Source: a virus
Lineage: Duplodnaviria; Caudoviricetes
DNA length: 57,085 nt
Reading direction: 5' to 3' (one strand)
Virus record (IMG/VR): IMGVR_UViG_3300023105_000039
Coordinates: 1-57,085 of that record
Shown: positions 1 through 57,085 of the stretch, piece after piece
Numbering within the stretch: the stretch's first letter is position 1
Layout of the letters: each line of letters begins with the position of its first letter
Notes under the pieces: generated by a model
What the model saw: the letters and a program-made list of their open reading frames with translations, nothing else
What the model was told of the DNA's origin: nothing
Database searches by the model: none
Made by a program: the position numbers and the translations under genes

Positions 1-1
1 C

Positions 2-1006
2 GGCGTTAGTGCCGTTCTCGTCCTCGGCGTCACCGATTGCAGACCACAACTTCATGCAGATCTCGGAAGGCATGGAGACAAACCAAGTCGCAAGGTTGGT
101 GACCTGCGTGTCGGTGAGAGAATCAGCGAAGGTGTTGGCACCCTGCATCTTCTCGACCATTGCAGCGTGGTCGTTGATACCCCACTTTGCAATCTTGTCA
201 AACTCACCCCGGTCAAGGATATCCTCGACACTGACCTGATACTCGTACTTCTGCACAAAGTCACGGAGGGCAACAGCAGCCTCGAAGCCAACGAAGCCGG
301 TGGCGAGGTTGAGCAGCAGATCGCGGTTTCCGTCCTCTGCGAACAGACCGAGAGACTCGGTGGTGCGAGCGAAGCGGACCCACGACCGACGAGACGGGTA
401 GACCTTGTTAGGCTCGTAATCGTCGGTGTGCTCAAGGTGCTGGCGGTTGTGGTTCACAAAGTCCCACAGAACGCCGTCAACCTTGCCGGAAGCCCAGCCA
501 AGCCAGTCCTCAACGGACGGCTCAATGTCGAAGACGGTCCAGCGATCCAACTCGGCGGGATCCATCTCACCGACCTGATACTGGGAGCCGTGCTCGCCAC
601 CATTGACGGCAGCAATGATCAGCGTCTCCGGATGCAGGTGCCAGCCGTTGATCTTGCGGGAGTCGGTCAACTCGAACAGACCCTGACGGACCTCCATCGT
701 AGCGCGGTCAACCTCGTCCAGAAAGAGCACCACGGGCTCGGTGCAGGCAGTCACAAGCCAGTCGGGAGCGTTCCACGTCGTAGCCTTGCGACCATCGGAA
801 AGGTCGGCAGTGTCGGGCAGACCAAGGAGATCGCCCTCGGTCATCTGCGAAGCACGACGCTCCACGACAGGGAGCGACCGCTGTCCGGCGATCATGTAGA
901 CCACCTCGGACTTGCCGACGCCGTGCCGACCACGGATAAGGACCGGGAGGCGAGCGTCAAGGATCGCGGGGATGGTGTTGAGGAAGGTAGCGAAGTCAAA
1001 AGCCAT
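2..1006 (-). CDS. MoxR-like AAA+ ATPase (runs off the window; absent from ORF track)
   Basis: Manual translation from ATG at 1006: MAFDFATFLNTIPAILDARLPVLIRGRHGVGKS (Walker A)...VLFLDEVDRA (Walker B)...MDPAELDRW (Arg finger)...YPSRRSW. Confidence 0.85.
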   Translation of the reverse strand, partial: MAFDFATFLNTIPAILDARLPVLIRGRHGVGKSEVVYMIAGQRSLPVVERRASQMTEGDLLGLPDTADLSDGRKATTWNAPDWLVTACTEPVVLFLDEVDRATMEVRQGLFELTDSRKINGWHLHPETLIIAAVNGGEHGSQYQVGEMDPAELDRWTVFDIEPSVEDWLGWASGKVDGVLWDFVNHNRQHLEHTDDYEPNKVYPSRRSWVRFARTTESLGLFAEDGNRDLLLNLATGFVGFEAAVALRDFVQKYEYQVSVEDILDRGEFDKIAKWGINDHAAMVEKMQGANTFADSLTDTQVTNLATWFVSMPSEICMKLWSAIGDAEDENGTNA

Positions 1007-1066
1007 AGTAATATCCAGTGCTGGCTTGTTGTTGTGATTGGGAGCCTATCTCCCTCTCACTCTTGT

Positions 1067-1095
1067 AATGTAACCGGGGGATCCCCGGTCGTCAA
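1067..1095 (-). promoter_or_regulatory. sigma70-type promoter
   Basis: TTGACG-17bp-TACATT; GATC in spacer. Confidence 0.8.
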
Positions 1096-1153
1096 GAACT
1101 TTTTTATTTTTCTTTGTTCTCGGAGGGAGCGACCATCGCCCCCTCACCTCTAT

Positions 1154-1181
1154 AATGTAACCGGTTGCGGAGATCCTGCAA
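1154..1181 (-). promoter_or_regulatory. sigma70-type promoter (tandem copy)
   Basis: TTGCAG-16bp-TACATT in the same CCGGTTACATTA context. Confidence 0.55.
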
Positions 1182-1192
1182 GCGGTTTCTTG

Positions 1193-1399
1193 TCACTGAT
1201 TGTCGCAGCCGCTGACGAGTTCCCAGCGGTCGGCACGATCAACAAGAAACTCACAAGTGGCGTTGCCGAAAACTGCGGGCTTATTGAACTTGACGTGAAA
1301 AGCGCCCCAGTCCGCATCCCACATAGTGTGCTTGATCACAAGTCCAACTGCGCCATTTAGGCGGTGCTTTACAAGTGACCCAATAGTAATGCGTTCCAA
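1193..1399 (-). CDS. small SH3/KOW-like microprotein (MKVGDLV family, divergent)
   Basis: ITIGSLVKHR...GLVI...WELVS pattern shared with family. Confidence 0.65.
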   Translation of the reverse strand: MERITIGSLVKHRLNGAVGLVIKHTMWDADWGAFHVKFNKPAVFGNATCEFLVDRADRWELVSGCDNQ

Positions 1400-1410
1400 C
1401 TTTTACCCCT

Positions 1411-1671
1411 TTACTTGCGGTAGATCCAGTTGTCCCACCTTTCGTCCACGAACCGCTTGGAGTGACGAAGGGAAGTATCCATCTTTCCTTCTTCAACCAA
1501 CTTAGCAACATCGCGAACCAACTTGATAAGTGCGATCTTTCCGAACTCTGCCTTTACGGAAGGTCCAACAAAGGTCTGGTGGTTCTTGTTGAGAATGATT
1601 GCGATCTCCAAGGCGTCGCGAAGACCCTGTGGGTCGTCGGTGTCGAGGACAATCGTAAATCGTGCGCCCAT
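1411..1671 (-). CDS. hypothetical protein with ribosomal L7/L12 C-terminal-like motif
   Basis: GKIALIKLVRD...SLRHSKRFVD resembles KIxVIKxVR...LKEAKELVE; RBS and promoter upstream. Confidence 0.5.
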   Translation of the reverse strand: MGARFTIVLDTDDPQGLRDALEIAIILNKNHQTFVGPSVKAEFGKIALIKLVRDVAKLVEEGKMDTSLRHSKRFVDERWDNWIYRK

Positions 1672-1693
1672 TCTCTCTCCGTCTTACCCCAGT

Positions 1694-1722
1694 AATGTAA
1701 CCGGGCGATCGTGATCCGTCAA
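1694..1722 (-). promoter_or_regulatory. sigma70-type promoter
   Basis: TTGACG-17-TACATT; two GATC in spacer. Confidence 0.8.
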
Positions 1723-1834
1723 GATCTTTTTTTATGATCTCGGACTCTGGCGCAGAGCGGCGAGCAGCACGACACCTGCGACGATCCCCCAACCGAGAGC
1801 CCGAAAAGGGGTAACAAGTGCCGTGCGTGCTCTT

Positions 1835-2659
1835 TTACACATCTTTCTTGAAATCCTCGAACATAGTGGAACGGATGCTGTCTTCCGTCCACATCTTAAG
1901 TTCGTAGACCGCGTTCTGGTGTCCGTAGGAATCAGGGTTTGCTGCCCTTTCCTTCCAGTTTTCAATGTTGCTGAAAGTCCACTCGCGACTATCTTCGTGC
2001 TTCCTGCCGGTGCGGAGGAAATGTGGGTGCTTTGCGAGAGCAGCAACGTTAGTAGAGTGCTTCTCAATCCACCCAGAAGGCACAGGGTGGGCTTCTGCGG
2101 TAACAAGTTCCACCTTGCGATAGTAACTATTGCTTCCCTCGCCGCGAACATAGCGACGAAGATCGTGGCGGCTGGTTTCGCCGTCAGAAACCCGCTGAAG
2201 CACAATGATAGGGCTTGGGTGGTTGGTCAAAAGATTCGTGTGAACCTCAAACCCAACAGCGACGGCGAGGTGCTTCTTGGTAACATAACCGCTGCTCTCG
2301 TTACACCATTCATCACGGGTCTGCGAAAACAGCGAGCCAATCCCGATCGGGGACGAGACAATGTAGTCGTGGCAAATCTTCACAATCATGTTGTGATGCT
2401 TTGCGTAGAAAACCTTGTCCTTCTCCAAAGTGGAGCACTTGCGGCGGGTGTGCCCGTAGTTGGAACAATAGCCGCACTGCTGGCTACTGACCTTCTTGCC
2501 CTTCTTTGGACCTACGCGCTCGTTGTACTGCTGAACCACCCAAGCGTCGTGGTCGCCACGGGCGATAGCAGCGTCAGCGCGCTCCTTCATGCGCTTGGTC
2601 TTGGTCGGACAAGTGCGCTGGTTATGTCCGGACTGATAGCAATAGCGACAGCGTGCCAT
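1835..2659 (-). CDS. protein with two CCHC zinc knuckles
   Basis: CRYCYQSGHNQRTC and CGYCSNYGHTRRKC; GGAGA RBS. Confidence 0.75.
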   Translation of the reverse strand: MARCRYCYQSGHNQRTCPTKTKRMKERADAAIARGDHDAWVVQQYNERVGPKKGKKVSSQQCGYCSNYGHTRRKCSTLEKDKVFYAKHHNMIVKICHDYIVSSPIGIGSLFSQTRDEWCNESSGYVTKKHLAVAVGFEVHTNLLTNHPSPIIVLQRVSDGETSRHDLRRYVRGEGSNSYYRKVELVTAEAHPVPSGWIEKHSTNVAALAKHPHFLRTGRKHEDSREWTFSNIENWKERAANPDSYGHQNAVYELKMWTEDSIRSTMFEDFKKDV

Positions 2660-2683
2660 GTTCTCTCTCCTTGTTACCCTTGT

Positions 2684-2726
2684 AATGTAACCGATCTCAC
2701 CAAAAGATCAAGTCACCAAATGTCAC
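2684..2726 (-). promoter_or_regulatory. promoter with upstream GTGAC-N5-GTGAC box
   Basis: GTGACATTTGGTGAC-TTGATC-16-TACATT. Confidence 0.65.
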
Positions 2727-2899
2727 TCGTCGGAATCGGGGTGGTAGACGGGATGATCGCCGGGGACGATCGCGATCACCTCAAAAAAGGTCTGTTCCTG
2801 AGCATGGTCAAAAGCAGCCCTCTTATCGTGAGGACCACAAAAAGAGAAAGAAAAGGAGAACTCCCCGTCAGGAGTGATAGTAATAGCAGTCCAAGTCAT
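2723..2899 (-). CDS. hypothetical protein (58 aa, below track cutoff)
   Basis: MTWTAITITPDGEFSFSFSFCGPHDKRAAFDHAQEQTFFEVIAIVPGDHPVYHPDSDE; fills gap on coding strand. Confidence 0.55.
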   Translation of the reverse strand: MTWTAITITPDGEFSFSFSFCGPHDKRAAFDHAQEQTFFEVIAIVPGDHPVYHPDSDE

Positions 2900-2996
2900 C
2901 TTTTATCCTTTTTCTTGATCTTGCGACGTTCGGGGTCGTTTTGCACCTTGTCGGTCTTCTTGGGAACAAACACGACAGGCGGAACAGGAGTAACTC

Positions 2997-3680
2997 TCAC
3001 TTCTTCTTTACCTTTGGCTTGATCTTCATGTAGCGTTCTTCAACAAAGTAAGTCTTCATAGAGCCAAAAGGCAGCACAATGTAACGCTTTGAGCCCTTTG
3101 CGGCAGAAGTGATCTTATCGTCAACACCGATAATGATCCCGCCACGACGCTTAAAGTTCAGTCTTTCGTCGGAATCAGCACGAGCACCACTATCCGTGCT
3201 CTGCATCATTGAGTCATTAAAGGAGTAACCAGTCACAAACTTGGAGTTTGGGACAATCTGGTCGTCAATGGTAAAACGAGGCTTGCGCTCCAACTCGGCA
3301 AGAACCTTCTTTGCGTACTTGTTGTTACGCATTTTAAGGAACTTGCCGCGCGGTGGAATCTTGCCCTCAAGCACCACCTTCACAACGTCACCATAGTAAC
3401 CAGCAGCCTGCGCCTTGTAATAGGTAGCAATCTTGATCGCTGCCTTCTTGTGGTGATTATTGTACTCGTTCTCCCAGTTAGCAAGTTCCTGCTGGGCTTC
3501 CTCGCTGTTCTCCTTGAGAATGCGGTTACAGACAGCCTTCTGGCGATCAGACAAGGTGCGACCCTTGGCGATCTGCTCTCGGATGCTATCAGCGAAGCCA
3601 GCAGACCACTGGTCGCAAGTCGGCAGCCCCTTGATCTTCCCAAGGCGCTCATAAATCTGCTGGTCGGTCAGGTCAGACAT
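2997..3680 (-). CDS. hypothetical protein, possible C-terminal SH3-like fold
   Basis: 227-aa ORF with GGAG RBS and promoter; FTIDDQIV...GIIIGV...YIVLPF...VEERYMK. Confidence 0.75.
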   Translation of the reverse strand: MSDLTDQQIYERLGKIKGLPTCDQWSAGFADSIREQIAKGRTLSDRQKAVCNRILKENSEEAQQELANWENEYNNHHKKAAIKIATYYKAQAAGYYGDVVKVVLEGKIPPRGKFLKMRNNKYAKKVLAELERKPRFTIDDQIVPNSKFVTGYSFNDSMMQSTDSGARADSDERLNFKRRGGIIIGVDDKITSAAKGSKRYIVLPFGSMKTYFVEERYMKIKPKVKKK

Positions 3681-3689
3681 TCGTTCTCC

Positions 3690-3911
3690 TTACTCCTGTA
3701 ATGTAACCGGGGGATCGTCATCCGTCAAGGGCATTTCTGAAATAACTTTCCAGTCATCCTTGTCGGGATCTGTTTTGCAGGTAGAACCTGCGTAATAGCC
3801 AGTGATCTCGCAGATCTCCCACCATCCTGCTTCGTCCTTTCCAACAACAATCCCGATCCCTGTGGGTTCTTCGTAAGAACCGACAAAGCGGACAAGATCA
3901 CCCACTTTCAC
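3690..3911 (-). CDS. MKVGDLV-family microprotein
   Basis: MKVGDLVRF...GIVVG...WKVISE; tail PLTDDDPPVTLQE encodes the next promoter. Confidence 0.75.
   Translation of the reverse strand: MKVGDLVRFVGSYEEPTGIGIVVGKDEAGWWEICEITGYYAGSTCKTDPDKDDWKVISEMPLTDDDPPVTLQE
3700..3728 (-). promoter_or_regulatory. sigma70-type promoter
   Basis: TTGACG-17-TACATT; GATC in spacer. Confidence 0.8.
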
Positions 3912-4080
3912 TAATCACCTTCCAATGGCTCACATCCCAGCCTCTACTGGGAGAAAACCAAGGATCGTCGGTGTTTAGCGCAGTTACCATAATCTTCCAA
4001 CTTCCCACTTTAGCGGTTACAATGCCGATAGTGTTGGGGGAGAGGTTTGATCTGTAGCGAACAAGATCACCAACTTTCAT
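3898..4080 (-). CDS. MKVGDLV-family microprotein (likely start 4080)
   Basis: MKVGDLVRY...GIVTA...WKVISESG; ATGA overlap with upstream stop. Confidence 0.75.
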   Translation of the reverse strand: MKVGDLVRYRSNLSPNTIGIVTAKVGSWKIMVTALNTDDPWFSPSRGWDVSHWKVISESG

Positions 4081-4331
4081 TCTACCTGCTCCAAGTAACG
4101 GAAGAAGCCAATGTCTACGCAACGTTCCTCTCCGTTTACAAAAAAGAAAGCATTGAGTAGTGGGGACTTTTCTGAAATGCCCTCGGGTCTTTCCCACTTT
4201 GTGAGAAGGTAGAACTTACCAATCTCCCACGTTCCTGCGGGTGCTGGATTGTTGTTGTTCACGTCGCCCTTGTAGCGATAAAGACCGCCCACGGGATGAA
4301 GTTTGCTGAAAAGTGCGTAGCCGTTAGCCAT
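4077..4331 (-). CDS. hypothetical protein
   Basis: Likely start MANGYALF at a TAATG overlap. Confidence 0.6.
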   Translation of the reverse strand: MANGYALFSKLHPVGGLYRYKGDVNNNNPAPAGTWEIGKFYLLTKWERPEGISEKSPLLNAFFFVNGEERCVDIGFFRYLEQVE

Positions 4332-4681
4332 TAGAAAGAAATGCTCCGCTGGACGCAAATGTCGGGGTGTGCAAAGCCGTCGTGCTCGTTGTCGTCGCAG
4401 TCGTCGCCATAACGAACAAAGCGGTGAGCGTTGCCGTCAAACTTGCTCTCAATCGCGTGCATCATTTGCATAAACAATGCGATGCCGGGGTGACCTTCTG
4501 ACCACTTGATCCAGCCCCAGTGAAAGAGGTAAGAACCAGCGGTATCGTAGTCGCCAAGGTGGCGCGTGTCGGTCTGGACGAAAAGCAACTGCTTTAGCGC
4601 AGGGTGCTTCCCGCACCACGCAAGCAACGTAGGAACAGCGTCAGCCTCGATGGCGAAAACAACTTCACTTCTGTAACCCAT
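4331..4681 (-). CDS. hypothetical phage protein (MGYRSEV...FVRYGDD type)
   Basis: ORF with RBS and promoter. Confidence 0.7.
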   Translation of the reverse strand: MGYRSEVVFAIEADAVPTLLAWCGKHPALKQLLFVQTDTRHLGDYDTAGSYLFHWGWIKWSEGHPGIALFMQMMHAIESKFDGNAHRFVRYGDDCDDNEHDGFAHPDICVQRSISF

Positions 4682-4705
4682 AGTCTCTCTCCTTCTTACT
4701 CTGGT

Positions 4706-4747
4706 AATGTATCCCGGTGATCGCAGATCGTCAAGTCACGGAATGTC
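4706..4747 (-). promoter_or_regulatory. promoter with upstream GTGAC box
   Basis: GACATTCCGTGAC-TTGACG-17-TACATT; two GATC in spacer. Confidence 0.8.
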
Positions 4748-4951
4748 TCTGACTTCGATCTCCCAAGGTCGCACCCACTCGCGCCCGTTCCTACGCAGAC
4801 CGAGAGGAACAGGCGACTTATCAGGCATAAACCAATGAACCAAGAACCAGTCCTCATTGTCTGGATCGTTCTCGATCACATCAGTTTCTACGATAATGCC
4901 GTAAAGGTTCTGAAAAGCGGTGGACTGAATGTAATCACCGACTTTCATCAT
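4736..4951 (-). CDS. MKVGDLV-family microprotein
   Basis: MKVGDYIQ...GIIVE...VHWF...EIEV. Confidence 0.7.
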   Translation of the reverse strand: MMKVGDYIQSTAFQNLYGIIVETDVIENDPDNEDWFLVHWFMPDKSPVPLGLRRNGREWVRPWEIEVRDIP

Positions 4952-5112
4952 TCCTCCGAAAGTGGCTTGAGTTCATCGTCATCAACATACCAAACACTCC
5001 CGTCTTCAAAATCATAGACAAGCCAATCCCAATCGCTTTTGCCTTCTTCGATGATTAGTCCCTTCCAAGGAAGGTGGTTTGCCTCAACAATCACAAGGTC
5101 ACCTACTTTCAC
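4948..5112 (-). CDS. MKVGDLV-family microprotein (54 aa, not in track)
   Basis: MKVGDLVIVEANHLPWKGLIIEEGKSDWDWLVYDFEDGSVWYVDDDELKPLSEE. Confidence 0.7.
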   Translation of the reverse strand: MKVGDLVIVEANHLPWKGLIIEEGKSDWDWLVYDFEDGSVWYVDDDELKPLSEE

Positions 5113-5459
5113 TACAACTTTCCCTTGTGGTTAGAGTTGCCAAAGTTCTCGCCAACACGACGAAACTTCATGCCAGACATAGCGGTGTTAGACTGGGAAA
5201 GATGGCAAGACTTGCCCTTGTTCATCCCAGTATTGTTATGCCAAGCCTTCTTGTACTTTTCTCGGTCCTCGGCGGAATCAAACGCAAGGATCGTGAGCCC
5301 CGCCATCTTCCCATCAGCGCCATTCACAGCGAGGTAGGGCACAGCCGTCTCCTCGGCACAATCAGGACAATGATTGCGAAGACCGCCTGCACGCTTCTTC
5401 TCGGCAGAGTGAAGGTCAAACGGGTCTTCGCACACAGCGCAGTCAATCATCGTCGGCAT
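5112..5459 (-). CDS. zinc-ribbon protein
   Basis: CAVC...HCPDC; GGAGG RBS. Confidence 0.7.
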   Translation of the reverse strand: MPTMIDCAVCEDPFDLHSAEKKRAGGLRNHCPDCAEETAVPYLAVNGADGKMAGLTILAFDSAEDREKYKKAWHNNTGMNKGKSCHLSQSNTAMSGMKFRRVGENFGNSNHKGKL

Positions 5460-5507
5460 CGTTCCTCCTACTCCACTAACATAGCACGGGGATCGTCTTC
5501 TGTCTTG

Positions 5508-5774
5508 TCACGGATTGTCATCGTCAATCGGGACGACGTGTTGCCAAATGTTAGGGTAAGCCCTCAACTCCTTTCCGCGATAAATGACCTTTCGCGAACC
5601 ATAAAGGTCTTTGCCAAGATAGATAATGTGATCGAAAGGTCGCACCTTTGCTTCTGCCGTAAAATGTCCGTGACCGAGGTGAATGTCGAGAAAGTGGTCG
5701 CTGACGCGAACGTGCGTTTCTCGGTCAGACCTGATCTTGTAGAGTTCTCCGACCTTTAGTTCTGAAACCTTCAC
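5508..5774 (-). CDS. SH3-like microprotein (LKVGELY variant)
   Basis: MKVSELKVGELY...IIYLG. Confidence 0.65.
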   Translation of the reverse strand: MKVSELKVGELYKIRSDRETHVRVSDHFLDIHLGHGHFTAEAKVRPFDHIIYLGKDLYGSRKVIYRGKELRAYPNIWQHVVPIDDDNP

Positions 5775-6013
5775 ATTTCCTCCACTGGTTCAATCTTGCG
5801 CCATTCGGTCGGACACATAGCAAGCCTTTTGCCTCCAATAAGACACCATCTTGTAAGGAATCCACCGGTACGGTCTTCACCAAGATAAACCATAAGTCTG
5901 CTGTTAAGGCGCTTTCCCCAATCAACATAAGCATAATCCTTTACAAAACCAAAGTCGTGACTTGGGCTCTTGGGTCGGTAAAGAGCACCAACTTTGAGAT
6001 CCTTTACATACAT
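5771..6013 (-). CDS. SH3-like microprotein (LKVGALY variant; likely start 6013)
   Basis: MYVKDLKVGALY...MVYLG; resembles 5508..5774. Confidence 0.65.
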   Translation of the reverse strand: MYVKDLKVGALYRPKSPSHDFGFVKDYAYVDWGKRLNSRLMVYLGEDRTGGFLTRWCLIGGKRLAMCPTEWRKIEPVEEM

Positions 6014-6014
6014 T

Positions 6015-6194
6015 CTACCACTCCGTAGTCCAACCGGACAAAGTAAATGTTGTTGCTGCGACACCTTCGTCGTCGCCCTTTTCTTCCTTTCTCACAAACC
6101 AAGAGAGAAACTGAAGATCTTTCGCAATCTGCTCTGCGATCTTCTCTGGATCGCTTGTGTCCCCGAAAGGAATAACAAACTGAATCTGCTCCAT
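6015..6194 (-). CDS. hypothetical protein (59 aa, not in track)
   Basis: MEQIQFVIPFGDTSDPEKIAEQIAKDLQFLSWFVRKEEKGDDEGVAATTFTLSGWTTEW; GGAGGCATAATG coupling. Confidence 0.6.
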   Translation of the reverse strand: MEQIQFVIPFGDTSDPEKIAEQIAKDLQFLSWFVRKEEKGDDEGVAATTFTLSGWTTEW

Positions 6195-6361
6195 TATGCC
6201 TCCGAGAGAACTTTGAAATTTGAAGCATAGCCAGTTTCTACCACACCGATAGAAGGAAGCCTAATGTAGCAAACGAAAGAATAGTTATTTCTTCTAAAGC
6301 ATTTCACAACAATAGCACGATAACCATATCCCACGTTCTCGACAAGATCACCGACTTTCAT
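6194..6361 (-). CDS. MKVGDLV-family microprotein (55 aa, not in track)
   Basis: MKVGDLVENVGYGYRAIVVKCFRRNNYSFVCYIRLPSIGVVETGYASNFKVLSEA. Confidence 0.7.
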   Translation of the reverse strand: MKVGDLVENVGYGYRAIVVKCFRRNNYSFVCYIRLPSIGVVETGYASNFKVLSEA

Positions 6362-6546
6362 TATGCCTCCGAAACAAGGTCGTATTCCAGATGGGCGATG
6401 CGATACACGGGCTCAACGATAAAAGAGTCTGCGAGACGCACAAGGACATAGCGGTCCAACCCGAAATCTCCCTTGCCGCGAGCCGTGACCATCCACAGAT
6501 CACCGAGACAATCTCTTAGCAGCGTGCCGTCGCGATAGAGTTCCAT
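6361..6546 (-). CDS. microprotein ending LVSEA
   Basis: GGAGG RBS, promoter, family-type C-terminus. Confidence 0.65.
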   Translation of the reverse strand: MELYRDGTLLRDCLGDLWMVTARGKGDFGLDRYVLVRLADSFIVEPVYRIAHLEYDLVSEA

Positions 6547-6565
6547 TCGTCCTCCTTACCTCTGT

Positions 6566-6609
6566 AATGTAGCACGGGGATCGCAGGTCGTCAAGTCACG
6601 GAATGTCAC
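6566..6609 (-). promoter_or_regulatory. promoter with upstream GTGAC-N5-GTGAC box
   Basis: TGTGACATTCCGTGAC-TTGACG-17-TACATT. Confidence 0.8.
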
Positions 6610-7430
6610 AGGCGAATGTGCCTGACCTTCACGCCCTTGGCTTTCACCTTTTCTTTTATCATTATGCGTTCTCGGTTGGAAAGAGGAACTTCCGAGTTGA
6701 AATCAGAAATGACTACTAATGTCTGCCCTGCTTCCATTTTATCAAGAACATTCCAGAGCGCAAACCAGATCTCTGTGCCTCCGTTGGGTCTTATGTTCTG
6801 TAACATAATCCAAGCAGGCAGATAACCAGTGTTGGCGACATAGACTTTTGCGTGTTTTGGTTTCCAATAAGCAATCGCATTCGTCCACCTAATCCAATCT
6901 TCACCAGCCATAGATCCAGAGGCGTCAATGAGGTAGAAATCGGCTATTATTTTGGGTGGGGTGATTGGTTGTTTGGATTTTTTGAGGACAGCCACGTCCA
7001 CTCTGCGGGCTCTAATCGTGTGTTTTCCTGTTGCTTCGCCCTTCCATTCTAACTCTACAAGCGCACCTTCTCTGAGGGACATTATGTAGCGGGCAACTTC
7101 GTTTGCCCTTTTGCGCGAGAGTTGGCGATTGTAGGAATGGTCGCCGCATCCGTCAGTAAAACCTGTAACGATGAACCTATCGTGGGTGGGGTGGCTGTCC
7201 AAAAAGTCTTTTATTCTCTTGCGTAGTTCGTAATGTAGATAGAACTGATCTTCTTCATAAAAGATAGAGGTTTCTTCTTTTGTTGTGTTCTCGGCAAGTT
7301 GCGCCACAGGATCTCCAACGGAAACCTCTGTGACGCAACCCTCAAGAGAACACCTACTTTGCGCGTCGCCTATCGTTATCCAGTTTGGCTGGAGTTGTAA
7401 GAACAGGCTAATCGCAATAGTTGAGAACAC
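6606..7430 (-). CDS. exported OmpA-like peptidoglycan-binding domain + vWA domain protein
   Basis: Hydrophobic N-terminus; IVTGFTDGCGDHSYNRQLSRKRANEV...RRVDV (OmpA C-terminal); LIDASGSM...GGT...VVISD (vWA MIDAS). Confidence 0.75.
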   Translation of the reverse strand: MFSTIAISLFLQLQPNWITIGDAQSRCSLEGCVTEVSVGDPVAQLAENTTKEETSIFYEEDQFYLHYELRKRIKDFLDSHPTHDRFIVTGFTDGCGDHSYNRQLSRKRANEVARYIMSLREGALVELEWKGEATGKHTIRARRVDVAVLKKSKQPITPPKIIADFYLIDASGSMAGEDWIRWTNAIAYWKPKHAKVYVANTGYLPAWIMLQNIRPNGGTEIWFALWNVLDKMEAGQTLVVISDFNSEVPLSNRERIMIKEKVKAKGVKVRHIRL

Positions 7431-7441
7431 AAACTAAATAG

Positions 7442-7729
7442 TCAGGCAAGTCGCGGGCACTCACCTTCTACCAGCCCGCCGTGAGCGATAATCATCTTGC
7501 GAACAACAGCAGCAGGCACATAAGCATAGACCGTTTCAGTCAGCCTACTTGGGTCTTCTGCGTAGTCCTTGATGAAAATGCACGGGCGGTTAGGAAAGCC
7601 CAACTCAACGGACTTGTAGGCAACAGCGGAATCACTACGGGGCTCGCAATAAGCACCATCGTGCGCCTGAATAGAAATTGAGAAGCCGTCAGCGAAGACA
7701 GCACGCTTGTAGCGGTGGGAACTTGCCAT
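7442..7729 (-). CDS. hypothetical phage protein
   Basis: DGFSISIQA...YCEPR...VELGFP...TVYAYVP...HGG; GAGG RBS. Confidence 0.75.
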   Translation of the reverse strand: MASSHRYKRAVFADGFSISIQAHDGAYCEPRSDSAVAYKSVELGFPNRPCIFIKDYAEDPSRLTETVYAYVPAAVVRKMIIAHGGLVEGECPRLA

Positions 7730-7851
7730 TTTTTACCTCTCAGCACATAAAGATTGTGATAACGAAAAAGATACTAACAATGCTGACTACAATTCCAAGG
7801 TCAGCCATAAAATCTCGATCCATTTGATCTCCTTAGAAGGGAGTAATTAGT

Positions 7852-8028
7852 TCATAAAGCCTCGGAAAGCACGCGCAAGTGGGTGCGAAAGTTTGCCTCT
7901 GTAAAGGCAGGCACACAAAGCCACGCAACAATCGGGTCGTCGTCTTCGTCAAAGGACACGATGATGCCGCGCTGTCGTCTTTTGGGGCTTTGGAATCCAA
8001 CAAACTTTACAAGATCACCGACCTTCAC
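7852..8028 (-). CDS. MKVGDLV-family microprotein (58 aa, not in track)
   Basis: MKVGDLVKFVGFQSPKRRQRGIIVSFDEDDDPIVAWLCVPAFTEANFRTHLRVLSEAL. Confidence 0.7.
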   Translation of the reverse strand: MKVGDLVKFVGFQSPKRRQRGIIVSFDEDDDPIVAWLCVPAFTEANFRTHLRVLSEAL

Positions 8029-8197
8029 TAATCACCTCGAATTCGCCGTCTCTAAGCCAATACTTTTTGTTCTTGGAAACAACATAGATCTGTACGTCCT
8101 CGGGGGCGTCTATGGCGTCTATGATGATGCCGTGTGTCGGGTGGTGGCGGTCTGGCTCCCAAGGCAGCCAGCATTTTACAAGATCACCGACCTTCAC
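8015..8197 (-). CDS. MKVGDLV-family microprotein
   Basis: MKVGDLVKC...GIIID...FEVISEGR. Confidence 0.75.
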   Translation of the reverse strand: MKVGDLVKCWLPWEPDRHHPTHGIIIDAIDAPEDVQIYVVSKNKKYWLRDGEFEVISEGR

Positions 8198-8375
8198 TAA
8201 TCACCTCCAACTCGTCAGGACGAAAGTTATGAACTACTCGCGTGCCCTTGATTTCTCCTGAGAGCCAAAAGATAGAAAAAGAACCATCGTAGGCTTGATC
8301 GACAATCACAGCAACAGAGTTGCGCTGCGGCTTGATGTTGGTTTTAGAGCCTCGGACAAGATCACCGACCTTCAC
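8184..8375 (-). CDS. MKVGDLV-family microprotein
   Basis: MKVGDLVRG...AVIVD...LEVISEGR. Confidence 0.75.
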   Translation of the reverse strand: MKVGDLVRGSKTNIKPQRNSVAVIVDQAYDGSFSIFWLSGEIKGTRVVHNFRPDELEVISEGR

Positions 8376-8526
8376 TGATTACCTCCAAATCGCGGGCAGG
8401 GTAAGAACCAAAGATCATAAGATCAAGCCAGTAAACCTTGGTGTAACTTGCTGTGCCGGGATAAGTGTTCAGAACGATGCCTGTTGAGTTCGCTCTATTG
8501 TGCCTAACCAAATCACCGACTTTCAC
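8362..8526 (-). CDS. MKVGDLV-family microprotein (GTG start 8526)
   Basis: MKVGDLVRH...GIVLN...VYWL...LEVISEGR. Confidence 0.75.
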   Translation of the reverse strand: MKVGDLVRHNRANSTGIVLNTYPGTASYTKVYWLDLMIFGSYPARDLEVISEGR

Positions 8527-15306: not shown

Positions 15307-15768
15307 TCAAACGTTTTTGATCAAACTTGTGGGATGCCAGACTTCTCTGTTCTTATGCCACTTGCAGGGTCTATCTCCATAATCGGAGGGTGCCTTGAGC
15401 CACCTTACAAGTGAGAAGTCTGTCTTTAGTTTTGTAATCTTCGCGCCGAACTTCTGGTAAGAATAGGCTGTGTTGTAACTAAAGAACTGCTTGATTAGTT
15501 CGTCTTCTACGTTTGGTTTGTTTCTCTGGATCTGTTCTCGAATACCTTGAGTTGCGTCTGTTCGTAGAGTCCAAAGCATACTGAAGTTATTATCGCCGTG
15601 GAACATGTATTCTGGATGCTTGCGGTCATACAACTTATGCCAAGCGTCTACGAGATCGAACTCTGCATAAAAGTTCACATCTTTTACACGTTCTAAGACA
15701 AGTCCTTGTCCTTTGATGTTTCTCCTACTCATGCAGACAAGAGAGCCTGCGTCAATTCGTTTGGCCAT
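15307..15768 (-). CDS. hypothetical protein (SH3-like ends around an insert)
   Basis: GSLVC...GLVLE...LVRWL. Confidence 0.65.
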   Translation of the reverse strand: MAKRIDAGSLVCMSRRNIKGQGLVLERVKDVNFYAEFDLVDAWHKLYDRKHPEYMFHGDNNFSMLWTLRTDATQGIREQIQRNKPNVEDELIKQFFSYNTAYSYQKFGAKITKLKTDFSLVRWLKAPSDYGDRPCKWHKNREVWHPTSLIKNV

Positions 15769-16008
15769 TTAATCTCCTTTGGCTTTGCTGATTACGACGA
15801 AGCCGTCGTGAATCATGTGTAACATTTGGTGTAGGTTGTTGTCTATTCTCAACACAACAACGTTTAGTGGGTCGGTGCTTGAGACTTCTATAATGATTCC
15901 TTTTGCCCAGACAGCATCCACAGGGTAGATGCCGCCTGCGTCGTCTGCCTCAAACACACGATAATCAACAATCCATTTTACTAAGTCGCCGGGGTGGAGT
16001 TCTTGCAC
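15769..16008 (-). CDS. SH3-like microprotein (PGDLVKW variant)
   Basis: LHPGDLVKW...GIIIEV...FVVISKA. Confidence 0.65.
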   Translation of the reverse strand: MQELHPGDLVKWIVDYRVFEADDAGGIYPVDAVWAKGIIIEVSSTDPLNVVVLRIDNNLHQMLHMIHDGFVVISKAKGD

Positions 16009-16020
16009 ATAATAATTATG

Positions 16021-16284
16021 CTACTCGTCAGCAGAAAGAACTTTTGACAGTTCGTCAAATCCGCCGACAAGATCTTCTATGTATTCTGGGTCATGTGGTG
16101 GTCCAATCCAAGTAAGTTTTGTAATGATTGGATAAGTCTTCCATTTGAAGAGTTCCTTTTGCCACTCTCGATAATCCTTTGACCAATCCATCATTACCCA
16201 AGCGTAGTCAACGTCCTTTTCCATACATAGCGCCTGTGCTTTGAGGCAGTAGGGACAATCGGAGACTCCATAGATCATAAACAT
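16021..16284 (-). CDS. glutaredoxin
   Basis: CPYC, TYPII, VGGFDEL. Confidence 0.9.
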   Translation of the reverse strand: MFMIYGVSDCPYCLKAQALCMEKDVDYAWVMMDWSKDYREWQKELFKWKTYPIITKLTWIGPPHDPEYIEDLVGGFDELSKVLSADE

Positions 16285-16406
16285 TACCAGTCTCCGTCGT
16301 AATCACTCTCGTCGTCCCACTCCCAAGCGAGCCCCTCGTCAAAGGGGTTCTCGCACTCCATGCCCTCATGCATGGAAACGAATGCGGTGTGGTCGTAGTC
16401 AGTCAT
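16284..16406 (-). CDS. small acidic peptide (40 aa, not in track)
   Basis: MTDYDHTAFVSMHEGMECENPFDEGLAWEWDDESDYDGDW; GGAGG RBS; TAATG coupling. Confidence 0.55.
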   Translation of the reverse strand: MTDYDHTAFVSMHEGMECENPFDEGLAWEWDDESDYDGDW

Positions 16407-16438
16407 CTGTCCTCCTGTGTTGTGTCAGTGACGTGTAT

Positions 16439-16467
16439 AATCTAACCGAGGGATCACCTGCTGTCAA
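16439..16467 (-). promoter_or_regulatory. sigma70-type promoter
   Basis: TTGACA-17-TAGATT; GATC in spacer. Confidence 0.8.
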
Positions 16468-16489
16468 GCAGAGAAAGTTAACACCAAAC

Positions 16490-17491
16490 TCAACTTGGCA
16501 ATCCAAAGTAATTATTCAATTCATAGTTGATTTCTTGTAGTGAAAGCGCCTGAACATACGCAACATTGTTAAAGTGAACTGAGAAGTCAATAGCCTTCAT
16601 TGCCTCTTTAACGTCTTGTCTTGGGATATCAAAGTACATGGTAGTTGTCTTTGCTTCATATTCTTGGTTTGGATCTAAGTCTTCACACTTACCACACGAA
16701 TGTCCAAAGACAATCATCTGAAAGTTAGCGCCTGTGATTTTGTCGGGACGCTTTTGCATAACTTTTTCGTAAACTTCCTTCTCGAATTTTATTGTCTGGT
16801 CATCGACAACGTGATAAAGTTCTTCAGTTACCTTTCTGAATACCGCAACCTCTTTTTTCTTTGGCTGCATCTTAGAAACCAAACCGTGGTCTTTGACCTT
16901 AAACTTGGGACGCTTATGTTTTTCTCGCTTCCAAATCTGAAAGACCGTATTCAGAACATCCTTCTTTGATTCTTCTTCATCGTCTGATCTGTAAAAGCAG
17001 TTCTTTGGCAACTCAATGTCAGATACAAGATGAAAATTCTTGTTCAAACTGTTTTGGGTTGACCATTTTCTCCAAGACTTTGGGATCAAATAGCAAATGT
17101 ATTCGCAATGACCTGCTGCGTGCTCAAAGAACTTCTTTGCTAATGAACTTGCCCTACCGAACGGCGGGTTTGTTATTGAAACCAAATCAGTCCTATCAAA
17201 TTGAGTTTCAAGATAGTCTGCCTTCTTCACAAGAGGATGCTTTGGCTCAATGTCATAAGATAAGATGTTCTTGTCTTCAATACCAATACGATGAAAGCCT
17301 TTGATAAACTCTCCGGTTCCGCCGCAAGGCTCAAGAATAGTACGACCTGAAAGGTCGATGTACTTGCGAACCTCATCTAAGCAAAGATCAACAACCTCGG
17401 GGGTGGTGTAATATTGTTCCTTGCCAGTTGTTCTTGTGTTGGCATACGACTGCTTGTCTTTGTGCCCTGCTTTCACATTATTGGACATCAA
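16490..17491 (-). CDS. N6-adenine/N4-cytosine DNA methyltransferase
   Basis: QYYT, ILEPCGGTGEF (motif I), ITNPPFG (motif IV). Confidence 0.85.
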   Translation of the reverse strand: MMSNNVKAGHKDKQSYANTRTTGKEQYYTTPEVVDLCLDEVRKYIDLSGRTILEPCGGTGEFIKGFHRIGIEDKNILSYDIEPKHPLVKKADYLETQFDRTDLVSITNPPFGRASSLAKKFFEHAAGHCEYICYLIPKSWRKWSTQNSLNKNFHLVSDIELPKNCFYRSDDEEESKKDVLNTVFQIWKREKHKRPKFKVKDHGLVSKMQPKKKEVAVFRKVTEELYHVVDDQTIKFEKEVYEKVMQKRPDKITGANFQMIVFGHSCGKCEDLDPNQEYEAKTTTMYFDIPRQDVKEAMKAIDFSVHFNNVAYVQALSLQEINYELNNYFGLPS

Positions 17492-18042
17492 ATCAGATCT
17501 CCTTGCTGATCATTATGAATACATTCCCATTCAGAAAAATTATCTGTTCTAGTATTTTTAAGCAGCCGAACACCTCTGAGTTCATCGGTTCCAACGTGCT
17601 CAAGAACTTTATTGGTTGAATGCATAGTTAAACACTCAGCGTCCCATTCTTTTCTAGTTTTCCTCCAAATTCTAATGTGGTTTGGATAGAATCCAACTAG
17701 TGCAACTTCATCCCAGCCTTTCTGCTTTGGTCGCAATTGATTGAACCAAAGTTGCTCTTTAAGAAAGCCACGCTTTGTATATTCAAGATCTGCCTTAGAA
17801 GCCTTGACTTCCGATTTAATCCAACTATCTGATGAAGATTGCCTATACATGAGATCGCCTTGATCAGAAATTATAATAACTTCATAACCTAGACTTTCAA
17901 GGTATTTTTTGTACGCATTTGTGCCATGCGAACCTTTGGAATAATTATTATTCAAAAACCAGTTTTCATGTTTAGAGTCCGTCCATAATTCTGGTATTGT
18001 AGAGATGCTTGAATTTATCTCTTCTGTCATGTCAATGATCAT
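17488..18042 (-). CDS. putative PD-(D/E)XK restriction-type endonuclease
   Basis: LESLGYEV...GDL...SEVKAS...FNQLRP; AT-rich; overlaps MTase start. Confidence 0.55.
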   Translation of the reverse strand: MIIDMTEEINSSISTIPELWTDSKHENWFLNNNYSKGSHGTNAYKKYLESLGYEVIIISDQGDLMYRQSSSDSWIKSEVKASKADLEYTKRGFLKEQLWFNQLRPKQKGWDEVALVGFYPNHIRIWRKTRKEWDAECLTMHSTNKVLEHVGTDELRGVRLLKNTRTDNFSEWECIHNDQQGDLI

Positions 18043-18045
18043 TGT

Positions 18046-18309
18046 TCACTCCTTTAGTCTTGTTTTGAGTATCTTGGCTCGGTGACGACCGCCCTGTAGG
18101 ACGACCACCACGTCACACTTAGAATATAACACGTTGCGTAGTGTTGTCAAGTCAGGATCGACCCATCCGTTCTCGGTCTGGAGCATCACACGACTCTGCC
18201 CTCGGTTTGCGAGACGGATCGCATCACGATAAGCGGCAGCCAACGACGAGTACACGCCGTGGAAGGTGTCGTCCCCGTCAAAGAGACAGTAGGTATAAAT
18301 CTTGGTCAT
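18046..18309 (-). CDS. hypothetical protein
   Basis: 87-aa ORF, ATGA coupling. Confidence 0.65.
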   Translation of the reverse strand: MTKIYTYCLFDGDDTFHGVYSSLAAAYRDAIRLANRGQSRVMLQTENGWVDPDLTTLRNVLYSKCDVVVVLQGGRHRAKILKTRLKE

Positions 18310-18536
18310 TTACCACACGCTTTACACCTCGATGCAAACTTCTTTCGCTTTTCTTTCATACCTATTTTTATTTTTTTAAAGTTCTCGACCCTATCCTTGA
18401 CCACTTTGCCGTTGTGGAGTGCCTTGATGTGTGTGCCTGTGTAGGCACCGCAGAGAACGATTGCCTGCGAGGGCACATAGAAGATGTATTCGCCGGGGTG
18501 TGGCTTGTCTTCGTCTGTAATGTCGTAGAATTCCAT
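18306..18536 (-). CDS. hypothetical protein
   Basis: 76-aa ORF, C-terminal CKAC. Confidence 0.65.
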   Translation of the reverse strand: MEFYDITDEDKPHPGEYIFYVPSQAIVLCGAYTGTHIKALHNGKVVKDRVENFKKIKIGMKEKRKKFASRCKACGK

Positions 18537-19456
18537 TAATCGTCCAAGGTCATAGATTGGTCGTAGGCTTTGTACTTTAGTTTGGTTAGTGTGTCGAGGA
18601 GTTCGTTTCTTCTCAACAACTTGAAGGCAATGTTCTCGGGGCTGAATTCCATTTCCTCTGTTTCGAGCCCTGCTTGCCTCATAGAGCGGATTTTATTTTT
18701 GATCCTATCAACGTGTCGCATAACTTTTTCAAACTCGCCAGAGTTGAACAGACGCTCCACAGAGGCTATTTGTTGCTCTATGTCGGAAGCCTTTTTCTTG
18801 GCTGTCTCCAAGTCAATAGAGCGATCAATCTGTTCGGGGTGCTGAACCCACTCGTCGTTCATTACGGAGTAGATTCCAGAAGAAGAATGTTCTTCGTCTA
18901 TGTCCTCAACGTAGAGTTCTACATCATAGCCCTTGATCTTTATGTTGTGTAGTTCGTTCCAGCGTAGGCGCTTGGAATCAAACATTTCTTTTACAAGATC
19001 TTTGTTATCGTCAATGTCTGTAAAGTCTACGACTATGTGTAGGTCTATGTCGGAATACTTTGACCAGTTGTAGTTTGCGAGAGAGCCTGTGAAGCGAACG
19101 TCTTTGATCTCAACAGGGAACGGAAGGTTATCAACAAAGTCCTCTGCGATCTCCATTAGACGCTCTTTGATGTGTGGCTTGAGTTCGTCACCATTCCAAA
19201 GGCGTGGCTCTAACTGATCGTTCATTGGGAAGCCTTCGGGATCAACCTCAAGGACTTCTTCAAAGCGATACTTATCAGTTCCGAAAGAAACCTTGCCTTT
19301 GTAGGGGTCGCTCGCAATCTGGCTTTTAATGCCTTGCTTGCCGGTGTACATCTTGCCGTTACGCTTGCGTTGGTTTTTCAACTGACGCTGCGCTGCGTTA
19401 CCCATAATTTGTGATGGCTCTGGTCGCTTACGCTGGTCCACTTTCTTCTGGCTCAT
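18536..19456 (-). CDS. Pol-beta-superfamily nucleotidyltransferase
   Basis: FTGSLANYNWSKYSDIDLH (GS...DxD) and VELYVED. Confidence 0.8.
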   Translation of the reverse strand: MSQKKVDQRKRPEPSQIMGNAAQRQLKNQRKRNGKMYTGKQGIKSQIASDPYKGKVSFGTDKYRFEEVLEVDPEGFPMNDQLEPRLWNGDELKPHIKERLMEIAEDFVDNLPFPVEIKDVRFTGSLANYNWSKYSDIDLHIVVDFTDIDDNKDLVKEMFDSKRLRWNELHNIKIKGYDVELYVEDIDEEHSSSGIYSVMNDEWVQHPEQIDRSIDLETAKKKASDIEQQIASVERLFNSGEFEKVMRHVDRIKNKIRSMRQAGLETEEMEFSPENIAFKLLRRNELLDTLTKLKYKAYDQSMTLDD

Positions 19457-19799
19457 TCTTCTTTACCTCTCCTGTCGCAGTGTAAATAGTCTGTCGTCCG
19501 TCATCATAGGTGATAATTGTTCCGTTTGTTGGGTGGGAACTGACGTGAATCTTGATAAAGTCGTCAAAATTATCAAAGAAAGCAATGCTTCCTCTTGGTG
19601 CTGGCGTGAGCCAGTGGATAACAGTGTGTCCTGTTGCGAACACACAGCCTTCAATTACGACACCTTCACCAGAGATTCCTGTTTCGTCACTTTGACGACA
19701 AACGGTAAAGGTAGTCATGCCCTGCTGGGCTTTGTTGGTCAACTTCTTAGGCTTGAGGTTTTCTACCTCGGTGTTGACAGCCTCTGCTGTTTCTGACAT
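19428..19799 (-). CDS. hypothetical phage protein
   Basis: R..DETGISGEGVVIEG..F..G..VIHW. Confidence 0.7.
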   Translation of the reverse strand: MSETAEAVNTEVENLKPKKLTNKAQQGMTTFTVCRQSDETGISGEGVVIEGCVFATGHTVIHWLTPAPRGSIAFFDNFDDFIKIHVSSHPTNGTIITYDDGRQTIYTATGEVKKNEPEESGPA

Positions 19800-20041
19800 T
19801 AGGCTTCTCCTGCTGGTTTTGCCTTCATTAGTTCATCAATAAAATAGTTGTCTAGTGCGTCTTGTAGCGCATTCTCGGATTCTATTTCATCTTCGCACAT
19901 TTCCATTTGTTTTTCTTTGTGCTTCTCAACCATTAGTTCGATCACTTTTAGTCTCTCACGAATGGTTTTGAGGTTTACGTCAATCGTTTCTATTCTGCCC
20001 GTTACTTCTTCGTAGGGGCAATCTTTCTTCTTGTCGTCCAT
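19799..20041 (-). CDS. hypothetical coiled-coil protein (likely start 20041)
   Basis: GGAG RBS before MDDKKKDC. Confidence 0.6.
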   Translation of the reverse strand: MDDKKKDCPYEEVTGRIETIDVNLKTIRERLKVIELMVEKHKEKQMEMCEDEIESENALQDALDNYFIDELMKAKPAGEA

Positions 20042-20045
20042 AGGG

Positions 20046-20786
20046 TTACTCCTTGAAAATTTCAGCCCAATCAATAGCCCAAGTGGGAACAATGATCACA
20101 AAGTTGTTTAGAATCTGGGTTCCTTCCTTTGTTCTTCCCACATCAAGAGCCATTACAATTCCGATTAGACTTCCCTTCTCGTCAAACACGCCAGATCCAG
20201 ACGCGCCAGACCAAGCGTAAGATTGCAAGATTAAATAGTCAGGACCAGCCCCAGCGATAGTTCCTACCCATGTTGTCGGTCCCGTACTATTAGGATAACC
20301 CGTGTAGTAAGCCTTGTCAAGGATGTTGAAACTCTTTCTTGGGTTTGCTAATGCTCTTGGGATCTTGACTGCTTTTCTTGTCGGCATTTCCTCAACCTCG
20401 ATCACGGCATAGTCAACTTTTCTATCTATGTAAAGCAAATCAATACAATTGACCTGAGAATCCAAGTAAGAGATCTTGATTCCTACGCACTCACCGATAA
20501 TTCCGTGGGCGGAGGTCAAGACATAGAAGCGATTGTTGTAGGTTATGTAGGTTCCGCTCAAGGCAGAGAGCGCGAACACCTCTCCACCAAGCGAGAACAC
20601 CTGAACGACCGATTCTGTTGATCTTGTAACGGCTTTCTTCTCATTGATTGTGTAGGAACTGGACATTCCTTCTGTTGTGTGAAAGCCTTTTGGCGAGACA
20701 GGAACATAGAACAAATGTGCTGCAAGCATCGCCCCCGTAAAGATTCCAGCCAACATGACTTTGAAGGCGGTGCTTAGTGATTTCAT
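20046..20786 (-). CDS. trypsin-like serine protease with N-terminal membrane anchor
   Basis: VLTSAH, DYAVI, SGASGSGVFD...LIGIV catalytic triad. Confidence 0.85.
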   Translation of the reverse strand: MKSLSTAFKVMLAGIFTGAMLAAHLFYVPVSPKGFHTTEGMSSSYTINEKKAVTRSTESVVQVFSLGGEVFALSALSGTYITYNNRFYVLTSAHGIIGECVGIKISYLDSQVNCIDLLYIDRKVDYAVIEVEEMPTRKAVKIPRALANPRKSFNILDKAYYTGYPNSTGPTTWVGTIAGAGPDYLILQSYAWSGASGSGVFDEKGSLIGIVMALDVGRTKEGTQILNNFVIIVPTWAIDWAEIFKE

Positions 20787-20795
20787 TCTGTTCTC

Positions 20796-23714
20796 CTAGA
20801 CTTGGCGCTGGTAAGAAATGAACACTGGAACTTCCTCAACTCCTGCTTTGATTGCGTAGCGCAAATCATCCTCATTTCCAGTTATCTTTGCTCTCCCGTT
20901 CTTGCCGATCGCTAAGTAAATAGGATCGCGAGGTCCGTTTTTGATAAAGTTTTCATAACCTGCGTCAAAGTGGTGTCCGTGCTTGCGTGCCTCGCGACCG
21001 CATAGGTGCTCCAAGTCAGCCACCGGCATCATCACGCTGTAACGTGTTAGGTTGATGTTGGTTGGCTGGTCGTACATAACCCCACCCTCAACCCAGTCGT
21101 CAATTAGACCTTGGATTGTTGGTCTTGGTGTTGTTCTCGGAGCGGACGGACGCTGTGAATAAGCAGCGTAGTATTCCTCAAGCCTTTGCTTGCTGTTGGA
21201 AACCAAGTCGGCACGCTCAACTTTGTGAATGCGAATGTCCGAACTAATCTTGTGGATCTGTGGTAAGAGAACTTGCTTGACCCATTCGTTTCTTGGCGTC
21301 TGCCCTTGTAGAGCAAACTTTAGACGCTGTAAAGATACGGTTCTGTTGGCTTGTGTTCTCTTTGTTTCACCGACGGTTCTAACGGTCGTCACATCAGGGA
21401 TCGCACGAACGATGTTGTGAATGTCGGTCATTTCATAGCCTTGACCGAGAGGGTAGGACATAACAAAGTCAATCTCGTAGAGACGAACGTCAAGTGGGTT
21501 TGCTCTCGCTTCCTCAACAGGGAGACTTGTGTCTGAACCTGTCCTCTGTTGATAGACTTCTTCTGCTTTCTTCACTTCTGCTCTAACGCCTCGCTCAAAG
21601 CCCTTGATCATTACATCAAAGTGGTTGTCATAGTATTCGATGTAAGGCCCAAGAACAGGGAAGGTGTTCTTGTCCATAATAATTGTAATCTTGTAATTGA
21701 TGGAGGGTGGTGTTCCCTTGCCTGCTGGGGTTGTGGTGATGCCGATTTGGGCATCCTGCTCTATGATCTCGAATGCCTTGTCGAAAGTATCGTCTGGGAT
21801 TTCTTTGTATTTTTCTCCAAAGTTCAGTTTCATCTGGTTTTTGGCGAAAGCCTGTGCTTGGCGGTCGTAGTTAAACACGGTGTCCAAGAACTCGCGTCTT
21901 AGTTCGTAGCCCCAGTAAGATCCATTGTGTTGCCTAAAGAGTGATCGGTTGAAGCCAACCTGTTTGAGTGCCTGCATTTGTTCTTCGGTTGCCTTGAACA
22001 AGACACCAGAGGCAAACAATTCTATTGTGCCTCTTTTTGCTTTAGTTGAGGATGCGACCGTAAAGTTGTTGAATTCTTCTTCAGCCCTATCGGCGTAGCC
22101 CTTAAGATCCGGGCGCTTTGCAAGTTTTCTTGAAACTAGAAGGTCTTCAATTGCGTCAAGCGAGTCGTCAAGATCATCTACCATCTCGTTGACGGTTTCA
22201 TACCATTCTCCGAACGCTTCTGCGTCGGTGGCGTTCAAATTATCACCAGTCCAGTCGTCAAACAATCGACCAATGTCCCAAATAACAACGTAAGTACCAG
22301 AGCCCTTGGTCAATTGCTCGCGATCTTCTCTCATTAGGCTCGACATGTTATCGGCTCTAATGAATGCCTGAGTGTAGTTGTCTGCTTTGACCAAGTAAGC
22401 ATAAGCCTGATGGTAATGATGCGCGTCTTTTATAATTTCGTTTCTATCTTCTTCCTTGAAGATCTCCATTATTGCTTCTTCTATCTCGTCAGCGAGGGCA
22501 AGGTCTGCGCTGTTTTCGGAGCCAACAGCAAAAAAAGTACGCATCGCTTCTTCAGACAAATCAAATGGGAGTTTGGAAGCAATAGAACTTACGCTGGCAG
22601 CCCACATAGGGGTGTCGCCATCATACCCGTCCATTGTGTCAATTGAAACACCATCAAAATCTACCTGCTGGAAATAATCTGATCTTTTCCAATCGTTCTC
22701 AAGGCGCTCTACTTCTTCTCTGAACTCTTCCATTCTTTTCTCGAATGAACCCTCGAAAGAAATACCGGTGTTCTCATCAAGCCATTGTCCGAGTTCTTCA
22801 AACTCTTCGGGCTCATTTGAATACTCGCCGGTTTCTGCTAACTTCTCAGCACCTGTAATCTCGATGAATGTCGCAATGTGATTCCATAGTTCTCGTGGTG
22901 GGCAAGTATTCTGGCGACCCTTGATTTGGTAGATGGTTTCGTCGTGCGCGTTGTAAGCAATAGTAACGTAAGACTTGGAGGATTTCTGTCCCGACTCTTT
23001 TTTGCGTAGTGAATAAAGTGTGCCCCGTTCATCAGTTCCGCAGTGACCCATTCTGTCGCCTTCCATTTTACACTGATAGGTGTCGAGGTCGTACCAGTAG
23101 GAGCCATCGTCAAATACGTGCATAATCTGATCTGGATCCTCACGAGTCTGCTGATAGTCAAAGCACACTTGTTCAGCCTCTATTTGATCACTCGGTGGGA
23201 TTGACTTGATCATTTCGTAGTTGTTTGGGTTCTGGTTGAGAGTAATAATAACATTCTCAATGCGACTACTAAACCAGCGCCAAATTCTCATTTCAAGATT
23301 TTTGAGACCAAGTAAAGCCTGTCTGGCTTGCTCCTCGGAGAATCCTCCCTTCTTTACAGCCTTTACAAACTGACGCTTTGCCTTTGGCCATTTAGCAGCA
23401 GGCTGCGTTGTGTAAACAGAAATCAAATTAGTCAGGAGATTGTAACCGCCTTCTTCTGGCGGCTTCTGGAATGCTCTACCGCGTTCTTCGATTATCTTAC
23501 CGGCGAGATATTCAAACCAACCATAACTGGAAAGTCTCTTTCCTTCAAGAGACTTCCAAGCATTACCAACCCACACGCGGCTTTTCTCACTTGCCTCTGG
23601 TAGTTTATCCTTGATCTCTTGTTGGATGTTTTCATCCAAACCTATGTCGGCTAGACCCTCTATTAGGATTTCTTCGTGTAAGTGCTTAAACCATTTATCA
23701 GTCGCAAAAGACAT
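20796..23714 (-). CDS. large multidomain hypothetical protein (PcfJ-like segment; C-terminal ParB-like segment)
   Basis: EGDRMGHCG...YSLR...VTI...IYQIKGRQN; C-terminal PIYL......ITGNEDDL..A...GVEEVPV. Confidence 0.6.
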   Translation of the reverse strand: MSFATDKWFKHLHEEILIEGLADIGLDENIQQEIKDKLPEASEKSRVWVGNAWKSLEGKRLSSYGWFEYLAGKIIEERGRAFQKPPEEGGYNLLTNLISVYTTQPAAKWPKAKRQFVKAVKKGGFSEEQARQALLGLKNLEMRIWRWFSSRIENVIITLNQNPNNYEMIKSIPPSDQIEAEQVCFDYQQTREDPDQIMHVFDDGSYWYDLDTYQCKMEGDRMGHCGTDERGTLYSLRKKESGQKSSKSYVTIAYNAHDETIYQIKGRQNTCPPRELWNHIATFIEITGAEKLAETGEYSNEPEEFEELGQWLDENTGISFEGSFEKRMEEFREEVERLENDWKRSDYFQQVDFDGVSIDTMDGYDGDTPMWAASVSSIASKLPFDLSEEAMRTFFAVGSENSADLALADEIEEAIMEIFKEEDRNEIIKDAHHYHQAYAYLVKADNYTQAFIRADNMSSLMREDREQLTKGSGTYVVIWDIGRLFDDWTGDNLNATDAEAFGEWYETVNEMVDDLDDSLDAIEDLLVSRKLAKRPDLKGYADRAEEEFNNFTVASSTKAKRGTIELFASGVLFKATEEQMQALKQVGFNRSLFRQHNGSYWGYELRREFLDTVFNYDRQAQAFAKNQMKLNFGEKYKEIPDDTFDKAFEIIEQDAQIGITTTPAGKGTPPSINYKITIIMDKNTFPVLGPYIEYYDNHFDVMIKGFERGVRAEVKKAEEVYQQRTGSDTSLPVEEARANPLDVRLYEIDFVMSYPLGQGYEMTDIHNIVRAIPDVTTVRTVGETKRTQANRTVSLQRLKFALQGQTPRNEWVKQVLLPQIHKISSDIRIHKVERADLVSNSKQRLEEYYAAYSQRPSAPRTTPRPTIQGLIDDWVEGGVMYDQPTNINLTRYSVMMPVADLEHLCGREARKHGHHFDAGYENFIKNGPRDPIYLAIGKNGRAKITGNEDDLRYAIKAGVEEVPVFISYQRQV

Positions 23715-23745
23715 CTATTTTCTCCTGTTTCCCAATAAATAGTTT

Positions 23746-24075
23746 CTATCTTTGATAGTCGTCTTCTAATCTCACAACATCATCAAGATGTGGAGTGCTG
23801 ACCTCCATTATCTCAACGTCGCTTTCGTTAGCGCCGAAACGATGGACCTGTAACGGATTGACGTGGAAAGACTGACCGGGCGTTAGTTTGGTGATTCCAC
23901 CACTCCCGTCATAAATGTAGAGAGTGCCCGAGACTACATAAACAGTCTCCTCTTTCACTCTATGGAATTGTAACGATAGTCTGTGTCCTGCGTTGATGTG
24001 TAGGAGTTTGCCTACATAGTTTGGTGTTTCTGCCCAGATGACCTCATGTCCCCAAGGCTTTTCTACTTTTCTCAT
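23746..24075 (-). CDS. cupin (mannose-6-phosphate isomerase type II-like)
   Basis: KPWG, LSLQFHRVKEET, HRF, EVST...DVVRLEDDY. Confidence 0.85.
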   Translation of the reverse strand: MRKVEKPWGHEVIWAETPNYVGKLLHINAGHRLSLQFHRVKEETVYVVSGTLYIYDGSGGITKLTPGQSFHVNPLQVHRFGANESDVEIMEVSTPHLDDVVRLEDDYQR

Positions 24076-24419
24076 TTGAACCTCATTTGGATGTAGATAA
24101 TTGTGGTCGCAAGTGCAACCGAAATCATGTTCTTCGGTGTGAAGAACTTTTCTCCCATGAAATACCAGAAAAGAACTGGCATTATAGCAAACGAGAGCGC
24201 AAAGATGTAGAATCTTGGAGCCCAGCCGCTCTGGAAGAATTCATAGGCATAGCGTAGCCCGTAAATGAAACATAGTGCTGACGGAATTGCTGTGCAAATC
24301 GCAATCCATAGTGTGTGTTCTCTTGCCCAATCCCAGACGAACTGAGAATAAGAACTAAACCATGTGATGCCTTGTCCGAGAATGAAAAGGCAGGTTGCGA
24401 TTGCGAGTTTGTCATACAT
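24072..24419 (-). CDS. small four-helix membrane protein (DMT/SMR-like)
   Basis: Four hydrophobic segments; FMGEKF motif. Confidence 0.6.
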   Translation of the reverse strand: MYDKLAIATCLFILGQGITWFSSYSQFVWDWAREHTLWIAICTAIPSALCFIYGLRYAYEFFQSGWAPRFYIFALSFAIMPVLFWYFMGEKFFTPKNMISVALATTIIYIQMRFK

Positions 24420-25155
24420 TGTGTAAGATTATTTCCTTAGCGTTTTGCTCGGTTGTTGTTCTGCCGTATTGATCAAGAAAAATTTTATCCCAATTTTTCA
24501 TTTTACCTAAACGTGGATGATAGTTGTAAACAAAAATTGTTGGACTATGCACAAACTTTTTCAACATCTTTGTATGCTGAAAAGGTGACTCTTCAAGACC
24601 TACGACTTGCTCTGTACTTAGAACATCATAAAAGTAATTGCCACCACTAAACAAATTAAAATCAGAATTTGATAAGGTTTGATATTCTTCGTGTTGCTGT
24701 AAAAATACGGAATGAAAATTGCCTATCTTAAAAGTCTTTAACTCGTTCAAAGATATTGGATTATAGTTTTTCGTATCGAGTTCGCCGTGTGTGATCATTC
24801 CAATTGAAGAACATCTATTTAGAAGATAAAACAATGCGCTTCTAACAAATGGATCCTTGTAAGAATACCAGTTTGTCTTTAAGATATCAAAAGTATTTTC
24901 GTTGACAACAGGAAACATTTTGTCTGCTATCAGAGAAATTTTTTTTGAGTCTTTCATGGCGTAAGTCCAAAATTCATGGACCACAATACTCTTAGTACAA
25001 CCAATAGCATATCTATCAGTTTCTGCAAGAGAGAACTCCAAAGCACCATCATAAAAAGGGTAAGTCTGGACGACGGAGCCTTTTGGAATCAATGTCTTTA
25101 GGGTTGAAAAACTATTAGTTTTGTTCTTCAGATTCTTGATTGGGCTTCGCATCAA
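24412..25155 (-). CDS. degenerate Dam-family methyltransferase-like protein
   Basis: SPI..., YPFYDGALE, RSALFYLLNRCS resemble Dam; no DPPY. Confidence 0.5.
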   Translation of the reverse strand: MMRSPIKNLKNKTNSFSTLKTLIPKGSVVQTYPFYDGALEFSLAETDRYAIGCTKSIVVHEFWTYAMKDSKKISLIADKMFPVVNENTFDILKTNWYSYKDPFVRSALFYLLNRCSSIGMITHGELDTKNYNPISLNELKTFKIGNFHSVFLQQHEEYQTLSNSDFNLFSGGNYFYDVLSTEQVVGLEESPFQHTKMLKKFVHSPTIFVYNYHPRLGKMKNWDKIFLDQYGRTTTEQNAKEIILHNV

Positions 25156-25492
25156 ACATTTCCTTGAACTTTGCTATTCTGTCCTCAAGCATTTCGATCT
25201 CTTCTGCTTCGCTTGGAGAATCTGGAACCTTTGGCTGTTCAGGTTGTGTCTTGAAGCGCACATAACCCTCAACGATATTCTGAATGTCGCCAAGCATTAT
25301 GTCTATCTTGGCGAGTTTGCGACGCAGATCGTCTAACTTATCAAGGCCATCGGTTCCAAGTTTAAGAGTTGGTGTACCACCCACAGGTGCAAGAACATCG
25401 AGTTGCCTGATTGCATCACTAAATAGGCGGTTAACTTCATTAGGCAACTCATCGAGTTCAACAGAATACTGAATGTTTACTCTCTGTCCCAT
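25115..25492 (-). CDS. hypothetical coiled-coil protein
   Basis: 125-aa ORF, RBS. Confidence 0.7.
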   Translation of the reverse strand: MGQRVNIQYSVELDELPNEVNRLFSDAIRQLDVLAPVGGTPTLKLGTDGLDKLDDLRRKLAKIDIMLGDIQNIVEGYVRFKTQPEQPKVPDSPSEAEEIEMLEDRIAKFKEMFDAKPNQESEEQN

Positions 25493-25493
25493 C

Positions 25494-25784
25494 TTATCCT
25501 CTCAGTAGTTGGCTGCGGGTCTGTAGTGCTGTCTCTACCGAGTTTGGATCTCCAATAACAACAATCTCTGTGCCTGTGGTTCCCTTATCAATAGTAATCT
25601 TGGAGAAGCGGTGCTCTTTGCTAAGACCCTCTGTAAGCATTCCCTGCTCGTTTAGATTCTTCATCTGGTGTTCTTCTCTCACCATAACGACGTGCTCTGG
25701 ATTGACGAACACCTCTCGTAGTGAATAACGGCGACCGCTTGTTACTGCACCTGTTCCACACACCTCTGTAAGTTTAACTAGCAT
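25494..25784 (-). CDS. hypothetical protein
   Basis: 96-aa ORF, GGAG RBS. Confidence 0.7.
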   Translation of the reverse strand: MLVKLTEVCGTGAVTSGRRYSLREVFVNPEHVVMVREEHQMKNLNEQGMLTEGLSKEHRFSKITIDKGTTGTEIVVIGDPNSVETALQTRSQLLRG

Positions 25785-26004
25785 TCTCCACCTCCTTGTT
25801 GATTGGATAAATGTCTCTCATTTTTACCGACCAGACCTTGCCTTTGTAGTAGACCATTCCCCATGTTGGTTCTTTGGGGTTTCGATCCCAAAACAATGCC
25901 TTGACTGGCTTGTCTGTCTTGACATACTCTTTTAGATATTCTTCTGCATCCTGAAGCAAGAAAGCATCTTGCGGGATGTGAACTAAGTCTCCTCTTATCA
26001 TCAT
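25774..26004 (-). CDS. SH3-like small protein (MIRGDLVH)
   Basis: ATGA overlap with groEL stop. Confidence 0.6.
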   Translation of the reverse strand: MMIRGDLVHIPQDAFLLQDAEEYLKEYVKTDKPVKALFWDRNPKEPTWGMVYYKGKVWSVKMRDIYPINKEVENAS

Positions 26005-27578
26005 GATACCTGAATAATCCCATAGTTGGTCGTGATAAGTGTGCCGGCGCACGACGCTGCGTTCTTCAGTGCCGACTTGGTTACTCTCACTGGATCTAAG
26101 ATACCACGCTCGTAGAGGTTTGTCAAGGTGCCGTTGCGGAAATCATAGCCCATGTCGTTTGACTGGTCTAGAACATGCGCCAGCAGGAGGTCTTCGCTCT
26201 TGCCGCCGTTTCTACACATTTGACGGAAGGGCGCTTCACATGCCTTCTTTACGATCGCAATACCAATTGCCTGCTCTTCGTGGTCAGTTGTAACGACAAG
26301 AGAGTTGCTTGCTCGTAGCAGGGCTGTGCCTCCACCACCGATTACGCCTTCTTCCTGTGCAGAGCGGACTGCTTCAAGGGCGTCCTCAATGCGGTGCTTG
26401 CGTTCGGTCATCTCTACCTGTGTTGCACCACCAACATGAATCACAGCAACACCTGAAGATAGGCGAACAATGCGACCCTGAATGCGCTCGCACTCTGCAA
26501 AGTCGTCTGTGTTTGCAATCTCAGCCTTTAGACTCTCAATACGAGTCTCAACTGCTTCGTAGTCACAGTTACCGCCGACAAGAATGGTGCCGACCTTGGT
26601 GCTCTCAACAGACTTGGCCGTACCCAACTGATCAAGAGTTGCGGTCTGCAACTTCTGTCCTGACTCTCGGGTGATGAATGTTGCACCAGTCGAGATAGCA
26701 AGGTCAGACAAAAGATTGCGGCGTTCCTCACCATAGAATGGAGCCTTGATTCCTGCAATCTTTAGAGAGCCACGCATAGCGTTCATAATCATAGCAGCAA
26801 GTGCCTGACCCTCAATGTCTTCTGCAACAATGACGAGTGGGCGCGCTTCTCTTGCAACCAACTCAAGAATAGGAAGAATCTGCTCTACCTGTGTGATCTT
26901 GTAGTCTGTAACCATAACCAGCGGCTCTTCGTAGTGCATCACATTACGACGCTCGTCGTTGACAAATGCAGATGCACAGAAGCCAGCAGGGAAGCGGAAG
27001 CCCTCGGTCACGTCAATAGAAGTCTCCATAGAACGAGACTCTTCGATTGTGATAGAGCCGTCCTGACCTACCTTGTCCACAGCCATAGCAATGAGATCCC
27101 CAATAGTAGAATCGTTGTTGGCTGAAATAGTAGCGATGTGTTTGATGTCGTCAATGCTATTGACTGGTCGCGCCATCTCTGTAAGGTTGTTACAAATCTC
27201 TGATACTGTTGCATCTATTCCCCTCTGTAGTTCGATTGGAGAAACACCAGCAACAATGTGTCGCTGTGCTTCATTTAGGATTGCTCTCGCAAGGACGGTA
27301 GCAGTTGTTGTTCCGTCTCCAGCGCTTGTGTTTGTCTCGTTAGCAGCCTGACGGATAACCTGTGCGCCAGCGTTCTCAAACTCGTCGTCCAACTGAACGA
27401 ACTGGGCTACTGTTACTCCGTCCTTTGTTGCGAAAGCAGACTTATCGTGCTCTTTTAGAAGAACCGTTCTGCCCTTTGGTCCGAGAGTAGAAGAAACATA
27501 ATCAGCAAGTGTGTTTGCTCCGTTTAGAATCTTCTGTCGTAGTTCTTCGTTGTTTGCGAATACCATCTTGTTTGTCAT
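26001..27578 (-). CDS. groEL: chaperonin GroEL
   Basis: TLGPKGR, TKDGVTVA, AGDGTTTATVLA, EEGVIGGGGTAL, GILDP. Confidence 0.97.
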   Translation of the reverse strand: MTNKMVFANNEELRQKILNGANTLADYVSSTLGPKGRTVLLKEHDKSAFATKDGVTVAQFVQLDDEFENAGAQVIRQAANETNTSAGDGTTTATVLARAILNEAQRHIVAGVSPIELQRGIDATVSEICNNLTEMARPVNSIDDIKHIATISANNDSTIGDLIAMAVDKVGQDGSITIEESRSMETSIDVTEGFRFPAGFCASAFVNDERRNVMHYEEPLVMVTDYKITQVEQILPILELVAREARPLVIVAEDIEGQALAAMIMNAMRGSLKIAGIKAPFYGEERRNLLSDLAISTGATFITRESGQKLQTATLDQLGTAKSVESTKVGTILVGGNCDYEAVETRIESLKAEIANTDDFAECERIQGRIVRLSSGVAVIHVGGATQVEMTERKHRIEDALEAVRSAQEEGVIGGGGTALLRASNSLVVTTDHEEQAIGIAIVKKACEAPFRQMCRNGGKSEDLLLAHVLDQSNDMGYDFRNGTLTNLYERGILDPVRVTKSALKNAASCAGTLITTNYGIIQVS

Positions 27579-27579
27579 T

Positions 27580-28341
27580 TTAACCTCGTGAAATAATGAA
27601 AACTTCGTTTGACTTCTTGCTCTTGTTCATTCCGTAAGCCCACTCTGCCGGAATAATCTCATAGTCAGAGTAGTGTTCGCGAATAAACTCACAATCATTA
27701 TAACATAATAACCAGTTCTGGCGATTTGTCAAGAGGGAATGTAAAAGTTTATGATCAAATCCCTCGTGCATGTCTCCGTTCTTTCCATATAACTTGCTCT
27801 TCTCCTCCAAAAAGTAAGGAGGGTCAAGATAAAGGAAACAATTTTTGTGCTGCTCTATGGACTCCTCAAAGCCCAGAAAGCCTACTTTTAGGTTGGGTGC
27901 GTCAAAGTTAGCCAGCCTTTTGATGCTGTTCTCGTTGAAGCGTCCGTCGGCTGCTTGCTGGGAAAAACCACCTGATAGTGTTGCGCCAGAGAACGAAGAA
28001 CGATTGATCGCAAAGTAAGCGGCAGCAAGTTCTACGCTCTTGCCCTGCGTTGGATCGTAGCCTCGCAAGAGCATTCGTAAAGCCTTGAATGTTTCTTTGT
28101 CTAATGGATGTAACTTCTTTACCTGCGCTACAAGATAATCTTTATCTGTCAGCAGACAATTCCAAAAGTTGTAGAGAGGATAGAACGCATCATAAGCATA
28201 GACGGCTCTATCTTTGGAGAGCACCAACTCTAACGACCCACCGCCCAAGAATGGGGAACAAATGTCCCCCTCTGGAATGTGGGGGAGTAGGTGCTTTATT
28301 GCGCGTGTTTTTCCACCGGGATAACGTAGTGGTGATTTCAA
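27580..28341 (-). CDS. Dam-family (D12 class) N6-adenine DNA methyltransferase
   Basis: SPLRYPGGK, SPFLGGGS, LYLDPPY. Confidence 0.9.
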   Translation of the reverse strand: MKSPLRYPGGKTRAIKHLLPHIPEGDICSPFLGGGSLELVLSKDRAVYAYDAFYPLYNFWNCLLTDKDYLVAQVKKLHPLDKETFKALRMLLRGYDPTQGKSVELAAAYFAINRSSFSGATLSGGFSQQAADGRFNENSIKRLANFDAPNLKVGFLGFEESIEQHKNCFLYLDPPYFLEEKSKLYGKNGDMHEGFDHKLLHSLLTNRQNWLLCYNDCEFIREHYSDYEIIPAEWAYGMNKSKKSNEVFIISRG

Positions 28342-28365
28342 GTTTCCTCCAAGTATTGTTTTATT

Positions 28366-29358
28366 TTACCACGGATCGCCTGACAATTTCAATGAAGATG
28401 CGAGTTTTTGATCAGCGTATTTAAATCTAATTTTCATAATTTTGGTGCCGTTTACGCTTTTTATTCCAATGCTATTGGTACCAACTGGTACAATCTCGAC
28501 ATCTTCTCCCATCAATGATTTGTATTTTTCATTGTTGATCGGATCCATAATCATTGCACCATATGACTTTCCGGGCATACCGTAACCCGTTGATTGTACA
28601 TAATACGGATATACTGTAGGAGATGCATCGAGCCAGTGAGTATACAAGTGTGCTCTTAACTCTGCCACCGGTAATTCCTTTAATCTTTCTAAGAGTATAT
28701 CTCTAAGTTGATTTACTATTTGATCGGCGTGTTTTTCTGCTGCTATTCTGATGTCTTTGTTTTCAGGTGCTCTTAGAAACTTTTTTCTTGTTGCGGCAGT
28801 TTGGCTGAGTTTATTGGTAACAATAAAATTTTCGACACTTTTATTAATTTTGTCGATATTCAAACCTAATTCTTCAACAAGCCACCCAACACCATGATTT
28901 TTAAATCCAATTTTTTGTTTTGTTTTTGTTGACTTTGCAGATATACCAAGATATTCTGTGCCGTTTATTTCGTACAAAATGTCAGAGGGGTTTCCTAATT
29001 CGGCTGCGGGTACAGCAGAAACCAAAACATTTGGTCGAGCAGTCCACCATACCTTTGTTATTTCACCCTCAAAGCCATTTTCTTGCCGCCAATCTTCAAT
29101 TTCTTCAAACATTTTAATTGCGCGCTGACTTTGTATTTCAAGTTCTGCTGATTTTTGTGCAGCAGTTAGTTGTGTTTTTCTCTGATTGATCGTTTGAAAA
29201 GCCTCTTCGTAGTTGATAAATTTTGATGTATCACCACCTAGAGAATCGGATGCTATAAGTGCCAATAGAATTTCATTTACGTCAGCCCCAAGTGTATTTC
29301 GAGATTCACCCAAAACTCCCTCCATAATTTCAAGAATTGTTAACAAACTATCAGACAT
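28366..29358 (-). CDS. AT-rich putative PD-(D/E)XK-like endonuclease
   Basis: NEIL...NPSDIL......YLGISAK; adjacent to Dam-family MTase. Confidence 0.5.
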   Translation of the reverse strand: MSDSLLTILEIMEGVLGESRNTLGADVNEILLALIASDSLGGDTSKFINYEEAFQTINQRKTQLTAAQKSAELEIQSQRAIKMFEEIEDWRQENGFEGEITKVWWTARPNVLVSAVPAAELGNPSDILYEINGTEYLGISAKSTKTKQKIGFKNHGVGWLVEELGLNIDKINKSVENFIVTNKLSQTAATRKKFLRAPENKDIRIAAEKHADQIVNQLRDILLERLKELPVAELRAHLYTHWLDASPTVYPYYVQSTGYGMPGKSYGAMIMDPINNEKYKSLMGEDVEIVPVGTNSIGIKSVNGTKIMKIRFKYADQKLASSLKLSGDPW

Positions 29359-29367
29359 AACTTAACC

Positions 29368-30021
29368 TCACATTATCTCGTCGGCAAGACCATACTTCAC
29401 TGCCTCTTCAGCAGAGAGATAGATGTTTACCTTTTCACTAAGTAGTTTCTCCAACTTCTTACGTGTGAACTTGGTGTTCTCAACCATAGCAGTGATGTAG
29501 TCGTCCTGTAGTTGCTGGATAGCCTCAAGTTCGTTTGTGAGGTTAGGTAGGATTCCAAAGTTACCTGCTGCAACGTTGTGAATCATTACGCGGCAGTTCT
29601 TGCCAATCTTGCGCTTGCCCTTGGTTCCCGCTGCGAGGAGTAGGGTGCCTGCGGACATAACCTTGCCAACACCGATGGTGTGGATTTCAGTTTCCTCCAT
29701 GACCTGCTGCATAACGTCATACATTGCAAACATGTCATCAGCAGAACCGCCATAGGTGTTGATGTAGAATTCAACAGGCTTACTTTCTTCCTTTTCCTTG
29801 TCTCTCAACTTGTTAGTCTCGTTGAGGTAAAGTAGAGCCTGTGTTAGTTCAGCAATCTTCTCGTCTTCAACGTTGGAGTAGAGTCCGATTACTCTTAGTT
29901 CCGGCTCTGGACCTCCACCTAGCATTTCGGCTAGATTCACGACTTTTGGTTCTGCTTGCGCTTCTGCGTTTGGAGAAGGTAGTAGCTTCTCAACAATCTT
30001 TCCAATAATCTGCTTAATCAT
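29368..30021 (-). CDS. clpP: ClpP-family protease subunit
   Basis: YINTYGGS, VMSAGT (catalytic Ser), VMIH, YLSAEEAVKYGLAD. Confidence 0.9.
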   Translation of the reverse strand: MIKQIIGKIVEKLLPSPNAEAQAEPKVVNLAEMLGGGPEPELRVIGLYSNVEDEKIAELTQALLYLNETNKLRDKEKEESKPVEFYINTYGGSADDMFAMYDVMQQVMEETEIHTIGVGKVMSAGTLLLAAGTKGKRKIGKNCRVMIHNVAAGNFGILPNLTNELEAIQQLQDDYITAMVENTKFTRKKLEKLLSEKVNIYLSAEEAVKYGLADEIM

Positions 30022-30458
30022 GATTCTGCTCCTTTTCTAAATAGAATCGCTAGTTCTCTGTTCTTTTCTAAAAACCTCATGGCTGAACGCCAATCTGTAT
30101 AGGGTGCGATCTCCTTGAAGATTCCGCTGTGTGCGTTGACCAAGAACTTGATTGAATCTTCTTTGAAGTTATTCATAATCTTCTCTTGGTTCTCCTTCTC
30201 TAACTTGTAAACCTTATCGTCGGGTTCTACGCCCGACTTTCTAAGGGCGTCTAATTTAACTAGGTTCGCGTAACTGTAATTCTCTATGCACTTGGCTAAA
30301 ATAGATAACCCAATAACGCTGGAGGCTTTGACGATCAAGATCGTTGTTGAGCCTGACGCCCTGACGGAGAGCAAGAACCCAAATGTAAGTCCAAGCCCGA
30401 AGCATAAAATTCCTAATGCAATGTACCAAACCATAAGTCCCTCCATAAAAATAACCAC
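30018..30458 (-). CDS. hypothetical membrane protein
   Basis: N-terminal TM helix; start may be at 30446 or 30437. Confidence 0.65.
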   Translation of the reverse strand: MVIFMEGLMVWYIALGILCFGLGLTFGFLLSVRASGSTTILIVKASSVIGLSILAKCIENYSYANLVKLDALRKSGVEPDDKVYKLEKENQEKIMNNFKEDSIKFLVNAHSGIFKEIAPYTDWRSAMRFLEKNRELAILFRKGAES

Positions 30459-30484
30459 CTAGGATGGTTGCCTAGATGGTTATT
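30450..30484 (-). terminator. hairpin plus T-run
   Basis: AATAACCA.CTAGG...CCTAG.TGGTTATT-TTT on minus strand. Confidence 0.55.
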
Positions 30485-30510
30485 ATAACGGCTCAGGAGA
30501 ATGCTGTCAA
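30482..30510 (-). promoter_or_regulatory. consensus sigma70 promoter
   Basis: TTGACA-17-TATAAT. Confidence 0.85.
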
Positions 30511-30514
30511 GTTA

Positions 30515-31150
30515 TTATTTTGAAGCCAAGCGACGGAAGATACGTTCGGCTAACTTGGTCGCCACATCTTCCTGCTTCTTCTCACGGAGTAGGCGGGCAG
30601 CCACGCGGCGAGCGACTTCTTGTACAATTTCTTCGTCACTTTCCATCATTGGTTCATCTGCCTCATCTTCGTCACCCATTTCCATTGGGGCTTCGGGAGC
30701 GGCGTCAGCCATTTCTAGATCACCACCTTCATCGGCGTCAACTTCACCCCCCATTTCCATCTCTTCTTCGCCACCAACCTCAACATCGGCGTCAAGACCA
30801 AGTAGGTCAGCAAGTTTGTCAACGATGTCAGCAAACTGCTCTTCTTTACCACCGTCTGCGTCCATGCCACCCATATCCATGTCCATGTCGCCTGCGGGTT
30901 CTTCAGCGCCCATATCCATTTCCATTTCTTCGCCGCCCTCGGGGGCTGGCATTTCTGGGGCGGGCGCTTCTTCGTCTTCAGCCTCCTGCATGTAATCGCG
31001 CATTCCGGGTTCGTCTTCTTCTTCCTCATCATCCCTCATACCGGGGACTGGTAGTTCGCCGCCCATGCCCATTTCTTGTAGGGGCTTGATGTTCGCCAAT
31101 TTCATAAACTGACGGATTTCTGATTCTGATAGTAGTGTCTTGCGAGCCAT
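30515..31150 (-). CDS. highly acidic Met/Glu/Asp-rich protein (possible scaffold/internal virion protein)
   Basis: Low-complexity acidic core with helical ends; ACTATTTA motif upstream. Confidence 0.6.
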   Translation of the reverse strand: MARKTLLSESEIRQFMKLANIKPLQEMGMGGELPVPGMRDDEEEEDEPGMRDYMQEAEDEEAPAPEMPAPEGGEEMEMDMGAEEPAGDMDMDMGGMDADGGKEEQFADIVDKLADLLGLDADVEVGGEEEMEMGGEVDADEGGDLEMADAAPEAPMEMGDEDEADEPMMESDEEIVQEVARRVAARLLREKKQEDVATKLAERIFRRLASK

Positions 31151-31164
31151 TGTTTTAATTCTCC

Positions 31165-31464
31165 TTAAAAACTCAATGTTAAATAGTCTACGTCACCAGA
31201 AGAAGCCAATAATTCTTCTCCGTCAGGCAAACGTTTCTGTAGTTTAATTAGTGCCTTACTTTCTATTTGTTTTATTCTCGCGAAAGAAAGTCCTTCGCGT
31301 TTTGCTATTTCCCTGAGAGTCATAGGTCCATTTTCATGGATCGAGATCAGGGAACAATTAAATTCGTCTTCATAGTCAATGTGAAATTTACATTTGTCTG
31401 CTGGGCAACATTCCCTGTCTTTAAGGCACTGCTGCGAGCATACTAGTAAGTCTTCTTTATTCAT
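31165..31464 (-). CDS. sigma70 region-4-like HTH protein with Cys-rich N-terminus
   Basis: GPMTLREIAKREGLSFARIKQIESKALIKL. Confidence 0.75.
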   Translation of the reverse strand: MNKEDLLVCSQQCLKDRECCPADKCKFHIDYEDEFNCSLISIHENGPMTLREIAKREGLSFARIKQIESKALIKLQKRLPDGEELLASSGDVDYLTLSF

Positions 31465-31811
31465 AGGTCTGGAAACTCCTGTGCGATTAGATCAAATAGG
31501 TTTTCTTTGTCGGCATCATCTAGGAGTCCCCAGTCTTCTAACTTTTCTTCTCCTTTCTTTCTCAGTTTGAGCGATTTGGTAAAGCGTTTGCGGCTTAGGA
31601 TCTTATGCTCTACAACATAATTGTCCAAGAAAGCCATTAGATTTGGGTCTTCCTCAATGACGCCATCGATCACGGCACGGAAGAACTGAGACACCCTTAT
31701 CTTGTTGTGTCTCAGCCTTATGATTAGTCGTGCGTGATCGTCGTCATAGACCCAAAAACGAATTGACTTTACGTCTTCTCCGTAGTTTGGATCGTCAGAC
31801 ATTTCACACAC
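31461..31811 (-). CDS. hypothetical protein (possible RHH-like DNA binding)
   Basis: IRFWV...VSQFFRAVID. Confidence 0.6.
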   Translation of the reverse strand: MCEMSDDPNYGEDVKSIRFWVYDDDHARLIIRLRHNKIRVSQFFRAVIDGVIEEDPNLMAFLDNYVVEHKILSRKRFTKSLKLRKKGEEKLEDWGLLDDADKENLFDLIAQEFPDL

Positions 31812-32826
31812 TCCTATTCAGAATGTGTGTTCTGCTTTCGCCAAGACCTGCGGAGGTCTGACGAACAAACTTGGCTCTATGTTGTAGTTCATGGATAGAG
31901 CGACAACCAGAGTAGGACAACCCAGAACGAATGCCTCGCTCAAGGTCTTCAAGAACGTTCTTTACCTTGCCTCGGTAGGGAACAGTAGCGGAGACACCTT
32001 CAAACGAAGAGTAGCGTCCTCTCCAATCCATTTGCGCCTCCTTGGACGCCATTCCTCGGTAGGTTTTAAATTTACGACCTGTTCCGTCTACAAGGGTTTC
32101 TCCGGGTGTCTCGCGCGTTCCAGATAGCAAGGAACCCAACATTACAGCGTCTGCGCCAGCAGCGAGAGCCTTTACAATGTCGCCAGAGTTGCGAATGCCT
32201 CCGTCGGCAATGATAGTAACGTCGCGGTCTGTGCGAGAACAATCAAAGATCGTCTGCAAGCCGGGGTGTCCGTGTCCTGTCTGGATTCTGGTAGAACAGA
32301 TAGAGCCACCACCAATGTTGCATCGAACGGAGTCTGCTCCCCAGTCTGCGAGGTCGTTTACGCCTTCGAGGGTTGCTACGTTGCCTGCCATGATGTGGAT
32401 TTGGGAACCCAATTCATAACGCAAATTTTTCAAGGCTTCTCGCATCTTGACGTGGTGGCCATGAGCAACGTCAACGCAAACAAATGTTGCGCCTGCCTTT
32501 ACGCCCTCTTCAGCACGATCAAGGTAATCGTTATCAATGCCAACAGCGAATCCGATGTTGGCTACGCCGCTACTTTTGGCAGCACGAATCATTTCGGTTT
32601 GCTGCCCGATTGTGTTGTAGCGGTGTAGAACACCAGCACTGCTTGCATGGTGCATTGCTTCTGCCATCATTACCTCGGAAATAGTATCCATCGGTGAAGC
32701 AAAGATGGGTAGTCCGAGTTCTAGTCCGTTCCCCAGATTAGAAGAGATATCCACTTCAGATCGAGAGCGGATATCGGAGTATTGTGGTAAGAGTAAAACG
32801 TCGTCATAGGTTAATGCTGTCTCCAT
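31804..32826 (-). CDS. guaB: IMP dehydrogenase / GMP reductase family protein (no CBS domains)
   Basis: LTYDDVLLLP, ASPMDT, VDVAHGH, IGGGSICSTR, IIADGGI, YRGMAS. Confidence 0.85.
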   Translation of the reverse strand: METALTYDDVLLLPQYSDIRSRSEVDISSNLGNGLELGLPIFASPMDTISEVMMAEAMHHASSAGVLHRYNTIGQQTEMIRAAKSSGVANIGFAVGIDNDYLDRAEEGVKAGATFVCVDVAHGHHVKMREALKNLRYELGSQIHIMAGNVATLEGVNDLADWGADSVRCNIGGGSICSTRIQTGHGHPGLQTIFDCSRTDRDVTIIADGGIRNSGDIVKALAAGADAVMLGSLLSGTRETPGETLVDGTGRKFKTYRGMASKEAQMDWRGRYSSFEGVSATVPYRGKVKNVLEDLERGIRSGLSYSGCRSIHELQHRAKFVRQTSAGLGESRTHILNRSV

Positions 32827-32828
32827 TG

Positions 32829-33191
32829 TTAGTTCCTATTGTTGTCAATAAACTTGCGGATTCCGGTTGGGTGGAACCACATTTCTTTATGCGGTTGCGG
32901 CGGGTCTTCCATGAAACGCACACGAGGACGCATACCTCCGGTGCGGACATAACAAATGGAAGGAACTCCACTAAATCCCCACTTCTTTTCTAGACCCTCG
33001 CCGTCTTCCATGTTGAATGCATAGAAGTGAACATCACCATATTCATCGGAAATGTCTACGAACTGCGGCTTTAGAGCGTGACATAGGTGACAATTGGAGC
33101 CATAGAGTTTAATTACGACTTCGTGTTCACCTGTCACTCCGCCACCTAGGATTTGGTCTAGGTTTTTTCGATTGATTCTGCTAACTGCCAT
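32829..33191 (-). CDS. thioredoxin-fold protein
   Basis: CHLC, FSGVPSI. Confidence 0.8.
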   Translation of the reverse strand: MAVSRINRKNLDQILGGGVTGEHEVVIKLYGSNCHLCHALKPQFVDISDEYGDVHFYAFNMEDGEGLEKKWGFSGVPSICYVRTGGMRPRVRFMEDPPQPHKEMWFHPTGIRKFIDNNRN

Positions 33192-33489
33192 TTTCTATCC
33201 TCTCGATTAGTCGGTCAAGATACCAACGGGCTTTCTTGAGGTCTTCAAGGGGATCTGCCTTGTGTTGGTGTCTCGCAACATACTTTACCACGTTACCGGC
33301 ATTGAAGTCAAGTTTCCAATCATCGATTGCGTCAATTACTTCAATCTTTCCGGTGTTGTAATGTGAGGGGTGATTGACGGCTTCGCGTCGTGCTAGACCT
33401 TCAAGTCCTGTTAGGTTGTCGGAGAACTCGTCATCGTGAGAGCCCTGCGAATCAAATAGGTCAATCATCTGTGTTGGTGTGGGCATCAA
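33181..33489 (-). CDS. DUF3310 (T7 gp1.7/SaV-like) protein
   Basis: VNHPSHY...IEVID...GNVVKYV.R...K...EDLKKARWYL. Confidence 0.85.
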   Translation of the reverse strand: MMPTPTQMIDLFDSQGSHDDEFSDNLTGLEGLARREAVNHPSHYNTGKIEVIDAIDDWKLDFNAGNVVKYVARHQHKADPLEDLKKARWYLDRLIERIENGS

Positions 33490-33718
33490 TTACCTCCTGT
33501 GCTTTATTGATGCAATCTGGGCAAAATAGGGTTACCTGCGTTGGATTTTCCCGTACAACTACTCGCCATGTGAGCGCATGTTCCTTGGATTTGGGGTCAA
33601 ATGCGGCGTTACATGCTGAGCAGTTGTCCGGTCTGTGGCTAAAGGTGGAAATTTTTTGGGCGAGTTTTTCGTTGCCTTTATTCTTCTTCTTGAGCCGTCG
33701 CCGTTGTGCCCTATTCAT
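33461..33718 (-). CDS. zinc-finger hypothetical protein
   Basis: MNRAQRR; CSAC...CPDC. Confidence 0.7.
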   Translation of the reverse strand: MNRAQRRRLKKKNKGNEKLAQKISTFSHRPDNCSACNAAFDPKSKEHALTWRVVVRENPTQVTLFCPDCINKAQEVIDAHTNTDD

Positions 33719-34194
33719 GGTCGCTCCATTCCTGTGATGCGGGGTCCGTCAAATGCGGACGGACGAAAAACCACCACTGCTGATGGGAATGGTGCGCTAT
33801 TCGTCTCATCACCAAATTTGATGCGTCCTCGAACAAAGCGAATCTCGTCTGCCTTCATCACGTACTCGTGCCAGTATGCAGTATCAGTACGGGCGGGGAT
33901 AAGCATAACAACCATTGTGTTTTCCTTAAGTCCCTCTTCGTATGACTTCTTGACCCAATCCTTTAGTCCGCGACCATAAGGTGGGTTGAGAAATACTCGA
34001 TGACCAGACCAATCCTGTGATAAGGAATCATCTGCCTGAGTGTAATACTTTGCGACCTTGTAGTTGTCGTCTGATGCAGCAGCGTCTAGAGTAAATGGAC
34101 CATAGATGCTGTTTAGTTTGTCAAAGATGGACTGCGGAGTAGCCCACTCGTTTGACTTTGAACTAAACATGACTTCTCGTGTATTCTTATCCAC
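33715..34194 (-). CDS. phage N6-adenine DNA methyltransferase (Dam phage type)
   Basis: EWATPQ, FTLDAAA, FLNPPYG, LIPARTDT.YWH, GRIKF. Confidence 0.9.
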   Translation of the reverse strand: MDKNTREVMFSSKSNEWATPQSIFDKLNSIYGPFTLDAAASDDNYKVAKYYTQADDSLSQDWSGHRVFLNPPYGRGLKDWVKKSYEEGLKENTMVVMLIPARTDTAYWHEYVMKADEIRFVRGRIKFGDETNSAPFPSAVVVFRPSAFDGPRITGMERP

Positions 34195-34651
34195 CTGTAC
34201 TCCCTAGGGCTCCTGAGCCTCGTTCTGAAATAGTGATTGGGTGACGCTCGTCGTAAAGTATTCCGTCTACTTCCTCAAATGCACGGAAGTGGACTACTGG
34301 AATCATTACCAATTGAGCAATCTTGTCTCCGTGCTTGATGTCCTGACTACGATGCCCAACGTTGTGAAGATTGATGAAGACCTCTCCGTCGTAACCAGAG
34401 TCAACGACGTGGGCTCCAACAACAAGACCACGCTTGGCTGCTACACTTGAGCGGTTCATAACCTGTAGCATGTAGCCGTGTGGAATGCCAAACTTCAGCC
34501 CTGTTGGGATTAGGACAGAATGTCCGGGCAGAATAACCTTGAAGTCATCCTTTCCTCCGAGGAAAGCATAGATGTCAAGACCAGCATCCGAGGGGTTCGA
34601 GCGAGTTGGATGCTGCACGTCGCTGTAAAGGCGATGATACTCAATAATCAT
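34187..34651 (-). CDS. dut: dUTPase (trimeric)
   Basis: DAGLD, RSS, VDSGYDGE, GDKIAQLV, RGSGALGSTG. Confidence 0.95.
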   Translation of the reverse strand: MIIEYHRLYSDVQHPTRSNPSDAGLDIYAFLGGKDDFKVILPGHSVLIPTGLKFGIPHGYMLQVMNRSSVAAKRGLVVGAHVVDSGYDGEVFINLHNVGHRSQDIKHGDKIAQLVMIPVVHFRAFEEVDGILYDERHPITISERGSGALGSTGG

Positions 34652-34905
34652 GGGTTCTCCGTATCTTCGCCCGAAAGCGCCTTGTAGTTGTCGTAAACCT
34701 CATCAATGTCAATCTTACCCTTGAACAGACGGTAAGCCTTCACAGCCGCACGGATCTCGTCGGTGTTCAGCCAGCCCTGCTCACGATACTCGGTACGCAG
34801 TTCGCGCTTCTGCTCCTTGTAAGGCTCCATGGCCTCTTCAATTGCTACGAGTGAACGGATGTACTCCATGACGTAGCGCTTCTTCTCTTCGGTTGATGTA
34901 GACAT
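34648..34905 (-). CDS. hypothetical protein (GapR/DsbA-like helical DNA-binding candidate)
   Basis: YIRSL..IEE......EQKREL..EY...G. Confidence 0.5.
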   Translation of the reverse strand: MSTSTEEKKRYVMEYIRSLVAIEEAMEPYKEQKRELRTEYREQGWLNTDEIRAAVKAYRLFKGKIDIDEVYDNYKALSGEDTENP

Positions 34906-34928
34906 GCTGTCCTCCTTGTTATGTTTGT

Positions 34929-34957
34929 AATGTAACTCGTCACGCTGCCGCTGTCAA
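34929..34957 (-). promoter_or_regulatory. sigma70-type promoter overlapping uvsE end
   Basis: TTGACA-17-TACATT. Confidence 0.8.
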
Positions 34958-35896
34958 GCGCTCAGCGTCGTTTTTTTTAAGCCCGAACAGGGCGAGTTCC
35001 TTCATCTTCGCCTCGATCATAACGTCGAGGTCGTAGCCGTAGTCGTCAACTGGTCCGTTGACGAAATCTGAGTGGGCATGTGGGCGAATCTTGGAGTCGC
35101 GCTTTTCTTCAGCACGGGACTCGGAGTAGTGGACTACCGGCTTGATGTCTCCCCACGTCGAGATTGCAATTTCCAAGGCTTCTTTTTCTGTAAGACCGCC
35201 AGTGCAAAAACCGTGATGATGATAATCAAAAACAATCGGAATACCAGTCCTGTTGTAAACTCCCTCATAGAGTTCGATAGTCGAGTAAAGTGATTCACGG
35301 TCGTCATTCTCCACGGTTAGACGAGACTTCACGCTATCTGGTAGTCTCTCAAAGTTACGAGCAAATGTATCGAGGGCTACGGGCTTGTTGCCGTAGGCTG
35401 CGCCGACATGAATGTTAATCTTTGCGTAGTGATCTCGGGGCAAGCCAAGCATGTCGAAGAACTCTCCGTGAATCTCCAAGTCTCTCAAGGTGTTCTGAAA
35501 CACCTTCTCATTTGGAGAAGCCAGCTTGTTGAATGGTCCGGGGTGAGAAGTAAGACGAATACCATGTTCCCGTGCATAGTTGCCTGCCTTCTCACAAGCC
35601 TCGAAGATTGCTTCATAGTCGGGCATGTCGTGGAGTTGGTACTCTGACGCCCAAGGAAAAACGTTGGAGGACAGACGGAAGAACTTGATCCCGTGCTCAA
35701 CATTCCATTCAAGGATCTTTTGGAGATCGAGTACGTTTAGGAGAGACAAGGAGGATGCATACTCGATCCCCTTCTCTTCAAAAGTTCTCTTGATCATGGA
35801 GCGATTAGTAGTGATTCTATCTTGCTTTTTACCACCATAATCCTGCGGGTTTGACAACTGCATGTTGATACATGCGTAGCCGTAGTTCTTGCTCAT
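34940..35896 (-). CDS. uvsE: UV-damage endonuclease
   Basis: GYACIN, FFRLSS, HPGPF, NIHVG, VENDD, FDYHHH, VHYSES, HSD, MIEAK. Confidence 0.93.
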   Translation of the reverse strand: MSKNYGYACINMQLSNPQDYGGKKQDRITTNRSMIKRTFEEKGIEYASSLSLLNVLDLQKILEWNVEHGIKFFRLSSNVFPWASEYQLHDMPDYEAIFEACEKAGNYAREHGIRLTSHPGPFNKLASPNEKVFQNTLRDLEIHGEFFDMLGLPRDHYAKINIHVGAAYGNKPVALDTFARNFERLPDSVKSRLTVENDDRESLYSTIELYEGVYNRTGIPIVFDYHHHGFCTGGLTEKEALEIAISTWGDIKPVVHYSESRAEEKRDSKIRPHAHSDFVNGPVDDYGYDLDVMIEAKMKELALFGLKKNDAERLTAAA

Positions 35897-35917
35897 CTGT
35901 CCTCCAACGTTATAGAT

Positions 35918-35946
35918 AATGTAACCGGTCAGGCGGCTGCTGTCAA
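35918..35946 (-). promoter_or_regulatory. sigma70-type promoter overlapping purA end
   Basis: TTGACA-17-TACATT. Confidence 0.8.
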
Positions 35947-36936
35947 GGGATTTTCTTCGTGGATCGTGTGAGGGTTGTCAGAGAAATAGATCTTCTCGAT
36001 CCCTAGTCTCCGACTGAACTCGTCCGTGAGGTGCTTGCGGAAGTGACGCTCGCCGTGAAGGCGGCGCTCTGTGGTTCCCCAAGTGTCGATCTCGCGTAGA
36101 ACGTCCATCTTGTTGACTACAAGGCGGTTCACGCCATTCATGTCAATTGCCTGACGCACTTCCCTTGTGTTGATCCAGTTACACTGACGGACGCGACCTG
36201 TCGTAGCACCAAACTCAGCACCAACCTGCTGAATCTGATCAAACACAGCGTCGTCGGGCTGGAACTTACGCTTTCCAACATAAGTCTCGTAAGCCTTGAT
36301 AATGCCCCAGACATTGCGGATAGAGCGTGGGTTGATTCCGTTTTGGAGGGCTGCTGCTGTTCCTGTGTGTGAAGACGTTACATAAGGGTAGTCACCCCAG
36401 TCTGGGTCAAGCCAGAAGCCCTGTGCCCCCTCCATTAGGATTACAGAGTCTCCAGAAAGTTCCTCATAAATGTCGATAATGAAGGAATGAAGTTCGGGAA
36501 TCTCACCAGCACGTACCCCACGGCGAGCATACTTATCCCTGTAAGCGGGTCCATTTCCCGTCTTAGTGGTTCCAATTCGTTCATCTGTTCCGTCCTGCGC
36601 CTTGTGTAGCGAAGTGATAATGTGTGCGTTTTCCGCAATCTTTAGGTGATCTCGGACGTTGATGCCGTGAGACTCAAGATACTCTATTTCTTCAAAGAGT
36701 TTGACTGGATCGACCACGCAGCCGTTACCAATAACGGATGTAACACCAAAGAACACGCCAGCAGGAATGTGATGGGTAACCAACTTAACGCCGTCGTGAT
36801 AGATTGTGTGTCCAGCATTGCATCCCCCATTGAAGCGAACGCAGTGTGTGTATTCGCCACTCTTAAGTAGGTGGTGGGCGACCTTTCCTTTACCTTCGTC
36901 TCCGTGCTGAAGACCAATAACAATGTCGGTAATCAA
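35929..36936 (-). CDS. purA: adenylosuccinate synthetase (short form; TTG start at 36936)
   Basis: GLQHGDEGKGK, GGCNAGHT, IGTTKTGNGPAY, EGAQG, YPYVTSS, GATTGR; GGAGG RBS. Confidence 0.9.
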   Translation of the reverse strand: MITDIVIGLQHGDEGKGKVAHHLLKSGEYTHCVRFNGGCNAGHTIYHDGVKLVTHHIPAGVFFGVTSVIGNGCVVDPVKLFEEIEYLESHGINVRDHLKIAENAHIITSLHKAQDGTDERIGTTKTGNGPAYRDKYARRGVRAGEIPELHSFIIDIYEELSGDSVILMEGAQGFWLDPDWGDYPYVTSSHTGTAAALQNGINPRSIRNVWGIIKAYETYVGKRKFQPDDAVFDQIQQVGAEFGATTGRVRQCNWINTREVRQAIDMNGVNRLVVNKMDVLREIDTWGTTERRLHGERHFRKHLTDEFSRRLGIEKIYFSDNPHTIHEENPLTAAA

Positions 36937-37052
36937 GTTTCCTCCTTGTTTCTGAACTTGTACCAATACTTTAACATGGGAACGGAACTGATGCAACTAA
37001 AAAGTGCCATCCATTCTCCGTGGCAGTTGAGCAGATGCTCCATTTAAGACCT

Positions 37053-37670
37053 CTAAATCTGGAAAAATTGCCTCAAAAAATTTTTGACGATCTTTGCTTT
37101 TTCATCTTCACTTTCGGCTTCAGAAAAAACATAATCATAAGTGCTCTTCTTAGATTTTATCTGTTTATCAAGCTCTTTAGTTCGTTCTTTCATCCAGCGA
37201 ATTTGTTCTATAATGTTGTCGGGAATTCGCACATCAAATTTTTCAGACATGTCAAGGAGTATAAAGTAATCGCCATCATCAAGCGCTCGCTTGGCTTCCT
37301 TGAACATAGATAATCTAACCTGTCGCTCTTCATCTGTCAAGCCAAAAGAGCGGTCTGGGTGAAGATTTAGCGCTAACTTCTTGAATAGTTCCTTGAAGGT
37401 CGAGTGTATTTCATCTTCTTCTTTTTGTTCCTGAATCTCAGAAACAATCAGCTTTTCTTTTCGAGGATCTCGGGGCGGGACAGGTAGCGCTCCTTTTTCT
37501 TGATTAAGTTTTTGTAAATCTATGTCGTTTTCTGAGCAGTAGTTTTCAAGAAACATTTGAAAATCAACCGCATGTGCTTCACATGTTTCTATAACAAGAT
37601 TTAGTTCTTCATGCTTGAACTTCGTTTCGTTTAGTGCTCTCTTCCACTTTAACAAATCTGTTACTCTCAA
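37053..37670 (-). CDS. J-domain (DnaJ-like) protein
   Basis: FKELFKKLALNLHPDR...MFKEAKRA. Confidence 0.7.
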   Translation of the reverse strand: MRVTDLLKWKRALNETKFKHEELNLVIETCEAHAVDFQMFLENYCSENDIDLQKLNQEKGALPVPPRDPRKEKLIVSEIQEQKEEDEIHSTFKELFKKLALNLHPDRSFGLTDEERQVRLSMFKEAKRALDDGDYFILLDMSEKFDVRIPDNIIEQIRWMKERTKELDKQIKSKKSTYDYVFSEAESEDEKAKIVKNFLRQFFQI

Positions 37671-37674
37671 AGCA

Positions 37675-37703
37675 AAAACCTCCCACCATAAATAGGTGGG
37701 AGG
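37675..37703 (-). terminator. intrinsic terminator/RBS hairpin with CTATTTAT in its loop
   Basis: CCTCCCACC-TATTTAT-GGTGGGAGG-TTTTT. Confidence 0.7.
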
Positions 37704-37709
37704 CTGACA

Positions 37710-37853
37710 CTAACCTTTGCCCTGACCGCGATACTTCTTCTTGTAGCCCTTATTACCACCATGTGGTCCCGGTTGCTTGCGCTTTGTTAGAGCACTCTTG
37801 CCAATACTGGTCTTTTTCTTGGGTGCTTTGTTGTGTGTCTTCTTCTGTGCCAT
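37710..37853 (-). CDS. small basic peptide (47 aa, not in track)
   Basis: MAQKKTHNKAPKKKTSIGKSALTKRKQPGPHGGNKGYKKKYRGQGKG; AAGGAG RBS. Confidence 0.75.
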   Translation of the reverse strand: MAQKKTHNKAPKKKTSIGKSALTKRKQPGPHGGNKGYKKKYRGQGKG

Positions 37854-37869
37854 GCTTTACTCCTTATTG

Positions 37870-40800
37870 TTAGCCTAGCAATCTAAAGTTTCTGTAGAGA
37901 GACCTCGTTGAGAAACCCCATTTTGGATCGTAATCCAGTCGCGACATGTAGGGGCGGTTGATCTGAATGCTATCCTTCTTTGGATCAATGCCCCAACACT
38001 TAATCTTTTCTGTCTCGTTGTTTGAGTCAATAACCTCAACAATCCAGAAGTCCTTGCCCTTCTTTGTCTTTCTCGGAACAACCTTGCGTGGGATAAACCA
38101 GCAGATCTGTAGTTCCTCGTCAAACTCGGAAATGGGTGGAATGTACTTGTCCTTCAGTTTCTGGATAGTCTCGGGACTAATGACCAAGTTCATTGGGAAC
38201 ACGCCAGTCAATTCAGTCTTAAACTGGATGATCTCTTCCTCTGAGAAGTCGCCTTCTGGTCTGTAGAGATCAATGTTGTCGTGGAACTTCTTCTTGGTCT
38301 TCGGACGATCAATCACGGACGCACACCAGAAGTGCTTGCGACCTGTGAAGCGGTCGTCAATTAGACTATCCATTGCTCCTGCCCTACAGAGGGCGTCAAG
38401 TGCCTTCTTGTTTAGTTTAGCATACTTTACCTCTTCTCGGAACAAGAAATCCTCAATGTCCGTGAATGGGCGATTATCAAGCACCTGCTCCATTGCAGAC
38501 TCACCAAAGCCCTTGATGCTTGTGAGGGGCTGGATAAGAGTCTTGCCGTCGCTAGTAATCTCCCAAGTCCTACCGGATGTGTTCACGTCTACGGGCGCAA
38601 TCTTGTAGCCAAGAGACTTAGCAATGTTGATTGCGTTCTCCTTCTTGCTCTCGGGCTCTTTGTCGAGGAAAGCAGCAAGCCACTCTGCCTCGAAGTAAGT
38701 TAGGAGCCAAGCGCACTGATAAGAAATGATAGAGTAGGAAACAGCGTGGGATTTGTTGAAACCATAGCCAGAGAAGTATTCAAACTTCTCCCATAGACCC
38801 TGTGCTTCACTTCTAGCGATGCCCTTCTCCACACAACCATCAATGAACTTCTTGTGGATCGCATCCTTGACCTCAAAACCCTTTCCGGTTCCCTTCTTAG
38901 TTAGGAGTTTGCGGAGCAAGTTACCCTCGTCAAGAGTCAAATCCTTACCAAGTGCGTGAGCAATCTTGGCGATTTGTTCCTGAAAGATCAAGAAACCAAA
39001 CGTTTCTTCGGTGATCTCCTGCACCTCTGGTGTGAGATACTTGATGTACTGAGGGCTTTCCTTGGCGTCAATGTAATCCTCGTGGACGTTAGCCGATAGA
39101 GGACCGGGACGATAGATGGAAGTGATAGCGGAAACATCAATGATGTTGTTTGGCTTTACTCGCTCTGCGAAGTTCTGCGCTCCGTCCTCGGTGAACTGGA
39201 AAGTGCCTACGAAGTTGCCCTTATGGAAAACATTTTTGTAGACTCTCGCGTCATCGAGGTTGATAACGTCAGGGTGAAGGTTGTTGTCGTAGAAGTCCTT
39301 GACCTGCTTGAATGTTGGTTCTGCAATGCCGTGGTGGCGCTTGAGAATCAACTCAATAGCAGTCTCCATCATAGCAAGGGTCGAGAGACCAAGAAGATCG
39401 AACTTGATGAAGCCCATTGGTTCAAGATGGCGAACGTTCTGTCCCTCGGACCAAGGCGTCTGACGAACGCCCTTGGAGTTGATAAGGGGCATGTTCTTGT
39501 CTAGATCCTCGGCAATCACAACACCGCCAGCGTGACGAGACGCAGAGCGAACCTGACCGACGAGAGCACGGACGTGTGTCTTGACGTGAGGATACTTGCT
39601 CAAGAATCCCTTGAGAGAACTTGAGAACTCAAGCACCTCTTCCCAAGTTGGGGTGTACATTCCTGCCTTGATGCCGTGCTTCTGCTTGGCGAGAGGCGTT
39701 GCCTCCTTAATCATAGCGTTGGTTACGAGATTGACCTCGCTGAAAGGAATCTGATAGAGTTTGGAAATGTCCTTGATAAGAGACTTCAACTGGAGAGTGT
39801 TCCAGTTAGAGATTGGAGCAACACATTCCTCACCCCACAACTCAATCAACTTGTCCTTCAGTTCCATTGGGCGACTAATGTCATAATCAATGTCTGGGTA
39901 ATCCTTGGCGTCAGAACGTAGGAATCGTGAGAATAGAAGGTCGTACTTGATTGGATCGACCTGTGTGATCCCAAGAGCATAGGCAACAAGTGAACCAGCG
40001 GCAGAACCACGACCGGGACCTGCAAGCATCATTGTGTCTGTAACGTCTACGATTGCCTTCATAGTCAAGAAATACTTTGAGAAGCCTCGGTCGTCAATGA
40101 CGTGGAGTTCTTCTTTTAGTCTCGCAAGGTACTGCTTGTTGTCGGCAAGACCCAACTTACGCAGACCTTCAAGTGAGAAGTTGATTAGCGCCTCAGTTGC
40201 GGTGTGTCCTGCGGGCACAACGAATGAAGGAAGGCGAACAGTGTTATCTGGAAGGAAGTTCTCAATGCGATCAAACGCGATTCGGTGTGTCTCTTCAATA
40301 GAACGCAACACAAGGTCGTCATCGTAGTCAGTATTACACAACTTAGAGTAGTGCCTGTAGGACTCCCACATCTCGTCACCATTCTTGGGATAGAGTTCGT
40401 AACCAATCTCGTCAACAGAGACAGGCAGATCGCTCTCGGTGTCTGCCCACTGCGGGCGACCCTTACCAAGCCAACCCAAGCGCTTGTAGAGTTCTCGGTC
40501 CTTCCAAGCATCACGATTGGGGTAGTGCGAGTCTGCGGTCGAGATCACCTTTACACCAAACTCGTCACAAACCTGAATAACAAACTTGTTTAGTTCGTGC
40601 TGCTCTGGGACATTGTTCCACTGAATCTCGCCGTGCCAGCGATCACCAAAGATGTCCACCATCTGGCGGGTTGTCTCTCGCATAGCCTCAAGCACAGCCT
40701 CTGGTCCTTCCTCTCGGTTCTCCCAGTAGTTACCAGCATAGACGCCGCCAAGGCAAGCGGAGGAAGCAATAATGCCCTCGCTGTGATCCTTGAGCATCTT

Positions 40801-41310
40801 GTAGTCCATTCGAGGATAACGATAGAAGTTCTCGTCCTTGTAACTCTCGGACACAAGTTTGAAGAGGTTGTTTAGTCCCTTCTGGTTCTGAGCAAGAAGA
40901 ACGAGATGGCGACGGCGGCGTAGAATGTTGCTGCTTTTGCCCTTGCTCGCGCCTTCGTCTTCAACAGAGGCAGCAGAAGCACCAGACTTCTTGGCTTCGC
41001 GTGCCTTCTTCTTATCCTGCATTGCCTGCTCGTATTCATCCTTCCATTCATCAATAGATGGAATGAAGTAAGCCTCGCAACCAAAGATAGGCTTGAAGTC
41101 CTTGCCTTCTGCCTTCATCTTCTTAGCGTGTAGCACCTGATAAGACAGACCATTCATGTTCCCGTGGTCGGTCAGAGCAAGCGCATCAGACCCGTTGGAG
41201 TAAGCGAACTCCATGTGGTCCTGTGGGAAGCCGAGCCCATCAAAGATAGACCCAGCGACGCTGTGGGCGTGTAGCCCAACAAACTTGATTTTACTTTCTT
41301 TTCTTTCCAT
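37870..41310 (-). CDS. dnaE: DNA polymerase III alpha subunit (family C)
   Basis: PHP HAHS...TDHG; GPGRGSAAGSLVAY, PDIDYD, HAGGVVI, KFDLLGL, YGFNKSHAVSY. Confidence 0.95.
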   Translation of the reverse strand: MERKESKIKFVGLHAHSVAGSIFDGLGFPQDHMEFAYSNGSDALALTDHGNMNGLSYQVLHAKKMKAEGKDFKPIFGCEAYFIPSIDEWKDEYEQAMQDKKKAREAKKSGASAASVEDEGASKGKSSNILRRRRHLVLLAQNQKGLNNLFKLVSESYKDENFYRYPRMDYKMLKDHSEGIIASSACLGGVYAGNYWENREEGPEAVLEAMRETTRQMVDIFGDRWHGEIQWNNVPEQHELNKFVIQVCDEFGVKVISTADSHYPNRDAWKDRELYKRLGWLGKGRPQWADTESDLPVSVDEIGYELYPKNGDEMWESYRHYSKLCNTDYDDDLVLRSIEETHRIAFDRIENFLPDNTVRLPSFVVPAGHTATEALINFSLEGLRKLGLADNKQYLARLKEELHVIDDRGFSKYFLTMKAIVDVTDTMMLAGPGRGSAAGSLVAYALGITQVDPIKYDLLFSRFLRSDAKDYPDIDYDISRPMELKDKLIELWGEECVAPISNWNTLQLKSLIKDISKLYQIPFSEVNLVTNAMIKEATPLAKQKHGIKAGMYTPTWEEVLEFSSSLKGFLSKYPHVKTHVRALVGQVRSASRHAGGVVIAEDLDKNMPLINSKGVRQTPWSEGQNVRHLEPMGFIKFDLLGLSTLAMMETAIELILKRHHGIAEPTFKQVKDFYDNNLHPDVINLDDARVYKNVFHKGNFVGTFQFTEDGAQNFAERVKPNNIIDVSAITSIYRPGPLSANVHEDYIDAKESPQYIKYLTPEVQEITEETFGFLIFQEQIAKIAHALGKDLTLDEGNLLRKLLTKKGTGKGFEVKDAIHKKFIDGCVEKGIARSEAQGLWEKFEYFSGYGFNKSHAVSYSIISYQCAWLLTYFEAEWLAAFLDKEPESKKENAINIAKSLGYKIAPVDVNTSGRTWEITSDGKTLIQPLTSIKGFGESAMEQVLDNRPFTDIEDFLFREEVKYAKLNKKALDALCRAGAMDSLIDDRFTGRKHFWCASVIDRPKTKKKFHDNIDLYRPEGDFSEEEIIQFKTELTGVFPMNLVISPETIQKLKDKYIPPISEFDEELQICWFIPRKVVPRKTKKGKDFWIVEVIDSNNETEKIKCWGIDPKKDSIQINRPYMSRLDYDPKWGFSTRSLYRNFRLLG

Positions 41311-41489
41311 TATTTTGCCTCCGATAGTAGTTTGAGAATCCGATAATTGTGTTTACTAATCACGCCTTTTCTTGTGGGAGTGTCGGTGGTTAGCCACCTG
41401 ATGGTGTTAGTCCCGAACTCATCAAAAGAGAGAACTACACCAAAGCACCAAGGGTAGTCCCTGTGTCTTACCAGATCACCGACTCTCAT
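41310..41489 (-). CDS. MKVGDLV-family microprotein (59 aa, not in track), coupled to dnaE
   Basis: MRVGDLVRHRDYPWCFGVVLSFDEFGTNTIRWLTTDTPTRKGVISKHNYRILKLLSEAK; TAATG overlap. Confidence 0.7.
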   Translation of the reverse strand: MRVGDLVRHRDYPWCFGVVLSFDEFGTNTIRWLTTDTPTRKGVISKHNYRILKLLSEAK

Positions 41490-41511
41490 TACAATCCCTC
41501 CTTACCCCTCT

Positions 41512-41540
41512 AATCTAACGGGTGATCGCCCTCCTGTCAA
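41512..41540 (-). promoter_or_regulatory. sigma70-type promoter
   Basis: TTGACA-17-TAGATT; GATC in spacer. Confidence 0.8.
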
Positions 41541-41613
41541 GGGCAGAGCCGAAGAATAAATAGTGAGGGCAGCACCCAAAACGAGCGCTGCCCTCGGAAA
41601 GAATTTGGTTATT

Positions 41614-42015
41614 TTAGTTAGCGTTTGCTTGGTTGACAAAAAGGCACTCTTCTGCCTCAATCAACTTGTCTTCTGCTCTGTCTACAACTTTGTTCAACTG
41701 GTCTAGGTGAAACTCTGCTGAGTCAAGGTTCTTTCTGTCGATTGACTCTAGAACTAGATTGTACTCAGTTCCAGCAGATTGTCCTAGCATGTGGATAGCA
41801 CTTACGCTAGAGTCTACGCACTTGTAGGAGTTCATTTCTTCCATAAAGATTGCGTCTGTGAGAACCTCGTCGGCTTCCTCAGAAATAAGGTCAAATCGAT
41901 CCATCTCTTGTTCTAGTAGGATTTCGATCTTTTCTGTTGAACCAGTGTCCTCTTTTGGTGCGACCTCGGTCATGGGGGCATTCATGCCAGCGATTAGAAA
42001 CATTAACTTAAACAT
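41614..42015 (-). CDS. exported-type helical protein with two Cys
   Basis: Short hydrophobic N-terminus; KCVD...EAEEC; AAGGAG RBS. Confidence 0.6.
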   Translation of the reverse strand: MFKLMFLIAGMNAPMTEVAPKEDTGSTEKIEILLEQEMDRFDLISEEADEVLTDAIFMEEMNSYKCVDSSVSAIHMLGQSAGTEYNLVLESIDRKNLDSAEFHLDQLNKVVDRAEDKLIEAEECLFVNQANAN

Positions 42016-42093
42016 TGTGAAACTCCTTCTTAAGTGTTCTAATGTTATTAACGGAATCCGATCGCATTTACATTAGGGGTGATCCTATTTTTT

Positions 42094-42255
42094 TTAGGTC
42101 TCGGAGAGAAGGGTGAGTTTATGGGCTAGAAGGGTGTGTAGTTGCCCTTCGATCATTACCTCTACAACATAGCCCACCATAAATTTCTTCTTTTGTTCTC
42201 CGACTATGACGCCGATCTTTTTGTCGGAGGTCATAACCAGATCACCGACTTTCAT
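42094..42255 (-). CDS. MKVGDLV-family microprotein (53 aa, not in track)
   Basis: MKVGDLVMTSDKKIGVIVGEQKKKFMVGYVVEVMIEGQLHTLLAHKLTLLSET. Confidence 0.7.
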   Translation of the reverse strand: MKVGDLVMTSDKKIGVIVGEQKKKFMVGYVVEVMIEGQLHTLLAHKLTLLSET

Positions 42256-42440
42256 TATGCCTCCGATAGTAGAATAAGATTTCTTTCGTCAAAATTGGTC
42301 GCTAGTCTAGGGAAAGTCTGTTGGTCTAGCCAGAGAATTCTGTGACACCTGATCTTTCCACCAGAATAGGTGATAGTGTGGGTAATAAAGCCGTGCCTGC
42401 CTTTATGGTTTCTGTGACAAACCAGATCACCGACTTTCAT
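42255..42440 (-). CDS. MKVGDLV-family microprotein (likely start 42440)
   Basis: MKVGDLVCH...GFITH...ILWL...LILLSEA. Confidence 0.75.
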   Translation of the reverse strand: MKVGDLVCHRNHKGRHGFITHTITYSGGKIRCHRILWLDQQTFPRLATNFDERNLILLSEA

Positions 42441-42570
42441 TATGCCTCCTTGCTGCTGGCTTCTCAAACCAAACATTACATTTTAGGCAGCCCGGCTGTG
42501 GATAGAACCCACCTACATAGCGATAGAAGGTCTTGGAATTACATTTTGGACAAGAATGATAATGGCTCAT
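42427..42570 (-). CDS. zinc-ribbon peptide (47 aa, not in track)
   Basis: MSHYHSCPKC...GCLKCNVWF...; lies between junction repeats. Confidence 0.55.
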   Translation of the reverse strand: MSHYHSCPKCNSKTFYRYVGGFYPQPGCLKCNVWFEKPAARRHNESR

Positions 42571-42764
42571 TATGCCTCCGATAGTAGTTTGAGTTGTCTT
42601 TTATTACACCATTGATCTCGCTTTACTCTTTCTCCAAACATCCAGTTATGATAAGTCCAGACAACAAAAACAATTTCTTGTGTTCTTTTTGAGTTGTTCT
42701 CGGGAACTTCCATAATGAAGCCTTTGTTGCCCCAAGAATCTGTTACATAATCACCGACTTTCAT
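42570..42764 (-). CDS. MKVGDLV-family microprotein (likely start 42764)
   Basis: MKVGDYVT...GFIME...VVW...LKLLSEA. Confidence 0.75.
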   Translation of the reverse strand: MKVGDYVTDSWGNKGFIMEVPENNSKRTQEIVFVVWTYHNWMFGERVKRDQWCNKRQLKLLSEA

Positions 42765-43645
42765 TCCTCGTCCTCCACACATAATCTATTCAGTTTGTGT
42801 GGTTTTGTCAAGCGCCAGTTGGGCGATCCCACGAGATTATCTGACGCGAGATAGGCGCGGTAGCCGTCCCAGTCCCTGAGATCGTAGAACCAGTCAAGTT
42901 CTTGGCGGAAGCAGTCTTCTTCGCTTACCTTCTCAAAGATTGTTGCGAGGTCAAAGTGGCGGGCAGACCAGCGTTCTTTCAGGGGTAGTTTGCGAAGGTC
43001 TTTCCAAGTTTCGCCTTCGCCCATAGGTCCGTATTCTTTTGTCGTCAGTTTATTGACCCAACGGCGGCACTGGATAAAGTCTTCTCCGCGCATAGTGAAT
43101 GGGATTGGTAAATTATCCTTTACTGTCTTACCCTCAATAGTAAAGAAAAAGTTCTTTGTGGTGTTGAAGAGATCTTTTCTGTGTTCTCGGATAGACCAAA
43201 AGTTCATCATTCCGTGTGGGAATGAAACAAAGTATTTCTTCGGAACAACCCACTTTGAAATTCTGTAAGAGGTGTACCAAGCAGAATGCATTCCGAACAG
43301 AGCAGACCACCCGTAACTATCGCGTCTCTCTCGGTCTTTTGGAAGAATAGGCACATAATAGATTGGAATGTGGGTTCTGCGCTGGACGATTCGGTTGTCT
43401 ATGTAGTCGTCCCAGAAATAGACAGGATCATAGACCCACTCGCCTACGTGTCTCTTTACCATAGGTGCGAGGTCGTCGTTTGCTACGATCCAGATTGTAG
43501 AACAACCAGCCATAGCGCACTCAAACACGGACTTTTGGATAAGAGTAAAGTCGTTCTCTATTGGAAGCATAAACGAGTCATAGGGCAACTGGAAATTGTC
43601 CTTGAAGTTCGCTAATGGGATAATGCCTGCTAGGTGTTTAGCCAT
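42761..43645 (-). CDS. sugar nucleotidyltransferase-like fold protein
   Basis: LAGIIPLA...MLPI...LIQ.SV.EC..AGC.TIWIV. Confidence 0.5.
   Translation of the reverse strand: MAKHLAGIIPLANFKDNFQLPYDSFMLPIENDFTLIQKSVFECAMAGCSTIWIVANDDLAPMVKRHVGEWVYDPVYFWDDYIDNRIVQRRTHIPIYYVPILPKDRERRDSYGWSALFGMHSAWYTSYRISKWVVPKKYFVSFPHGMMNFWSIREHRKDLFNTTKNFFFTIEGKTVKDNLPIPFTMRGEDFIQCRRWVNKLTTKEYGPMGEGETWKDLRKLPLKERWSARHFDLATIFEKVSEEDCFRQELDWFYDLRDWDGYRAYLASDNLVGSPNWRLTKPHKLNRLCVEDEE
42783..42811 (-). promoter_or_regulatory. sigma70-type promoter
   Basis: TTGACA-17-TAGATT inside the end of the upstream CDS. Confidence 0.75.
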
Positions 43646-44520
43646 AATGGTCCTAAAATTCTTTTGTGGGCTCTCGCTATGTCGGGGAGTTGTAGGAGAA
43701 GTGTTTCCTCAGAAATCTGCGGAACTTTGATCGAATCTGTCTCCAACCAAATTGGAGGAGATGATAGGAATTTATGGCGATCGAGCGCTTCAACCTTGAA
43801 ACTTCTGTATTTTCTCGATCCGTCTGCTTGCCATCCATTTTTTGGTCCTCTTAGTCCTAAATCCTTCATTTTCTTGACGGCTGTAATCCTCACTATGGTC
43901 TCTGAAAAATCAAAGTCGCCAATCTGTTCGTCTGATAAAATTGAGAGCACACAGGCGTCTTTTACGGGGTTATTGCCGTCAATTCTGTGAGTTGGATAGA
44001 ACCAGATCTCATTACAGAAGTGGTCTTCGCTCCCTATAAAGCCAAGGTGGTGCTTGCCGCCCCTTGAAAAGGCTAGTCTATCCCACACTTGATAGGTTTT
44101 TGGTCTATTCTCGCAAGGAAGCAGATTGTAGGTTGCGTGCTCGTCAAAGTAGTAGCAAACTCCGAAGTCAATTGACCTTAGTTTAGCATAATCGGAGTAG
44201 CCCGTCAAGGTGTTTTCGTCCAAACGGATCGAAGAACATAGATCAGAGAAAGGCACAAGCCCTTTCAATCCGAGAACAAAGAGCAAGTGCTCCCAAAGAG
44301 CGATCTTTTGCTGACCTGTGGCTAGTTCGCCGTCGGGTGTAGTCCAGAGTTGAGGTTCGTTGTGAAGACCCCAACTAGACAGGTCAACAGATAGTCCAAA
44401 GAAATCAAACTCAAACGGCTTCTCTGGTTCTGTGAAGAACACGGGAATGTCCCGTTCTGCTGCGAACAAGAGGGCGCGGAGAGAAGAGCCAACTACGATT
44501 TCGTCGTAGTAAGGGTTCAA
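43630..44520 (-). CDS. hypothetical protein with degenerate Rossmann-like N-terminus
   Basis: YDEIVVGSSLRALLFA. Confidence 0.55.
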   Translation of the reverse strand: MNPYYDEIVVGSSLRALLFAAERDIPVFFTEPEKPFEFDFFGLSVDLSSWGLHNEPQLWTTPDGELATGQQKIALWEHLLFVLGLKGLVPFSDLCSSIRLDENTLTGYSDYAKLRSIDFGVCYYFDEHATYNLLPCENRPKTYQVWDRLAFSRGGKHHLGFIGSEDHFCNEIWFYPTHRIDGNNPVKDACVLSILSDEQIGDFDFSETIVRITAVKKMKDLGLRGPKNGWQADGSRKYRSFKVEALDRHKFLSSPPIWLETDSIKVPQISEETLLLQLPDIARAHKRILGPLWLNT

Positions 44521-45149
44521 CTATCCCCCTTCATCTCCTTGATTACCTGCTTTGCGAGGCGTGAGATGAGGAACTTTGTATTGTTCTGCATTTTGCTCTT
44601 GATCTCAAGTCCTTCTGCGAACTTGATTGGTCGCTTGGACTTGCCGACGCGGGTCATAAACTCGCCTTCCTTGCCGCCAAGGAAACTACCCATTTCCTCT
44701 TCTTTGCCGTAGCCGGGGAACTCTGCGTCGTTAGTGCCGATAAGGTAAGACTCTTCGCCGCCTCGGGGAACGAACAAGACAGAATCCTGACAAAAGTGCT
44801 CTCCAAGACCAGCGATAGAAGCCTTGAAGTTCGGGTCGTCTTTGAGATTTACAACAAAGAATGAGTCTTCCTTTACCTCTTTTGCGGCGTCAGTTCCAAA
44901 GTCCTCAACATAAGTGCCGTCTACGTCAGTGACGCCATAGCCTTTCTGTAAAAGAACAGCCTTCATCTGGCGGTTGCGCTCGTAGTTCTCCATAGCGTTG
45001 CTGTGGTCTGGACGGCACTTTGTTCTATCCTTTGGATTATCACGAAACGCAGTCAAGAATGCTGTGTCGTGGTTTAGAATGTGCTCGTAGGTACGGCTGA
45101 TTGAACTTTCGTTTATAAAGCCCTTCCACTCGTTTAGTATTTCTTTCAT
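44517..45149 (-). CDS. hypothetical phage protein
   Basis: MKEILNEW..FINE; FLTAFR...G.Y.E...EDSFFV...FCQDSVL; ACTAATTA upstream. Confidence 0.7.
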   Translation of the reverse strand: MKEILNEWKGFINESSISRTYEHILNHDTAFLTAFRDNPKDRTKCRPDHSNAMENYERNRQMKAVLLQKGYGVTDVDGTYVEDFGTDAAKEVKEDSFFVVNLKDDPNFKASIAGLGEHFCQDSVLFVPRGGEESYLIGTNDAEFPGYGKEEEMGSFLGGKEGEFMTRVGKSKRPIKFAEGLEIKSKMQNNTKFLISRLAKQVIKEMKGDS

Positions 45150-45173
45150 TGTTGTTCTCCCGCTGTAATTAGT

Positions 45174-45368
45174 TTATTCCTCGCCTTCTTCTTCGCAAAA
45201 CAGATCGATGTAAGTCTCAATCTGGCTGAGAATTTCAAAAGCAAGGTTCTTTGCTTTCTTCATTTGTTTTGGGTCATTCAGGTCAAACCTGATTGTGCTA
45301 TGTTTCAGTCTCTTATTGTAGCGCGTGTGTTCGCCGTCTACAATAACAAAAACGTTATCTGTACTCAT
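45174..45368 (-). CDS. hypothetical protein
   Basis: 64-aa ORF, ATGA coupling. Confidence 0.6.
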   Translation of the reverse strand: MSTDNVFVIVDGEHTRYNKRLKHSTIRFDLNDPKQMKKAKNLAFEILSQIETYIDLFCEEEGEE

Positions 45369-46015
45369 TCTTCGTTCTCCTTGACTGGAAGCATTCCTGC
45401 TGCGGTCATAGCCTCAATCGTCATAGAGAAGTCGCCCTGCTCTTCTACAAGTCGTAGCATTTCTGCTGCGACCTCACGAACCTCCAACTGGGCGTGTTCG
45501 TCATTTCGTAGTTTCTGGAAATGAGCGAAAGAGCGCCAATTGAACATAATGTCGCAAGTGATCTGAATGCCGTAGGGTAGGTAAAGACGAGCACTTTCCT
45601 TCGCACGCTTTCGTGAATAGCCCTTCTCTTCTAAACGAGCAATGCACCTGTGATAGCGGTCGTAGGCGTCCTTGATAAAGGCTTCTAGTTCGCCGCGTTC
45701 TTCTTCGTCCCAGTCAACGGGTAGGTGATACTTATCAACCTTGAACTCCTTGTAGCGTGCCGACTCTGCGTTGATGTTTACACCAATCCTGTGTTTGAGT
45801 AGGTGGATGTGCGTAGCAATGTCGGTCGTCACGAGAAAGTGAAGAGACGACTTCTCGAACGGCGTGTGATGACCTTCGGTTGCTAGCATCATAAGCAACT
45901 TACCCATTCGGGCACGCTTCTTTGGACCTAACTGGCGGCTGGTGCTAGTCCAAGCCGAGAGTGCGTGTGTTTCATCACTCCCGTAGGTTCCCATCAACTC
46001 AACTTCGTTTTTCAT
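45365..46015 (-). CDS. thyX: flavin-dependent thymidylate synthase
   Basis: GHHTPFE, HLLKHR......ESARY, ESARLYLP, NWRS..HF..LR...HAQLEVR. Confidence 0.9.
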   Translation of the reverse strand: MKNEVELMGTYGSDETHALSAWTSTSRQLGPKKRARMGKLLMMLATEGHHTPFEKSSLHFLVTTDIATHIHLLKHRIGVNINAESARYKEFKVDKYHLPVDWDEEERGELEAFIKDAYDRYHRCIARLEEKGYSRKRAKESARLYLPYGIQITCDIMFNWRSFAHFQKLRNDEHAQLEVREVAAEMLRLVEEQGDFSMTIEAMTAAGMLPVKENEE

Positions 46016-46035
46016 TTGTTCTCCGTTATGTTTAC

Positions 46036-46064
46036 AATGTAACAGATTACAGTTCAGTCGTCAA
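46036..46064 (-). promoter_or_regulatory. sigma70-type promoter
   Basis: TTGACG-17-TACATT. Confidence 0.75.
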
Positions 46065-46947
46065 GTTCAGATAGCAAAGTTTTTATGTCTAGCCCTGCAC
46101 AGTCAGTCTTCTTCTTGTTGACGTGATAATGACTGACGAATCCTCTTTCCTTACCGTAAGTCCATTTCTGTTCGTAAGTTGTAGAAGTCTTACCGAATTG
46201 ATTTGTTGGGGTCTCAAAAGGAACGTCGCAAGCGCTGTGGATTGCGCTCCATAGTGCTTTGAGTGCCTCTATCTGGATTGGGTAGAAACCAAGGAACGGA
46301 TCCAACTCGTCTCCGTGAACCCAAGCGCCTTCTACGATTGGACGCTCACCAAAGCCTTTCTTCACATAGGATTTCTGGTATTTCGGGTAGTAGCCGTTTG
46401 AGATCTCAACACCAACAGACTTGCGGTTTACGTTGCCTGCGTGCCAAGCAGCGTGTTGGAGATCGAGGGTCTGATAGATTGTGCCGTCGTTGTCGATCAA
46501 GAAGTGAACGGAGATTCCGCGCTTATCTAGAACTCTTTGGCACATTGCGGAAGACAAACACACGTCCCAGTGGTTGACGAACAACTTAACGTCGCGCTTT
46601 GGTCTGCCTGTGTAGTCATAGTAGGTGCCTGAGCGGGCAGCAAGACCACCGCGCTCGGACCATAGAACAAGTTTGTCCCATTTGATGGGGGTAAACTCGC
46701 CATTGTAAACAATGTAGTTGGAATAGTGAGGATCTTCGGGCTTATGGTCGTCAATGTTTTCTTGTCTCTCGACCCAAAGGCGACGGAAGGTGGAAGGACC
46801 ACACAATCCGTCGGCTTTGAGACCATAGGACTTCTGAAACCTCTTGATTGCTCTTACAAGTTTGTCGTCAAAATGTTTTTCCCCAAACCAAGTGGGGTCC
46901 CAGCCTAGGTTAGCAGCCGACGACTGGTTGTAAAAGTCTTTATCCAT
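46054..46947 (-). CDS. endolysin-like protein: PG-binding domain + N-acetylmuramoyl-L-alanine amidase (Amidase_2)
   Basis: AIKRFQKSYGLKADGLCGPST; NHWD, SVHFLIDNDGTIYQ, AWHAG, SVGVEI, SH......K.DC. Confidence 0.88.
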   Translation of the reverse strand: MDKDFYNQSSAANLGWDPTWFGEKHFDDKLVRAIKRFQKSYGLKADGLCGPSTFRRLWVERQENIDDHKPEDPHYSNYIVYNGEFTPIKWDKLVLWSERGGLAARSGTYYDYTGRPKRDVKLFVNHWDVCLSSAMCQRVLDKRGISVHFLIDNDGTIYQTLDLQHAAWHAGNVNRKSVGVEISNGYYPKYQKSYVKKGFGERPIVEGAWVHGDELDPFLGFYPIQIEALKALWSAIHSACDVPFETPTNQFGKTSTTYEQKWTYGKERGFVSHYHVNKKKTDCAGLDIKTLLSELDD

Positions 46948-47220
46948 TTATTCCATTACTCCTATTACATAATTCTCTAAAATTGTGTAATAAGTAGAAT
47001 GGTCGATTGATAAAACGTCCAACATCTTCTTGTCTATGATAATTTTATTGCCTTTTTCGCACCCGAAGGACACGTCGTCGGCAACGCCCAAGACCTCAAC
47101 AACAACGTGATTGAGTTCTGGGGCTTTGTAGTCGTCAGGAAGAAGAATTCCTGAATCTGACTTCTCCTGTGGGGGAGTGTAATCCACTAGAATGTGGCGA
47201 TTTACTGGCTTAAACATCAT
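46948..47220 (-). CDS. groES: co-chaperonin GroES
   Basis: FKPVNRHILV...SDSGILLPD...VLGV. Confidence 0.75.
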   Translation of the reverse strand: MMFKPVNRHILVDYTPPQEKSDSGILLPDDYKAPELNHVVVEVLGVADDVSFGCEKGNKIIIDKKMLDVLSIDHSTYYTILENYVIGVME

Positions 47221-47440
47221 TTACCTCGCTTAGAATGAGTTTTTCGTGGGTTTTGTAGTCCTCGGAATGAAGGAACTTTTCTGTTCTTGCTCCACATTCC
47301 TCGCACAACATACTTACGCAGACATTGTTGCCTGCGGTTGCCTGTCCTTCTGAGACAGGCTTCCATTTACAGACAACAAGGTTTCTGTTCTTACAGAATT
47401 GTAATCGCTCTCTTTCATTTAGCAAGTGGTTGAATTTCAT
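47210..47440 (-). CDS. hypothetical zinc-binding protein
   Basis: CEECG; GAGG RBS. Confidence 0.6.
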   Translation of the reverse strand: MKFNHLLNERERLQFCKNRNLVVCKWKPVSEGQATAGNNVCVSMLCEECGARTEKFLHSEDYKTHEKLILSEVNDV

Positions 47441-47448
47441 TTTTCCTC

Positions 47449-49410
47449 CTAGAGTTCACAATGATCTGAATCACAGAACTTGGTTCCTGCGCCACCTTCG
47501 TCAGTTGAGAAACGCTGAACAGGTGTAATGTTCTTGGACATTTCTTCGTACTGCTCTCTGGTGATAGGCTCGTAAGGTGCCTGAACGTAGCCGGTTTCTT
47601 CGTAGCGAAGGAATGAGACAGCCTTGAGTCTGCCTTCGTACATTTCAAGGGCAGTCTTGATGTCTGCTGCTTCTTCCGGCTTGAAGGTGACGGTAATAGA
47701 CACAGAGTTATCAGCCCAGAAGTGCTGGTATTGCGCTGCGATCTCCAACTGTTCCCACATTGTGATCTCGCGCTTACCTTTCATGAAATGTTCTTCGTGA
47801 ACAGGGAACTCGACACACATGGTATTTGGTGAGTAGTGGTCTGGCTCAATCTTGTAGCCTGCTTCTCTGAGTGCTGGTAGCATGTCGCTGTCGGCAGCAA
47901 AGCGAATGCGACGAATGTAGAACTCATCCTCTGGGTAGTGGATTCCGGGTGTAGAGCCGTTGAGAAGAGAAACCGTTCCTGAAGGCTTGATAGAAGTCAT
48001 TCTAACAGACTGCGGAATGCAGAGCCAATCAGAGTATTGCTTATCCAACTCACGGACATGTTCATAAGCATCATCGCACCAGTTTAGCATCTTACGACGA
48101 CCAAACTTGTTGAAAGCCTGAACAACACCAGACTGAGAAAGACCGATTCGGCGGTTCTTTAACATTTTTGCGTTAGTCTCAGCCCAATGGGTGTTTGCAA
48201 GAGTAACAGTCTTGCCGTAAAGGTAGGCAATTTTGAGTGTTGCGAGGTAATCCTCGTAGGTTTCGTGCTTGGCTGGGAAGGTCTCAACAAGACAGCACAA
48301 CTCAGCGTCTTCCAACTGCTGCTCAACGCAGGGGTTGAAGCCCATAACGTTCTTATCGTCGTCACGGGGAGGATCGGCAAAGCGACCACGGGTTCTTGCG
48401 TTGTCCAGCCAAATGTAGCCGGGCTCTCCGTTCTTCTGTGACTGCTCTGCGTGCCAAGTGTAGTCCTGACCAACAATAGCGTGGAAAGAGTTGTTTGAAC
48501 CCCAACGATGGTGAGCCAACTTCTCAGAGTCGTTCTTCATCTGTAGGTAATCAAAGTCTTCGTGGTTACCAAGAGCCAACGCAGCAGAACGACGAACGTT
48601 ACCCGCTACCACACAGCGACCGATTAGGTTTTCTGTGTCTACAATGTCTACGGAGGTGATTGGCTGACCGATGCGTGGGGTATAAAGTTCGATTAGGCTC
48701 TCATGTAGTTCCTTGAGAGGTCCGTGACCGCTAGAAGTTCCACCAAATCCGTTGATTGGAGCACCATAGGGACGAATAGCGGAGTAATCAAAAGTGGGGA
48801 CTTTAGCGCCAAAGAGGAAGCCATTTAGAAGAATCTTGACTGAATTGACCCAGCCTTCGCGGGAATCGTCAATGACGTAGTTCTCGTTTGTGAACTCTGG
48901 CTGCTGGACTGTTAGTGAGCCTGCACCAAGTGTGTCGAAACCAACACCAATACCCAACATAAGAGCGTCCATCATCCAAGCAAAGAGATAACCACCCTTG
49001 CTGTTGAGTTCTCGGGTTGAGCGGAAAGCGCAATTGAATAGACCAGCAGCGGTACGTTCGTTTACGAACTTGGTTCCCATCATCCAAAGACCACGACCGG
49101 GTGGTGTCCACTTTAGATTGAATAGACGATCGTAGGCGTCCTTTGCTGTCTTCTGTGCTTTGTTGTCGTTCCATTCAAGACCGAGACGATAGACGTGCTG
49201 TTTCTGCATCTCAAACATGCCCTCAATAACGCGACGGCAGGTCTGGTACCATTCTTCAGTTCCGCTTGCGTTCTCGTCAAACTCGTTCAAACGGCGGGCA
49301 TAGGTGCGTTTGAATGTTACATAGCCAAGCGGTCCCCAAGGAACTTCCTGTTCCTTGTACTGCTCTATGAATGTGTCTGATAGTTTAAATCTACGAATGT
49401 GTGTTCTCAT
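47449..49410 (-). CDS. nrdJ: class II (adenosylcobalamin-dependent) ribonucleotide reductase
   Basis: RTYAR, PPGRGLW, FNC, VVAGNVRRSA, NPCVEQ, CCLVE, KPSGTVS, C-terminal CDSDHC. Confidence 0.93.
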   Translation of the reverse strand: MRTHIRRFKLSDTFIEQYKEQEVPWGPLGYVTFKRTYARRLNEFDENASGTEEWYQTCRRVIEGMFEMQKQHVYRLGLEWNDNKAQKTAKDAYDRLFNLKWTPPGRGLWMMGTKFVNERTAAGLFNCAFRSTRELNSKGGYLFAWMMDALMLGIGVGFDTLGAGSLTVQQPEFTNENYVIDDSREGWVNSVKILLNGFLFGAKVPTFDYSAIRPYGAPINGFGGTSSGHGPLKELHESLIELYTPRIGQPITSVDIVDTENLIGRCVVAGNVRRSAALALGNHEDFDYLQMKNDSEKLAHHRWGSNNSFHAIVGQDYTWHAEQSQKNGEPGYIWLDNARTRGRFADPPRDDDKNVMGFNPCVEQQLEDAELCCLVETFPAKHETYEDYLATLKIAYLYGKTVTLANTHWAETNAKMLKNRRIGLSQSGVVQAFNKFGRRKMLNWCDDAYEHVRELDKQYSDWLCIPQSVRMTSIKPSGTVSLLNGSTPGIHYPEDEFYIRRIRFAADSDMLPALREAGYKIEPDHYSPNTMCVEFPVHEEHFMKGKREITMWEQLEIAAQYQHFWADNSVSITVTFKPEEAADIKTALEMYEGRLKAVSFLRYEETGYVQAPYEPITREQYEEMSKNITPVQRFSTDEGGAGTKFCDSDHCEL

Positions 49411-50804
49411 TTACTGTTACTCCTTATTTTTCTGAACTTGTCGTATTTGTTCTTTAGAATCTCTTTTTGCTCCTTGGCGCTAGTAACAACGGGGCTACTG
49501 GCTATTTGTGGTCCTGCGCCAGAAGGAACAACTGGCTTGGGCAACATCTTGATGCACACATTTGAAGTGTCCATGAAGAGATCGTAGACAAGACCGTCAG
49601 GTCCGTTACGATTTTTGGCGATAAACATCTTCGCCTTATTATTCTGCTTGTCCTCGATCGTTCGTGAAAGAGTGCAGATGAAGTCAGCAACGAAGCACTT
49701 GTTGAATGCCTCGGAGATCTGCTCCATAGTCACAACCTCTGCGTTGAGTCCAGAGCGGTTGGTCTGAGAAGCAGTCCAAATGGGGCAGTTGAACTCGTTG
49801 GAAAGTCCTCGTAATTCCTCGTAGATTGACTCCAGTTCCGTCCGTTTTTCTTTTCGGACTACGACAGGACGTAGCAAATCTGCGTAGTCTACGATAATCA
49901 TACCGGGCTCTATGCCCCTCTTTACTAGACGGGCAAGGTGTGCCTTGATGGTGTTCGTTGAGGCTGACTTGGTTGGGTATTCCTTGACGATTAGTGTTCC
50001 GTCAAGATCCTTGATCTCTTCAAAGATCTCGTCCTTGAAGTTGGCTAGATCAGATAGAGGATACTTTGTGATGCAGGAGTCGTAGCGACAAGCAACAACT
50101 GTGTCCTGCAACTCAAGGGTGTAGTGGACTACTGTCTTTCCTTCCTTGATTGCCTGAGAACCCAAATGAACCAAAGCCATTGACTTCCCAGCGCCAGTAG
50201 GAGCAATAACCACCCCCAATTCGTTCCTACCCAATCCGCCACTTGTAATTCTATCAATTTCGTTCCATCCTGTTGTTACTGGTAAACGGAACTTTGGCTT
50301 GTAGCGCTCTTCAAAGTCCGCAATAAAGTCGTGACCAAAGTTGTTCTCTGAACCCAACTTGAGCGCATCGTTGATTACCTTTGAGATCTCATCAAAAGAG
50401 CAGGTCTGTAGAAGTCCAACAGACTTCATCATTGCTTCCTTGAGTTTCTGCTTTCGGCAGAAGTCAAGTGAAGTCTCTTTAATGTAATCTACATCGTCGG
50501 AGATCTCGTTAGTGTGGATTCTCGCATAATAATCACGAACCTGCTGCTGTGTTACTTCTGATTCGCGGTCAAGTTCTGTTCGTAGCACCGAAATCATCGC
50601 ATTTGTGGATGGATGCTTTCCGTACTTTGTCCTGTATTCTACGATCTTCGCAACAAACGTGCGAAGGTACTCAAGCTCTAGAAACTCAACGTCTAGAACC
50701 TCAGTGATCTGATCTGCGAAGGGTCGATCCTCAAAAATGAGTTGAACGAGCCCCTCTTGGAAGGACTTTCCGTACCTTCCAAAGTCGGCTTTCTGTGCAA
50801 GCAT
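49407..50804 (-). CDS. replicative DNA helicase (DnaB/gp41-like)
   Basis: APTGAGKS, YTLEL, IIVDYADLL, WTASQTNR, AKNRNG. Confidence 0.92.
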   Translation of the reverse strand: MLAQKADFGRYGKSFQEGLVQLIFEDRPFADQITEVLDVEFLELEYLRTFVAKIVEYRTKYGKHPSTNAMISVLRTELDRESEVTQQQVRDYYARIHTNEISDDVDYIKETSLDFCRKQKLKEAMMKSVGLLQTCSFDEISKVINDALKLGSENNFGHDFIADFEERYKPKFRLPVTTGWNEIDRITSGGLGRNELGVVIAPTGAGKSMALVHLGSQAIKEGKTVVHYTLELQDTVVACRYDSCITKYPLSDLANFKDEIFEEIKDLDGTLIVKEYPTKSASTNTIKAHLARLVKRGIEPGMIIVDYADLLRPVVVRKEKRTELESIYEELRGLSNEFNCPIWTASQTNRSGLNAEVVTMEQISEAFNKCFVADFICTLSRTIEDKQNNKAKMFIAKNRNGPDGLVYDLFMDTSNVCIKMLPKPVVPSGAGPQIASSPVVTSAKEQKEILKNKYDKFRKIRSNSK

Positions 50805-50829
50805 AATGCTCCTAGGTCTCGCACTACTA

Positions 50830-50857
50830 AATATAACGCACGCAGATAAAAAGTCAA
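50830..50857 (-). promoter_or_regulatory. sigma70-type promoter
   Basis: TTGACT-16-TATATT. Confidence 0.6.
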
Positions 50858-50904
50858 GGCGAGTTAGACTTTATTTTTGCTCTTGACGATGCCTAACTCT
50901 GATT

Positions 50905-53313
50905 CTACCAGTTCTTGCAGGACCAGTAGCGTGCTTTCAACTTGGAGCCGGGATTGTCACAGTTGTGGCGGGCGCGAAAATTCTTTCTACGACCCTTTTG
51001 CTTGCGCTTGATCTTTAGACCGGCATCACCATAACGGATTATCTTCTCTGTTCCGCCATCACAAGCCTTGACAACAAATTTCTTTTTGCCGTGACCTGCT
51101 TCGCCTTTACGGATGCGGCGAGGAGAGTTACATTTCATCTTATCTTTTTCAGACTTCTTCTTTTTCTTTTCTGCGAGGACAGCTTGGTATTCTTCTCTGA
51201 TAATCTGCTCAAGATAAGCCTCGTTTTTTGGCATAAGTTTGTAGCAAGGAGTATTGTCACCCCAGAAACTAGTCATATGTGAACCCATAGGTCTGCCGGT
51301 ATAATCTAGATTTGTTTTTGCATTACCAACATATTCGCCTGTTTTTGCGTGACACCAAAGATTTTTATTCATACAACCTTCCCAATCACTAGGGCATTTA
51401 GGATGTTTTCGTGGTTCTACGGGCTTACTATGTGAAGCAGGATGAATATGCCCAGAACGACCTCCGCTGCCAACGCGAGCGCCGGGATAATTATCAAAAC
51501 TTTCTTCTAACTCTTCATCATCAGAACGATCAATGATATCGTCAATAGCATCAGATTGATCGCCATGCATCTTGACAGATTTCTTCAACTGCTTGGAAAT
51601 CTTCTTTAGTTTTTCTTCGTCAGCTTTGGTGTGTGATTCTTCAACTACCTCTTCGACAAGTCTTAGTAGTTCTGTTCTGGTAAGTTTCATAGTATTTCCC
51701 TCGCTATAAGTAGTTCTTGAATCAAACAGAGACTCATTCATTCCCTGCTCTTTCATATGTGCAAGATAAGTTGGGTGCCTTTTGGCTTTGCTATGAACAT
51801 AAAAATCTTTATCGTTGGCGAGCCTTAGTAGAGCCTCTATCGGTGTACGGGGGTTTTTAGCAACCTGTTCTTTAACGGATGATTCTTCATCATTTGCAAG
51901 TTTAGACAACAATTCGGGCGGCGTGGACTCATTGGTTGCAACTCCGAGTCTATTGTATTTATCGTCGCTATCTGCAAGTTTGAACAATATTTCTCGTGGT
52001 AAGTTGGGATTACCTACAAGATCATTTATGACGTAAGTCTCTGTATCGTCAGCAAGCTTTACCAAGACATCTACCGGTGTGTTGAGATTTGCGGCAACCG
52101 AACCTCTAACAACCATATGCTTATCTTCTGAAAGTTTCCTTAGTATTTCAGGTGGCGTGTGATCTCTATCGGCAACACTTTGTCTAACATAAGAATCTTT
52201 ATCATTAGCTAGTTTTACTAGCAACTCAGGTGGTATATTTTCATTTCCAGCGACCCCGGATCTGACGCGAGCCTTCTCATCATCGGCAAGTTTTATTATG
52301 GTCTTCATCGGCGTTGAGGAGTTACCAGCAACCCACACTCTAATGTAAGTTTCTTCATCGCTAGCAAGTTTCTGCAACACCTCTGGTGGAGTAGAGGAAT
52401 TTTTGGCGACTAGGGCTCTGATTTTGTGATTCTCGTCACTAGCAATCTTTCTTGCAACTTCTGGACTTAGCTCGTATTCGGCAACATTTGCAATAAAGTC
52501 AAGCTTCTCGCCTTCTCCCATATTTGCTATCGCTTTATCAAAAGCATCAGGATCTTTAGCAATCTTCTCTATTTGCTTCTTTGCTGGGTGTCTACCTGCA
52601 ATAGAGTCTGCGTGTGCCTCCATAGCCCTAAGCGCAGGTAATGCTTGATCTCCCAAGATCTCTTTGTATTTTTCATAGTCTATTCCATTATTGGCTGCGT
52701 CTACAGTTACTCCTCCGTAGTCTCCTCTGAAAACGGGCTCTCCTCCAGCGAAGCCAACTGAAAGTTTTGAAGTTGGATCTTGTCTTGGATCTGCACCTTT
52801 TTTGATAACATAGTAGAGGACAATGTTGTTTCTTTTTCTAGCAACATAAGACAAGAAAAGGTTTTGTGATTGTGTTGCAGCGGTACACCAAGTGGTGCCC
52901 TTACCAAGCTGACACGAACTTTCGCGTGTGTGAGGCATAGCCACAACCCAGTCACCAAACTCACCAATATAAGTTGTTTCTTCGTCTTTCAAACGGCGGC
53001 GCTCTTCGCCCTTAGAGCCACCAAGGTCTTCTAAAGCCTGACGAAGAACGGCGGGTGTCTTGTAGGCATAAATGTCTGGTGACATCTTCTTTGCCTTCAG
53101 GCGCTGCTTTGCGGCGTCAAAAGATTGTACGACGCCAATAATGTCCTCGACTGGCTCATCACCTCTACGCTTCTGAATCCACTGAAGGTATTGTGGGTTC
53201 TTGATTCCAGCATCATAAGCGGGCTGTAGTTCTGGGAATTTTGCAACAAGGTCTTCTGCCTTGCCCTCAAGAAAGAGCCTTAGTTCTTCCTTTATTGTGT
53301 GTTGGATGTTCAT
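50905..53313 (-). CDS. modular protein: WC-motif domain, ~24-aa HEAT/LRV-like repeats, C-terminal basic NFRARHNC...YWSC domain (likely start 53313)
   Basis: LGKGTTWCTA; ~9 repeats of VAxNxxTPxExLxKLAxD; TAATG coupling to upstream gene. Confidence 0.75.
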   Translation of the reverse strand: MNIQHTIKEELRLFLEGKAEDLVAKFPELQPAYDAGIKNPQYLQWIQKRRGDEPVEDIIGVVQSFDAAKQRLKAKKMSPDIYAYKTPAVLRQALEDLGGSKGEERRRLKDEETTYIGEFGDWVVAMPHTRESSCQLGKGTTWCTAATQSQNLFLSYVARKRNNIVLYYVIKKGADPRQDPTSKLSVGFAGGEPVFRGDYGGVTVDAANNGIDYEKYKEILGDQALPALRAMEAHADSIAGRHPAKKQIEKIAKDPDAFDKAIANMGEGEKLDFIANVAEYELSPEVARKIASDENHKIRALVAKNSSTPPEVLQKLASDEETYIRVWVAGNSSTPMKTIIKLADDEKARVRSGVAGNENIPPELLVKLANDKDSYVRQSVADRDHTPPEILRKLSEDKHMVVRGSVAANLNTPVDVLVKLADDTETYVINDLVGNPNLPREILFKLADSDDKYNRLGVATNESTPPELLSKLANDEESSVKEQVAKNPRTPIEALLRLANDKDFYVHSKAKRHPTYLAHMKEQGMNESLFDSRTTYSEGNTMKLTRTELLRLVEEVVEESHTKADEEKLKKISKQLKKSVKMHGDQSDAIDDIIDRSDDEELEESFDNYPGARVGSGGRSGHIHPASHSKPVEPRKHPKCPSDWEGCMNKNLWCHAKTGEYVGNAKTNLDYTGRPMGSHMTSFWGDNTPCYKLMPKNEAYLEQIIREEYQAVLAEKKKKKSEKDKMKCNSPRRIRKGEAGHGKKKFVVKACDGGTEKIIRYGDAGLKIKRKQKGRRKNFRARHNCDNPGSKLKARYWSCKNW

Positions 53314-57085: not shown

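What the first reader, a model, noticed from the sequence alone, without database searches (positions are those of the whole stretch)
1193..42764. Expanded family of ~20 MKVGDLV microproteins with constant ends and hypervariable cores
Seen: about 20 ORFs of ~50-90 aa start MKVGD(L/Y)V or a variant, contain a G(I/V)(I/V) strand and often end (V/L)(I/L)SE(A/GR). Starts: 1399, 3911, 4080, 4951, 5112, 5774, 6013, 6361, 8028, 8197, 8375, 8526, 8731, 13530, 14231, 14506, 16008, 41489, 42255, 42440, 42764. Six are below the ORF-track cutoff. Their middles are almost unrelated, and many sit right behind sigma70-type promoters. Established: the pattern fits SH3/KOW-like small beta-barrels. Inference: a diversified library of early host-interaction or anti-defence binders on one scaffold.
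Basis: partly seen in the sequence, partly recalled or inferred. Interest (0 to 1): 0.8.

Follow-up and report, generated by a model that had tools for sequence, protein, structure and literature searches.

The report
Swappable KOW-like mini-gene cassettes in phage
An uncultured estuarine phage carries 16 very different copies of one tiny barrel-shaped protein gene, and the "constant ends" of these genes are largely the overlapping stop, ribosome-site and start signals that link each gene to the next and let whole genes be gained, lost or moved.

Summary
1399 and 16008 are distant relatives. 14506, 5774 and 6013 are unsupported. Two members folded with separate alignments give five-stranded SH3-type barrels, and the first is closest to Spt5/NusG KOW domains (Z 9.3). 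The family has no Pfam or PHROG model and no name, and I found it in no paper. It is widespread: 642 cluster representatives, and 14-28 copies per related viral contig.

The main new point concerns the constant C-terminus. It is mostly DNA signal, not protein motif. "EVISE(S/G)R*" is the next gene's Shine-Dalgarno site, start codon and first five codons read in another frame (14-nt overlap). "LSEA*" is GGAGG plus TAATG. A zinc-ribbon gene upstream of a member also ends NESR.

Copy number and order differ from a 191-kb relative (DnaE 89% identical, only 4 of 16 clear orthologues). Environmental contigs show one cassette precisely missing and two reordered, each joint within a 14-nt junction repeat. 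Orthologous pairs are under purifying selection (median dN/dS 0.24, none above 1), and no reverse transcriptase was found, so the cores are old divergence rather than hypermutation. What the proteins bind is unknown. An early host-takeover or anti-defence role is only inferred.

The parts
8513..8731 (-). Member w8731 (72 aa, ATG). First gene behind promoter 8782 and head of a five-gene chain. Ends EVLSESR*.
8362..8526 (-). Member w8526 (54 aa, GTG). 14-nt overlap with both neighbours.
8184..8375 (-). Member w8375 (63 aa, GTG). 14-nt overlap on both sides. This is the protein modelled.
8015..8197 (-). Member w8197 (60 aa, GTG). 14-nt overlap on both sides.
7852..8028 (-). Member w8028 (58 aa, GTG), last of the chain. 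Belongs to the FDEDDDPIV subfamily. Orthologue in G006 at 62% identity.
6194..6361 (-). Member w6361 (55 aa). Flanked by two copies of TCGGAGGCATAATG. Precisely absent (167 nt) in an estuary contig.
4948..5112 (-). Member w5112 (54 aa, GTG). Its G006 orthologue (48% identity) sits at a different place in the array.
4736..4948 (-). Member w4948 (70 aa). Conserved subfamily. Its C-terminus RDIP* reads through the upstream part of promoter cassette 4734. Modelled.
3898..4080 (-). Member w4080 (60 aa). Its end, VISESG*, overlaps the start of w3911 by 14 nt.
3690..3911 (-). Member w3911 (73 aa, GTG). Its C-terminal extension PLTDDDPPVTLQE* is promoter 3728-3699 plus the Shine-Dalgarno site read in frame.
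13327..13530 (-). Member w13530 (67 aa). ATGA 4-nt overlaps on both sides. No SE ending.
14079..14231 (-). Member w14231 (50 aa). First gene behind promoter 14282. Ends FEVI* followed by TAATG.
41310..41489 (-). Member w41489 (59 aa). First gene behind promoter 41540 and coupled to the DnaE gene. Orthologue in G006 at 90% identity.
42094..42255 (-). Member w42255 (53 aa). TAATG junction upstream. Absent from G006.
42255..42440 (-). Member w42440 (61 aa). Absent from G006.
42570..42764 (-). Member w42764 (64 aa). First gene behind promoter 42811. Absent from G006.
42427..42570 (-). Non-family 47-aa zinc-ribbon ORF (CPKC...CLKC). It ends NESR* only because it overlaps the ATGAAAGTCGGTGA start of w42440 by 14 nt.
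1193..1399 (-). Distant relative w1399 (68 aa). Found as a conserved orthologue in 5 related loci.
15769..16008 (-). Distant relative w16008 (79 aa). Found as a conserved orthologue in related loci.
8015..8536 (-). Four type-A junctions, GAGGTNNTNAGTGAARGTCGGTGA, at 8015, 8184, 8362 and 8513. Each holds the Shine-Dalgarno site, the start codon and the upstream gene's stop in a 14-nt overlap.
6192..6372 (-). Two type-B junctions, TCGGAGGCATAATG, at 6192 and 6359. Further copies lie at 42253 and 42568, and a variant at 41311.
8753..8782 (-). One of 15 copies of the promoter TTGAC(A/G)-N17-TA(C/G)ATTA. The others start at 1095, 1722, 3728, 4734, 6594, 14282, 15297, 16467, 34957, 35946, 37340, 41540, 42811 and 55134. 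All are on the minus strand.

Best explanation
What it is (shown). The window is a 57-kb fragment of an uncultured phage of about 190 kb, seen in salt-marsh, estuary and seawater samples. The phage has a T4-type capsid and a DnaE-type polymerase. It carries 16 paralogous genes, plus 2 distant relatives, each encoding a stand-alone KOW/SH3-like five-stranded beta-barrel of 50-73 aa. The genes lie in operons driven by a repeated sigma70-like promoter.

How the genes are linked (shown).
- Type A junction: GAGGT-N5-(A/G)TGAA(A/G)GTCGGTGA. The upstream gene ends in the TGA formed by the Gly4-Asp5 codons of the next gene, a 14-nt overlap. The upstream C-terminus ...EVISE(S/G)R* is therefore the downstream Shine-Dalgarno site, start codon and MKVGD read in another frame.
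- Type B junction: TCGGAGGCATAATG, which gives ...LSEA*.
- The 'constant ends' are thus partly barrel strands beta1 and beta5 and partly dual-coded translation signals.

How the arrays evolve (shown for gain, loss and reordering; the mechanism is inferred). The junctions provide translational coupling. Being short repeats shared by all cassettes, they also serve as sites where whole genes are deleted, inserted and reordered by recombination.

What the proteins do (inferred). The proteins are kept by purifying selection but share no conserved surface outside the core and ends. Each is most likely a small binding module for a different host or phage macromolecule, made early in infection for host takeover or counter-defence.
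For: Family:
- The 16 members score E<=1.6e-13 and hhalign >=97.6%.
- 642 cluster representatives match at E<=1e-3 among 1.84 billion proteins.

Fold:
- Model pLDDT is 85.5 and 82.7, from two different alignments, each with five strands.
- 7 of the top 8 PDB sequence-profile hits are KOW proteins (E 0.012-0.27).

Junction:
- The window DNA shows it directly.
- Across 115 related loci, 249 of 618 unique family genes are followed by the next member at exactly -14.
- 405 of 603 are preceded by an ORF of at least 45 codons that ends in their GGTGA.
- The C-terminal residues follow the next gene's codons. SESR goes with GTG AAA, NESR with ATG AAA, NASR with ATG CAA, SEGR with AAG.
- A zinc-ribbon ORF also ends NESR.
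- Gly4 is GGT in 428 of 481 unseeded genes, against 771 of 2611 internal Gly codons. Val7 shows no such bias.
- Pooled dS is 0.32 and 0.34 at the two ends against 0.73 in the middle.

Turnover:
- G006 (DnaE 89% identical) shares only 4 of 16 clear orthologues. One of these is displaced, the window block 42764-41505 is absent there, and G006 has an extra member.
- An environmental contig lacks w6361 exactly (skips 167 nt, side 38, joint within a 14-nt repeat). Contigs in two runs have w8526 followed by a w8731-like gene (sides 86 and 172, joint within 14 nt).
- There are 3-16 copies within 8 kb upstream of the MoxR gene in the 10 loci with enough flank.
- 42 of 135 homology breakpoints lie within 20 nt of a family start, against 8.4% in a local null.

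Selection: median dN/dS is 0.24 and 0 of 67 pairs exceed 1.

Promoters: 15 copies against 0.02 expected.
Against: - Nothing here shows any binding partner, timing of expression or phenotype.
- RNA evidence is only three contigs in one metatranscriptome, and these could be carried-over DNA.
- Pairwise dN/dS cannot detect site-specific positive selection, and the 67 pairs share genes (102 distinct genes), so they are not independent.
- Homology breakpoints near junctions could arise simply because a conserved junction lies next to a divergent core, without recombination at that spot. The 135 ends are not independent either.
- Most other read joints had sides under 31 nt and may come from other arrays that share the motif.
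- In this window only 5 of the 16 members are entered through the 14-nt overlap from an upstream member (plus w42440, entered from a zinc-ribbon ORF). The cassette picture is therefore less pure here than in relatives.
- pI is bimodal (4.1-9.7), so no single ligand class is suggested.
- The loci were retrieved with the junction DNA motif itself, which biases counts towards junction-bearing arrays.
Confidence: 0.55

Rival explanations
1. Selfish or near-neutral cassette expansion. The mini-genes persist mainly because the shared junction makes them easy to duplicate and transfer. The proteins fold but contribute little to infection, as with the dispensable ORFan regions of other large phages.
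For: - Turnover is very high: only 4 of 16 clear orthologues are shared with a relative whose DnaE is 89% identical.
- 308 of 434 core clusters are singletons.
- No surface is conserved outside the core and ends.
- From the abstract of PMC4503421: cyanophage S-PM2 lost an ORFan region holding 13% of its ORFs during passage, and carrying the region had a fitness cost in the laboratory.
Against: - dN/dS is 0.24 in the cores and none of 67 pairs exceeds 1.
- Some subfamilies are conserved across many sources, for example 54 FDEDDDPIV members from 51 sources, and the w4948 subfamily at 84-99% identity in about 25 proteins.
- The family is kept at 14-28 copies in all 8 related records examined.
Confidence: 0.2
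2. One shared function. All members act through the conserved face formed by the N-terminal MKVGDLV strand and the C-terminal LEVIS strand, for example as mimics of NusG/Spt5 KOW or of Tudor-like RNA-polymerase-binding domains. They would dock on the host transcription or translation machinery, and the variable loops would only tune this.
For:
- The top sequence-profile hits in PDB are Spt5, uL24 and NusG.
- The second model also matches the Mfd, CdnL and UvrD Tudor-like domains. That these bind RNA polymerase is my recollection; the 7egs title (UvrD C-terminal domain with RNA polymerase lobe) says so for UvrD only.
- Only beta1 and beta5 are conserved.
Against: - Much of that conservation is explained at DNA level by dual coding: codon bias at codons 1-5 and halved dS at both ends.
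- 14-28 paralogues for one target is hard to explain.
- pI ranges from 4.1 to 9.7.
- All sequence matches to KOW are below significance, and only 1 of 131 members touches Pfam KOW.
Confidence: 0.15
3. Targeted hypermutation. The variable cores are produced by a diversity-generating retroelement or a similar mechanism acting on a constant scaffold.
For: The constant ends with very variable middles resemble the targets of such systems.
Against: - No RVT_1 reverse transcriptase was found in the window or in the complete 191-kb relative, while the controls were detected.
- Core differences include many indels and saturated synonymous change (dS 0.73) with dN/dS 0.24.
- Orthologues are stable across relatives.
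Confidence: 0.02

Closest known systems
KOW domain of NusG/Spt5 and of ribosomal proteins uL24 and eL14 (Pfam PF00467; SH3-like small beta-barrel)
   Same: Five-stranded barrel of about 55-60 residues. Best structural matches are MjSpt5 KOW (Z 9.3, rmsd 1.6 A, 57 residues), DSIF KOW6-7 (Z 8.3) and NusG (Z 7.0-7.2). There is a (V/I)GD(L)V...G(I/V)(I/V) pattern at beta1-beta2, with weak profile hits to Spt5, uL24 and NusG (E 0.012-0.27).
   Different: The proteins stand alone, with no NGN domain or ribosomal context. They occur as 14-28 paralogues per phage genome. Only 1 of 131 members hits Pfam KOW, at E 0.0037. No function in transcription or translation has been shown.
PeSL (promoter-early stem-loop) cassettes in the hyperplastic regions of T4-type phages (Arbiol et al. 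2010, PMC2839356; Comeau et al. 2014, PMC4122927). I read the abstract of the first and only the search listing of the second.
   Same: In both cases a short conserved regulatory DNA element is repeated between small non-essential genes of a large T4-type phage, and relatives differ there by insertion, deletion and replacement of whole genes. This window also has 15 copies of a conserved sigma70-like promoter cassette.
   Different: Here the main repeated element is an intercistronic stop, Shine-Dalgarno and start overlap of about 14-25 nt that is also coding sequence of both neighbours. It is not a promoter-terminator unit. The shuffled genes all belong to one protein family. Terminator-like hairpins are not enriched (21 found against 16.9 +/- 3.5 expected). 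Mini-circles were not examined.
Integron gene-cassette arrays (recalled from general knowledge, no call)
   Same: Arrays of small, mostly promoterless genes in one orientation behind a promoter, exchanged as units at a short repeated site.
   Different: No integrase or attC-like structured site was identified here, and I did not search for either. The repeat is a translation signal inside the coding sequence, and exchange presumably uses general or phage recombination.
Small SH3-like proteins of unknown function from phages and bacteria: B. subtilis YorP (PDB 2heq; SPbeta origin recalled), YccV/HspQ-like (PF08755) and DUF2158
   Same: Similar size and fold. YorP matches at Z 6.6 and Foldseek TMq 0.65. 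YccV-like is the Pfam family touched most often, by 5 of 131 members with best E 6.6e-4.
   Different: No significant sequence relationship. Those families are single-copy and are not known (from recall) to form overlapping arrays.

Membership tests
KOW domain (Pfam PF00467) | Match to the Pfam KOW model at its curated threshold | tested here: not met
   1 of 131 members matched at E 0.0037. None of the first 10 window members matched at E<=1.
KOW domain (Pfam PF00467) | Five-stranded SH3-like barrel that superposes on known KOW domains | tested here: met
   Model pLDDT is 85.5. MjSpt5 KOW gives Z 9.3 (rmsd 1.6 A over 57 residues), DSIF KOW6-7 Z 8.3, NusG Z 7.0-7.2. The tool warns that a Z of 7-8 is common for small folds.
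KOW domain (Pfam PF00467) | Sequence-profile relationship to KOW proteins | tested here: inconclusive
   In the A2 profile search against PDB, 7 of the top 8 hits are Spt5, uL24 or NusG, but E is only 0.012-0.27.
KOW domain (Pfam PF00467) | Occurs as part of NusG/Spt5 or a ribosomal protein | tested here: not met
   All 16 are stand-alone ORFs of 50-73 aa. Nearly all of the 150 best library hits are 48-91 aa, with only a few fused multi-repeat forms.
SH3-like small beta-barrel superfold | Five antiparallel strands forming a closed barrel, with variable RT, n-Src and distal loops | tested here: met
   Two models from independent alignments (A2, 131 sequences; A3, 30 sequences) each give 5 strands. 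Entropy and insertions are concentrated in the loops. Hits are KOW, Tudor, PWWP, SH3, CAP-Gly and chromo domains.
PeSL cassettes (Arbiol et al. 2010) | Strong sigma70-like early promoter repeated between small genes | tested here: met
   TTGAC(A/G)-N17-TA(C/G)ATTA occurs 15 times, all on the coding strand, against 0.02 expected. An extended conserved cassette of about 70 nt is seen at 4734, 6594, 8782 and 14282. Promoter activity was not tested.
PeSL cassettes (Arbiol et al. 2010) | Stem-loop terminator joined to the promoter | tested here: inconclusive
   The terminator-like scan of 1-17000 found 21 sites against 16.9 +/- 3.5 expected. I did not fold each promoter flank.
PeSL cassettes (Arbiol et al. 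2010) | Indels and replacements between relatives bounded by the repeated element | tested here: inconclusive
   The bounded events seen here lie at the intercistronic junctions (joints within 14-nt repeats), not demonstrably at the promoters.
Diversity-generating retroelement target | Reverse transcriptase and template repeat in the same genome | tested here: not met
   No RVT_1 in the window or in the complete relative G006, while the controls were detected. A template repeat was not searched for.
Pfam / PHROGs named families | Any model hit at threshold | tested here: not met
   For the 10 window members scanned, the best Pfam E is 0.059 and no PHROG matches at E<=0.01. No family is matched by more than 5 of 131 members.

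The most novel reading that the evidence does not exclude
The MKVGDLV mini-genes form a natural, integrase-free cassette system. A dual-coding junction of about 14-25 nt (the stop of gene n, plus the ribosome site, start and first five codons of gene n+1) acts both as a translational coupler and as a universal recombination joint. Any cassette can therefore be plugged into any array and is expressed at once. This would let large marine and estuarine phages share and reshuffle a pan-viral library of hundreds of KOW-like binder variants aimed at host takeover or counter-defence.
Probability: 0.35. Interest if true: 0.8.

Novelty: new variant of a known kind. Interest (0 to 1): 0.6.

Why it matters
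If the reading holds, three things follow.
- It adds a large, unnamed protein family to the viral 'dark matter'. There are 642 cluster representatives at 50% identity, up to 28 copies per contig, no Pfam or PHROG model, and no paper found.
- It shows that motifs at protein ends can be frame-shifted images of a neighbour's translation signals. Motif-based annotation should take this into account.
- It offers a compact natural design for gene-cassette exchange, in which expression signals and recombination homology are the same few bases. This is related in spirit to the PeSL cassettes of T4-type phages but works at the level of overlapping codons.

The small single-domain barrels with free loops are also easy candidates for binder screens against host RNA polymerase, ribosomes or defence proteins.

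Tried and rejected
- The search for related loci with alignment A1 failed because no stretch was conserved enough. With the vWA protein 6606-7430 it found nothing. I used DNA-motif loci and the MoxR gene as anchors instead.
- Megablast of window 1-20000 against GenBank phages gave only tRNA-sized hits.
- tblastn of two members (P0031, w8028) against 50,697 phage records gave no match at E<=0.01 and E<=1.
- BFVD hits were all at E>=1.7e-3. The best were unnamed UniProt viral proteins of 25-28% identity that I could not inspect.
- The ESM Atlas gave only viral 'hypothetical protein' clusters: 29 of 30 hits had no Pfam family and one cluster was 52% SH3-C_UBE2O.
- The homodimer prediction for w8375 returned 'no answer' (score 0.04, mark 0.42). 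It counts neither for nor against binding.
- psbA was absent from 5 related records, 2 of them complete, so there is no sign of a photosynthetic cyanophage. The host remains unknown.
- The full type-A junction occurs in only 2 contigs of the 185,579-species genome collection. Both are MAG contigs (labelled Flavobacteriales and Legionellales), likely binned phage DNA, and I do not use them to name a host.
- Most joints in the read lay-out had sides under 31 nt, for example 8027->8512, 4080->8362 and 5113->8513. They may come from other arrays that share the motif and are not counted as evidence. The RNA run covered only 5 of 30 bins.
- 14506, 5774 and 6013 were considered as members and rejected for lack of support.
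- Literature: 'MKVGDLV' gave 0 papers, and two keyword searches found nothing relevant.

Full report
1. THE OBSERVATION

A motif scan of both strands finds 16 ORFs, all on the minus strand, that begin M[KNR][VI]GD[LY][VI] and are 50-73 aa long. The back-translated 20-nt start pattern occurs 11 times, against 0.00 in 100 shuffles. An HMM built from the 16 (alignment A1) recovers exactly those 16 in the six-frame translation at E<=1.6e-13. The next frame, 1399, scores E=0.14.

I ran hhalign on all 388 ORFs of 40-170 aa against the wider family alignment A2.
- The 16 members score >=97.6%.
- Next come 1399 (75.7%), 14506 (36.0%), 5774 (26.5%) and 16008 (23.5%).
- The ORF holding 6013 scores 5.6%.
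- The best of the 206 plus-strand ORFs scores 9.6%.

With small orthologue alignments taken from related contigs, 1399 (5 sequences) and 16008 (10 sequences) match the family at 95.1% and 95.5%. 4951 and 4948 are alternative in-frame starts of one gene.

2. THE PHAGE

The window is a whole IMG/VR record that CheckV rates about 31% complete. It encodes:
- a DnaE-type polymerase, a DnaB-like helicase, a RecA-like protein, a class II ribonucleotide reductase, a GroEL-like chaperonin and a leucine-rich-repeat-variant (LRV) protein;
- eight tRNAs;
- a MoxR-type ATPase at its left end.

No GenBank phage is close. DnaE is at most 31% identical.

A complete 191,359-bp record, G006, has DnaE at 89% identity and is syntenic with the window at about 72-81% nucleotide identity. 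G006 and two larger relatives (G009, 293 kb with terminal repeats; G010, 267 kb) carry a T4-type major capsid gene. None of five related records has psbA. Near-identical DNA occurs in salt-marsh, estuary and seawater runs from 20 studies.

3. THE PROTEIN FAMILY

None of 10 window members hits Pfam (best E 0.059) or PHROGs. Of 131 family members scanned, no Pfam family is touched by more than 5. YccV-like is matched by 5, KOWx by 2 and KOW by 1.

A profile search of 1.84 billion cluster representatives finds 642 proteins at E<=1e-3. Nearly all are 48-91 aa and matched end to end. The word-indexed search finds 82 more. None has a Pfam domain or any name beyond 'hypothetical protein'.

The family consensus is MKVGDLV...G(I/V)(I/V)V...V.W...LEVISESR.

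Two AlphaFold2 models were built:
- w8375 with the 131-sequence alignment gives pLDDT 85.5 and five strands.
- w4948 with a separate 30-sequence subfamily alignment gives pLDDT 82.7 and the same strand order.

An all-against-representatives structural search puts KOW domains first: M. jannaschii Spt5 (Z 9.3, rmsd 1.6 A, 57 of 63 residues) and human DSIF KOW6-7 (Z 8.3). They are followed by NdhS, PsaE, NusG (Z 7.0-7.2), Tudor, PWWP and chromo domains and YorP. Foldseek gives the same classes at E>=0.03. A sequence profile against PDB lists Spt5, uL24 and NusG as 7 of its top 8 hits, at E 0.012-0.27.

I therefore call the fold KOW/SH3-like. I do not file the family under Pfam KOW.

Per-column analysis shows conservation only in four places: residues 1-7 (beta1), G-I-I-V (beta2), V.W (beta3) and L-E-V-I-S-E (beta5 and tail). 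All other columns have 3.4-4.0 bits of entropy, and insertions sit in three loops. pI is bimodal, from 4.1 to 9.7 in the window.

4. THE CONSTANT ENDS ARE LARGELY DNA SIGNALS

Printing each gene start with its upstream DNA shows how the chain 8731 > 8526 > 8375 > 8197 > 8028, and the pair 4080 > 3911, are joined. The junction is GAGGTNNTNA-GTGAA(A/G)GTCGGTGA. GAGG is the Shine-Dalgarno site and GTG the start of the next gene. The upstream gene, in another frame, reads E-V-I-S-E-(S/G)-R and stops at the TGA formed by the Gly4-Asp5 codons of the next gene. That is a 14-nt overlap. Four copies fit one 24-nt pattern, against 0.00 expected.

The other ending, LSEA*, is TCG GAG GCA TAA followed by TG. 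That is GGAGG plus a TAATG stop-start overlap. There are four exact copies and a variant in front of DnaE, against 0.04 expected.

The same logic holds family-wide.
- In 115 related loci (about 1 Mb), 865 HMM hits reduce to 618 unique genes with a recognisable start. Of these, 249 are followed by the next member at exactly -14, 23 at -4 and 2 at -1.
- 405 of 603 genes are preceded by an ORF of at least 45 codons that ends in their GGTGA.
- The last four residues follow the next gene's codons. SESR goes with GTG AAA GTC, NESR with ATG AAA, NASR with ATG CAA (MQVGD), SEGR with AAG and SENR with ATC.
- In the window, a 47-aa zinc-ribbon ORF unrelated to the family also ends NESR*, because it overlaps the start of w42440.

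The nucleotide constraint is measurable.
- Gly4 is GGT in 428 of 481 genes not selected by my search motif. Only 771 of 2611 internal glycine codons are GGT.
- Val3 is GTC in 272 of those genes.
- Val7 and Leu6 use many codons.
- GGT stays at 147 of 198 in genes without an overlapping upstream ORF.
- Pooled synonymous divergence is 0.32 (codons 2-7) and 0.34 (last 8 codons), against 0.73 in the middle.

Two further 'extensions' are promoters read in frame. PLTDDDPPVTLQE* of w3911 is TTGACG-N17-TACATTA plus AGGAG. RDIP* of w4948 is the conserved upstream part of the next promoter cassette.

5. PROMOTERS

TTGAC(A/G)-N17-TA(C/G)ATTA occurs 15 times, all on the coding strand, against 0.02 expected. 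In the left 17 kb it is part of a cassette of about 70 nt with a conserved leader and Shine-Dalgarno site. Four members (8731, 14231, 41489, 42764) are the first gene behind such a promoter. The other twelve are internal to operons. Early timing is inferred from the sigma70-like form and has not been shown. One metatranscriptome contig (7955-8177, no mismatches) bridges the w8197/w8028 junction, but it could be DNA carry-over.

6. TURNOVER

Family hits per related record are 27, 22, 23, 28 and 22 (G001-G005, fragments) and 14, 26 and 18 (G006, G009, G010). In the complete G006 all 14 lie within 120-56733 of 191 kb.

Between the window and G006, only w41489 (90%), w8028 (62%), w4948 (57%) and w5112 (48%) have clear orthologues.
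- The w5112 orthologue lies between the counterparts of w4080 and w3911 rather than before w4948.
- The window block 42764-41505, with three members, is missing in G006.
- G006 has an extra member before DnaE.
- The five-gene chain at 8731-7852 corresponds to two genes in G006.

Ten loci (the window included) have at least 7.6 kb of flank upstream of the MoxR gene. They hold 3-16 members within 8 kb.

Environmental contigs give direct cases.
- An estuary contig skips 167 nt from 6191 to 6359 (side 38). The joint lies within the 14-nt repeat TCGGAGGCATAATG, which removes w6361 exactly (sequence checked).
- Contigs in two salt-marsh runs go from 8716 back to 8361 (sides 86 and 172, joint within 14 nt). 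That places a w8731-like gene after w8526.
- Other joints had short sides and are not counted.

Among 135 internal ends of alignments of at least 88% identity between loci, 42 lie within 20 nt of a family start, against 8.4% for nearby random points. These ends are not independent. A conserved junction next to a divergent core could also produce this pattern.

7. SELECTION

67 gap-free pairs with dS 0.05-1.5, drawn from 102 genes, give a median dN/dS of 0.24. None exceeds 1. The cores alone give 0.24.

Core clustering of 826 sequences gives 434 clusters, 308 of them singletons. Some subfamilies are broad: 54 FDEDDDPIV members from 51 sources, and the w4948 group. That sample is biased by how it was collected.

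No reverse transcriptase is present in the window or in G006. The cores are therefore old, maintained divergence. They are not the product of ongoing hypermutation.

8. INTERPRETATION

Three things are shown: one KOW/SH3-like family, its dual-coded junctions, and gain, loss and reordering of whole genes among relatives.

Three things are inferred: that the junctions give translational coupling, that recombination at the junction repeats is the mechanism of exchange, and that the proteins are early binders of diverse targets. The rivals are a near-neutral selfish expansion, a single shared KOW-mimic function, and targeted hypermutation. I weigh them in the Rival explanations section.

9. COMPARISON AND NOVELTY

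The nearest described system is the PeSL cassette shuffling of T4-type phages (abstract of PMC2839356). The present junction differs in three ways. It is an intercistronic overlap inside coding sequence, it links members of one family, and it has no evident terminator.

I found no paper containing 'MKVGDLV' and nothing relevant in two further searches. Supplements could not be read.

Earlier notes of this scan describe the same family and junction idea in other genomes. I reached the junction reading from this window's DNA first and tested it here.

I rate this a new variant of a known kind. It is solid as anatomy and open as to function.

Noticed in passing
window 35929-36996 (-): A 355-aa protein matches phrog_1211, '2-aminooxy adenylosuccinate synthetase' (PurZ/PurA-like), at E 9.5e-66. 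This hints that the phage might make 2-aminoadenine (Z-base) DNA.
   Followed up: no
window 37870-41310 (-); G006 161436-163061: The lineage combines a DnaE-type (Pol III alpha) polymerase with a T4-type gp23 capsid gene. Genomes are 190-290 kb, and no cultured phage has DnaE above 31% identity.
   Followed up: partly
window 2-1006 (-) and 6606-7430 (-): A MoxR-type AAA ATPase is highly conserved across 27 related loci (59-89% aa). Nearby is an OmpA-like protein whose sequence shows a DxSGS (vWA MIDAS-like) motif by eye; only the OmpA hit was called. The mini-gene arrays sit between these two genes.
   Followed up: partly
window 4734, 6594, 8782, 14282 (promoter cassettes, -): A conserved cassette of about 70 nt, (c)tgtgacattccgtgac-TTGACG-N17-TACATTA-cagaggtaaggag. 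It has TGA stops in its upstream part and a fixed leader and Shine-Dalgarno site. Upstream ORFs run into it and so acquire shared C-termini (RDIP*, PLTDDDPPVTLQE*).
   Followed up: partly
window 5508-5774 and 5771-6013 (-): Two adjacent small ORFs (MKVSELKVGELY..., MYVKDLKVGALY...) look like a separate paralogous pair. G006 has one clear orthologue of the first.
   Followed up: partly
P0121, P0103, P0022, P0097 (library hits): Fused forms exist: a 430-aa protein with five (F)KVGDYVRCV repeats, and 117-205-aa proteins with two family domains. This is what loss of a junction stop would produce.
   Followed up: no
L120, L121 (genome contigs): The full 27-nt type-A junction occurs in two MAG contigs labelled Flavobacteriales and Legionellales (11 kb and 84.5 kb). 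These are probably phage contigs binned with bacteria.
   Followed up: no
window 26001-27578 (-) and 50905-53394 (-): A phage-encoded GroEL-like chaperonin (E 2.1e-64) and an 829-aa LRV/HEAT-repeat protein.
   Followed up: no
window 11738-12511 (-): Three near-perfect TTGACA-N17-TATAAT / TACAAT promoters lie inside the tRNA cluster. They differ from the TA(C/G)ATTA type used in front of the mini-gene operons.
   Followed up: no
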